The notes under the pieces were generated by a model, which was not told the DNA's origin, ran no database searches, and worked only from the letters and a program-made list of their open reading frames with translations. A stretch of DNA of 64,000 bases from Calcarisporiella thermophila CBS 279.70 (lineage: Eukaryota > Fungi > Calcarisporiellomycota): positions 29,206 through 93,205 of the forward strand of contig NW_027192212.1 of NCBI RefSeq assembly GCF_041956535.1, read 5' to 3'. Below are positions 1 to 64,000 of this stretch, one piece after another (the stretch's first letter is position 1; each line of letters opens with the position of its first letter). The translations under genes were made by a program, and so were the position numbers.

Positions 1-52
1 TTAAAGTATTTTATTTTTTTTTTACTTAGTAAAAAAAAATAAAATACTTTAA
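1..52. repeat. Near-perfect AT-rich palindrome (25-26 bp arms, 1-nt centre)
   Basis: ttaaagtatttta(t)10act-t-agt(a)9taaaatactttaa; one indel in the homopolymer. Confidence 0.85.
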
Positions 53-87
53 TTTCTCCAACATTTTTGCCAGGTATTGTACATTGA

Positions 88-165
88 GGATTGGGATAAT
101 GGCCTGATGATTTGGGATAATACCCTGATGATTGGGATAATACCCTGATGATTTGGGATAGTGCC
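88..165. repeat. Tandem repeat, 20-21 bp unit, about 3.5 copies
   Basis: Unit ttgggataata/gccctgatga(t) repeated. Confidence 0.8.
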
Positions 166-619
166 ACAAATCTGGGGGGGGATATGGAGAAATGGATCAG
201 TAAAAGGCAAATTTGTTACCAAAAAAGGATAGAGCGGGGGGTTTTACGGTGGGTAAAAGACCGTCCCATCTGCCCTCATCCGCCCTTGTTTTCTTATATT
301 CCATTCTAAACTTTTTTCTAAGATACGTGACCTAAATTTTTGAAAAAAAATCGAATCGGACATTTTTTCCCTATGAACCTTATTGTATAACTCACAACAT
401 AAAAGGTATTTTGCAAGTCCATGTAGATTGATGGTTGTGATATGGATAGCTGTGTTTGCTTTTCGTAGCGCGACTTAATATAGCTTGATTTGAGGATAAA
501 AAGGGAAAATGATATGAAAAATAAAGATTATTCGATCACATTTCGAGGGTAGTTTATTTCCATAAAATCTGTCTAGTGCAGTCCAAATTTTCGAAAGGTT
601 GTGCCCTTGGGAAAGTCCA

Positions 620-901
620 TTATTTGGAATAGCAGCCGCCATAGCCATCCGCATTACAGCACTCCTTAAATGCCGAAAATAGGTTGGAATCCCATTTACC
701 ATACCACCAACCGCCTCCTCCAGGAGATCCAAGTCCCACCCATTCCCAGTTTCCTACTCCACAGCCCTTGGTCTGCCCAGCAGCACCTTCCCTTCCAATG
801 GCTGAACCGCAACCATAACCTCCCTTGACACAGTAATAAAGGGCACCTTCGATTCCAGAAATTGCGACGATAAGCAATATTAAAATTGAGATAAATTTCA
901 T
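620..901 (-). CDS. Small secreted Cys/Gly-rich protein (93 aa, 6 Cys)
   Basis: ATG start, hydrophobic signal peptide MKFISILILLIVAISGIEG, C..C..C..CC..C pattern, intronless. Confidence 0.8.
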   Translation of the reverse strand: MKFISILILLIVAISGIEGALYYCVKGGYGCGSAIGREGAAGQTKGCGVGNWEWVGLGSPGGGGWWYGKWDSNLFSAFKECCNADGYGGCYSK

Positions 902-1838
902 TGTTGAGATATCTTAAGGAATAGAGAACAAAAGCAATGGTGTTTTTTTTTTAACTTTGCAGAATTTATACTCACAAAGTGAATGAATCAGGTGAGTTTG
1001 AATGAAGCTTGAAGTCATCCTAATCTTTCGTATGAGTAATCATATTGAGATGTGACAGCAAAATTTAAATTCCCGTCAGAGAATTTGATCTCATCATAGA
1101 GTAATGCGTCCTCATTGGGATCGAAATTGAAGGTGAAGGTTTGTTTCAATAACAAATGTATTGTAGATTTGCCAAGTGAATCACCAAATGCAAGGCAGTA
1201 ATGACTCATTGCGCATGAGTTCATACAGTAGAATTTATATCCAATCAACATTTATTTTTAAGGATGCTCTCGGTAACGCATATTTGATACAATATTACCA
1301 TTTTATGCTATCAATAATGATAATATACTGAGGTAACTCCTAAGTCTTTAGTATAGTTTTAAGCATTAATATCTGCCGAATCATAAGTGTAGCGTGAATT
1401 ATTTTTTCGGCACTAGCTCTTCATAAGGAAATTGCTTGGGGCTCTGGGCCGGATATTAAGTTACACCGTAAAATTTAGAGTGTGGTGAAGATACGATTGA
1501 AGCAAGTGGCAAAAATTAATGAGACTATTTGTAATGTAGAGCTAATGGTATGTGAATAATTAGCCGTGCACCTTTACAATTTTAACTTTGCAGCGACCCT
1601 GTTTTTTAAAAATGAGAGAAAAAATTGAAAATAAAATTGTAAAAATTGTAAAATTTTCAAGATAACATAATGCTCTTTTTTTACGGAGAAAAATCGAAAA
1701 AATTAGATATTCATCCTTTTAGTGACAGCGCTTTAGATTACTCTATACCCTACAAAAAATTCCAATAGAGAAAATGGTTAAAAATCTTATAGAAATCATA
1801 AAGCTGTGAAAACATATAGAATCGCGAACCAGACCTTT

Positions 1839-2110
1839 TGTAACACGACCGAATTTACACTATAATATTAATTATAATACTCCCTTATTTACATTATTTA
1901 CCTATTTAATTACCTTTCCTTTTATATACTTATTGACCACAAATTTATTATTGGTGTATTAAAGTTCCACTTAGATACTCCCGAGATTCTATTTAAATTC
2001 ACTCCCTTTTGTTTATTGTTCCTCACCTCTTTCCTGAATTCCATTCTATCTTGAATTGAATTCTATTCTTTAAGAATAAGGATATCTAACAGTCCTCAAA
2101 AACTGTTACA
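1839..2110. mobile_element. Solo LTR (family A)
   Basis: TGTAACA...TGTTACA termini, perfect 5-bp TSD CCTTT (1834-1838 and 2111-2115), closely related copy at 46105-46354. Confidence 0.92.
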
Positions 2111-2250
2111 CCTTTATGGTTTCTTTATGTAATCTTTATGATCTCTTATTCCATATTCTTTTAGTTTTCTATACCTATGACTTGCTACTTTACTCACTAT
2201 TTTCTCTGTAATATTACTTTTTATTTACCTTATTTTTACCACATTATTTA

Positions 2251-3887
2251 CAGGATGCCGAAAAACTGTTGCAATGATATGTCATATTTTCTATATTAAT
2301 TAATTGATCAATAACTACCCTAGAAAAATGGATCGGAAGATTATTGTAAAAATATTTGCGATCTACACTATATTAAGGAATACCTGCAGGGTATGATTAA
2401 AGAATAAAAAATTAAGCTCCAGGGGGATGAATATTGGAAAAGTGTTGCAATATGTTTTTTGGACTTGGTATACAATATATGACTACATTTTTTTCTCATT
2501 CCACGGTTCTTGCTTCTTTATTTATTGTTTTCTCATCTGCATATGTCAAAATAAGAACACAAAACTCCACAAGTATATTTTATATACGTGACTACAATGA
2601 AGCCAATTTCCAACAAGACTCGCGACAGTGTTTTTATTTACTCCAAAGAAGGAAAGTCTTGTCGTCAAATAGCAAAACTGCTCGACATCCATTACTCAAC
2701 AGTTGCAAGAGTCATCGCAAGAGAAAGATGGCATCGGCCTTATTTCAAAAGGCCACCTGGTGGTCGCCCCCGAATTCTGAGTGAGAGACTGGAGAGAAAA
2801 ATAGCGACATTATTATCGTCAGGTCAGTGTAAAAATGCACCTGCAATTAAGAAATACTTCAAGGACGAATACGATGTGGATGTGTCTGTCGATGTTGTGA
2901 GGCTAGCGGTCAGACGTAACGAACTGCTTACTCGCGTAAGACCAAGGAAGCCTCTACTAACAACTGCACACCGAAGACGGAGGATGGAGTTTGCCAAGAA
3001 GTATAAAGACTGGTCCGAAGCTGATTGGAAACGAGTTGTATTCTCGGATGAAACACAGGTAACATTCGCCCAAGCAAGCGGCAGAGAATATTATTATAAG
3101 CACAAAGGTGAGCCACTCCGCAGCCGCCATATAAGGTCAACGCTCAAACACGGTGGTGGGTCTTTGATGGCGTGGGGCTGCGTCACTTCGCATGGCGTCG
3201 GTAACTTGTGCCGTATCGATGGAGGGCTCGACTCCGTATTGTACACGAATATCCTTAACGAAGATTATCTTGGATCTTTGGATTATTACGGGATAAAGAA
3301 ATCACAAGTCATATTCCAGCAAGACAACGATCCAAGACATACGTCCAAGGTAACCAGGGAATGGTTACGAAACAAGAGGATAGATGTGCTAGAATGGCCT
3401 TTGCAGTCTCCTGATCTCAATATAATGGAGCATATGTGGAGCGAACTGAAACGAAGGCTAAGCCATTATCAACGACTTCCGAAGAACAAGGATAAACTAT
3501 AGGAACGTATTGAGAAAGAATGGGAAAGCATAGGTGTAGAATTTGTCAGCTAGCTCTATGCAAGCATGCCGGAGCGAGTGCGTGCTGTATATAATGCAAA
3601 AGGAGATCACACAAAATATTAGTAAAAAAGAGTGCAATACGCAATTTGTGAAAACTGTCTATATAAGTGGCATATCTGTAAAGGACATTGCAACACTTTT
3701 TCCAACTTTAACCTCCCAGCATTATAGGTTTTCTTTTTTAAACATGGATATCACGTATTAATAAAACTAGTCTCAATGTTGTACATTTTTACAATAATCT
3801 TCCGATCCATTCTTCTAGGGTAGTTATTGACTAATTAATTAATATAGGAAATATGACATATCATTGCAACAGTTTTTCGGCAACCTG
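2251..3887 (+). mobile_element. Tc1/mariner DNA transposon (Tc1, DD34E) with IR/DR-type ends
   Basis: About 100-bp TIRs (caggatgccgaaaaactgttgcaatga... and ...tcattgcaacagtttttcggcaacctg) flanked by TA on both sides; internal transposase. Confidence 0.95.
2597..3622 (+). pseudogene. Tc1 transposase with two premature TAG stops near the C-terminus
   Basis: HTH and GRPR motif, FSDE, QQDND...SPDLNIME (34 residues between D and E). The frame continues through TAG 3500-3502 and a second TAG near 3551 to AKGDHTKY* at 3622. Confidence 0.9.
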
Positions 3888-4400
3888 TATATCTGATCCT
3901 TACCTATAATAATAATAGTAAAAATATAAGCGAAAAATAGGAGTGAGGATCAGAAAACAAATAGCTGAACTATTTAAAGAATAACAACAAAAACAATAAA
4001 CAGGATTTTCATATACACCCAAACAAGTAATAATTAGATGCATGTAAAATTAAGTAAAAATTAAATCCTGACACGACGATCTTTATGCAACACTATCTAT
4101 GCCTTCACTGTTTCTTACTCTTTTGTTTCATAGTCACCTAGTTAAGCCATTAGCCACTGCATTATTCTTTTAACCTTTTAGCTTATATATATGTACTATT
4201 TTCCTTAGTTAATTTTAATGACAATAACCATAGTTTTTCCTCCTTAATTTTCCACTGAACACTGACACATCGACCTAACCTTATCCATGCCCTAAGAGAA
4301 GTTTATATGCAGCCTTTTGTTAGATTAATAAGTTAAAAATTTCTAGAACATAATTTATGCAGACTACCATGTAGAAAGCGGAACTTTCATACTGTATTCT

Positions 4401-4806
4401 TCTCGATTTTATTGATTTGAGTGTAGCGGTCTTTTTTGGTAGACTTAATAATAATAATATAGCAAATTGGTCTTTAATCAAAATAATAATAATAATATCC
4501 CAAAAATCATTAGATGTCCTCACCTTAATAATAATAATATAGCAAATTGGTGAGGAACCATAAACAAAAACAAAGGAATTAAATAATCGAAGAAATAATC
4601 GGATGATATGATAATCAGGCGATAAATAACTGCGATCAGGAGATAAGTGGTCTAAGCAAAATAATAGAAATAAAATAATAAAAATAATAAAAATAATAAG
4701 ATAAAAAGATAAGATTAAATATTACTATCGAACGAATTAGTTGAGGAAAGTTTAGGTAGGACTTGAATAGTTCGTCCCGCTACATCTCGATTTTATTGAT
4801 TTGAGT
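4401..4806. repeat. Short dispersed direct repeats
   Basis: cttaataataataatatagcaaattggt at 4444 and 4524; tctcgattttattgatttgagt at 4401 and 4785. Confidence 0.6.
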
Positions 4807-4915
4807 TACTCTTTTGAGCTTCCTTTGATCAGGTGTTTATTATAGAATTTTTTCAGATATCTACTGGCATACTAAAATGGCTTATTTTAATGGTTCCATT
4901 ACAACAAATATCGAC

Positions 4916-6150
4916 TCAACAGTTCCTTCTACTATCCGCACTCCTCTGATTACCTAGATCTCTCTTTCCTTTACTCTTGCCTTTACGCACTTTATCAGCT
5001 CTGCTACTGATTCCCACTTGCCGTCGTTTGCTCTCAAATGCTGGAATTAGCCGGTTGGGTCGCCTCGAGTTACTTGCAACTCCATTTGCTCTTTTTCGCC
5101 TCTTTTCCATGTTCTGAGCCTTCTTTTGGCGAGGGTTCCCATCGTTCATTGTATCCGTAGTAGCTCTTAAAGCTAAGATAAAAATATTGGAAATGATGTT
5201 AGTGCTTGGAGTAGTTTCCCTCGCAATTATATACTAGTAATACTATTAGCACGCCTCTTCGCTCCTTTTTTTGCGTTGAAATGCTCTTGCGTATCTCCAT
5301 TCACTTCGTTTTCAACATCACTGTCTTCAGGTGTTCTGCTTGAATGATAGCTCTCTAACTCTTCAGCCAGATGCATAGATATGTTTCGGTTGTCTTTCAC
5401 TTTCCCTGATTCATAAGCTCCTACAGTATATAAAAAAATAAATGTTATCTTTGAAATGCACACAAGTAATAAGGTAAGCTGATTACGTCTATTGTGGATG
5501 ATTTGCTTGATCCATTCGCGTACTGCCCAATCTCTTCTGGTTCTGGGAAAGGATTTGAATTCTTTCTTGAACTAGAACGTAGAAGCGAAATAGTGAGTAT
5601 CAACCGATGTATTGGCGTAACGTACTGGCTAATGGGATTAAACTTGGTTACCATTCGCACTACTTTGGTGATTTTCTGAGGGTCTTGAGAGGTGTATGGG
5701 CCATCGGTGTTGACCCCGACAAGCTTCATTAAATCTCTTATTACTAGCTAAAAGTTTTGATATCCAGGAGTCAGTCAACAGATTGGAGTGTAAACATACT
5801 GTACCTATTTAAAATCAAATCGAAAGCTTACACGATAAACCCTTACATCTTCAGGTCCCAAGCCCAAATACTCTCCTACATTTATAAATGTTTTTTTGTT
5901 CCGAAGTATGGGTTTGTCAATACAATCTTCATCTTGCTCTTCATCCTATAATTCATATAGGATTAATCAAAAACGGTTAATTTTTTTAATACTGCTAGCC
6001 TACCACTATTGGTTTCAGTTTAAATTTCGCTTGAATTCCAGGGTCCTGGCATTGCCAACCTGTACTTATTCCAGCTACACTCTGCCGATTCCCTTTGTTG
6101 CTCGGAAATTCTTGATCTTTCTGGATATCATTCATCTCAACCTAAGTGCA
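4916..6150 (-). CDS. Multi-exon gene or fragment encoding a low-complexity K/R/E-rich protein, possibly a TE accessory gene
   Basis: Several minus-strand open segments (4916-5180, 5227-5420, 5640-5800, 5845-5947, 6005-6140), some flanked by GT/AG; no recognisable domain. Confidence 0.35.
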
Positions 6151-6270
6151 TAAAACTGTGGTGCAAGAAACTGGTAAGCAAAATGTAAAAGATTATAGGT
6201 TTCGTTACACTTTATAGCCCATGATAAAAATGTCGAGAGTACTATTATCTAAACCAATCTTGTGATTTAG

Positions 6271-8160
6271 GCATTAAATCTCGTTCAATTCTCTTCGATC
6301 TCAGCACAACCTCATTCCCTGCATCTTTTCCTATCGATATCATGCATCTCTTCTTCGAGAACATTGGTAGGCGAAGTGTGGGCCGTGCAACAAGGCTATT
6401 TCGCTTGTGGATTATTGCAAATTTTAATTGATTTACTAATTTACTTTAGCCCCTCTAATGTACTCACACTGGGCTGGTGATTTCTCATTACCGGAAGGAG
6501 CTGACATTAACCAAGAACATATTCTATCAACACCCGAGTTGGAAGAGATTGGAGCATCAATGCAGGCCTGTCGAAAAAAGATCCCGACCAGTTTCGGAAG
6601 GCCTCCACGTAATGTCTACAAGTTCAGCAAAGGATATAAAGCTGAAGAGTGGATGGACTGGGTTATAATGTATTCGCTCGTCTTTCTCAATGGTAAACTT
6701 CCTTCTAGGTAGGATGCACTCTTAGTATCCATATCCGTTGTCATTCTCTTTACTTCGGTGAATCAAACAAGTGCTTTTAATCTAGCATATTGAATGGGTG
6801 GGCTAAATTTGTATCGGCTGTCCGGCTTTGTCTCTCTTGGACATTAACAGATGGGGAGGTAAACGAGATACATGAAGTCATCAAGTTTTTTTATGACCAC
6901 TATGTTGAGTAAATGTCTACTGCGTATCATTTAAATGGGATATGATTGCCTAAGTCCGAATTTGGTTCCCTAGGGAATATTGTGGAGAGAGTATGGAGTT
7001 TTTACCTGCACACCGAATCGTCTTTCACTACTTGCTCCATGTTACTGATTCGATTAAAGAGTATGGACCACCCTGATCGTACTGGCAGTTTCCAATGGAG
7101 AGATACTGCGGCATGCTTATCCCTTATGTGAAGTAAGCGTTCAATCTTAACGAAATGTCTGATTATGCTGCTAAACAAGCCTGCTTCTTTATATTGGCAC
7201 CAAGATCGAAGTCTCGCCCATCTGCAAATCTCTTTTCTCAGATATATTATCGAGAAAAACTAAATCATTTATCGTTTATTCAATCAGTTGCTGCTATTAG
7301 CCCTGCAGTGGAAAGACTTCCGGCGTCCTGGACAACAGAAAAGAGTTTTTGGTTAGATCATTACGAAGAAGAGCTGTATTGGCCTAGAAAATTTTATGAA
7401 TTAGACGGTACTGAATTCCATCGACTAAAGGAATATTATGCAACGATATATGAATGCAATATCTTTTCTCTTGAGGTAACATTTATTTGCTATAAACTGA
7501 GTTATTTTTACTTCAGTACACAGCAACTATACATTATAACCTGAAACATTATCCCCTCGAATTAGGACGTTCCAAGAACTGGTTACCAATACGTACGACT
7601 ACGAACTAAAGATGGCCATTATATTAGCTCTAAGAAGTTTCGTAATGAATCTGAGGATTATTGGCGGAACAATTACACAGTTGCGGTTTGTATCTTTAGC
7701 AACAGAAATGTGGGGTTTAAATACGCCTTCCAGCTAATTTGTCACTGTAACATGTAGGCTATATTTCAAGTGGATCGTAATGCAAGGTTCCAAAATTGGC
7801 CAGAAGATATGGTAAAGAAAGAATGCTATGCTGAGGTGGAGGTGAGTTCCAAACTGTTCATGTCGCTTAACCGCTCAAATGTGTGCCATGAATAGCTGCA
7901 TCTTACGACACTACTTGTAATTTGTCGCTCATAAAATGTATGGTCATTATAGTATTATTTTCATCATAAATTTCGGGAAAAAGATCTCATGTTGGCGTTC
8001 GTGCGCTGGGCGAAAGACTGGCACAAAGGTGCATATGACCTAAGGAGCTTCGATACGGTTAGCTCGGTGGGGTTTATCGGCGTAGAAGCGCTGGATAGGT
8101 GTGTGGTGGATAAAAAAGGGATCACGAACATACATAGTGGATAAAGAGAATTTTAACACA
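6271..8160 (+). pseudogene. CACTA/EnSpm (CMC)-type transposase, multi-intron, 5'-truncated and disrupted
   Basis: Exon translations SFPIDIMHLFFENI, IPTSFGRPPRN...YKAEEW, FHYLLHVTDSIKEYGPP*SYWQFPMERYCGML resemble fungal CMC transposases; in-frame stop near 7074. Confidence 0.75.
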
Positions 8161-8265
8161 TTGCCATCGACAGACTGAACCTGGAAGTATATGGACTACG
8201 CCTAGTAAAACATATTATCTTTAGCTCTGTAAATTACGGGATTTGGCAAAATAGTTTTGGAATAA

Positions 8266-8309
8266 TTGATTGTATTATCTCTCTAGCACTAGAGAGATAA
8301 TACAATCAA
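8266..8309. repeat. Perfect hairpin palindrome (21-bp arms, 2-nt loop)
   Basis: ttgattgtattatctctctag-ca-ctagagagataatacaatcaa. Confidence 0.9.
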
Positions 8310-8722
8310 ATTAGCTAGCTAATTTTGTGTGTTGTGTAATTATTAAATCAGTTTTGGAGACTCGTAAATTACTTTTTATTTGGGATCTGCTTAGAGTTAC
8401 GGCCGAAATTGGTCAGTAGGCCTAAGCTAAGTCTCTGAGTCTTGGTTATTTTTTGGGCCACCTGACAAGAATGCATGTTCCATACACCAGTTTTGGGCCA
8501 AAACATATAGATTTTGGAAACTTTCCAAAAACTCCCCAAACAGTTTTAGCCAATTATCCTAATGAGGGTTTTTTGTAGGGATGTAAAATAATTACAAGAA
8601 GATATTTGAGTGATTACAAGAGTTACCATGAGGGGATTGGAAAACATACGTATAATTTGCCGCTGTACTATCATAGTATTGATGATCACCATTCTGTTTC
8701 AGTTCCGCCCTAGTTACGTATT

Positions 8723-11324
8723 CTATCCTCCATTAGCATGAAGTCTACGGACCCTTTTCAATCTTTCGCCAATATCTCTATTCACATCCTCAATAGCGAC
8801 ACATACACTGGTATGTTCCGGTTGAATTAAAATGGCACCTTGTCGTGTTTCCTTTAGCTTTGCCTCCAATTCTTCTGTCGCCCTGTTTCCTTCGGTTATC
8901 CATAGAAACGTAGCTTTGATTGTATATCCTTCTTCGATCAGATCTTGTGTCCAGCTATTCCAGTTAGCGAAAAATTTTGACTCCGAATCTGAATGATACT
9001 TGGAAATAGTGATTTGTATTGGAACCAAGTGAGCCGTCTTATTTTTCTCATCTAATGACAAGATCAAACCGTCAATTGCCTTGAAGTTGTAAGCCAAAGG
9101 AATATATAATGCCAGCTTGAGATCAAAATTGTATGTAGGAAAATCACTGCTGAACACAATCGTTTTCATGTTAGAGAATCCTAGCCCATTTACTTTTAAT
9201 CCATTCTGTGAAATGCTGCTAAGACTCGCCTGCTCCACGACAAACCCAAGAACGGAAGGATTGTCTTTAAAAGTACGCAACCTGTTAAGCCATTCACGAT
9301 CAAGGAAAATGTCCTCTCCCACTTCACGAAATATTCCTGACATAGCAGCACGTGCCAACCCACAGGTATAGTGACCGATATAGTTCTCATCAATATAGAA
9401 GTAGCGATGATCGTAGCTTTTCATGGTATTTAACATTTTCTTATTGAGCAAGCATCCACGCATGACATCAATATACCTATAGATTGGAGAAAATTGAATA
9501 TATTATATGTTTAAAAACAAACCAAAGTAGCGTCTAGACTTGCCTTCTCCATTCCTGTTGGTTTGATTCAATCTTCTTCTGCTCTGCAAAAGCCACCACT
9601 TGACTAGGTATATTTAACAGCTCCTGAGAATTCAAGAAATTGGACTTTATATCTTTAAAATCCCTATTACTCTCTAATCTTAAAAGAGCGCGTAGAAAAA
9701 GAGGTGTACGACCGGTGATATCCTCAATAAATTCTTTTTCAGTTTGATTTATATTTGGCAAACAATCTGAATAAAGCTTCCACCATTCCTGCATCTCTGC
9801 CTAGTTAACAAAGAGCAAATTTAAAATATAAATAATTACTTCCCATACTATAATTAAGAAATTTTCTTACCTTTGTCAGTCCTCCTAAAAGAGCGATCTT
9901 TTTTTCAGATAACTGTTTCTGCTCCATATGAATGGCTGACTGAAAATTCGCCGATGCGCTTTTAATGGCATAATGACTATACATTATTTGATCTAAGCAT
10001 ACTTGTATTGAGCTTTTTATAGTATTGCAGATATTATCTCTGTTAACCAACTCGTGGTCCAGGGCATTTAGTTGGTCAATGATGAAATAGAGTCGGATCG
10101 AATCCCTGTCAAAGATTTCATCGCAGAATGCATTGATTTTCTCCGTGGTGTCACACTTTAAAATTTCGAGTTGATAGGATTCGGAGTCACCAAAGGTAAG
10201 AAGAAGAGCTTCTTTAAGATACCTCAGGAAATTTTGAGCCATAGCGCGACAATCTGGGAGGTAGACAACTCGTTTTCCTTGTTGAAAGAGGAGACATGCC
10301 ATAGCTGCAAGGATATGGGACTTTCCATAGCCAATACTTCCGTAAACATAGAGCCTATTATAATAGGAAGGATCGCGAAAGTTTTCGATCTCAGCCAGCA
10401 CTCGAGCGAATCCTTCGCGACCCATGTAAATGAAACATCCATCGGTAATATTAAATCGGTCGACTGGGAGAAGGCCGAGAAACGGAAAGGGAAGCTTGAT
10501 CAATTTACTGGGGTCGGAAAACTCCTCAGGGTCTCGGGGGGTCTCGGTCATTATGCGGTCGAAGAGTGCCTGGTATGGTGATATCACTAAAATTGGATAT
10601 AAACTAAGTAATCTCAGTTTGCAATCTATAGCCTAAGTGTAATATTACTTTTCAATATAGTATCCATTGTTGGTCTCTTCGAAGGGCCCTCATCTTCAGT
10701 AAAAAATAATGCTTTTAATGAGTATATTATATAAAATAATTTAATTAGCATAGGATATACCTGTATCCAGACGCCGCTTATTTTCAGTGCCTAATGAAAG
10801 ATGTATCAAAAACGGTAATGAGTTGAAGTGCATAGTAGACACAAATTTTATGTTGAAAAGGCTAAGCAAAAATGCCTAAAGCATACAAATATATTAATTT
10901 GTAATATATACCTTGATTCTTTCCTAATAGATATTAAGTAAATAAGATGAAAAATCAATCGAAATTATAAAATTAAAATTACAAAATAAAATAATATATA
11001 TTTACCTTTAATCGGTAGTTCAACGATTATATGAATATATTTATTCCTAGGTTCCTCTGGGAAAATCTCACATATTTCGTCTAATGGTGACAGTAGCCGC
11101 TTTTTTGCTTTAACGAAATTATTATTAATGGATGTATTGTAGGCTTCAAAAGGGATGTCGCTCTTCCATAGTTTGATCTGTGAAATGTCGTAAGCATCTA
11201 ACTGTTTCTTATTTGTTTGCTGAATTACTTCTTTAAGGCCATGGATACTCTCAGCTTCGTCTATTTTAACCGGAAAGGGCTCTGAAAACTCGTCTCCATT
11301 TTTGATCATGCAATTTAACTTCAT
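8723..11324 (-). CDS. Crinkler (CRN)-type effector: CRN ubiquitin-like N-terminus + P-loop NTPase + restriction-endonuclease-like domain
   Basis: Exon 1 MKLNC...FPVKID...LK...IKLWK...HIIVELP (LFLAK and HVLVxxP equivalents); Walker A GSIGYGKS, Walker B FIIDQ; C-terminal AIDGLIL...PIQITIS. Exons about 11324-11006, micro-exons near 10912-10923, 10761-10790, 10650-10692, then 10587-9871, 9800-9544, 9476-8723. Confidence 0.88.
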
Positions 11325-11577
11325 TATTAAACAATTTTTAATTGTTTTCAACAAATACAATATAATGAGTGTGATGTGATAAGAGTTTTATGACGTAAGC
11401 CATTACAAAAATTCCATTACAAAAATTGCAGTAAATCCCAAGCCACATCTTCTTGGATGCTAATTATACGGATAGGCTCATAAGTAAAAATGTCCGAAAA
11501 ATTTCTTTATCAAAAAAATTGGTCATCTTTTTCAAAAATTCTTTGCAGGAGGGTGGCTTATTACTCTTCTTGATTTT

Positions 11578-11880
11578 TGTTATGGATAGTTTGAGATAGG
11601 AGAGTAAGAGAAAACTCCGCTTAGTTTATTCCAAAGTCCAAAAGCCAATATATATATATGCATATAATGATGATGTCACAAATAGTCACAAGTATAAGAC
11701 AAGCTGAAACTACGAAACGTAACATAATCCCAACACCAAGAGCGAACGTCCCGAGAGCAACCATGTACAATCTAATCATGCGTGGCCTCCCGCGAAACAT
11801 ACATACGCAACCGGTCTACCGTAGCGGTCCTCGACTTCTTCGCTCCTTGTTTTCAGAGTTCATAAGTCTTAGGCCCTATT
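11578..11880 (-). mobile_element. 3' fragment of Ty3/gypsy element (integrase tail, PPT, short LTR at 11578-11724)
   Basis: Reverse complement matches 46470-46816 (ctcgggacgtt..cttggtgttgggattatgttac; aagcggagttttctcttactctcctatctcaaactatccataaca). Confidence 0.85.
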
Positions 11881-12103
11881 AGATCTTAGACAATGAATGT
11901 ATAGCCTGCATTTCATTTGGCTAACAGCCCATTATTTTGGATTTATTATATGATGATGCGAGAAAATTGCCTGTACATTGAATCGAAACTCCACTGTGAA
12001 GTATGCCTAATAATTGTATTCATCTTATGAAAATTATTCTTTTTCTTGCTATATGACAACCAAATTTTATACCAAATTTATAAAAATTACCAATTCGTCT
12101 ATA

Positions 12104-14519
12104 GCCTGTGATGTTTCAGTTCTGGAGAGATCAAATACAAAGAGAGAGCAAGAAAGCATGGTACCTGAGTGGGTGAAGATAGATCTAGGTCCTGAATCGT
12201 TATTGCCAGTAGCTGCTAGTCAAGAGCTAGAAACATCCCCCGACAATAGCGTTAACCTTCTACATTTACCTGTAATGAGCAAGATGGAAAGACTACTTGA
12301 TATAGCAGAAAAACGCCAGATGAAAAATGCAATTCGGGGGCCAGCTGGAACTGGTAAAACTTGCCTCATGCTTTACGCTGTTTATAAAGCTAGGAAAAGA
12401 GATTGGTTGGTGTTGTATATTCCTAAAGGTAAATATTCTTATCTTAATTCTATACTTAAATTCTTTTATTGATTTGATAGTTTTCCCTAGCCAAGCGTTT
12501 GATGTCCGACGAAGAAATTGTAATCGCCATATGGGATATTTTTGATCATCAACTGAAAATGTCAAAAAATCAATTAAAAGAATTAGCAAATGCCGACCGT
12601 GGAGCTAAAGGAGCTTTTGATTTACTTGAAAATTTTGAGCACAATGAATCGGCCAACGAGAAAGAATGTATAGATCTCTTCCTGCTTTATGTAAATTTTT
12701 TAAGAAGAATCAAAAGGTGAGCGGAAATAATAATGAAGCGTATATTCAAGTTTGTACAATGACCCATCTTTGTTTTCATATATTAAGTGTTCCAGTCTTG
12801 ATAGCGGTTGATCAGTGGAATGCCTTTATAGAGAATCTACCAACGATATATCGGATCACCCCATCGCAAGACGTTTTGGAAACTTTTCGAATTTCTCAGT
12901 CAATCTAGGCCTATTCTTTGTCGCTATTTCATCCTCTTTAATTAATATGGCATTTTCAGATGGTGACGACCGGTTGACAACGGTTACAACAAAACTTAAT
13001 GACAAAGATTTACATTTCTTATTCAATATCTCCTTGAAGTATATAACATGGATATAGGTAAGTTCATACTCTAAATTTTAATTATCTTAAAATACCTCCT
13101 CTAAATTAATATATACATACAAAGATATAACTCCTGATTCAATCGAGCATATTAAGAAAGAAACTTGCAATATCGCGCGTAATGTATGTCGTTTATTTGA
13201 GCTTTGGTGTGCCTTTGAGTAAGAAATCATAATTTTGTTGCCTAACATTATCTAACCTTCCTCTACATATATAGACAGAAAGACGGAAATCAAACCGAAG
13301 AACTGGCATCAACTAATCTTCTACCTAATGCTGTACTTGCAACCTTTAATTTTGATTTGCGCCAGTACTACGCTGCTCGAATTCAAAGTCTACTTGCTCG
13401 TCATGTTGATGATCTCACGCGTATATCTGAATTACAATTCATTGCACGTCTGATTGTGGGAGGAATTGTTTCGTTCAACTTTCGTGGTAATGGGTTTGAG
13501 GCTGCTGGTCTCATCAGTAATGAGGCAAAATAGTTTGCCGTCAAGCAAAGGAGGCTATTCTGTCTGTGTTCAACTTAAAATGACCACAGCTTATCAGTGA
13601 ATTTGTCATGATGTTAATTTTGCCATCATGACGCTATTAAGGTCTAAGCCATAAATGGCCTAGGAACGTAATGCTAATTTTATTAACTGTTATTTTGTAT
13701 AACATTATTTTATCATTCGATTGTTTGATCTTTAAATAGTCTCTGCTATTTGGTTTCTGGTCTTTACTTCTTTTTCTTTGTTCTTTTATTATATTTTGTT
13801 ATATTATTATAGAGGAGTCCAAAAGTAGAAATACTTTTGTAACAGAATTGGTAAAGGCATACTCATTATTTTTTAATATCCACTTTGATTAAAAAAAATG
13901 ACTATAGGCTTCATTCCCACAGACCTCCTGGTATGCTCTTGAAGTCGCTTTTTTGTCTGCTTTCCAACCATTTGGAAAATCGGTGATTGTACCAGTGAAG
14001 GATTCAATGGGAAATCCATTGAAGACAGAGGTGGCACTGGAGTTTCTTTGTGTACGACAACAGGAGCGCCTACCTAAAGCTGAAATATAAATAACCTCTA
14101 ACAAACTGAAGAATGGCGATCTTTTAATCCTCTCAGTAGAGCATACCACTTTAGATTTTGTTGGGGTTAATCTCGAGGGATTACTTATTTTGGGTCAGAT
14201 ATCGCAGACAAAATATGATGGCTTAACTCATTGCTTCTGGGATTTATTTGATAAGAAAATTGGAGATCTATCCATGATCAACTTTTATAGAAGTTGTGCC
14301 GGAAAACCTCTATTATGTCAATCGCAGAGGACCCTCCCACAAGATACAATTTATTTATACGTAACTTCTTCGACCAAATTTCTTTCCAAGCAGTCACAAG
14401 CAGCTGATGACCCTGTCGTTGTTGTCGATGGCACAGTGTTAACAAGCAAATTTGCGTATCCTCGCGAGCTTATCCCAGAGAACATTCCTGCTAGCCGCAA
14501 ACGACAACGGCAAAGTTAA
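12104..14519 (+). pseudogene. CRN-like NTPase + REase pseudogene lacking a recognisable N-terminus
   Basis: Walker A GPAGTGKT, WLVLYIP, Walker B VLIAVDQWN; C-terminal TLDFVG...GQISQTK; basic tail RKRQR; frameshift near 12840 and in-frame stops near 13531 and 14088. Confidence 0.7.
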
Positions 14520-14540
14520 TTGAATTTAAAAATAATATAC

Positions 14541-14880
14541 TGTAATATGCATAGTACACAAGGCTGGGGCAAGAAAACCAAGATTGTAGCTATTCATATT
14601 CCGTAGTTAGGCTAAATTTTGACTTTATTTACTGTAGTGAATACATAAATTATTGCAATCACAGTTGCTTACCTACTGTATCAAAGATAACGCTTGCAGT
14701 AGAACAAAATCCTAAAATAATAGACCAATCTCGAACAACAATATAACAGTGGAAAACGAGGAAGAGGGCAATGGGTAACAAATAACCTTATTCTAGCGTT
14801 ACGACAATAATCCCAACACCACGCATCGAGCAATTCCGTGAACTCGAGATCACGTCACAGCGACAGCTGCTTTCTCGGAA
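14541..14880 (-). mobile_element. Ty3/gypsy 3' fragment: LTR 14541-14806 plus PPT
   Basis: TG...CA segment (tgtaat...acgaca) adjoining ataatcccaacacc, the same PPT-region motif as at 11725 and 46592. Confidence 0.7.
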
Positions 14881-14885
14881 ATTAT

Positions 14886-16350
14886 TGGTTCAGATAAGTG
14901 CGAAATGATTAAAAGCTGAGATATAAAAATAATGTTGGAGAACGACCAGGCATGATCTAAGTCTGAATAGTTGTTGTGTTACGACGGTTATTTCATACTT
15001 ATACAAATATGTATAAGCAAGTATCTTATCACCATTATTAGTCATCATCTCCTATTCTATTATATATATAAGATGTGCTTTCTCTCTCTTTTGAATTCTC
15101 TTATAGTGTGTGTTATTTGTGTTATCCCTTCTATCTGTCTTCTTTCCTTTTATTAATATACTCTTAATAAGATCCAACAAACAACCAGTTCAAAATTTGG
15201 AGTATAAAATTTTTCAGACCCTTTATATTTGAAAATTGTATTCATGCTCGACACTAACTCTATCTGTTATTGTAATTGTATACATAAACATGAGTTTACC
15301 CTCGGAAGAATACATGAGTTCATCCTCGCGAGAAAACATGTATATTCTCTCAGGAGAAATTATTCCATCCTGCATTACAATATATGAAACAGAATAATTG
15401 AATTAATCTTGTCTTAATTTAGCCAATCTATCAATAACAACATGTAGAGTTGATTTGATTTTCAGTTTACTGCAAGAATGGCTAAAAATTTATGGCGTAA
15501 CACATAATTCAAGATATAGAACACTAATACCTTGATCGGAATTGCTATAAATTTTTGCTCATCATATTATTTTGAGAATCTAATATGCTCTTAAAGCTCT
15601 TAAGCTACTGTAAGGATAATGGTAACGGCTAGTACAAATGGAAACGAATATGACACCTAAGATTTGTCAGCTTTACTCTAATTCTAATTAGCTGACACGA
15701 GTATAACCAAAATGAAAACATATTCGTGGGGATTTATTACAAATGGAATAACTCTGCTTGATATCAATTTGTCTGCTCTCTTGGCAACAAATGCTTGAAA
15801 CTATAGGGATTCTTATTGACGAATCCGGACCTTAATGGAAAAGCGCATTAAACCCTAAATGGTTTCCGAGTCTTAAGTCTCAATCAAATTAAATTGGAAG
15901 TGCTTTTTCGAAACTACTATTTTGGTTTGTTTCACTTATTTCATGAATTAGGCGTACCAAAAAACAAAATATAAAAACAATTCCATGGATATATTACCCT
16001 CTATATTTAATATAAAAAACATTATCCAGGTAATATAGACGAAACTTAAGTTATGTTATTCCCCCCATGTTCCTATTACAGCGCATAATAATTTTTCGCT
16101 ACACGTATATTAAAAGCAGACTCGTATTAAAGGTTATGATTACACTTTTTAGAGATTATTGCGTAGCTCCCTGCTCTGAATTCAGCTAAGCCGAGCCAAG
16201 GTTAGACATCAATATTTGAAACCGGCTTTTGCATGTTTTGCAAGGAATTTCCATTAAAACTTCTAAAGAAAGGGTTTAATTACTAATCATAGTTCAAAAA
16301 CTATTTTTTCTAGTCCAAAATCATCTTCCGGAAATGGTTAAGAGCCGTCT
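14886..16350 (-). repeat. Diverged duplicate of the UGT 5'UTR/promoter region (24872-26075), interrupted by the copia solo LTR
   Basis: Colinear matches such as taaacatgagtttaccctcgg, tttgtctgctctcttggcaacaaatgcttgaaac, ttgaaaccggcttttgcatg. Confidence 0.88.
14933..15179 (-). mobile_element. Solo LTR of the Ty1/copia family
   Basis: TGTTGGA...TCCAACA; reverse-complement match to the LTR parts at 48373-48513 and 51073-51097; TSD aataa/aacaa (4 of 5). Confidence 0.9.
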
Positions 16351-16493
16351 ATTATTATGTGAGTTTTCTAATGCAGTTTCATTGGGAAAGGTTGGCCTAA
16401 AAGCTAAAATTTATTTCAAATCTAATCTTTGCTAATTAATTCTACAAAATTGAACAATACAATAGCTATATATTCACGGAGAGAGGTGAATTT

Positions 16494-16793
16494 CTAGAAA
16501 CTATCACCAAGTTGATCGGGACGTAAATTTATTCCTTGCTGTTTAAAATTAGTCGACGGTCTGTTCACATTTGGAAAAGACCTATCTCGGTCAAACTCAT
16601 CAGCAGTAGCTCCACCACCAATATTCCTTCCCGATGGACCATTGTTCCTCCTAGGTGGGTTGGAACCTGGGTTCAAATTGAGGGTTCCTTGGCCGACACC
16701 TCCAAAGGAAGTTAAACGGTTAGGCCGAGCCTCTGCCAACATGTAGGTCGAAGCAAGTACACCAAGTGCGATCGCGGACAAGCTGAGTTTCAT
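16494..16793 (-). CDS. Small secreted Gly/Asn/Arg/Pro-rich protein (99 aa, no Cys)
   Basis: Signal peptide MKLSLSAIALGVLASTYMLAEA; intronless ORF. Confidence 0.75.
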   Translation of the reverse strand: MKLSLSAIALGVLASTYMLAEARPNRLTSFGGVGQGTLNLNPGSNPPRRNNGPSGRNIGGGATADEFDRDRSFPNVNRPSTNFKQQGINLRPDQLGDSF

Positions 16794-18639
16794 CTTTGCA
16801 GGGTTTCGTAGTTTGAGTGGTTGTAAATAATATCCGATCAGAAGTGCTAGTGCTAAAATTGATTTCTAATGTATGTTTATAGACTTGGGAAGAAAATTGA
16901 ATTGATGGTGTTTATATACCTTTTGGAGAGGTTGTGAGAATCCTTGTACAATCTGAAAATATATTGCAAAAATACAAGCATCTACGCATCAACCCAAAAC
17001 TAAGAGGGGCCGTAAGATAATGGAATTCGATTTATTCGATTTTGTTTAAAATCTGATGCAGCGGGAGTGCGGGTGGAATGGATGAACATTCCACTTTTCA
17101 AAAGAACTCGTGACTTTGCGCTGTTTTCATTCGACCCACCACATATATCCCTTATAATTAGGCAATGAAGCTTTATCGATTCCGAGATAACATGAAATTT
17201 CTCTAGTATGGATACTGGGTTACATTATATGATTCAATTCCTTAGCCGCAGAATACAAATTCTTGTGATCCAACAACGGATACATATATACGGGGTCAAT
17301 GAAAAGGCGATACTTTCTTGTGAACTCCACTGGGTCTGCATATTTAGTTTTCTTGCTCGTCTATAGTATAACGAATTACAATAAACTTTAATAACTTTCT
17401 CAAATTTGAATGCAATTTTGTAAAATTAAAAAAAAAAATATCAGTTAATTGCCTCTATACTATAAGGTCTAACACATTTTAACCATTAAATACTTGGCTT
17501 CTGTGCCGACCTGCTTCATGGACGGCTCTTTAGGATTGTTACCCTTTAAGTAGTACCCTGCATTTTGAGCACACAGAGACCCAACTCATGGATCTTCAAA
17601 CTATATTCTAGCTTTAACCCCAGATCCTTTCTTTGTATATTTCATACTTTAAATTTGATTTGCCATTCCTCTCCACTTTGCTAGATCTATCAAGTCTAGA
17701 ACGTCCTGAACTTTTACACGATTTCAACCGGCCTCCATATCAAGGAGTTTGTTCTGTAAATAGCAATTTAAAGCGAGACATAAAACGAGCAGCGAAAGCC
17801 CGAGAGCTGAGAATCCATTCATTTAAAATATTTGAATAACTGGTACATAGAATGGATCCCAGTAATTCCCGTGCTAATGAGGAGATTGGAGCAAGTCCGG
17901 AAATACCTCCCAGTTGCCAGGCGTTAAGACGGAAAAAGGTTTGCTTTAATTTCCCAGATAAGTCAACCCAATCCAGTTGAATCGCCCGTTGCTCTGTGCT
18001 CTCTCCAGATCTTATTCTCCAAGTAGGTGGTTACACGAATGCCTAGTGGCACCAAATCCTAACACCGATTTCGTAGCTATTTGCTGCGCCACAGTATAAG
18101 CCCATAGAAGGAAATAGGGGAAAAATCTAGTTGAAACCGGATCAACTGTGGGAAAAGCTAAGCGCTTGGAATCCGAAAAAATTAAACTAAAACACAACAC
18201 GGATAAGCACTGAATAGTTAACTAAACTCGTAGAATATTGCATTGTCGTGTGCAGAGACTAGGATAAGTGAGATCCAGTAGGTTCATAGGATGAAAAGTT
18301 CCGAATGATTTTTTATGTATTAAATTTTGGGTTATATGAGGGCGGCTTATTTTTTTGTTAATATTTGTTACATTGGTTGGTTTTTGGAGAGTTCTTAGAT
18401 TTATAACCAAACATAAGAGAGGAGTAAAAGGGTTTTTATTCTGAAAATATAACCATGTATCTTGTAAAAGTTTTTTGTAGACGAGTAGTTTATAATCTTG
18501 TAGGGGTCAATCGTCACTATGATTATTTCGCAAACTAAAAAGTAGGGTTATATATAAGCATAAACCTTTATAGTTTACAATATATATAGTAAAGTAATAT
18601 GAAAATTGAAATTCACTGCTTAATTCTAGCGTATGCGAT

Positions 18640-18930
18640 GGCTTAAGTGAAATGGACAAGGCAAAGTCAGCAGTCCACGCTTCACGATGGTGAGGCCGTT
18701 TATTGGTTAAATTGGGCTAATCCCAGAGGAATGTAATTAAAAGAAATTAAAAAGTGAAAAGAAAAAGTTAACGTAAAAAAATCAAGAATGGAACTTTCGT
18801 TCCAAGAAGAAAGGTGTGAACAATGAAGTGCATAAAAATTAATGCTGAAAATGAGTCCAAAATATTAAGAAAAGAAGGAGTGGAAAGTGAAGCGTGGACT
18901 GCTGAATTGCCCTGTCCATCTCGCTAGGCT
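18640..18930. mobile_element. MITE-like element (about 45-bp imperfect TIRs)
   Basis: atggacaaggcaaagtcagcagtccacgcttcac and gtgaagcgtggactgctgaattgccctgtccat flank an A-rich noncoding core. Confidence 0.7.
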
Positions 18931-19915
18931 TAAGCATAGAATTTGAAATTTATTCAGCCCTCGGAGCTCAATTAGCTGCGTAGTTTAATTTCTTACTGGA
19001 ATAGGTAAACCTCACTCACATCAATCAAATTTTACCTTTTTACAGCCTAACCTATTATTCAGCTTGGAATATCAAGTAGTATTCTTTGTTAATGCTTTAG
19101 AGAGCCATGGCCGAAAAAGCAATCAAATCAAGCCATGGATATTATTCTATAGAAAATTAAACATAAAACTTTATATTTTTAGCCAAGCGACTGTAAGTCC
19201 AATAAAAGTCGGATCTACTTAAAATGAAAGTATCAGTTTCAGTTACCCTATGTTGTTAGACTGTAAGCAAATTTGCATGAACTCAGGTGCATTGAGTCAG
19301 CACTGCATAGTAACTAGAGGTCCAGTTTACAATTTAACTATACTTTGTTTACTGGAGCCTTGTTTTTCCATTCAGATGAGATGCTCCCTTAGAAATTAAT
19401 ACTCTTTTTTTTGGTAAATGTTTGATTATATCGGTTTACCACAATCTAATTATTCATATAGTAGTTTGCTTCGTTCCCCTAACTCTACCGTTTAAAAATC
19501 TTATTCGATCTCGTAATTTGGCAGCTTTAATTGGGAATTCTCATATACGACGATAAAGCTCTCTGAATCGCTTTGTACTTTTCTTGGCACTTTTTGATTA
19601 CTCAGATATCTCGGCAATAGAATAGCTCGTTTATACAATTATTAAGTACGAGATGAAGACGACACAAGCAACCACAGAGCATAAGAAGTTGATATCATGC
19701 GAACAATTCCGTGAATGATTAGCCTTATATTTCGTGTTTATACCTGGATCAAGGTAGCAGCCATGTGTTTAGTTTGAAAACTATATTGGGTTATATTGGC
19801 GTGATTTAAATAGACTTAAATGGCTGGTTGATCAATAGTTTAGAAAATTTCAGGTTTACAACGAAAATCATAAAATGGATACAATACCACAACCTCTTGA
19901 CATTGCATCAATTAT

Positions 19916-20254
19916 TTACGAGATGTTCTTGTATTTTACACTATGAAATTTACTAGGAGTCTCGAGTCTGGCTACGGAACCAACATAGGGTTGTTGATTT
20001 CCATGATAGTAATAGTTGTCAAAAATGGTGACACTGAGCCATTCAGGGGCTTTGAAAGAACCAACTACTGGCATATTGCCACGGGGAGAACCAGCACTCG
20101 AACCTTTCTCGAGGGAAGCGCAGATAAAGCTGCATTCTTCTTTGAAGTTTGGTTTTTTATAATAGTATACGCAAAAATCGCCTTTGTCATCGGCAGTGAC
20201 TAAAGCAACGACGCTCAAATCGCCAAGGAGCAGACCCAAGCCATAGATCTTCAT
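19916..20254 (-). CDS. Small secreted beta/gamma-crystallin-like protein (112 aa)
   Basis: First in-frame ATG at 20254, signal peptide; Greek-key-like motifs YYKKPNFK and VTIFDNYYYHG with downstream GSFK and HSVK serines. Confidence 0.75.
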   Translation of the reverse strand: MKIYGLGLLLGDLSVVALVTADDKGDFCVYYYKKPNFKEECSFICASLEKGSSAGSPRGNMPVVGSFKAPEWLSVTIFDNYYYHGNQQPYVGSVARLETPSKFHSVKYKNIS

Positions 20255-20770
20255 TTTGTTGGAAAATTTTTGGTATCTTGAATATTGGCTTATATGATGG
20301 ATTACGAGATGCTTAAATCGCAAATGGTGCTAGAGAGAATAACAAATCGACCTAAATTTATAGGTAAAAAATATGAGAGTTACCAAAAATTTTTCCGACT
20401 AATTTATTAATAGAATGGCAAAGCCTCAGTCATTAATAATCCCGTTCCTGAATAGAATAATTGAAAAATGCTCAAAGTTTAGGTTGGGCGATGGGGTGGA
20501 ATCACTCTTACAAGGTTATTTTTGGAAATTTTACTGACTTACCAACCCATTTTTTAACATTAACTTGGATGGCCAAAATATATTTCAAATCGTTGCCTCC
20601 ATTTCTTACTACGCTCATTATTGTTAAAGTAATGGCGATGAAAGTGTTGAATATAAAAATAATAGTTTAGCAAAAGATTTCTGATAGGCACTATAAAAAT
20701 AATTTGGAATATCACAAGCTAGTAGTTTAACATTTCGATCGAAGGAACTTTGGACTAATCCTCCAGTGAC

Positions 20771-21097
20771 TCAACAAGCAAAAGAAATACTGTTAGCCTC
20801 TGCTCTGACATCCCTAACACAACCTCCGTAACCATCATCCTCATGGAAAACGGTTCCTCCGCAATCACGCCCTTTGTAGATTGTAATTCCCGGATTGTTG
20901 GGCAGGTAATAACTATAGATAAGAGGTTGTGCAGGAATATTCCAGCATCGCGTCTGACAAGGTCCTGGCGAATCAATCGCAGGTTGACCTTGGCAACGGC
21001 TGTTTGTATACCCTTGGACCACGCCTGCAAAGGCTGATCCCATGCAAAAGGAGAATACTCCTAATATGACGGCAAATAGAGACTGCTTCATGGCCAT
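20771..21097 (-). CDS. Small secreted Cys-rich protein, beta/gamma-crystallin or killer-toxin-like (108 aa)
   Basis: Signal peptide; twin YxxxxCxG motifs (YTNSRCQG, YKGRDCGG) followed by YSY and NSISF. Confidence 0.78.
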   Translation of the reverse strand: MAMKQSLFAVILGVFSFCMGSAFAGVVQGYTNSRCQGQPAIDSPGPCQTRCWNIPAQPLIYSYYLPNNPGITIYKGRDCGGTVFHEDDGYGGCVRDVRAEANSISFAC

Positions 21098-22592
21098 GTC
21101 GTATTAGGCAAACAATTTAGAGGTGAGATGATATTGCTGATAAAAAAGGTCCCATTTGGGTTAAGGTGTATTTATACATATTTCAGAAAAGGTGCCATTA
21201 TCATGGCTGGGCGATTAAGTCTACTAATTTGGTATAAAAATAATTGTAGATTAAGCTCAGCGTTTATTGATTTGGGTGAGTTGCAAACCTTTTTTTGTAT
21301 CAGGAATATCTTGTATTACAGCTATTTTGAGCGAAGCTAGAAAATTGTTTGGATATATTGTATAATAGAATATTTAGTGACTCATATTAAAAGAGATTAC
21401 ATAAGGGTATAGATGGGATTTTAAATATCATGTCTAATACTGGCTCATTTTGTACTTATCATTAATGGTGTTCTTACGAGCACATACATGACTTTTGATT
21501 ACACTACATCTCTCAAAGAATTGCCTTATTCAAAGATGGTGTCCACAAAGTATACAAAATAGCGATATCCAAGTAATTAAATAGTAAATTGCGTTTTATT
21601 TCGATAAACTTCAATGGATTATGTGCAAATAAATTTAGTTGTAAAAAGATTATAAGAAGCCTTTTAATTTAACTTCGTTTTTACACAAATGTGAATATTT
21701 ATAATATGGGCCCAGGCAACCTCATTCTTGTGATTGCCTTTTGCGTTTAATCTGCATTTAGCAAAAATTTTTTGGAATCACTGTTTAAAGCATATTTAAT
21801 TTGCAGTTACACGCTTTCAATATTTTTAATAGTAATTTAGCAGATTCAAAAAAGGTTGTCAGTGTGTCTTAACTGTGAAATCCTCTTGTTTTCTTCTATC
21901 CATTTTTCTTTAAGGTAAGAGTAAATCAACAAGGAATTAGATCGTTATCAGTCTTGCGATACATTTTATCTTATTTTCAAACCTAACTATCATTTTTCGA
22001 CAGCCCCATCTAACATAATGTTTTTGATGCATTGTTATTTTTCCTCCAAGGTAATTCTTTGGAACCATTTATTGCATCGATATTATCCTAAGTTGTAAAG
22101 GATTTTTTGAGAACCAAATAGCTAATATACTTTGGCACTTCACAACAATTTTATATCACTCCTCTTCCCGCACATCTTTTCTTGCATATAATCGAAATGT
22201 AGCTTCTATTGTATTCAATATAAATATATGTTACTCTTGGGTGAACTTGAACTTTTATTAGTATCTCACTTTATAGCTATATCGACTTTTTATGGTTAGT
22301 TTAGCAAAATATTCATATAATATGTATACATATTGACAAGATTTTTGCCCACTATTTCACAGTATTACCTAAGATAAATTCAGGCTCCACCTGAAAAATA
22401 TTTAAATGAATATTCGATTTTTTTATTCCTTCTTTAAAGTTTACGGTTTAGTTCAAGAACTTCAAAGGATTCGACCAATTAATTGGGAGGCTTAATGATT
22501 ATTATATACAGAATTAAAGGGACTGAATCAGATCTAAAATTTGGCTTAGATCCAGGAAAGAAATTGCTACTTAGGATAGATTGAGATAGGAG

Positions 22593-22633
22593 GGATGACA
22601 TCCTCATATATATTATATATGAGGATGTCATCC
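22593..22633. repeat. Perfect nested palindrome (20-bp arms, 1-nt centre)
   Basis: ggatgacatcctcatatata-t-tatatatgaggatgtcatcc; each end (ggatg-a-catcc) is itself palindromic. Confidence 0.92.
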
Positions 22634-22721
22634 AGCAGTCACGTAATTTATAAAAATTTTATAAAACTATCAAATGAAAAAGCGATTTGTTAAATTTTGC
22701 TAGTAACAGATCATCTTATTC

Positions 22722-22906
22722 TGTTGGAGGACGACCAGGCATGACTGATAATCTGAAATTGTCAGTATTTAATTTAAACCTGATTTTTCTTGTTTGTGTA
22801 TAAACTATATTACCTGTTTATGATTTCTTGTTATTCTTAAATAGTTCAGCTATTTGCCGTTCTTTTTTTAATGGTGATTAATATACTCTGATTAAAAATT
22901 CCAACA
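22722..22906 (-). mobile_element. Diverged solo LTR of the copia family
   Basis: tgttggaggacgaccaggcatga...ttaatatactct...tccaaca termini shared with 14933-15179; TSD poor. Confidence 0.75.
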
Positions 22907-22925
22907 TATAGTAAATAATTATATT

Positions 22926-23182
22926 CCCTATAGAAAGTCATATAGAGAAAATATAGGGGAATAATGTGGGAAATATAGGGAACACCTCACTTTCCGTATG
23001 ATTTTCTGATATTTCCTATAATTTTTAATGGTTTTTATATGGATTTTTATATGGGTAAGGATTTGGAATTTATAGTAAAATTAGAGAAAATTATAAGGAA
23101 ATTATAGGAAAAGTGAGGCGTTCCACATGTATTCCGCATATATATTATTTCCCTAGGTTTTCCCTATGCCCCTTCTTATTGG
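22926..23182. mobile_element. Fold-back or MITE-like element with long degenerate inverted arms
   Basis: Left ccctatagaaa...ggaacacctcactttcc against right ggaaaagtgaggcgttcc...ttcttattggg. Confidence 0.6.
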
Positions 23183-23400
23183 GACCGTACCCTTCTACGA
23201 GGTTGGAGTATACTACAAGATCGATATCAAATATATTATAATTTAAACCAATATCATGATCAACTAACAAATGTAATACTCTTTCTATAAAAATAGTTAT
23301 ACTCTTTCTAATAGCTAAATATATTGAATGTAGTAATAAGCACTTGGAAAATTCACGAATTTGAAAATCTCGATCTAAATTGTGGGGAGAATTTCTTTGA

Positions 23401-24870
23401 TTATGAACAAGTTCTCATTCGCGATATAAGCTTGCCAAGTTCGCGATAGGCTTCGCCCTCCGGAGTCCATGCCATCTTCAGCTCTGCGCTAATATTTTTA
23501 GCCGCAATTGTATAAGGATTTTCATTATTCACGCTTACTGCATAGTATTTTTCCACTGTAGAGGTTATACGTTCAGCAGAAATTAAATCTGGATTTGAAG
23601 CATATTCATGGGATGTTTGAGCGGGGTTGAGGTCGAAAGCAATCCCTGTTCCAAGTCTAACCAACAAGTTTGATACGCCAGGTTGATCCCCAAAGACTGG
23701 CCAGTGGATAGTACCAACCCCACAAATCAGACTTTCAAGCGCAGAATTCCATCCGCAATGAGTCAGAAAGGCCGAGCAGCTTGGATGAGATAATACAGCC
23801 TTCTGGGGTGCCCACTCCACTACGGTAACGTTGTTGTATACAAGCACTCCATTCATTGGAGAGATCATTTCTGTGGTAGGCAATGCTTTTTGCTGAGTAT
23901 CACTCAGGCCCCAAAGTACATTCCTGCCTGTGGCATCGAGTCCCTTAAGAAGCTCAATAATTTGGATATCGCTATGACACACCACGGTTCCAAAGGAGAC
24001 ATAGAGCACTGATTGTTTGGGCTTCTCATCAAGATATCGCGCAACCCAGGATCCAAGATTTCTCTGCTGATTGTTTGAGCTTGCTTGGTCGAGCTTATGC
24101 TCCACTCGTCTTTCACTTTGATTATGACCCAGGCTTCCTTCATTTCCATCGTCTATATCAACAGAGTAGAGCGGTCCTATACAATATACTGGCGTGTTTG
24201 GAGTGGGGGGATTCAGATAATTGTTCTCTATGCAATTAGCAAAGTTCCATATCAGGCCATGAGATTTGGCTGCTCGCGAACACAGCCTTTTTTGTCCGTT
24301 CCTCAGTAATTCTCCGATCGAAGTTTCAATAGCACTGTTATCTGTCCTTCGTATTTTCGATTCCGTTGATGAGAAGGGGATATCAACTGGAGTGGTGCCG
24401 AAAAAGTAGTAGGGAGTAGAATCAAACGGAAATGGCTCAAACATCCCACTGAACATGTCAAGAATAATGCAGGATGGTGGAAAGGTGCTTTTTTTCGCCG
24501 ATTCTAAGTACTCTCCAATAGCTTTGATATGCTTCGGCAGAGTGCCGAAAAAATTTTTACTCTCCTGACTTGATGTCGAGTCAAGTGGATTCGCACCATC
24601 CTCAATAGGTTCAATGCGTACACTACCATAATGTCCTTGATAAATTTCAGAATGGTTCTCGTTAGTTGGAATGACCCTCCTCCACTTCAAACGCCGCACA
24701 AATGCTTTTGAGATAAGGAGGGTTACAAGTCTTTCAGATTCGTTCTTAGCATCTTTTATCTCCGGATAAGAAGGAGTGCTAACAATCCTCTTAGCAAGAG
24801 AGACAGCGGGAATGACATGCCCAAACGCCGGTGGTATAGAAATCAGGATATGTGCAACGGGTGAGACCAT
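23401..24870 (-). CDS. UDP-glycosyltransferase (GT1)
   Basis: Catalytic His motif GHVIP, DMF, LYVSFGT, full PSPG-type box WAPQKAVLSHPSCSAFLTHCGWNSALE...WPVFGDQ; intronless 489 aa. Confidence 0.95.
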   Translation of the reverse strand: MVSPVAHILISIPPAFGHVIPAVSLAKRIVSTPSYPEIKDAKNESERLVTLLISKAFVRRLKWRRVIPTNENHSEIYQGHYGSVRIEPIEDGANPLDSTSSQESKNFFGTLPKHIKAIGEYLESAKKSTFPPSCIILDMFSGMFEPFPFDSTPYYFFGTTPVDIPFSSTESKIRRTDNSAIETSIGELLRNGQKRLCSRAAKSHGLIWNFANCIENNYLNPPTPNTPVYCIGPLYSVDIDDGNEGSLGHNQSERRVEHKLDQASSNNQQRNLGSWVARYLDEKPKQSVLYVSFGTVVCHSDIQIIELLKGLDATGRNVLWGLSDTQQKALPTTEMISPMNGVLVYNNVTVVEWAPQKAVLSHPSCSAFLTHCGWNSALESLICGVGTIHWPVFGDQPGVSNLLVRLGTGIAFDLNPAQTSHEYASNPDLISAERITSTVEKYYAVSVNNENPYTIAAKNISAELKMAWTPEGEAYRELGKLISRMRTCS

Positions 24871-26356
24871 GTTCGTTCAGAATATACGAAATGATTAACA
24901 GTTGAAATACGAAAATATCCAGTTCAAAAATTGGAGCAAAGGAATTTTCAGACTCTATATATTTGATAGTTGGAATCATATTCAATACTGACTCAAGCTC
25001 TTCTATCGCAATTGAAAGCATAAACATGAGTTTACCCTCGGGAGAAAATATCCCTTGTTGCACTACAATATATGAAACAGGATAATTGAAATAATCTTGT
25101 CTTAATTTTCGCTAAATCTATCGATAAAATATGAAGAGTTGATTTGCATTTTGGCTTATGACAAGCACAGATAAAATTATTTTGTGTAAACACATAGCTT
25201 AAGATACAGGATTCTAACGTCTGGGTCGGAATTTCTAAAAACTGTCGCTCACCCTATTACTATTTGAGTTTCTAGTTTGAGTTCAAGACTCTTAGATTAC
25301 TTTTAGGATACTGACAACCGCTAATACAAATGGAGACGAAATTGACACCTATGTTTTATCAGCTCCATTTTAATTCTAATTAACTTACATGAGTTAATAA
25401 AAATAAATATAAATTCGTGGGGATCTATTACAATGTGGAGTGGTTCTATGCTTTATGCCAATTTGTCTGCTCTCTTGGCAACAAATGCTTGAAACAATAG
25501 GGGTTCTTAGACCTGAGTTCACAACCTATTGGGAAAGCGTATTAAACCTTAAGCCGATTTCTGAGACTTATGTCTCAATCAAATTATTCTGACGTGCTTG
25601 TCAAGTATACTATTTTGGTATGTTTCACATTTTTCATGAGTTAGGCGTACCAGGAAACGGTAGATACAAATGCAATATCTTTGATATAATAATCCTTAAC
25701 ATTAAAAAAAAACATTATCCCAGCAATATAGACGAGAATTAGAACATGTCAATTCTGTAGTTCTTTTTCACTATATATACTCTTTGATCCTATCAAAAAT
25801 CGCGGAAAAACACTATCAACATTGACTGGCGTTAAATGTAGTCTCATATTAAACGTATTGACAACACTCTCTAGAGGCAATAGCGTAGTACCGTGCGCTG
25901 AATTTATATAAGCCGAAATCAAGCTTAGACATTAATTCTTGAAACCGGCTTTTGCATGCCTTGTTTAACATTTTCTATCCAAATTTTTATAGAAAGGGTT
26001 TGATTTCTAATTGTAGTTCAAAATTCAATTTTCTTGGCCAACAGAATCCTCTGGAAAAGGCTTATAGCTGTCGAATCCTGTGATAAGATCCATGGAGTGA
26101 CTTGACTACTTAATTTTCATTAGGTGACCAATAGCCGTAACTGTGTAAATTAGAAATTATTATTTTCTACCAAAGAAACAAGGAATATCCGATGAAAGTT
26201 ATATATTCTTTCATAGCGAAGCGGCCCATTCTACCAAAACCAATCGAAATGATCGAACCCGATATTTGATCGTATATTGTTGCCTTAATAATCGCATTTA
26301 ATGCCTATGCCTCTGCATATCCTCACTTATTCTGCTTCATTTGGCTTTACTTAAGG

Positions 26357-26392
26357 TAAACTAATATAAATTGCTATATTTATATTAGTTTA
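26357..26392. repeat. Hairpin (15-bp perfect arms, 6-nt loop)
   Basis: taaactaatataaat-tgctat-atttatattagttta. Confidence 0.7.
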
Positions 26393-27538
26393 TCTGATGT
26401 AAAAGGGTTCAAGTACTGTGGGTTATCCAGCTCCATTGCTAGGGACGAAATATTTCAACCAATTATCTTTGGCCAAGGCTCCACAGTTGCAGACTTTGGG
26501 GTCATTGGAATTGTGCATGCACTAAATTTCATCCAGATGATCAGTGTGAATTTTTGCTATCCGTTATGTCCAAAATTGCATATCTTGAACTTAACCCTTG
26601 ATGCTTATCCAAAGTCCACTGTCCTACCTGTGGGTACTTTTGAGAGCAGAAAGTCATCAATGATCACCTTGTTCAAATAATCCTACAATCTAATCTCGGC
26701 GAGAATGATGCGGTGTATGATTGATGCGAACAATTACATCAAATACCTCTGACAACGGAAGTATTTTGACCGACAAGAGCAGAGGTTATTCAATACGACA
26801 TCCCACAGAACGCTTCCTACTATCTTATTAATACGGAATGAAAACATATTTCAATTAAGGAGCAGTAAGAGAGAATCGGAGAAGCAATGCAACGTGTCTA
26901 CTGTTCATAACTTCATAAAACTGCCTCTCAAGTATAAATGTAAATGAGCGGGACCAGCTTTGCATTTCCCAGGGATCACAAACAACGAGCTATTTTTTGC
27001 TCGAATCATCCTTCTCTGTTCCAAGATTCTCCAGATTGAAAAAGAAATATCAGGTTTAGACATCACAGGCGATGGAATTGCGCAACAAAGGTCGGATCGC
27101 ACAATTCTAGGCTGCATCAAAATTGCAATTGTGCATCATTTAAGCACCATTCGCCGGTAAAATCGTAATGATAGTAACTTATTATGACAAGCATATTATT
27201 GGGGTTGATAAATAAACTAGGGGGAGGGGGTATACGCGGCAGTGATTCAGGCACATATGCCCAAAAGTAGTGTTAGAAAAGGATGAGCATTGAAACTTAG
27301 ACTGGCTGCGCCTCTTTATGACGTCATCAAATCGATTCGATTATTAAGACAATTTAAATGAAAGAAGCCAAAATGTGAGATAATAAGGGAGACGGTTGAA
27401 AATTGAAAAAAATAGGTAGATGAGAATCCATCGACTCGTTTGACAATTGGACTCACCATGCCTGGTCCGAATGAACTGAAGAAATGAGAAATAAGAAATT
27501 AACTGTCTTACAGATTTTTGCAAACCGCTGGGAGCTGA

Positions 27539-28057
27539 ACCGGAAAGGTAGTTAAAATATTACCAAATTTATATTTACAACAATCCACCTCCTTTGCCAT
27601 CAAAAAAAGAGCCAAATGTCGTGCTCATACCATTTCTGTACCCGTCAGCAATCTAGAACTATGCTATCCAGAGCTACCACCAATACATACTATATCACAT
27701 CTTCCATCAAGTATTTTTGTTCCAACGTCATCTCCTCCTGATAAAAATGATATATCTACAGTATCTTCGACCTCTGATGCTTCAGAAGAGAACAAGTTGC
27801 AGCAAAACGCTAGAGCCATTGAAGAAATGCGATCTTTCATCTGTCCTTTTCCCCATTGTCAACGCTTGTTCAAGCGCGTGCAGCACTTAAACCGTCATGT
27901 ACGAAGCTCGCACACCAATACCTGCCCTTTTAAATGCACTCATTGTGAAAAACCATTTTCGAAAACTGGTAGTCTACAAGTACATATGCGCATGCATGAA
28001 CGACAAGTGAGGGTCAGAAACGGCAACTTCAGCTACTACATCTGTGTCAACAGATAG
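27539..28057 (+). CDS. C2H2 zinc-finger transcription factor (two fingers); start not resolved
   Basis: CPFPHCQRLFKRVQHLNRHVRSSH-TNTCPFKCTHCEKPFSKTGSLQVHMRMH; frame open from 27539 with an S/P-rich segment but no early ATG, so an upstream exon or pseudogenisation is implied. Confidence 0.75.
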   Translation, partial: TGKVVKILPNLYLQQSTSFAIKKRAKCRAHTISVPVSNLELCYPELPPIHTISHLPSSIFVPTSSPPDKNDISTVSSTSDASEENKLQQNARAIEEMRSFICPFPHCQRLFKRVQHLNRHVRSSHTNTCPFKCTHCEKPFSKTGSLQVHMRMHERQVRVRNGNFSYYICVNR

Positions 28058-28626
28058 AAGAAACTTCCCTTAAAAAACGTTGATTGTTACATGGGCCATC
28101 TATGATTAAAGAAAAATTCAAATCGATTAGCAATGGACCGTCTTTGATGCATTTTCAGCGAATATAAGACGTATTTTTAGCCGCTAATCATAATTGCTGG
28201 CACATTAGTGGGCCAACAGTTTGCGTGTTTAGTATTGAATATTATAAGACTCAAAACAGAAAAAATTTGTTTGATTACTTTCAGCTCAACTGCATGAGAG
28301 TTATGCTCTAAGTAAATCATTTTCTATATTTCAGCCAAAATGACAACCACTATGATCGAGAAGAAAGAATAAAATAAAGAAAACAAATTTGACGATAACA
28401 ATATTCATTTTCTTAGGTATTTTGAAAATTTTCAATATTACAAAATAATACAGTATAAAACATCCGTGTTCAAAAAAATGATCATAGCGCTACCTTACCT
28501 CGACGCCTCACTTGAACTTATTTATTGCATCAAGGATAGAGGATGGAAATGTAAACCGCTAATTTTGCAACGCTACTTTCGCTAAAGCTGAATCGCACGT
28601 TAGACCTAGGCAAGAGTAAGCACAGT

Positions 28627-29910
28627 CTAAACGCTATCCATCGTTTTACGGCGAATTTCTCCTCCCCGTATCTTGACAAATAATACAAGCCCAATACCAA
28701 CATAGTTTAACAGGCAAAGTATTAGTGTAAAATATCCTGCGTTGATACTGCTCACTAATGGATCGCTTATGACCGATAAGATGGCAGCCAGAACCATTCG
28801 CAAAAGGTTGCATGCTGATGTGACACTACTGCCTTTTCCTTTAGCGATGTCAACCAGATAGGTAGAGCCAGTGGAGAAGACCTGAGCAAGGCCGAAGTTA
28901 GCCAAAGTAAATGCAACCACGGGGACGGCCAAGTGTAGCTGAGCGTAGATACTCCAACCAAACAAAAGAGTAAAGAGGGGGGCAATGAGGGCGCCCCCGA
29001 TCCAAGTATGCCACCAGATTCGATCCTCCGGCTGTGGCTTAGCAGATAACCGATGAGCAACATCCGCCAACCTCCCGCTGACGGTCGACCCCAACGAACT
29101 ACCCAGTCCTGCGCCAATATAGCAGAGGCCGGTCTGCAGCGAGTTAAGGTGGTACGTTCTCTCGAAGAGAGCCGGCAGGATAGTCTCCATGGCAAAAAGT
29201 GTTCCAAAAGTAATACCGACTTCCAGGGACATGGCTGTTACAATCGAGTACTTGAGGGAGGAGAGAGCAGCAAAAGGATTGAATCGGCCACTCTCTTTTG
29301 TCCGAGATGTATCCCACGGCAGCACCAGCAAAACTCCAAGGAAGCAGACCCCACCCATCGCAGCAGAGAAATAGAATGTCGACCTCCACCCAAATGCCTG
29401 GGTGAGGACTCCCCCTACAATTGGTCCGAACACGGGGCCAAGGAAGGAGCCGAGAAAGAAAATCCCAAGTGCGGTGCCGCGCTCATGTGGTTCCCACAAT
29501 TCCTCAATGATGCCCGCTCCCACTGTCGAGGGCGCGCTAGCACCAACTGATTGTAAGCATCGCAGCACAATTAGAGGGGCAATGTGGTAAACCAAGCCTG
29601 CACCTATCGAGGCAGCAATGAAGATGGCAATTGCGATGAGAAGTAATATTTTTCGGATCCGAAAGTGATCTGAGGCACTGGACCAACATATGGGTGCGAT
29701 GCCCATGAACAGGATGAACAATGACACCGAGGTATTGGTGAGGGCATCGGATATATGCAGCTCTTCGGAAATAGTTGGGAGGGCGGGAAAGTACACAGTG
29801 GAGGCGAGGCCTGGCAGAATACTTGCTAAGGAAATGATGAAAAGAATGCAATAGCGACGAAAATTGCTCATGCGTGGTGGCATGGCTTTGGTTTCAAGAG
29901 CCTCATCCAT
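28627..29910 (-). CDS. MFS transporter, DHA1 drug:H+ antiporter family
   Basis: About 12 hydrophobic segments, YFPALP, SDHFRIRK motif A variant, PHERG, GPVFGPIVGG antiporter motif C, PEDR. Confidence 0.93.
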   Translation of the reverse strand: MDEALETKAMPPRMSNFRRYCILFIISLASILPGLASTVYFPALPTISEELHISDALTNTSVSLFILFMGIAPICWSSASDHFRIRKILLLIAIAIFIAASIGAGLVYHIAPLIVLRCLQSVGASAPSTVGAGIIEELWEPHERGTALGIFFLGSFLGPVFGPIVGGVLTQAFGWRSTFYFSAAMGGVCFLGVLLVLPWDTSRTKESGRFNPFAALSSLKYSIVTAMSLEVGITFGTLFAMETILPALFERTYHLNSLQTGLCYIGAGLGSSLGSTVSGRLADVAHRLSAKPQPEDRIWWHTWIGGALIAPLFTLLFGWSIYAQLHLAVPVVAFTLANFGLAQVFSTGSTYLVDIAKGKGSSVTSACNLLRMVLAAILSVISDPLVSSINAGYFTLILCLLNYVGIGLVLFVKIRGGEIRRKTMDSV

Positions 29911-31546
29911 GGAGAGCTTTGGTGCGACAATTCAGATTATACGGGTATTAATAAATATAGCAGATGGAAGAAGGACAACAAATCAAAACAAAAGACTTAT
30001 ATAAATAAATTAAAATGATCGGAGTCAATAAGAAGAAATCTGATAAACAACGGGTAGTGGCATGATGCCGAATTGTGAATTTTCAATATGCTTGGAATTT
30101 ATTAGTAACCTCTATCTTACTAATTGTAAGCAGCAATCGTAAAGAAACTCCGTCAAAAAATTAAACATGGCAAATTTTACGGGAAATATATTGGTTCATT
30201 TTGAAGCTTAGCTTGCCATATATGGAAATAATGTAAAGAAACCGGTGTAACTTAGTATCCTCTGGCCTAAGGAACAAATTTTTGCCGTATCAAATTTTAA
30301 GGTAAAAAATCTATTGTAGGGGTACGTCCTGAGAAAATGTTTCCAAAAGAAATATACCGTTGAATATCCTAATAAATTAATGCTAGTATTGTTAATTCAA
30401 AACAGGGTAAATGAAGTATCAAGGCAAGAGTCATTATAATTGAGAGGATTCCCAAGTCAAGTCATAGTAGTTAGTTCAATTCATCCTATTATGCCATATT
30501 TTCCTTACTTTTACATTAAGTTTCAACATCCAGATTGTGTAAAATTTCTCCCTATCTGCGACTTGGAACACTCTTCCTCTCTGAATCCAGCCTAAGCATT
30601 TAGTTAGGGTTGTCACGTCAAAATAACCTTTCGGGCTTCTGTGTGGTATAAAAAACACCTTAAAACAAATGCATCCTCATAATAAGTCTCTACCCCACTA
30701 TATGAAAGTAAACCATACTCTTCTCCCCGATAGATTCTGTAGCAAGCTTAAGACCATCCTATAGAGACATGGTGAGTCATACAAGTGTTTATCGACGAAA
30801 GGGTAATGGCTTGGCAATGATCTCTCTTTTCAGGGCTCAGGGTTCTGTGTGCCCTTAGGTTAAGTTAAGTATATATTATGGCAAGAGAAAAAGTTAAAAA
30901 TAAAATGGAATTCAAGTTTCTGAGTGCTAAACTTTTTTTTTGGATATACCAGCATGTCACAGATGCAGAACCGAAAAGAGGGAGATGTTATTATTACCAA
31001 AAACTATGAAATTACAAATTACAGCCAAGCATATCAAAATGGAAGACAATATCCCAGATAGGAATGCTTGCCTCAATCTCCATATTCTATTTCGGCGTAA
31101 TATTGGGGTTTGTTTCGTGTAATATCTCGCTATATGATCATCCTACTCATGTAAAATCATCCCACGTTAATATATATGGACTCTAACTGTTAAGAAATAT
31201 ACATTCACTATTCTAGGACGAATGGCACCGCGAAAATATTACGCGAGTGATCCATAGACTCACACATTAGCATCATGTGCCTGTATCGTGACGACATTCA
31301 TTATATCATATTGAAATCGCCTCCTTGAAACGTTCTATTAATATAATGATAGTTATATATACTAAGATATTTTGTGTTGTAGTTTCCCTGTGAGTAGATG
31401 GTATAAATACAGGTAATAAATAAGAAATAATTAACAACAAGATGAGTTGATGGCTCCCACATATTATGCATACATTCAAAACATTTCGACGACGGCTGAA
31501 TTTTATCGTTGCCGTTTGCCTCAATCCAATTCGGGCCTCTGTAGAT

Positions 31547-33875
31547 TCAATATCGTTCAGTGGGTTTAATGGCAAGACACCTTAATTTAGATTTGTTCAT
31601 CATCTCCAATTCCTCTTTTGCATAAACTCGTGGCTTCATCTCCTCCAACGCCTCTATAATCCGCTGCGCAAGCCACCGTTCCAGTATTCCCCCCTTCTTA
31701 AGCGAGAGCAGCGAATCGAGCGCTCTAGCTAGCTCACGAAATACTTTACGACGCGAAGTGACATTTGGGTGCGTGTGAGATATAAACTTACAATTCTCAC
31801 AAACCACGTGAGCACATATAAATGGGAAGTCTTTGCACCAGATTTGGGCCATAACAGCACGCTGCAGTGCCGTAATACAATAAGATAGTCCCTGTTAAAA
31901 GAGAATGAGAGTCCAGCGGCGATTAGGCGTGATTGGAAGCAGACACAGCACTTTATATTCTTTTTTTTTTTTACCTTGATAAACTCATCAAACGCCTTGG
32001 CTCGCAGCTGCTGCATCAAGTCCGTTTCCAGCCTGCCGGGGGGCGCATCAGACTGAATAAAGCGCCGCCAGAGTATGCACCAGCAGCTCCAAAACCCAAA
32101 ATCGGCGTTGAAAAAATTATTCCGCTGCGTGATGTGCGCAATATACCGCTTCAGCTCATTTTGATTTCTCTGTAATGACGAGGTGATATGGACGAGCTGA
32201 TGTGTAATGGCCAAGTCAGAGAGAGACCAGTTAAAATCTTTGATCTCTAATATTTTAGTGGTAGATTCTATTTGCATATTTGTAAGAGACTAGAGTAACT
32301 GATTAGGGGAATAAATCTGAATTCATCAAGCATCCATTATTACGATTGTTACCAGCGTTAGCTTGCATTGCTCGCTATCGTTTAAATTAACAGTGGGCTT
32401 AGGGGAATTCTTCATCGTCTCGGCGCTGATCAGTTCTGGTTTGCCAAATTCGACCCTATAGATAAGCTCACGCTTACAAATGTGCGCCCTTTGAGTTGAA
32501 AGAAAAAACACCCACAGTTAAATCTAATCATTATGCCTCATAAGTTAAAGAGTACATGATTTTAGCCCCACTCACCAGATTCTTTTTTGAAATTCAATTT
32601 GTTCCAGATCTTCAGAGTCTGGACTCCCCTTATCCATTTGAAGCGCCAGAGCCATGATGACCGCTTGAGAGTAGAATTTGTGCGCATCGTCGAAGCGAGC
32701 AAGCCAAACCATACAGCTCTCCATATTGAGGAAGGCGAGCACAGACTGTGGAGAAGGGAAATCAAAGATATCTTCTAAGGATCGTCTTGCTTGTTCCAGC
32801 ATTTCTCTTACAGAGAAGTGAAGCTTTTTTATTAGAGGTGACTGCGGATGTGCAATTATAATGTGGAGCGCGGAGTAAGCAACTGCAGTGAGGATCAATG
32901 CTGGTTCAAGTTCGTCATGATAGAAACTTTGGAGAAAAGATGCTTGATTCGGGTGTATTGAGAAATAGCTGCAGTCACCCAAGTAGAAGTTAAAGAGATG
33001 ATCTACAAGCTTACGCTTAATCGCGGTGGTTTTTGCGGGCCATTGGAGATCTTTCTCTTTGATTGGAATTGGAAACGAGTAATACACGAAGATCGGGGAA
33101 GCTCGAGAAGAATTAACGTCGCCAAGATCAGGCAGATCGATCTGAAATTGATTATTGGAGAGAGAATCAGCATCAATAAGTAATTGCGCGCTCAGAAGGC
33201 GATGCAAATCGCTGATAGAATTCAATCTAAGCTGAATGCATAAAGCATCTACAGACGAGAGGAATACCCAAGGGCTAGCAGCTTCTCGAGAATGATTCCC
33301 ATTTAACCTGGTGTTGTTTGACAAGCCCGAGGATGAATCGCTAGTTTGCTCGTCCTGATGTTGGGATAGCGTGTAATGTGTGGTGGTATTTCCCAATTGT
33401 ATGGTTGCCAGGGTGCGCATAGTAGCTGGGAGAAGGGAGGCAAAAGCTTGACTAATATTGATATTATCGGACTTTAAATTGTCCGGGTTCTGCGTTCAAA
33501 TACGATCAAGTCGCTGACTACGACCTTCAGCAAGAGCGGATGCAGCAGAGTGCCCGCGCATTTTTCCAAGGTCGGATCTCAAGCTTGCCTGTAGTCGACA
33601 CTGGCCCACGTGAACTATTGCTGGGAAAACAAAACATCGTGCTGAGTGGGCTTACGTTTGTGTTCGTTTATTTGCCGACGCAAGTTGCATGCCTTTGGTA
33701 CTTTGGGTTCATTTAAATTCGACAAATGGGCGCGCTTTCGGCCTAAGCGTCTAGATGGGATATTGCTGTCGGAAGGGCGTTCGTTCGAAGAGGAGCATTT
33801 CTCAGAGAGGTTGAATCGCTTTGCGTCGAAGGGGTTTGTGACTAAGAGTAACTGGACTCTTGGTTATTGTTACAT
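31547..33875 (-). pseudogene. Zn2Cys6 (GAL4-type) transcription factor with fungal MHR domain; DNA-binding exon decayed
   Basis: MHR-like exons (HLFNFY..YFSIHP, YSQAVIMALALQMDK..EFQKRIW). Upstream frame ATG(33875)-TAA-CAA-TAA...RRLGRKR...KVPKACNLRRQ, with GQCRL after an intron, reads as a degenerate Zn cluster. Confidence 0.7.
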
Positions 33876-34045
33876 AAGCCACGTTGTCCGAGCGCGGGAA
33901 AATGCGACTGGGTGTAGATTCGACGAAAATATCAAAACACGAAGCCTTCGCGTTAGATTGTCTCGATCAAATTAGGGCGACGCCACAGCGAAATCCTGCA
34001 GATAGCCACTGATTGTTTGTCACGCAGGTTGCATAGCTTGAGGGA

Positions 34046-35926
34046 ATGGCGCCCATATCAGAACAGAGCGGGCTCAATGTCCACTCGTGGCTAGCATTGA
34101 ATACGTTTCTCGTAGTCATTTTCCTCGTCATCGTGCCTGTCAGGATCCCAATACGCTGGCGCAAACAATTACTTGGTCATGTCGTTCTCGATCTTGCTAC
34201 AGCGCCCGCGCTTGGTGTTCTCTTCCTGCTTGCAACTGGCTCCATGCATATCGAGCAAGTACGAGATGGTTTTCTTGGAACTGCCGGAATTCAACCCTAC
34301 TCTGTTATGATTCTTTTCTATGCCCTGGTAATTATCTTTAGCTTGCTTCTTAAATCCATGGTAAATGATCTTGCCAAATCGCCATTGCTAATGTTGAGCA
34401 TCTCTGCCCATCTGATTTTGGCACTGCATGATCAACAATAGGCCTATTTATGCATTTCGCTCGACATGACAGGCATCTTGCAATACTTTGCTTTTCGTCT
34501 CTCTAAACGCGGCGGTTCCAACGGTCGTCGCCTGTTCACATACTTCTTTCTGCTGACAACCATCTTTTCGACTATTGGAAATGATGTGGTCATTCTTACT
34601 GCAACTACTTTCCTCATCTACTTCACCCGCGTAGGCGAAGTGTCACCGCCTACGGCCTTTTTTATGGCAGAATTTATTTCGGCGAATATTGGGTCAATGG
34701 TGCTGTACATTGGGAACCCGACAAACGTGGTCGTTGCCGAGGCCTTTGGAGTCTCGTTTCTTTCATTCAGTGCTTGGATGCTGCTACCCACCCTTGCAGC
34801 TATCTCTCTATCCTATACCATCCTACGGATTTATGCGGATCGCTCTGGCTCTCTTCCGCACTTTGTTCACGCACCTGAAAATCTCGATCCTCGTGTCGCC
34901 CTTACTGATTCCAAAGGCGCCTTGTTTGGAGCTGCCGTGCTGTTGGCCTCCCTCAGTGCTCTGATCGGGACATCCTATTTTGCTGTGCCAGTTTGGATGG
35001 TCACATTACCATTTGCTTTGATTATGTTGATCCGCGATGGGTGGTACGACTGCACCCGCCGCAATGCTTATCGGTTTAGTCGGCACGGCAGTTATGTCGG
35101 CGCTGTGGAACACCAGATCAGACACATCGACCGCCAGGACTCTATGCCACCTCCAATCAACCTGGGTGATCCTATCGTATCGCATGATCCGGTCAACACG
35201 GACTGTTCCGAAAGTATGTGCATGAAAGAATCACCATCTAAATCAACAACAAACGAGAGAGATCCATCGCCCAGCCTTGATCTTGTGTCTGATTCCAACG
35301 ATGCTCCTGCAGGTGATTCCATGACTGCGACCACTATACCTGTACCAGGAACTCCGTCGGTCAAACAGAGAATGGGTTTAATTACTGGGGTTGGCCACCT
35401 AAAGAGGCAATGGCGATTACTCTTTCCTACAGTTTACACAGTCATGGAGCGTATGCCCTTTAAAATACTGCCTTTTGCTTTGGGTATGTTCATGCTGGTG
35501 GAAGAACTTTCTGCAGTGGACTTCATCTCCATCTTCGCGCGGGGTATTTCGAGTATTGCCACCACGCCCGCCGCCGCTGCCTTTTTCATAGGTTGGCTCG
35601 CACTACTTCTCTGCTCGCTTCTGAACAACCTTCCCATGACAATCCTCATGACGCGTATCCTGCAACATCCCAATTTTTATGAGAAGGCAACACCAGCCAC
35701 TCGGAGTGCCGCCCTCTTTGCCCTTGTGATAGCAAGTAATCTCGGAGCTATTCTCACCCCCGTGGCTTCGCTCGCCGGAATCATGTTCCAACACATACTC
35801 CGCTCTAGAGGTGCACCTCTTGCTTATAGCCAATTCGTCGGCTGGTGCATCCTCGTTACACCTATCGTTGCTACGTCAGTTTTTGGGGTGTTACTGCTTG
35901 AAGTTTGGTTCGTGTATGAACGATAA
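34046..35926 (+). CDS. ArsB/NhaD-family (IT superfamily) anion permease
   Basis: Two exons (intron 34328-34441); GNDVVILT, IGNPTNVVVA, NNLPMT, ASNLGA...ASLAG motifs. Confidence 0.9.
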
Positions 35927-37147
35927 GCCTGAATAGAAATTGATAGAGATAGACCATATGTTGTATGCATTGGAATAGGTGATTCGTTTGTTTTTTTTTT
36001 ACTGTATCTCACGATAGCATGATGTATTTACTTGACACTAATATATCACGGTATATCATTGTTGACTCGCATTAACAATTTATCCTTCAAATAAAGCGAC
36101 CATTATTGAACTATAGCATTAAAATTCATGAGCATATATAACTTCACATTCTAGCAAGTTAGTTCCCAAGAATTAGGACAAAACATAAACCCGAATAGGT
36201 CATTTAAGTTTGATCGCTTGACATGCTTGAAGGGGATAGTCTTTCTTATCACCCGTCCTACATATTATTCTATATACACTAAATATGATATTATTGACCC
36301 ATCTTTATCATTTAATTATCCTCTATTGTTTTCTATCACAATTATTCTTGACCTCCTACTCTTGGGTAAGCCAACAGACCTGACATTCTACTTCAAGCCC
36401 AGAAATCCATTGAAATACCAATTATCGCTATATCTTCCTATTTTAACAACATCGACGTTCAAAAACGTGCGGCCTATTCTAGTTTGACAAGCAAAAAAGG
36501 GTTAAATTTTTGCTCGTCAGAGATCGAGATTTCCTAGAAGCACCTCTAAAAATTTATTCTAATATTACTGCTTGTCAAAATATGATGTAAATGCTAAGGA
36601 TAAATTATTAAATGAACCATAAATGGAACTCTATATTGCCCATGCATACTTTTACCCCTCAACTAATAACGACATTCAAAGTTCTACAGTATATTAAAGG
36701 CGAATGAGAGGAGTTGATAGTGAACTATTTCAGCTTTTAGTATGAGAGCATTTGACAAGCGAAACTGAGGAGGGTAGACGATTATTCATAGCAATGCAAA
36801 TTTACAAACGCTCAATTTCATTATCTACATTTAAGGCATTAGTTCATGCTATACTCAATTAGTAATATGGATGATATCAATTTTGAGTTGATGACGAATG
36901 TTCCGAAATGGGGCTTCGATTTGAGAAGCTCCGGGGAAAAGGCGTGTCATTACTTTGAATTAAGCATTTAATAATGAAATACGATTTTCGAGTCACTATG
37001 CTGACAAATAATCCAGCTCATGGTAGCCATGGATTTTAATATATATATATATCGACAGTCGAGGTGGAGAATGACCAGAAATTACCCAAGGTTTAATTTC
37101 ATTGACAAAGTACAATATATACGAATACGAAGTATACGAAGCACGTC

Positions 37148-37934
37148 ATGGCCTCTCCAAATTTGACTCTCTACACAGCTGCTACCCCTAATGGACACAA
37201 AGTATCCATCACTCTAGAGGAACTCGATTTACCATACAACGTGAAATCAATCTCCTTTGCTCAAAATGAACAAAAGTCGGATTGGTTTACCAAGATAAAT
37301 CCAAATGGGCGCATTCCTGCATTGACCGATCACTCTCGGGGCGATTTCAATGTTTTCGAATCGGGTGCTATTATGGTATATCTAAGCGAGCACTATGATC
37401 CCGCTGGTAAACTCTACCCAAAAGATCCCGATGCCCGCTCGGAGGTCTTGCAATGGCTTATGTTCCAAATGGGAGGAGTGGGTCCAATGCAAGGTCAAGC
37501 TAACCACTTTCATAGGTATGCCCCTGAGAAGATTGAGTATGGAGTAAAGCGATACCAAAATGAGACTAGGCGATTATACGAGGTGATCGAGAAACACCTC
37601 TCACAAGGAAGGGAATGGCTTGCTGGCGAACAGTATTCTTTGGCTGACATTGCGAATTTCTCATGGTAAACCCTTTTTTTTTCTATATGTATGTTATGAA
37701 ATTAATGCGAGTCATTTATAAAGGATCCGTGGCCACACTTGGGCCGGCGTTTCGATTGACGGCCTTCCTAACCTTAAAGCCTGGCTTGACCGCATCGAAT
37801 CTCGCCCAGCAGTGCAGCGTGGATTGGATGTTCCAGAGAAAGACAAAATCAAGGAGTTAACAAGCAACCCCGAGCTGGCGAAAAAGGCCGAAGAGGCTTC
37901 GAAGGCTTGGATATTAAAAGACCTACAAAAATGA
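37148..37934 (+). CDS. Glutathione S-transferase (Ure2/YfcG-like)
   Basis: [42 protein letters not shown]; intron from 37666 to about 37722; exon 2 ends KDLQK*. Confidence 0.95.
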
Positions 37935-39676
37935 TTTGCTGTCTCCGTTGGAGTGAAACATCTTTGGCATTGAGAGTCCTCGATGCAATCTACGCTCTAT
38001 AGTCTTGCAACGTTTTATTATACTATTCTTGCTATGATTGATATCTTGTTCCTCTTTAGTACAATTGAATCTTTACTTTCTTGTTGTACTTCATTAAATC
38101 ATTGTGATATTTTTCATGGGTGAATATATACAGTGGATACTTACATTCAAAACTTTTATATTATGGGATGGGAAGTATTTAAGATAAACTAGCAATCATT
38201 TTCCAATTATATCTCACAAAATTAGTGGGACTCCAAAAAGCTTCAATTGTTTTCTTCGTTAGTGTACTCATACCATTAGTAGTGAATATCTTTTCCTACT
38301 TCCAAGCTTGTACAATTCAAGATGTTTTAGACTTTATATCTAGATATCCTCTACCCATCATAATATATGAAAGGCAGGGTTAGCACGCTTATGGTGAATC
38401 AATCCTATTTTTGTATGAAAATATTAAATGGGATGGTTACGATGGATGTACAGTTAAAAACGCAAATGATGGGCTGATATTTTAAGGAAGTTAGTCGTGA
38501 GAAATAGGAGGAATGCACAGGAGGTATATGAGCAAATATTATTACAATCAGAAATAAACCACAAATAAAATTTATTACTTAACATGTTAAGAGCTGTGAG
38601 AGAAAAGGACAACTTTTGTGCGTCGCTGAGCCTAGTATCAATTCAAATCATTCGGAGCGGCATGAACTGGAGGTTGCACAGTATTGCTTGGATTTGCTTT
38701 GTTTATTTTCATATGGTAAAGAGTTTTTATACGATGACACCCTAAATACTCTACTAGTTGTGTGCATCCTTTCACATAAGATTTTACTTCGACGGGGTAC
38801 AAAATAATTCTAGAAATCATGCATGATTTATTAACCTGAAGATAAAATCATTACATTGAAAAACCCTAACAAATTTATCCTCATTATCCAATAAGGGACA
38901 TTACAGATTGGCAGGAGGTTAAAAGACATGGTAAATTCATGGCAACAATTTAAAGTAAGAAGAAAAACTAACCAAAAAAATACATACTATTGCCCTTGTA
39001 TAGTGCAACCACCATATAAACACTATGTATACATCGCTAGTAGGACGAATATTTGGAATTTGGATGATGAGGGTACATGGTCACTATAACCTCTACAAGA
39101 GAGCAAAGCTGGAGGTTTAATATGTTTAACCGCGCTTGTAATAGAAATATAAATACGATTGAACTAGTCATTATCGACCCAAATCTTATTTAAATTTTGA
39201 GATCAATTTAGTAAAATATTATGATTGGAATATAACGGCAAGCTCGTCCGATAATATATATACATTTTTGAATTGCAAATATAAAATTGACATGATTTTT
39301 GATTTTATTTACTCATCATATATAGACAAAGTACTCGCTTGGTCAGACTAGAATCTTTGTTACACAAATCGCGTATACTTTAAAAAAATTTAACAACAGA
39401 TAATGACACAATGTGCTGTTGTATAAGCAATAATACCTCTAAGGGGTTGCAAACTACAAAAGTATAAAGTATAAGATAAGAATTTGGTATCCGACAGCAA
39501 AAAAAAAAATTGGTGCAGCGGAATCTCAACAACATTATTTAATTACCTATAAATAATACGACTAGTTGTGGTAAGTATTTGTTTACATACAACCGTGATA
39601 AATCCCATTCAGAGAATCCGCCGAATCTCAACACTATTCCCCTTCCCCCTGTTCATCATTAATTCTTGTATCATAT

Positions 39677-41872
39677 ATGAATTTATCACTTTTTACCCTA
39701 ATTCTCTTGCTATGTTTGCCTCCTATCAGCGCTTTAGACTACATACATTTCGAAGGATTTGGATCCACTCCCCCTAATAATACTTATGTAACATCACCAC
39801 AAAGGACTCTGAGAAAACGGTTTCTTCCTCGTCGACATCAATTGAAAATTGCGCTTGAATTTGCTAAAACTCAGGCCGGCGGTTCCGAGTTCGTAGTGAA
39901 GAATGCCTACCGTTCTAATCATATAGGCGTCACTCATGTATATCTACGCCAGTGGGTCAATGGATCTGAGGTTGTCAATGCAGATATGAATATTAATGTT
40001 GATAAGAGGGGGACGGTGGTATCATATGGGAACTCATTCCATTTAGGAACCAAAAAGAATCAAACATTTAAGGTAAGCTTAATATTCAACTCATTGGGAT
40101 GGAATCAGCATCAGCTATGTGGAATTCTAATTACAATCATGCACTCCAAATATGTAGATGGTTAGAAGAGACAAGAAATACGCACAGCGAAATAAACTAT
40201 TGACACCGGAGAAAGCTCTCGTGTCGCTCTACAATCATTTAGGCCTAAATGTCAAACTCAGCGACATCAAAAGGAACGCAGTCGATTCAATTGAGAGGGA
40301 GAGTTTTCAAGTACTTCTGACAGCACCCTTCTCAGTAGCTCCCATTCCTGCGCGCCTATGTCTGATTCAAACAAGCAGTGGTTTGAAGCGGGTATGGGAA
40401 ATTGCTCCAAAGATGGAAGCCAACTGGATACAGGCCTATATTGATGCTGAGAATGGCAGTTTGAAAGCAATTGGTGACTGGGTAGCAGGAGCTAGCTACA
40501 ATGTCTTTCCGCTTGGAGTGAACGATCCTGAATCAGGGGAGCGCGAGTTGGTCGAGGATCCATATGATAAGATTGCTTCACCATTGGGTTGGCACGAGAT
40601 AAACCAAACCTACTATACGACCACGCTTGGTAATAACGTATATGCCCAAGAGAATCATAACGCTAGCGGAAAAGCGCTACGTAAATTTAGGCCAGATGGC
40701 GGAGCTAAACTAGTGTTCGATTTTGACCTAAACCTTAAGAAAGACCCTATTAAGTCACTGAATGCTTCTATAACCAACGTGTTCTATTGGAATAACCTTG
40801 CAAGTTTTATTATAGCATTATTTCTTTTTGTGAGATGTAATTTAGTTCTAACTTATACTTTTGATAGTTGCATGATTTATTTTATCGGTATGGGTTTAAT
40901 GAAGTGGCGGGCAATTTCCAACAGTACAATCGTGGCCTGGGCGGACGTGAAGGCGATGCAGTAATTGCCCACGTACAATATGGGAAGAACTTCAATCGAT
41001 ATAGAAACAATGCCTTTTTCTGGACACCACCAGATGGCTATCATAGTTATATGAAATTGTATATTTATAATTATACGAAACCACGTCGTGATTCAGCGTT
41101 AAGCAATGATATAATCGTTCATGAGTACACGCACGGACTTAGCACAAGGTTAACGGGCGGACCAGCAAACTCAAATTGTCTTCAATATAGCGAGGCGAGA
41201 GGGATGGGGGAAGGTTGGGGAGATTTCATCGCTACAATCTTGCAGATGCGGTCTAATCACACGCGTGCCCATAATGTTGCACATGCCGCGTATACAAGAG
41301 GAAATAAAAGAGGGAATCGCAAATACCTGGTAGGGCCTTTAGCTCTGAAAAAGGGCATATTTAGTTAGGCTGACGTTTTTGCCTTAATATTCTAATAGTA
41401 TTCTACTAATATGGAAAAAAACCCACTGGTCTATGCCACCCTTAACAAGTATCGAAAAGAACATGCGATGGGCAATGTGTGGGCCACCATTCTCTATGAG
41501 GTGTATTGGAATTTAGTTGATAAGCTGTCCTTCACACCTGATTGGTTCCCACCCACATCTAGCAGCGCAGCTGCAAAAGAGCACATTGTTCGCCATGGCA
41601 ACACACTCGCATTGCAGCTTGTCATAGATGGGATGAAACTGCAACCTTGTCGACCAACCTTCGTGGATGCGCGAGAGGCTATTCTTCTAGCAGATCGATT
41701 ACTGACAAATGGAGCCCATCAATGCGAGATATGGAAAGGGTTCGCAAAGAGAGGGCTGGGTGTCGGTGCCAAGTTTGAGCGCGATGACAAAGATTGGGTG
41801 GTGAATCGGGTCCAAGATTTTGAAATACCAAAAAATATTTGTGAAAAGAGCTCACAGATGCTGCGCTTGTGA
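39677..41872 (+). CDS. Fungalysin (M36) secreted metalloprotease
   Basis: Signal peptide, FTP propeptide (GVTHVYLRQ), SPLGWH, TLGNNV, HEYTHGLSTRLTGG, GMGEGWGD; introns 40073-40157, 40800-40867 (GC-AG), 41330-41398. Confidence 0.96.
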
Positions 41873-42054
41873 ATAGAAATTTCACTATTATATCCTCAGC
41901 TTGTTTTCGTCATTGTTGGCAGACGTACATTAACACAACGTATACTATTTTTAATAAGATTTCGAGATTATTTGGCTTATTTCGGATATACATATAATAA
42001 TTAATAGTTAATAGAATTCAAGAAATTATCCCAATCTACTCCATCGTTTAATAA

Positions 42055-42831
42055 TACATGTATGGTAAACAGAAATTCCACTTCATTCCTGTGCATACAA
42101 CTTCGATCATTCTTTTATCCTACACAGATACAAGAACGGTTAGCATTGCTTCCATCAACGAAACTGATCCAGTCAGCACAGACACCGTAGTCTTCCCTAC
42201 TACAGCACTCTGTTGGAAAAATGTCGATAATGCTTTCACTTGGGGTGTTGGCTCTACCGAGAGACCGAAATGGGGCACCATTGCCTGACTAATTATCGGG
42301 GCTCCTACGCTCTTATCCAATAGAACTCGCACCGATTGGCCGCATACATGCGTTGGTACAGTGAATGACTTCGGCCCAGGTGTTATGCTTACTACAGATG
42401 TTAGCCACAAATTTCTTTGGACAATTCCGCAATTTAATGATTTTAATTACCACAATGATAGCACCTTCTCAGTTCCTCATTGACTTTCGCCTCCTCTTCT
42501 CTCTTCTCGTCTTTATCATTCTTGGCATTTTTGGCCTGGCGATGTGACCGTCCCTTTCGACTAGAATTGCCTTCCTTTGATGGCAGTTTGGGGTTCATCT
42601 CAGACGCGGTAACATGCTTTACCATTACCTTTGAAGCCTTCTCCTCGAAGGTACGGTAACTAGCTTCTGCCTTGCGTACCTCGGCTATTGCAGTTTCAAG
42701 CGTATCAAAATTACCCTAGGCTATATGCTTCGCTAGCGACTCTCGAACAGCTGAATTCAGGATATCGATGTTACCTTCTTCCTCGAAGATAACATTGTGT
42801 TTGAGCAAGTGCTTCACAAGTGGAGCGCATT
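42055..42831 (-). mobile_element. Inverted, internally deleted Ty3/gypsy copy (gag/protease joined to an RT fragment)
   Basis: 42121-42690 is the diverged reverse complement of 42832-43404; 42055-42115 matches RT at 44124-44181. Confidence 0.88.
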
Positions 42832-45800
42832 CAACCGTAATTGCCGAGATACGCAAGGCAGAAGCTAGTTACCGTACCTTCGAGGAAAAGGCTTCAAAGG
42901 CAACGATCAAGCGTGCTATCGCGTCAGAGGCGAGTCCTAAACAGTCGTCGAAAGAAGGCAATTCTAGACGAAAGGGACGTTCGCATCGCCAGGTCAAAAA
43001 TGCTAAGAATGATAAAGACGAGAAGACAGAAGAGAAAGCGAAGGACACTAAGGAACCGGGAAGGTATTACCTATGTGGGGATCCTAATCATTTATTGCGA
43101 AGCTGTCCAAAGAAGTTTGTGGCGACCTCAGCAATAAATATAACACATGGGCCGAGGACATTCACTGTCCCAGCGCATGTATGCGGTCAATCGGTACGAG
43201 TTCTATTGGATAAGAGCGTAGGAGCCCCGATAATTAGTCAGGCAATGGTGTCCCGCTTCGGTCTCTCGGTAGAACCAACACCACAAGTAAAGGCATTGTC
43301 GACACTTTTCTAACAGAGCGCTGTAGTAGGGAAGACTACGGTGTCTGTGCAGACTGGATCAGTTTCGTTGATGGAAGTAAGGTTAGTGGTTCCTGTATCT
43401 GTGTATGATATTATCATTGATTTTTCAACGCTAGGGAGACATGACTTTTACATAGGATGCGAAGATGGCGTCCTATACCCCAATGGAAATGAAGTCGTGA
43501 GGATGGTTAAATGCGAAGAACCCGTTGTGTCCCTTCACGCATCAGAGAGAATGAAGGAATTTACGGAAAATATCGGAGATGCAAAGCATGGATGCGATTT
43601 TGGAGATGTATGCGACCAGAGAGAGACTCTGCTCAGCGGGTTCCCTCAAGTTCTCGCGGAAAATCCAAGGAAACCGGAGCGTACAGATGTCGGTCATCAT
43701 GGTATTGATAGGAGAATTGCGAAGCCTATCAATCTTCTTCCGCGTCGATTGCCACCTACTTTCCGAGACTCATCGATTGTGGAGCTGAAACAAATGATCG
43801 ACAATGAGATAGTACGTCCTTCTAAAAGTCCGTGGGCAGCGCCATTAAACCCTGTGAGGAAGAGAGATGGGGCTATTAGAATGACTGTTGACTATCCTGT
43901 ATGAAGGTGACGAAAAAGGATAAATGCCCTTTGCCAAATCTGCAGGATTATTTTCACATCTGAGAGGCGCTAGAGTGTTTTCGACCATTGATTTAGCATC
44001 GGGGTTTTGGCAGATTGAACTCGAGGAAGCAGATCGGAAGAAAACAACATTTGCTTCCCCGTTGAGCCTTATTGAGATTAACGTTATGCCATTTGGATTG
44101 ACGAACGCTCCAGCCACCTTTCAACGAATGATCGACGTCGTATGCGCAGGAATGAAATGGAGTTTCTGCTTACCATACATGGATGATCTGTTGGTGTTCT
44201 CTGCAACATTGGAGGAGAATTTCGAACATCTGAGGAGAGTGTTTGAAGCTCTTGTCAATGCCGGCCTCAAGCTTAAGAAGAGCAAGTGCAAGTTCTTCGG
44301 AAAAGAAGTTTAATACTTGGGTCATATTATCGGAGAGCATGGCATAAAGACAGACCCTGAGAAGACACAGGCAATTGCGGAATTTCCTGAGCCGAAAAGT
44401 CTAGCGGAGAGCCAAACCTTTGAGTGATTTAACGCAGAAGAATATTGTTTTCAAGTTTGGAGAACGACACAGAGATGCGTTCAAAGATATTCGTGATGCT
44501 CTGGTGGGAGCTCCAATTTTACAACATCCCGATTTCAGTCGTCCGTTTTATGTCCAAACCGACGCAAGTAACACTGGTTTGGGAGCTGTATTGGCACAAC
44601 GCGACGATCGAGGTAAAGAACATATGATTGCTTGCCTTAGTAGTAATCTGCGACCAGCGGAACACAGTTACACTGCTACGAAAAAGGAAGCACTTGCATT
44701 GTGTTGGGTGCTTGAAAAGTTTAAACCGTTCATCTATGGGTATGAGGTAATCGTACAAACCGGTCACAGTGCACTCAGGCAGATTTTGGATACTGTGGAA
44801 CCGGTGGGACGCCTTGCATGATGGATCCTATTATTGCAAGAATATAGACCGAGGATCGAGCATCGGAAGGGAACAGCTAATCCAAATGCAGATGCGCTAT
44901 CTCGTGCACATGTATATCGAGGAGATCCAAATGAAGTAGGCGACCTGGAGGTTTCACCCTGGATGTGGGGAGCGAGCCTAGTCGAGGTAGAAGGGCAACA
45001 GGTTCCGACTCTAACGGGAAGTGAGATTGGCAGGATAAAGCAGTTGCAGCGCGAGGATGCTGCTATAAAGGAGATCATAGAAGTTCTAGAGAGTGGACTG
45101 ACCCCTTCAGCGGCTACCACCAAATCGCTTTTAGCACGGGCAGAGCATGCTCGCCACTATGAACTCCAGGATGGAATACTCATCGGAGGTGGGTTTCTAA
45201 ATTCGGAGAGGAACCATCTCTGCGGATAGTGATTCCGGTGGGACTCAGAGATGTGGTCCTCAAATCACTACATGACGATCAGACTGGCGACCGTTTGGGA
45301 GTCGAGAAGATTTTGGGAAATTGGAGAGTCGATTCTATTGACCAAAAATGCGACGTGATATGAGGCGATATGTAGAGGGTTGCGAGCTATGCCAAAAGTA
45401 TCGTATTGGGAATGCTACGGCCTCAGGTCAGGTTATTCCAGTGCGTGTTCCCGACACAGCAGAGAGTCTCGATGGATATTCTAGGGCTATTTCCAACTAC
45501 AGAGCTAAGTAACCGTTTTGTGTTGGTAATGACGGAACATGTCACGAGGTAGGTCGAGGCAGTTCCGTTGAGGGATATCACGGCAGGGTTGGTGGCTAGA
45601 TGCCTCAGTGAGACTTGGATATGTCGTTTCGGTATACCACATGAAGTGTTGACAGGCCAAGGACCTCAATTCGCTCGTGAGCTTTTCGAGGAAGTATGTG
45701 CGCTCCTGGGAATTAAGCACGTATTGGCTACACCTTACCGCTCTCAGATGAATGGAATGACGGAGAGATTTAATAGAACTCTTGCGCAGAAGTTGGCCCT

Positions 45801-46727
45801 ATACTTAAGCGAGGATCAGCGCGATTAGGACTCCCACCTACCATTTGTTTTGTTTGCATATTGTACATCCAAGCATGCAATTATGAAGTTTTCACCGTAT
45901 TGGTTGATGTTTGGGCGAGAGACACGTCTTCCAGTTAACACAACAACCCGAGCATCCGGTTCCAGTGGAAATGCAGACCATGACTCGGGCATATATTTGG
46001 ACATGTTGGAGAATGCTCTATTTCGTGCACACGAGGCAGCCTTAAGTAACAATGATCGAGACCATGAACGCGTGAGACGCAGAGATGAAGACAAGGAGAT
46101 AGTCTGTAACACGACCGAATTTACACTATAATATTAATTAAAATACTTTCTTATATACATTATTTACTTATTTAATTACTTTTCCTTTTATATACTTATT
46201 GACCACAAATTCACTATTGGTGTATTAATGTTCCACTTAGATACTCCCGAGATTCTATTTAAATTCACTCCTTTTTGTTTATTGTCCCTCACCTCTTTCC
46301 TGAATTCTATTCTTTAAGAATAAGGATATCTAACAGTCCTCAAAAACTGTTACAAAGTCAAAGTCTTTAATGAGGGAGAATTGGTCTGGGTTCGCAATGA
46401 AGTTTAGGTTTCTGAGACTGCAGAGAAGTTTTCAGCCCGGTTCAAGGGTCCTTATCAGATAGTGCAGAAAGTGGGACCAAAGACCTATGGGGCCAAGAAG
46501 TCAAGAACTGTCACGGTAAATAGATTGCGCGCGTATGTTTCGAGGGATGCTACACATAGTCAAATTTGTTTGCGCTCGGGACGTTTGCACTTGGTGTTGG
46601 GATTATGTTACATTTGTGACAACTTGCTGACCTTACTATTCTATGGGTATATATTTTGGACGTTTTGCATTTTGGAAGAATAAGCGGAGTTATTACCTTT
46701 CTCTCCAATTTCAACTATCAAATAACA
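42832..46727 (+). mobile_element. Degenerate Ty3/gypsy retrotransposon (5'-truncated), PR-RT-RH-IN order, short 3' LTR at 46606-46727
   Basis: Zn-knuckle remnant, SPWAAP, DLASGFWQ, MPFGLTNAPATFQ, YMDD, TDAS, integrase GMTERFNRT and GPY; many stops and frameshifts. Confidence 0.95.
46105..46354. mobile_element. Solo LTR (family A) nested in the gypsy integrase
   Basis: Closely matches 1839-2110; TSD tagtc/aagtc; integrase-like sequence resumes afterwards (VFNEGELVWVRN...FKGPY). Confidence 0.9.
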
Positions 46728-46732
46728 CTAAT

Positions 46733-46816
46733 TGTTAAGGATAGTTTGAGAATGGTTAGGTTAAATAAAGCAAGCGGAGTTTTCTCTTACTCTCCTATCT
46801 CAAACTATCCATAACA
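46733..46816. repeat. 84-bp unit made of two inverted gypsy LTR 3' ends
   Basis: tgttaaggatagtttgaga...tctcaaactatccataaca; flanks ctaat/caaat. Confidence 0.65.
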
Positions 46817-47912
46817 CAAATGTAAGAAAAATTAAGCCCCAAAAAAATTTTTATGGGCGCAGGAGGTAACCCTTCGAAAGAAAATCATGCTAACCAGGCT
46901 TAAACTAATTGGCTATCAGAAAGTGAGGCTTAGAATGTACATAATAATAAGCCACTAAGCATCGACTCCAATTTAAGAGGCTAATTCAATAGGAATATAC
47001 TAGGTAATTTTTATTTTTTAAGCTAAAATATATAACCCCTGAAACACAACCAAAACTTTGTTAAGTTTACAGTATGTTATCAATGAAAAGAATACCATAG
47101 TGTCACATAAAATGAAATGCGACCTTTTAGGATATGGTCTATTATTGCTGCAGATGATACAGCATATATTCGCTTTAATAGAAGTTTTGTGTGCCATGAC
47201 ATGAGGAGCCAAAGAAGTATAAAAAGGAATACTTTGATATAGTAATAAAAAAACATTTTAGGTTATTTTCTATTTGTACTTATAGCAATCAACAATTAGT
47301 TCATTCTCTGAAATCTATGTTATACTTTCACAAAATCCTTCTAAGAACTTGAGTATATAAAATTCAAATTGAATGTTCGCTATTTAAATATCGTACGCCA
47401 CATTCTGTAGCAGTGTAACAATAATGTTGTGAAGCTTTCTAAATTCTGAAAATTTAATCTCAAATACTTGTATAGCGAAGTGGTCGTGATTATTAATTGC
47501 TTATTTAAATATGAAGACCGAGAAAGTGCTACCCGCTGCTATATAGCTTAAAATAAGCTTACGTTATTACGTGATTTCATTTTGTAGCGGTAAACTTTTT
47601 TAAGATAAATAAACTTGAGGATGATTCATATACAACAGCCAATTTCGTTTGAAGTATATAACTGAATGTCCGACTTTATTCAAATCCATCTATTACTTAT
47701 ACAAAACCTGTCAGATACCACTTCGAATATAACTCTCATTTCTTTTCACCTCTTGCTACTCCTCAATACTAAAGAGTAGGTGCCATTTGCTGGTTTTTGA
47801 ACCAGAACTCGCTATCTCAAGCACCAAGTCGTTTTTATTTGATTCCAAATTATACTAACATATTCTTTTATCATTTTTCATTTGGGCCTAGTTTTTTTTT
47901 TTGGCGCTCAAT

Positions 47913-48221
47913 ATGTTGAAATCTACAATTTTGCTCTGCGTCGCAACCTTATTTAGTGTAGCTGTCTGCGACCCATGCGTTCTTCGATTAGATTTTCCAT
48001 TTGAAAAACAGATATGTGAGCACAGCTCCATAGTTGGCGAAAAAAATTGTTTTGGCGTGCTCAAGAACTGCTTAGGATATGATTTCTATTCATTCCAAAG
48101 ACATGACTGGAACTCAACCAACGAATATGACTATCGTGCGCTGGTAGGACTTGGTGACTCGGCAACTTATAAATGTCTGACCAGAGTTGGATTTAAGTGC
48201 AAGGAAGACAGACCTGAGTAG
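47913..48221 (+). CDS. Small secreted Cys-rich protein (102 aa)
   Basis: ATG at 47913, signal peptide MLKSTILLCVATLFSVAVC, six mature Cys. Confidence 0.75.
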   Translation: MLKSTILLCVATLFSVAVCDPCVLRLDFPFEKQICEHSSIVGEKNCFGVLKNCLGYDFYSFQRHDWNSTNEYDYRALVGLGDSATYKCLTRVGFKCKEDRPE

Positions 48222-48372
48222 AAATGAATAAGATTGAATCATGCCGGATTATTTATTAATACTATTCCATTATTCTCAATAAAGATATTTATATTAATAT
48301 TATTTGATGTTAATTCACAAGGCATCATTGCGTTCGTTAATGATATCTAGGATACAGTAAATAGTCTATTAT

Positions 48373-51097
48373 TGTTGGATTTTTAAAAAGATTATATTGA
48401 CAAAAAGGAAAGAAAAACAGACAGAAGGGATAACACGAATAACACACACCAAAGGAATTCAAAAGGGAGAAAGCACATCCTATATATATGATAGAATAGG
48501 AGATGATGACTAAANNNNNNNNNNNNNNNNNNNNTGCGAACATTATTAGAGCAATCGCAAGTCCCCAAAGAATTATGGACCGAAGCTGTGCGAACAGCTA
48601 CACTGGTGAAAAATATGTGGCCGTCAAAGCCAATCAATGGGAAATCGCCATATCAACTATGGTACAACAAGAATCCGGATATGGCGCAATTGCGTACCTT
48701 TGGTTGTCGAGCGTATGCGCATATTCCGAAGACCCAACGATCCAAGTTGGATCGCCGTGCGGAAGCTGGAGTCATGGTGGGATACAGTTATCAGTCTAAG
48801 GCTTGGCGGATATTTATACCCGAGTCAAGACGTATAATAGAATCGCGAGATGTACGATTTATTGAGAATGGGTTCCCATATCAATCCCAGCAGAATAAAC
48901 CTCAACCCGATCTGGTGACATTATCTCTGAGCTGTGAGAGCTCTAAGGATGTATCGGGGATAGAGGGGGACGAACAAACCAAAACCGCCCGAAGCCGAAG
49001 ATAAGGGGAAAACGAGTCAACAGGAAGAATCAGCTGAGAATAACTTGCAACTGCGACGATCCACGCGACAACGCAAGACGCCCCAGAACTTGGGACAATT
49101 TACAACTGATGCTTCCGATGAATCTCGTACAATACGAGAAGCACTGCAACGCAGTGATGCCGACCAGTGGCGCAAGGCAGCAGAGCATGAATTACAGTCA
49201 CTCCGCGAACATGATGCGTGGGATCTGGTGCCGCTTCCACCTGGCAAGAAAGCAATTGGATCACGATGGGAGCTGAAAATAAAACGCAATGTGGATGGTA
49301 CTGTCGAGCGTTATCGTGCACGGTTTGTTGCGCAGGCTTCTCTCAAGAAGCAGATATCGACTACCACAGCACCTATGCTTCAGTCGCTCAATATAGTTCT
49401 GTGCATATCATACTAGCAGTAGCGGCCGCGAATAGTTGGCCAATTCATCAAGTCGACGTTTCCACTGCGTATTTAAACGGAACTGTAAAGGAAGAACTAT
49501 ACATACGTCAACCACCCGAATTTGAACAAGGAGATCTCGTATGTCGACTGAAACGAAGCTTATACGGATTGAAGCAAGCGGCGCACGAATGGCAACGAGA
49601 AATAAAACAACGACTGATTTCGATTGGGCTAAACCCGACGAGGGCCGACGAGGGCATTTATGTATTAAAAGAGGGACATGATGTCGTGATTGTTACGCTC
49701 TATGTAGATGACCTTATCATTACAGCAAACACGGAGAAACTTATTGCATGGTTCAAGGGCGAGCTCGAGAAGGCATACAAAATTCGCGATCTGGGTGAAG
49801 TTTCGTTATATTTGGGATTAAATGTGACTTACGATAGCAAAGAGAAATTGCTCCAAATCTCCCAAAGCCATTTCGCACAAGAGATCCTCGAGCGCTACCG
49901 TATGAACTTGGCCAAACCTGCGACAACACCCATGGAACTTAACCAGCAAATCACACCCGCAACGGATGACGATATCATTAATAATGTTCCCTACAGATCT
50001 GCGATCGGCGCCGTGCAATACCTGGCTAACATGACAAGGCCTGATTTATCATATGCGGCAAACCGACTTTCGAGTTTCAACGAGAAACATAACAATGAAC
50101 GTTGGCTTATGGTGAAGAGAATATTGCGGTACATTAAGGGGACAAAAGACCTCAAGCTAACATTCCAGGGAGATTCACTGCGTCTTGTGGGCTATGCGGA
50201 TGCAGATTTTGCAAGCGACAAATACAATAGACGTTCAACGTCAGGGTATGTTTTTAAGCTTGCAGGTGATGNNNNNNNNNNNNNNNNNNNNNNNNNNNNN
50301 NNNNNNNNNNNNNNNNNNNNNNNNNNNNNNNNNNNNNNNNNNNNNNNNNNNNNNNNNNNNNNNNNNNNNNNNNNNNNNNNNNNNNNNNNNNNNNNNNNNN
50401 NNNNNNNNNNNNNNNNNNNNNNNNNNNNNNNNNNNNNNNNNNNNNNNNNNNNNNNNNNNNNNNNNNNNNNNNNNNNNNNNNNNNNNNNNNNNNNNNNNNN
50501 NNNNNNNNNNNNNNNNNNNNNNNNNNNNNNNNNNNNNNNNNNNNNNNNNNNNNNNNNNNNNNNNNNNNNNNNNNNNNNNNNNNNNNNNNNNNNNNNNNNN
50601 NNNNNNNNNNNNNNNNNNNNNNNNNNNNNNNNNNNNNNNNNNNNNNNNNNNNNNNNNNNNNNNNNNNNNNNNNNNNNNNNNNNNNNNNNNNNNNNNNNNN
50701 NNNNNNNNNNNNNNNNNNNNNNNNNNNNNNNNNNNNNNNNNNNNNNNNNNNNNNNNNNNNNNNNNNNNNNNNNNNNNNNNNNNNNNNNNNNNNNNNNNNN
50801 NNNNNNNNNNNNNNNNNNNNNNNNNNNNNNNNNNNNNNNNNNNNNNNNNNNNNNNNNNNNNNNNNNNNNNNNNNNNNNNNNNNNNNNNNNNNNNNNNNNN
50901 NNNNNNNNNNNNNNNNNNNNNNNNNNNNNNNNNNNNNNNNNNNNNNNNNNNNNNNNNNNNNNNNNNNNNNNNNNNNNNNNNNNNNNNNNNNNNNNNNNNN
51001 NNNNNNNNNNNNNNNNNNNNNNNNNNNNNNNNNNNNNNNNNNNNNNNNNNNNNNNNNNNNNNNNNNNNNNNNGATCATGCCTGGTCATTCTCCAACA
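48373..51097 (+). mobile_element. Ty1/copia retrotransposon, both ends present, with assembly gaps
   Basis: TGTTGGA...TCCAACA with perfect TSD ATTAT; integrase tail (LRTFGC..SKLD..ESRDVRF) before RT (DVSTAYLNG, SLYGLKQA, LYVDDL) and RNase H (YADADFA...RSTSG); frameshift near 49335. Confidence 0.95.
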
Positions 51098-51542
51098 ATT
51101 ATGTTGCGCATTCTTCAAAAAGTTGTGACATTTCCTGAGATCAATCAAAAGTCTTGGATATTATCTGGGTAACCCTGGCAATGTAATTCTTTACTATGTG
51201 TATTTTAATCGAGTTTCTACTGTGATAAAAAATTTACCTCATTTCAAAAAGTAAAATGAACTATGATGAGAATGATGGTTAAGAAAAGTCAACTAACCAC
51301 TTGAAAACTTTGTGAACCTATCAAGATAACAAGCCTTAGGTTCAAATTAACCGGCTTTTATTTCATATTCTCATAATAACCAACTAACCTAATGAATTCC
51401 CCGTTAATGGTCCTTACAGATAAACCTGCCCTCGTACGGAGTTCAAAGTATAACTTATAGGTGCTTTCATATTAATTTCATTCACATCGGAGAGAAAAGT
51501 CTTATCGTAATTATTTAGGTTACAGATCTCGTACACAAAAAT

Positions 51543-52589
51543 ATGGCGTATATTAAGAGATTTGCTTCATCTTTGAGAGGACTCGTTCATAATCAAAATA
51601 GCTCCACAAATGATCCTTCTCGAATGATTTCTCCGGCTTCATTTCCAAATCGTTCAACGTCAAATGAACGAATCAGAATACATGCTTGGGTATATTACGG
51701 TGCTCCTGCTCTTACCGCTTCCGCAGATTACAAAGCTAATAAGATCGATGTCCTTCGAGTGCAATATTTTAAACTACTTGACGATGGAATTCTCGAAAGA
51801 ATAGATGAAGATTCAGATGATTTATACGCGACGCAGAATGGCTTTTCTGAGAGTAACATTCAGGACATAAGTGAGCATTCAGCTGAACAACTGGTTACTG
51901 TATCAGGTTCGATAGATAGTATGAGGTCACTCTTCGCTTGTGGCTCAAAAAAGTATAATGCAATTAATACGCTTGTAAAATTTGTCACAACTTACGAGCT
52001 TACGGGTATTGATATCGATTTCGAAACTTTTGGACGCTGGACTTTAGAGGACTATGATAATTACAAGGCTTTTGTCACTAGTCTGGGTATTAGGCTCAGA
52101 AATGCGAAAAAAAAGCTTGCAATATGCGGTCCTATGTGGACGTCAAAAGAATCCCCGTTGATATGGAATTACCCCGATTTCGTCAAGCTACCTGTTGATT
52201 ATATAACTCCTATGCTCTATGATTATCAATGTGACTATGGCGGTGGTTCACCCATCTGCCCTTTGTCATGGCTGAAAGAGTGGACATTAAATATGCTTGA
52301 GATATTCCCCGTAGAGCGACTCGTTATAGGACTACCTTCATATGGATACACGGCAACCCTGGACAAATATGACATTCAAAATCTCACATTAGAACAAATT
52401 AAAGAAGCTGGTGGGTATAATGGTGGGAAAAGAGATAAAGAATCTGCTGAGGTCATAAAAATCACAGCTAATGGCCAAGTATTCGTATCTAACGATAAGA
52501 TTTCGCTTAATACAAAATTACAGCTTGTACAAAGTCTAGGGATCAAACAAGTCTCTATATGGCACCTTGGAGGAAATGATTGGTTTTAG
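51543..52589 (+). CDS. GH18 glycoside hydrolase (chitinase-like), intronless, no signal peptide
   Basis: GIDIDFE catalytic DxDxE, PMLYD, IGLPSYGY, SIWHLG. Confidence 0.9.
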   Translation: MAYIKRFASSLRGLVHNQNSSTNDPSRMISPASFPNRSTSNERIRIHAWVYYGAPALTASADYKANKIDVLRVQYFKLLDDGILERIDEDSDDLYATQNGFSESNIQDISEHSAEQLVTVSGSIDSMRSLFACGSKKYNAINTLVKFVTTYELTGIDIDFETFGRWTLEDYDNYKAFVTSLGIRLRNAKKKLAICGPMWTSKESPLIWNYPDFVKLPVDYITPMLYDYQCDYGGGSPICPLSWLKEWTLNMLEIFPVERLVIGLPSYGYTATLDKYDIQNLTLEQIKEAGGYNGGKRDKESAEVIKITANGQVFVSNDKISLNTKLQLVQSLGIKQVSIWHLGGNDWF

Positions 52590-53026
52590 TTATACATAAA
52601 TACATAAATACATAATGATATATAAAATTTATATGTTACCAAGATTCCTCTGGTAGGATAACAACTCAATTTGGATGTAATTGCTTAACTTCATAAAAAC
52701 ATGGGAGATCCATAGGATAATACTTGTGAATCTTTTGAAGATAAAAGAGTTAGAGACTTTTAACCATATCAAATATTACATTGTTTTCCGTGAAAAAAAA
52801 AAAGATATCAATGGCCTATTGATCTCAAGCACTGCAATAAGTATTTTAGCCATTGTTTTTTATATATAATGCACATTTTAATTTCATTTGACATTTCGGA
52901 TACCGAAAACTTAGACTGCCATAATAATCCTTGAGTAGATATATTTAAATTAGAATCAAAGGAAAATACAGACTAAGGTGTGGGTGTGAATAAATTTACA
53001 AAATATATTAATATTAAATTAAATGA

Positions 53027-54281
53027 TTAATGGATTTTAATATCTATTCTCAATGGCCTGTTCAAAGTAACGTTAAGATTAAACTGATCAATGAACTTGA
53101 ATAATTTGTTTTCTTGTTCTCTGACTTGTGTAATATTGCCTCCCATCATCAAGATCCAAGAATCAGGTTGCCTTTTAAGCTTTGGAATAATAGCGGGCTT
53201 TGGGCGTGGTGGTTTCGATTTATTCTGTGTCGCACCTTCGTCATCGATAATACTCTGAGAGGTCATAGTGGTTTCAGGATAGTCTTGGTAAACATAACAC
53301 AGATTGTCGCTAGTTGTAGGCATAACCGAAGCGACTTGAATATTGAATGGCTTTAGATAGTCAGATATATACACACGACTCCCATCCTTATTTGTTCCTC
53401 CATACTGGTACACATAGAGAGGATCACGTTTTTGCCAGTCTGCCCAGATTTTATCGATATATGCGTGATGCATATAGAAAATTGGACTGCAAGAAAGCAA
53501 ATATTAATTTAGATCAATCTCAAAAATACTACAAGTTGATAATACACCTACTCATTAGGGCCTGCCATTGTAGCCATATCACCGCCAACTCCATTATGAA
53601 TCCCAGCGTGGGGGTTGCCTTCAATTGCCGGATGAAAATCCTGATACCTGTTATTGCTATAGACGATATGTTGGATGGTGGTAGGGTCCGCAACATATCC
53701 TTTCAAGTTTTCAAGGGAGCGCTGGAGACAGTGCGGAGATGTCTGATCGTAGTCCTTATAGGTGACTTGCCAATTGGCAAATGGGCCAGTACTAACACAA
53801 CTACCACTACCGCCGCACCAGTCGTTTGAGAATACAGGACTTGAAATGGGATTAAGATAGTCTTCACTCCAATTCTGTATCGATAATTCGTTATTGTTCG
53901 TACTTAAACAATTAATCTAGAATATCTACTTACCCAATATGGTATCACAACATTAGGGTTTATACTCTGCAACGCTTTTTCATATTCACGGAGGTAAGCG
54001 CGATGCCATGGGAGAAACTGGGGTTGATAATGAGCATATGCCGTAGCTTCCTGGTGCCATTTAGTCAGTAAATCATAACGACTTGGTCTGACGCCTTGAT
54101 TAAGTTGTTTCACCGCATTGATGAAATCAATACGCTCTTGTGTTGTGAATTGACGGATCTCTTTGCGTACAGCAATAGTGGCACAACTACCTTCAGCATA
54201 AGGAACGGAGGAGAGTAACGGGATAAATGCAAAGATATAAAAAATAAAGAGGTTTCGGGAGAAAATAGCTCCGAGCTTCAT
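53027..54281 (-). CDS. Secreted tyrosinase (type-3 copper protein)
   Basis: Signal peptide, VRKEIR, CuA H...AH..FLPWHR, CuB PHAGIH...NDPIFYMHHAYID; introns 53933-53875 and about 53552-53488. Confidence 0.95.
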
Positions 54282-56972
54282 TCTATTAGCAGGATGTAGT
54301 GAGAGGAATGGGAGAGTGATAAGGTTGTTTTTTTATTGATATATCTTTGGGATTTATTCCCTGAGCTCTAAAGCGAAATGTTATACATTATATACTCTAG
54401 CGTTGATTTGGCAAATGAAACCGGGTGAATTGGCCAGGTACAACTGCCATTTATTATTATATAGCTAATTTTCGTGGGAAGCCCAGAATTAGGCTAATTA
54501 AAACTGAATCGTTACCAGTAAATCGAATTTTGAATTTGGTTCATATGGAACACCACTGCTAAGGTAACATGGTCTAAGCAAGAGAATTCGCCATAGGAAA
54601 CCTAACGGGTAAGAAAATCACTATAATTATATTTTTATGTCCGCTGGCAGCATTCTACGTTAACCTGCCTTTTTGAAATATGAAAACTGATATATTCTAA
54701 TGATTGCGAGAAACCCAACCAGATTGTGAATCTGCAAATGTGGAGAAATCATGGAGGCGTAGCTAACGATATTAATCTTCTATGCTAGTAATAATTTAAT
54801 TTTAAAATGTTGTATACGGACTATTAAATTGCAAAAAAAAAAATACTTGTAGTTTAATATCTAGATTTTTTTTATTATTAGAGTCAGTGGATGGTTTCTC
54901 TAAGTTAGGTCAATATTCCGTCTCCTGGTGTATTAATAATATATTCTGATTACAAACATTTAATTACCTGGGAATATCCTAGATATCAATTTATGCATTA
55001 AGGCACCATTAATTTTAAAAATTCCCTTTGTTTAGGAAATGCCTCAAACTTAACCATTTGCCAAAATAGCTCAAAATAGATATCTTTCCGCTCACAAAAT
55101 ACCTTGGCACGAGGAGTTTACCTGGTTCGAAATGAGTTGCATGATGATTCCTGGGTTAATGATATTGGCTTTATTAACGAGAAATATTCGGCTGGCAAAA
55201 TGATAAAGATTTATATAAATTTTAGAATCATTTTAGAAGATATTATAACTTTACAACTTTCTTTTAGATGAAATATTATATATAGCTTGTTTTTATTTCT
55301 ACGACAATATCCTGGGTTAAATTGGTGAAAAAGAAAGTAACAGTTGAAATGACCTTGGTGTTATTGAAAATATTAGGCAAAGAGCACCTTAATAAAAGGT
55401 CAACGTTAGCCAATTCATTAGTAATGCAAGCCTACGTATCCCAGGTTTTACACAAAGAAATGTTAGAGCAGGATATCCTAGTGTGATTTGACAACATTGA
55501 CAATCAACTCCCTGGTTCCCTTTCCGAGGAATCACATTAGAACCGATACCTTTATATAGTCTTATTTTGTTATCCCAGGCTAAAAACGTTTTTATTTTCT
55601 ATTTACTCTGTAATTATTTTATTTTTTAATAAAACGGCCTCATCATCATGAAATAAGGACCACTGATTGAATATCTCATTTATTCTAAGCTGCATAACCA
55701 GTGGTGGTGAGTGTCCTTAAGGCTTTTTAGTGGGCTAAGATGAGGGGATATTCGAAGTAGATACTGTGCGCGAGTCATACAATAAGATAATGCTGAACAT
55801 CGATACGGTATTTACTTGAGCATATATTGTCTTAATTGAATTACTTTAGCTCGCATATATACAATGGCCCTGTACTTGGTCTGCCGTGCAATCTCAGTGG
55901 AATTCCGAGACGAGGGCGGCAATGAGGAAAGCTTGAGGATGGAGATAGTTCCATCTTCAGTATCGACTATGAATGAATAACTAAGAGAGCGTCGCGTGAT
56001 AAGACAACTGTGGACAATGTAGATACACGAACAATGCGAAGATTGACACGCACGTGTGGATATGAAGAGGTTAGCGCTGGAGATGTCGATATGATATCCG
56101 AAGAGAACGCGACAGAGCCTGCGGAAGGACGGTCGGTCGAGGAGGAACGTCCTCCAGGTCGCTCGCTGCAGCGAACTGGACGCTAGTATACTACACAATG
56201 TGTAAATAGGGATTATTACCCTACCTAATAGCATGCAATGAGATGGCTCCTTTTTTGTTTAGCTGCCTAACATATTGACGACTATACCACGTGAAGTAAA
56301 CATCCCATTGCGATATTGACTAATGATAGGCGGGGGTAAACGTGTTTTCTCAGCGTCACCTTTCTAACATCTACATAATGGCACTTGTGCGACGCGACAA
56401 GCAGGGAAAATGTGTAGCTGATGATGTTCGTGTACCATGACGTCTTCTGAAGAGTATGCCAAACCGTCGTCGTAAGCAAAGTCAACCGATAGTCGCCAAG
56501 AGTGTCAGCGCTACACAAGCAATTGCTTCAGCGCAAGTGGGTGTACAAATGCCGCACACTCATGTGTCACAGTCATACACAATCAAGGTGCCATTCAACT
56601 ATTGTAGAAGCGTTGTTGCGATTGGTTATAAAATCATCAGCTTTGCTAGACAAATGAAGCTCATGCTGAGACGCAGCTTTGTATTACAGCCAAGTCCGAT
56701 GAAAGAGGTGTCCGTGGACGTTTCACGGCGACATGGTAAAATTCATTTTTTCTATGAATTCTTACTGTGGCAATCCGAGCGACCATTGAGATTTTCTGGA
56801 ATATTGGAAGCTTTGCCGCAGCATCGGCGGTTGTACCGTATCATTCACTAAATGGGTTTGCACTCAGCTGACATTCTGAGAGAAGTATAAATGGGCTTGA
56901 AAATTCCCTGGTAAGTCGAAAATCATCAGTAAAGTTAATTTCTGCACTAATCAACACCTTTCTGACATTAAT

Positions 56973-57398
56973 ATGACGGCCGACTTCGATTCTACTCCAA
57001 AAATCGTTTTTGGCATATTTGGAGCTTTCTTCGGTATTATACTCCTTTCGATACTTGTCAGCTCTTGTCGATCAAAATCTCAGATCGTGACTAAGCCACA
57101 CGCTCCAGTAATAGTACGAGTGGGTTCTGTATACCATATTACTATCCCTGAGTCCGCACATACCTCTCACGACTCGCATCACAATACCGTTTGGTGTACC
57201 AGTCCTACGCCCGCGGCAGATTGCTATGGCACATCGATACATGATCACTACACCCCATCCAATGATACATGTGTGTCGATTTCCTATGATACATCGACAA
57301 CCACTTACTGCGATAACTCTACGCCATCGTCCAACGATACGCCATCTCCATCTTCCAGTGATACGTCGCCTCCTTCGTCCAGTGACACTTCGTACTAA
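56973..57398 (+). CDS. Small single-pass membrane protein with S/T/P/D-rich repetitive tail
   Basis: N-terminal TM segment IVFGIFGAFFGIILLSILV; tail repeats DTPSPSSS and DTSPPSSS; TATA-like gtataaa about 85 bp upstream. Confidence 0.6.
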   Translation: MTADFDSTPKIVFGIFGAFFGIILLSILVSSCRSKSQIVTKPHAPVIVRVGSVYHITIPESAHTSHDSHHNTVWCTSPTPAADCYGTSIHDHYTPSNDTCVSISYDTSTTTYCDNSTPSSNDTPSPSSSDTSPPSSSDTSY

Positions 57399-58488
57399 GT
57401 TTCGAATGATTAGCATGCCGCTTCCAAGCTCCCTTAGACATGAACTAGATTGCCGTAGTCATTCCATACCCAAATTTGAAGTTTTCTTGTGTAATTATGT
57501 TGTAGATAAACGCGATAGTTGTATTGCGATACTTTTTCCTTGCTTGGATGTAGTATGGAATGTTTCCTGATTCTAATTTGTGAATATCTGTTGTGTATAA
57601 CAATAATGCTAAATTTCATAAAGTGTCCATACTCCACTCTCTTCCATTTCAATTGGGAACGAATTCACATCATTATTGAGCTCTTCTAATTCAATTCGAT
57701 ATTCCTATGATCTATCCGACTGATATGATCCTATGTAGCAATAATAAATTATATTACAGCATTTTCCAAACACATTATACTTTCCAACCTAGTAAAATAT
57801 TCACTTTTACAATGAAGCAATATGCTATGGCATAAAGGGAAAGGCAACTAGGCAGGCGATGTCATGACGTTAATTTCGTCAAGATGTTACTAACCAAAAA
57901 TTAACCAACGATAGTGATACTAAATTAATTTGTATAGCATTATTGTAAGGTTTGATTTTTTTTTACATTTACAGTTTGATTTCAGGTCCTTACTTTTCTT
58001 TTTGTATGTTATTTTTATTATATTATTATAGGTAAGGATCAGATATAAATCATTTTTCTTTAGCAAATATTTACTAATAAACATTCCTATTTTTTTTGTT
58101 ATTTTTATTATTATTTCTATTACATAATTAAAAGTGTCAAAAAGTAGAAATTTCCTTTGTAACAGACTGAGCACAAAGCCTGGCAATTCAGCCGTGGGAA
58201 AGAGCGGAAAAGAACTAGGGAAATTTCCCATAATTGGAATGCACTAATAATACAATCCTAGCATGCGTGATTAACAGTAAAATAAAGTCAAGTTGTTCAA
58301 AAGACAGGCTTGGGAAGATTAAACCTCAAATAGATTAACATGTTACATGTGCAAAATCTCCCAAATTCATTGGATTCTAGCATCGTTCTGCACGGGAAAT
58401 GTGTACTAGGCGACGGTTTACAATTCACTAAGTTTTCCGTTATTCACGGATAGATTAAATATCTATTCTTGTTTTTCTGGGTCATTAA

Positions 58489-58760
58489 TGTTGTATTTTT
58501 AATAAGATTATATTGACAAAAGGAAAGAAGACAGATAGAAGGGATAATACAAATAACACACACCAAGGAACTCAAGATAGAAAGCACATACTATATATAT
58601 ATATCTGATTGGTTAGGGTAGGAGATAAAAAGGGATAAAGATGGTGAGACGCATGCTCGTACATGTAAGGCGCGTGCTTGTACAAGTGTGCTTTTAACTG
58701 ACATAGCACAAATATTATCTGGAATATATCAGACTACCAGTCACGCCTGGTCGTCCTCCA
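58489..58760 (+). mobile_element. Solo LTR of the copia family
   Basis: Matches the 48373 LTR (gattatattgacaaaaggaaag..., gcctggtcgtcctcca); perfect TSD ATTAA. Confidence 0.88.
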
Positions 58761-58979
58761 ATTAATCCAATTGTATCTATTGTGTAATTGTTTCTTTAAT
58801 AATTATTCTGATAGGTTTACACAACGTCCTTCATTTCAAATGGTAGAACCGTCCTTCGTCATTAATGCATCATCGACCCGTGCTTTCGAATATTTAAAGG
58901 TCGTTCTTTCTGCATTTGTCGTCCCATACTTGTCCTTTATTCGCTTCGTGAATTCTTACTTCATCAATTGCTTGAAACA

Positions 58980-59294
58980 ATGAAGGTTCTAATTCTTCTC
59001 GCTAGCGCCATTGCCGGCGCCATGGCCTCAACCCTTGAAATTTACAACAAGCCGAATTTCCAGGGTGGTTTACGCTTCACCCTACGATCGTGCAAGTGCG
59101 AAACGATTGACTCTGGCTACGTCGGCTCTTGGCGCGTGGGTGCCGGCGGACGAGGAGAGCGCTTCTGCTTCTGGAAAACGAATGACTGCCAGGCCCACGG
59201 TTTGCCTAAATGGTGCGCAACCCTTCCAGCTGGACGCGAAGACAAAAACCCTGGAGACAAGCACTGGAAATCCGTGTCCAAGGGTGGTTGCTAA
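58980..59294 (+). CDS. Small secreted beta/gamma-crystallin-like protein (104 aa, 6 Cys)
   Basis: ATG at 58980, signal peptide, LEIYNKPNFQG Greek-key motif, VGSW, FCFWKTNDC, WKSV. Confidence 0.82.
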   Translation: MKVLILLASAIAGAMASTLEIYNKPNFQGGLRFTLRSCKCETIDSGYVGSWRVGAGGRGERFCFWKTNDCQAHGLPKWCATLPAGREDKNPGDKHWKSVSKGGC

Positions 59295-60049
59295 TGCTCT
59301 AGCTTGTTTAAAGGCCTTGTTATCGTTAGGTTACATAGTTTAATTGTCTCTGTTATGAAGCTGCCCTTTATGGCAGGATCGTATTGTGTTGACCCTGACG
59401 ATTAAATATATTGGCTCTCAATTTCTGTAGTAGCGTTATCTACTGTTCTTTATAGTCGAAATCAATAATATGACACCTTTTTTGAAATGTCCATGGCCAT
59501 GCACGGTGAACTTGAAAATCCTTCCACTACGGTAGTGGCATTAAAGATTAATAACGCTGATTAATCATCCTCATCCCATGTAAAGGCTACTCAAAAGATT
59601 GACACTTTGTTGTTCTTTAATGAGGTATTTATTTTAGTATGAAATTTTGGGCTGAAAATTGAAGCCTACATTAAAAATGTCAATGACTCTATGTAACAAA
59701 CACTGGATAAAAGGTTTGAATTCGGTTCCGAGAAATTGTTGCAGAGTTGCTCCTTACAATCCGAACAGTTGCCTGCGATTGTCAGCGTCAGATGACAGAC
59801 TGTCCAATGCAACATTGTTCAAGAAAGAGTAACTTTGTTGGACGACGGTAACAATATTATTATCGTATCGCCCTACATAGCGCTGGTGATGAACGGATCG
59901 GATAACAAATTCAAGTAATATACTTGAAGACTACATATCACGAATAAAGACGACCAAATACTACGTGATATATTATTCTAAGGATGGGTAAGGTAATCGT
60001 AATAATAACGTCCTAATCAACCTACTCCACCACGTTAGGTCAAGCCGTT

Positions 60050-60743
60050 TCTTATGCAGCTCTCGACTACCGAGCTGAAGAACAGCCTTGTCGCCTTGAA
60101 GAACTCCCACAACTGCTACTACAAGGCTCAAAAAGAACAACATGTCGAGTGATCGAGCACCTGGTGCAGATGATGACGGCTTCGGCACCGTGACTCTCTT
60201 CGAAAACCTGCGGGCCTTAGCTGCCAACGAATTTGTGCCCAAGCGTACCGTCGAGTTCCAGTTCTACATGGCTGAGGATGCCGGTCTTCTAGGATCGCAA
60301 GAAATCACCAGCAACTACAAGCGCAATAATATCAATGTCGTGACCATGTTACAGCTCAACATGGCCGGTAGGATGCCGAATGGTACAAGCTACTTGGATG
60401 CGTGATACGCTTCAAATCCACATCGCTAACTTGACCGTATCGGATCGATGTTATTACCGATTATACGGACAAGAACCTTGCGGTCTTTATGCGCAAAATC
60501 ATTTTAACGTACACGCATTTGCCATAGGGAATTATCCGGTGCGGCTACGCCTGCTCGGACCACGCTTCCTTCAACAAATACGTCTTTCCCAGTGCAAAGG
60601 CCTTCGAAGCCATCACAGGTGGCGCCGATAATCCATACATACACACTTTCAAGGATATCATTGAAAACGGCATTGGCTTAAATCCTGTCCTCGAGTTTGC
60701 CAAACATAGTCTTGCCTACTTGCATGAAACTTCCAATGCCTAA
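60050..60743 (+). pseudogene. M28 leucine aminopeptidase pseudogene (5'-deleted)
   Basis: RAPGADDDGFG, FYMAEDAGLLGSQ, LQLNMAG, CGYACSDHASF, NPYIHT; metal/catalytic motifs altered (EE to ED, D to N) and an in-frame stop near 60525. Confidence 0.85.
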
Positions 60744-61179
60744 TGCTCTTAACCGCCACGATGTTCTTTCGTGTTTCCAGGCAATAACACTGGGATTTCC
60801 CCCGGGAAACCGAGTTTTCATACTATAGGCAGACGTTATAATAAAGATCCAAGTGAATCCGAAGATATTCTCCTCTCATCGTTGGACTGAACATTCAATT
60901 AGTCATATTAAGGATCTATTACTAAATTAAATAAGCAGTAATTGCCAATGCTCAGTCCTCGTACGGCGAGAATTACTAAGGCATTACGATTTGTGACTAC
61001 CAGACCGTTTCAAGCAAGCTGCAATTCTGGAATCCATCTATCTTTAGCTTTGCACTAAACTCAAACCTTTATTATACAAGCCACTCAAATCAGATTGTGA
61101 TTCCTATAGGTATTTAATACCTAATTCGGATATTTCTAGTTTCTCAGGTGGATTTAAAGAAACGCGATACATTTTCAAA

Positions 61180-62136
61180 ATGATTTCTACGCTTTATTCA
61201 GTTTTTTTCTGGATCGGTCTTTTGGCTGTTGTTCCTTATCTGACTTTGGTAGCCTATGGTGCCTATGCCTGTCAAGAGCAGGACCTAAAAAAGAAATATA
61301 ATGCTCAATGGGCTCTCGTCACCGGCGGTTCTTCCGGTATTGGTGCTGCTATTGTTCGCAAATTGGCCTCTCAGAAGTTGGATGTGGTAGTTGTCGCGTT
61401 GGATGATGCAGTTTTGGCCAAATTTAAGACAGAAATCCAAAAAGAATATCCAACTCGCCAATTCCGCTTCGTCGGTTGTGATCTGTCTACACCATCTGGT
61501 GATTATTTAGATGCCATCAAGAAGGCAACCTCCGATATCACCGTGCAAATTTTATGTGTGAATGCCGGATTCATTACCACTGGCTGTTTTGCCGATATAA
61601 CATTCGTTAGGAACATGGCTAACTACCACACCAACACTACATCTGCAGTTATTCTTACCCATTATTTCTTGAACGAGATGATATCACAAGGCAAGAAGGG
61701 CCTCATAACATTCACATCTAGTAGTGCTGGCTTTATTCCAAGCCCAATGAGCGCTCTGTACTCCTCCACCAAAATCTTTTTAACCACCTTTGCAGCTTCG
61801 TTAGCTGCTGAGACGGCCGAAGATGGGATCGATGTTCTTGTCATTCATCCATCGCCAATTAACTCCAATTTTTACAGCAATGCCGGGAAAATGTCTGCCC
61901 TCCATGTCGCTCATAAGCTTTCCTCACCTCCTTCAGTAATTGCCGACACAATTTGCAGAAATGCTGGCAAGATAGTTGTTGCTGATCAGGGTTTAATCAC
62001 TGTGGTCATGAAGATTATCTTTGGAAAAATCTTGGACTGGAATGTTTTTGCAGAGATTATGAAGATGGGTCTTCGATATAACAGTGACTATAAAGCTATG
62101 AAAATCAATCGAGGGATCACGGACAAGAAGCTTTGA
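61180..62136 (+). CDS. Short-chain dehydrogenase/reductase, membrane-anchored (17beta-HSD/3-ketoacyl-CoA reductase-like)
   Basis: N-terminal TM, LKKKYNAQWALVTGGSSGIG, NAG, SS, YSSTK. Confidence 0.93.
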   Translation: MISTLYSVFFWIGLLAVVPYLTLVAYGAYACQEQDLKKKYNAQWALVTGGSSGIGAAIVRKLASQKLDVVVVALDDAVLAKFKTEIQKEYPTRQFRFVGCDLSTPSGDYLDAIKKATSDITVQILCVNAGFITTGCFADITFVRNMANYHTNTTSAVILTHYFLNEMISQGKKGLITFTSSSAGFIPSPMSALYSSTKIFLTTFAASLAAETAEDGIDVLVIHPSPINSNFYSNAGKMSALHVAHKLSSPPSVIADTICRNAGKIVVADQGLITVVMKIIFGKILDWNVFAEIMKMGLRYNSDYKAMKINRGITDKKL

Positions 62137-62788
62137 GTATTTTTTAATTTGCTCTTTATTTTTCAAATGTATATCGGTAATAAATACCAATTCATTTAGA
62201 CAGTATATTTTACAGAGATTTAAAAACTATAATATCTCGAAAAAATGATGTGCTTAATTTCTATTCCATTGTCAATAGAAAAATGGTTAGATGACCAGTA
62301 GATAGATATAATCCAGCTTGGAATTGGTCAGTATGGGTAGCAATTTTCACCCATAGTAGTTATTACCAAAACTATGATATTCATTGAAGCATACTGTCTT
62401 TTATTAACTTAGATGAAGTGGAAAAATCAAGCAAAATAAACATGCAATACTAAAGGGTTTAGTTTTGCATTATTAACAGCGATTTTGATAACTAATAGTA
62501 GCGAAGAATTTATTTAAACCCCAATTATCGCAATTCTAATAGTTTAGCCAGTGGGATCCCCGACTGTAGTTTCATTCACTGTATTCTCGAAATGTAACTT
62601 TACAGAGCTAGCTAGATAAACATTGCCGCTGGTTCAGTTCCTTGTCGCCATATACACACCTACCAGATACACAGTGCGAGTATAAACATCGAAATATACA
62701 ACATTCTTTTATGGTTCCTTTTGAAAATAAGTAGAAGCTGTGTTTATTGACGTAAGCAATTAGCAATAAAACAAGATTGGCCTCATGT

Positions 62789-63110
62789 ATATGGAAAAAG
62801 CTGGTCCTAGCGCAGTGAGTGTGTTTGTTATAAAGTTGAATTTTTTAATGTGATAATCATTCTATTTTACCGATAGCGCACTGAACTTTTGCCTTGTTGA
62901 TTTTGTTAATGATCTTGTTGCTATCTATCATTTATTCTTATCATTTTCTATATGGAAAAACGGTCATGGCGTAGAGAATATGGAAAAAGCCGCTCCTGGC
63001 GCACTGAATCTTTTCATTATAAACTTGGTTTTTCATTAATGTTTAACTCGTGATTTTATTGATGGAGCGCCGATGCTTTTTACTTGTTATTTTTATAGAT
63101 AACCTTATAG
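62789..63110. repeat. Degenerate direct repeats (about 190-bp period) with gcgcactgaa and tatggaaaaa sub-motifs
   Basis: tatggaaaaagctggtcctagcgcagtga at 62789 against tatggaaaaagccgctcctggcgcactga near 62980; extra motif copies at 62875 and 62951. Confidence 0.6.
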
Positions 63111-63243
63111 TTGTTTTTTTATTCAGTTGAGTTATTATTTACGTCATTTTCTAGATTTTTTATTTGATTGCAACCACATTTTTCATAACTCATGATATCA
63201 TTATAACAATCTTTAGCTACATAAGCACCTAGAACATATTTTT

Positions 63244-63477
63244 TCATTCATCACAATAGGCGTTATTTATTCCACAGCAATTTTCATAGTCTTTACGTTT
63301 ATAATTATAACGAAAATAGCATCCTCGTTTAGTATCACCTATCCAATAGATATTGCCAACTATTCTCCGACAACATTCTATAGTTTTATCATTGTTGACA
63401 CATTGACAATTTAATGAAGCATTCAAGCTGCAGGATATAATTAATAGAAATAATAATTTAATGAATACTTCGGCCAT
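63244..63477 (-). CDS. Small secreted 8-Cys protein (77 aa)
   Basis: ATG at 63477, signal peptide, mature pattern CxC-CC-C-CC-C. Confidence 0.75.
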   Translation of the reverse strand: MAEVFIKLLFLLIISCSLNASLNCQCVNNDKTIECCRRIVGNIYWIGDTKRGCYFRYNYKRKDYENCCGINNAYCDE

Positions 63478-64000
63478 ATACAAATTTATTATAAAGCAGT
63501 TTTAAATATCTTAAGAATTTTATATATCAACCTAAGGCCCTCTAAGCAATAAATAACTTGATTCTTTTTCTTAAATTGATATTTATGGTTTTTCAAATTT
63601 ATTCGCCTTGCCAATCTGTTTCAAAGTTATGTGTATTAAACATACCCCTGTGTTAATCGAAAAACCTACTACAATTTGTAATTTCTCATGTCATCAAGTT
63701 ATATTTATTTTATGCTAATAACACCGTAAGAGCCATAATATCGTATTATGGCATTAAAAGAAATCCTGTCGATTAGAACTGGTACAATTCCTACAGACTA
63801 CGACTGTAAACAAAGTTGAATTATTAGAGCTTTTGTTTATTCCTGTAGCCCAGTGTCATTTTCCATAAGATATTGTCGAATTCGATTAGCATTGCAATAT
63901 TAAGTTAGAATTTATTTCGGTAAAATCGCTCATTGTTCTCAAAGTTTGTTGAAGGTTTCGTGCCTCAATTAGCGTTCGCAACACTTGGAAATAGTACAAA

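Follow-up and report, generated by a model that had tools for sequence, protein, structure and literature searches.

Three open reading frames and their motifs

The window is a stretch of 64,000 nucleotides from Calcarisporiella thermophila CBS 279.70, a heat-loving, early-diverging soil fungus that lives as a saprotroph. It contains three intronless open reading frames, gene A (19916-20254, minus strand), gene B (20771-21097, minus strand) and gene C (58980-59294, plus strand), which are open without interruption from the first ATG and encode precursors of 112, 108 and 104 amino acids, respectively, just as originally predicted. Gene A lies 516 bp downstream of gene B on the same strand, in agreement with the tandem of about 500 bp spacing that had been described. 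The claimed signal peptides are matched by an N-terminal hydrophobic leader on each of the three products, with best 10-residue Kyte-Doolittle means of 2.1 for A, 2.7 for B and 2.9 for C; the leader of A is the weakest and includes an Asp. The G+C contents of the ORFs are 0.43, 0.47 and 0.55 for A, B and C, against 0.30–0.38 in the flanks (0.34 around A), each ORF thus being a G+C island, and in all three genes the coding frame has the highest codon score among the six frames. Two runs of N (48515-48534 and 50272-51072), about 27 kb from gene B and 8 kb from gene C, touch no ORF; since they sit between B and C, the distance and continuity between these two genes alone depend on them.

Each protein carries two Greek-key motifs, Y-KKPN-F-KE and F-DNYY-Y-HG in A, Y-NKPN-F-QG and W-KTND-C-QA in C, and Y-TNSR-C-QG and Y-KGRD-C-GG in B, and reading of the sequences also bears out the Ser proposed downstream of each motif. 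Measured against the beta/gamma-crystallin motif Y/F/W-x4-Y/F-x-G, the second motif of A and the first motif of C are canonical, the first motif of A lacks the Gly, the second motif of C has Cys and Ala, and B has Cys in both. The motifs quoted in the original prediction are therefore present in all three proteins, except that the Gly is replaced by Glu in the first motif of A and by Ala in the second motif of C, and the series from aromatic/aromatic (A) through aromatic/Cys (C) to Cys/Cys (B) is real. The Ca-binding double clamp N/D-N/D-x-x-S/T-S is absent from the three proteins in a motif scan. Comparison of the three proteins in pairs by BLASTP gave nothing significant, in line with the little identity noted before, and direct searches of Pfam, NCBIfam and PDB sequences returned nothing useful, with no Pfam match for any of them, even at an E value of 10 for B and C. 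There is no PDB sequence match to the killer toxin WmKT (1WKT) or to SKLP either, and the likeness to these proteins is one of fold alone.

Genes B and C and the MiAMP1 family

MiAMP1, the antimicrobial peptide 1 of Macadamia integrifolia (PDB 1C01), is a cationic protein with a pI of about 10 and the disulfides C11-C65, C21-C76 and C23-C49. It belongs to the 'beta-barrelins' (PF09117), as does its pine homologue Sp-AMP3, and in this family a disulfide-forming Cys usually takes the place of the second aromatic residue in each Greek-key motif. Alignment to 1C01 places a Cys in both motifs of MiAMP1 itself, so that the replacement of the aromatic residue by disulfides is not the new trend that had been proposed.

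The leader of B covers about residues 1-24, with a putative cleavage site, placed by eye, after SAFA, and leaves a mature domain of 84 amino acids with six Cys and a pI of 5.6. Nine full-length MiAMP1/beta-barrelin copies were found in the C. thermophila genome, and the word-index protein search recovered the genome's own copies only. Paralogues of B show 89, 78, 35 and 37% identity to it (E values of 5.9e-6 and 1.4e-3 against genome paralogues), and Ser62 and Ser103 of B are invariant across its seven paralogues. Against PF09117 the paralogues score 35.4, 35.3, 34.4 and 25.8–26.4 bits, and thus pass or touch the Pfam gathering cut-off of 26 bits. Moreover, a profile built from seven C. thermophila copies alone retrieved PDB 1C01 with an E value of 7.3e-5, and among 1.84 billion proteins it matched proteins of Linnemannia (1.2e-16), Mortierella (8.2e-13) and Lecanicillium, as well as a Streptomyces 'MiAMP1 family antimicrobial peptide' (1.3e-5); several of these matches from Mortierellomycota, Lecanicillium and Streptomyces exceed the PF09117 cut-off. 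Long bacterial proteins of 320–1959 amino acids that also matched the profile were set aside as repeats of repetitive surface proteins; three of them are cadherin-like/Big_9 proteins and two have type IX secretion sorting tails. When aligned to MiAMP1, B keeps all six cysteines, from which the disulfides C35-C93, C47-C108 and C51-C79 are predicted. By these profile searches and alignments, B is a divergent member of the MiAMP1/beta-barrelin family PF09117.

In gene C the leader covers about residues 1-16, and the mature domain of 88 amino acids has six Cys and a pI of 9.2. Its Greek-key motifs have the aromatic F27 in the first and C70 in the second. An HMM of 12 MiAMP1-family domains gave the mature domain 20.3 bits, and none of 5000 shuffles came within 10 bits of it; the hhalign probability is 88%, a profile homology weaker than that of B. 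The plant and Streptomyces proteins and a genome copy labelled C38 can be aligned with C over its WKSV...C tail. By alignment, C has four of the six MiAMP1 cysteines and two displaced ones (C63 and C79), and the core pairs C38-C104 and C40-C70 are predicted to be kept, with Phe at the position of the first-motif Cys. On this profile and alignment evidence C is a very divergent MiAMP1-like member of PF09117. Since neither B nor C reaches a Pfam model directly, the family membership of both is transitive.

The structural models point in the same direction. The AlphaFold2 model of B has a pLDDT of 84.2 and superimposes on 1C01 with a VIA Z of 8.5 and an rmsd of 2.5 over 75/76 residues. That of C (pLDDT 80.3) gives a Z of 8.1 and an rmsd of 2.4 over 76/76 residues; it was built from a MiAMP1-family alignment and is biased towards that fold, but the MSA-free ESM Atlas model agrees with it, and the closest structural neighbour of C in the ESM Atlas is the MiAMP1 cluster (TM 0.68). 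Both AlphaFold2 models are single eight-strand double Greek-key barrels. They were also compared with 48,161 PDB representatives in an unbiased search that did not use Foldseek, in which the top 25 matches of B and of C were all gamma-crystallin-like domains, the non-crystallin matches having Z of 5.8 or lower and falling to about 4 by rank 32. For B the highest Z, 8.9, belongs to a GH29 fucosidase from Fusarium (4ni3, C-terminal domain), and WmKT (6.0), AFP1 (4.5) and SKLP (1F53, 4.3) are among the lower matches; C matches gammaB-crystallin (9.1), WmKT (7.5) and AFP1 (4.9). The look-alikes that had been named are thus right, MiAMP1 and WmKT for both proteins and SKLP for B. The models of B and C bear out the gamma-crystallin-like double Greek-key fold; for A, for which the same fold had been proposed, the one model behind it is that of the ESM Atlas.

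A further family sequence lies 4 kb from gene C. In a whole-genome scan, positions 63158-63232 (minus strand), within a 42-amino-acid ORF (63119-63247), matched PF09117 positions 3-27 with 18.9 bits (E 0.04), which is the N-terminal third of the model only. The second half is absent from every frame within 500 bp downstream, and the fragment is probably a relic of a further copy of the family.

Gene A and the relation among the three proteins

The weak leader of A covers about residues 1-21 and is followed by a mature domain of 91 amino acids with three Cys and a pI of 8.4. Its ESM Atlas model has a pTM of 0.70, and all ten neighbours listed there carry Inhibitor_I36 and/or Crystall (TM 0.60–0.62), the alignments spanning residues 25 to 112 approximately. 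No relative of A was found by word search of 5.8 billion proteins or in a metagenome scan, no paralogue in the genome, and no match in Pfam, including PF03995 (I36), or among PDB sequences. The one PF03995 match of the genome, a protein labelled C7, is located away from A and has no similarity to it, and PF00030 has no match in the whole genome. We therefore regard A as a separate orphan, whose predicted fold, according to this model, is of the classical aromatic-corner beta/gamma-crystallin/I36 type.

With one language-model structure and no relatives, A could also be an open frame that arose next to B by chance and contains Greek-key-like motifs by coincidence. The failure to find paralogues, homologues or Pfam and PDB sequence matches, together with the weak, Asp-containing leader, fits such a reading, as do the positive codon test of the reverse strand and the fact that frames as long as A are no great rarity in 64 kb of DNA. 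We nevertheless think it unlikely that A is no gene, in view of the pTM, the ten out of ten neighbours with I36 or crystallin families, the first feature match of 0.95, which about one in 100 shuffled proteins reaches, the G+C content above that of the flanks, the best codon score of its frame, and the neighbouring position of B, another gene of the same fold.

The original prediction joined A, B and C into one rapidly diversifying, undescribed family of toxins or effectors, with disulfides taking the place of the aromatic Greek-key residue along the series. The real motif series, the same fold found or predicted in all three, the adjacency of A and B and the extreme sequence divergence would suit such a family. 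However, B and C fall within PF09117 by profile, MiAMP1 has Cys in both motifs, and the paralogue pairs have dN/dS values of 0.17–0.28, which indicate purifying selection and do not support rapid diversification. In the searches made, no sequence similarity connects A with B, C or any other protein, and the duplicated DNA common to the B locus and the paralogous loci ends before A. Furthermore, crystallin- or MiAMP1-like secreted fungal proteins have already been published (10.1101/127746; PMC9447291; PMC13525658). The 'undescribed' part of this proposal is largely refuted, and the proposal as a whole appears very unlikely to us. B and C thus represent additions to an established family, that of MiAMP1, and do not form a toxin family of a new sort.

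Function, evolution and comparison with known systems

Taken together, it is likely that A, B and C are genes for secreted gamma-crystallin-like proteins of about 9–10 kDa, with B and C as members of the MiAMP1 family and A as an orphan. We infer that the proteins are expressed, secreted, paired in their disulfides and active. The leader would be cleaved and the compact, disulfide-braced barrels would then act outside the cell, where competing fungi, oomycetes or Gram-positive bacteria may be the targets. By homology, they would probably bind beta-1,3-glucans of the cell wall, as pine Sp-AMP3 is reported to do (reviewed in 10.1101/127746; PMC7476358), and they would serve in competition among the microbes of soil or compost and not in the infection of plants. 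The acidic pI of B, as compared with the cationic MiAMP1, and the saprotrophic life of the fungus count against this explanation.

The same fold could also serve another job, and the proteins might be protease inhibitors, structural or stress proteins of the spore or cell wall, or carbohydrate-binding modules directed at the wall of the fungus itself. Proteins of this fold have diverse functions, the I36 member SMPI being a protease inhibitor and Protein S and spherulin 3a being structural or stress proteins; the nearest structural clusters of A are I36 inhibitor families, a true I36 protein is also present in the genome, the top structural match of B is a fucosidase domain, and B is acidic. 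Such a role seems improbable to us, because A, B and C all lack the Ca-binding motif that microbial structural crystallins have, and because B and C are related at the sequence level to MiAMP1-family proteins only, of which the tested members are antimicrobial (10.1101/127746; PMC7476358).

Under the explanation that we prefer there is no new kind of toxin, and the antimicrobial function of A, B and C is putative. Two unannotated or unnamed fungal genes are assigned to a family in whose plant members antimicrobial activity has been shown in tests. The plant-AMP reviews consulted treat this family as a class of plant AMPs, yet it has multiple copies in the early-diverging fungi Mucoromycota and Mortierellomycota and also occurs in Streptomyces. 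As the copies of this thermophile differ naturally in the disulfides kept, they would be convenient for studying barrel stability and for screens for heat-stable antifungal proteins. A bolder and rather doubtful reading is that the secreted proteins of the gamma-crystallin fold in C. thermophila are unusually numerous and diverse and keep, within a single genome, the intermediates, from the aromatic-corner beta/gamma-crystallin/I36 form (A) through forms converted by half (C, the C38 copy) to the fully disulfide-braced MiAMP1 form (B). If true, the 'plant' MiAMP1 family would share descent with the crystallin superfamily, and the patchy distribution among plants, Streptomyces and early fungi would point to an ancient origin in fungi or bacteria, or to horizontal spread. 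The family tree, with C and the C38 copy on long branches, is too poorly resolved to bear on origin or transfer.

Among known systems, the beta/gamma-crystallins (PF00030 and PF08964) and the I36 family (PF03995, SMPI) share the fold, and their signature Y/F-x4-Y/F-x-G ... S is canonical in the second motif of A and the first motif of C, whereas A, B and C have no Pfam match and no Ca-binding motif and are single domains without a partner domain. WmKT/HM-1 (1WKT), SKLP (1F53) and AFP1 (1GH5) are likewise microbial, single-domain, disulfide-rich, secreted and gamma-crystallin-like, but they have no sequence similarity found and other cysteine patterns, and SKLP matches B only. Ecp4, Ecp7, the C-terminal region of CfCE72 and CfCE44 of Cladosporium fulvum are, as here, small secreted fungal proteins with a predicted beta/gamma-crystallin fold, and the MiAMP1 Cys spacing has been reported for Ecp4 and Ecp7 (10.1101/127746; PMC9447291). 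Secretion and predicted fold are also shared with the gamma-crystallin-like effectors of Magnaporthe oryzae secretome cluster 14. Likened here by published descriptions, all these C. fulvum and M. oryzae proteins are induced in planta in plant-pathogenic Ascomycota, while A, B and C belong to a thermophilic saprotroph of the Mucoromycota. Compared with MiAMP1, B and C are fungal and not from plants, and both are under the Pfam cut-off; B is acidic and has CxxxC in place of CxC, and in C a Phe stands at the position of Cys11 and two of the cysteines have moved. B and C share with MiAMP1 a putative signal peptide followed by a single domain of about 76–88 amino acids, the eight-strand double Greek-key barrel, a Cys where the motifs would have their second aromatic residue and, in B, the alignment of all six cysteines.

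Three small open reading frames and their surroundings

The three frames are open at exactly the coordinates originally predicted, namely gene A (19916-20254, minus strand, 112 amino acids), gene B (20771-21097, minus strand, 108 amino acids) and gene C (58980-59294, plus strand, 104 amino acids), in a window (G000:C22:29206-93205) taken from an assembly of 28 Mb in 116 contigs, which the names given by NCBI to two paralogues assign to Calcarisporiella thermophila. A hydrophobic N-terminal leader is present in 3/3, and the leader and hairpin motifs quoted in the original prediction were both found in each of them. Genes A and B form the proposed tandem pair, gene A being located 516 bp downstream of gene B on the common strand. 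All three ORFs stand out from their flanks as G+C islands (0.43, 0.47 and 0.55 for genes A, B and C, respectively, versus 0.30-0.38), and in each the predicted frame gave the best codon score among the six frames compared. Two runs of N (48515-48534 and 50272-51072), both between genes B and C, are clear of the ORFs, so the uncertainty is confined to the distance from gene B to gene C. The low mutual identity was also confirmed, there being no significant pairwise similarity among the three. Searches of Pfam, NCBIfam and PDB sequences gave no match for any of them, and same-genome copies were the sole matches in a word-index search of 5.8 billion proteins. The window is transposon-rich, with a Tc1/mariner-type DDE_3 transposase ORF at 2588-3502 (plus strand), and further short cysteine-rich secreted ORFs, for example 47913-48221, are scattered among its transposons.

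Relationship of genes B and C to the MiAMP1 family

As judged by sequence comparison, gene B is a member of a family, namely MiAMP1, known as a plant antimicrobial peptide family (PF09117). When the six-frame translation of the genome was searched with gene B, four more intact genes were found, two near (89% and 78% identity) and two far (35% and 37%; E 5.9e-6 and 1.4e-3), and a profile search recruited two additional family copies on contig C3. In the Pfam scan of the gene B paralogues (PF09117 cut-off, 26 bits), the C3 pair scored 35.4 and 35.3 bits, the copy on contig C38 (G000:C38:15659-15886, minus strand; 97 amino acids) 34.4 bits, the C2 copy 25.8-26.4 bits and the second C8 copy 20.5 bits. 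The original prediction of an undescribed family does not hold for gene B, since its paralogues match PF09117 and the MiAMP1 structure 1C01 is matched (E 7.3e-5) by a profile built only from the seven C. thermophila copies. Searched against 1.84 billion representatives, the same profile had 23 matches with E values up to 0.001. Fungal proteins that are small and secreted are among them, from Linnemannia elongata (E 1.2e-16), from Mortierella sp. (8.2e-13) and from Lecanicillium saksenae, and so is a Streptomyces protein named 'MiAMP1 family antimicrobial peptide' by NCBI (E 1.3e-5; 79 bits to PF09117). Long bacterial proteins were also matched, which are repetitive surface proteins and were treated as spurious; gene B itself is absent as a protein among the matches of the protein-collection search. 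In the alignments, gene B has six of the six MiAMP1 cysteines, with CxxxC where MiAMP1 has CxC, and it scored 19.5 bits against an HMM of 12 family domains from which genes B and C had been left out. The disulfides predicted for it are C35-C93, C47-C108 and C51-C79. One C8 paralogue (G000:C8:1229217-1229546) is a genomic ORF of 109 amino acids that encodes a signal peptide; its NCBI model VTP21DRAFT_11343 (90 amino acids) begins at a Met within the ORF, leaving the signal peptide out, so a secretome prediction would miss it.

Gene C is placed in the MiAMP1 family too by its alignments, as a more remote member than gene B. Its mature domain scored 20.3 bits against an HMM of 12 family domains (signal peptides removed, gene C left out), and none of the 5000 shuffled controls exceeded 10.0 bits. 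Moreover, hhalign gave a probability of 88% over residues 8-71, and in a second alignment the C-terminal W-K-S-V...C of gene C lines up with the tail G-W-K-S-[IV]...C seen in the C38 and Streptomyces copies and also in 1C01. Gene C retains the equivalents of MiAMP1 C21, C23, C49 and C76, has Phe at the position of C11, and has two cysteines placed elsewhere. The disulfides predicted for it are C38-C104 and C40-C70, with C63-C79 as a possible third. The C11-C65 pair is also absent from the C38 copy, in which Trp replaces the first-motif Cys and the disulfide partner is gone, and from the Streptomyces MiAMP1 proteins. The series from aromatic to Cys residues, first taken as a new trend, is thus ordinary variation within the MiAMP1 family.

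Nor did the proposed rapid diversification find support: the dN/dS values (Nei-Gojobori, averaged over the whole gene) are 0.17 for gene B and the C8 copy, 0.28 for gene B and the C31 copy, 0.18 for the C8 and C31 copies and 0.18 for the C3 pair, showing no runaway sign in these averages. Gene B and its C8, C31 and C3 relatives are constrained genes.

Fragments were observed as well. In a 42-amino-acid ORF (63119-63247, minus strand), the match to the MiAMP1 model (18.9 bits) covers the N-terminal third of that model alone, and the second half was not found downstream. Immediately upstream, beyond an A-run and in a different frame, is an ORF of 79 amino acids (63244-63483, minus strand) whose leader resembles a signal peptide; it contains 10 Cys, nine of them after the leader, and had no Pfam match. 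On contig C23, a weak MiAMP1-like match (G000:C23:54028-54249, minus strand; E 0.01) contains an in-frame TAG and is probably a decayed copy.

Predicted folds and the position of gene A

The crystallin fold and the likeness to MiAMP1 and the killer toxin WmKT, as originally claimed, are upheld for genes B and C by model comparisons. The gene B model (21-sequence alignment; pLDDT 84.2, pTM 0.71) matched only beta/gamma-crystallin-type structures in the PDB with Foldseek. In an independent structure comparison scanning 48,161 PDB representatives, it came closest to a GH29 fucosidase of Fusarium, in the C-terminal domain (Z 8.9), with MiAMP1 at Z 8.5 (75 of 76 residues, rmsd 2.5) and lens crystallins at about 8. 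WmKT (Z 6.0), Streptomyces AFP1 (4.5) and SKLP (4.3) scored lower, in a scan in which entries 26-29 of the ranking, with Z about 5, are no longer crystallins by name, and evidently unrelated folds appear from about Z 4 downwards. The gene C model (pLDDT 80.3, pTM 0.69), possibly biased by its 13-sequence family alignment, matched gammaB-crystallin (Z 9.1), MiAMP1 (Z 8.1, all 76 residues aligned) and WmKT (Z 7.5); the separate, MSA-free ESM Atlas model of gene C (pTM 0.58) likewise has the MiAMP1 cluster as best neighbour (TM 0.68 both ways).

Gene A is probably a gene, and its product probably has a crystallin/I36-like fold, as suggested by its ESM Atlas model. It has a letter-for-letter entry in the ESM Atlas (pTM 0.70), where 10 of the 10 neighbours listed have Inhibitor_I36 and/or Crystall (TM 0.60-0.62, residues about 25-112), and among the feature hits are Crystall, Syncollin, Crystall_3, I36 and MiAMP1 clusters. 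It had no paralogue in the genome search, no homologue in the word search of 5.8 billion proteins or in the metagenome scan, no score against the MiAMP1 profiles and no similarity to the genome's single protein of the I36 peptidase inhibitor family (PF03995). DNA homology of the gene B locus to the paralogous loci stops 82 bp beyond the gene B stop codon, well before gene A. That gene A is a chance open frame seems unlikely to us, and we prefer to regard it as a gene. The sole PF03995 match (G000:C7:592295-592447, minus strand; 34.3 bits, above the Pfam cut-off) lies in a secreted protein of 104 amino acids.

Comparison with known crystallin-like proteins

A beta/gamma-crystallin fold was predicted for Ecp4, Ecp7, CfCE44 and CfCE72 of C. 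fulvum by Mesarich et al., with MiAMP1 and WmKT as templates and a Cys spacing in common with MiAMP1 (10.1101/127746). In addition, Seong and Krasileva described a gamma-crystallin-like effector cluster of 18 members in M. oryzae (PMC9447291), and one candidate of Rosellinia necatrix was listed as MiAMP1-like (PMC10796067). Such fungal proteins are therefore known, and we found no description in the literature of a multi-copy MiAMP1 family at the Pfam level in Mucoromycota and Mortierellomycota; thus, genes B and C extend an existing family. Its distribution is patchy (plants, Streptomyces, Mortierellomycota, Mucoromycota and a few Ascomycota), and the poorly resolved family tree is too weak to separate descent from transfer.

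By homology, we assume that the gene products would be secreted, disulfide-braced barrels acting on other microbes. Genes A, B and C all lack the Ca-binding motif known from structural crystallins of microbes. In the Fusarium GH29 alpha-L-fucosidases that gave the best structural match of gene B, the C-terminal domain (residues 501-585 of PDB 4ni3 and 9lxl) is a crystallin-like module on a glycosidase, which hints at carbohydrate binding by this fold in fungi. The pine MiAMP1 homologue Sp-AMP3 binds beta-1,3-glucan but not chitin (reviewed in 10.1101/127746). Gene C is basic (pI 9.2), like MiAMP1, whereas gene B is acidic (pI 5.6), so the family copies may differ in their targets.
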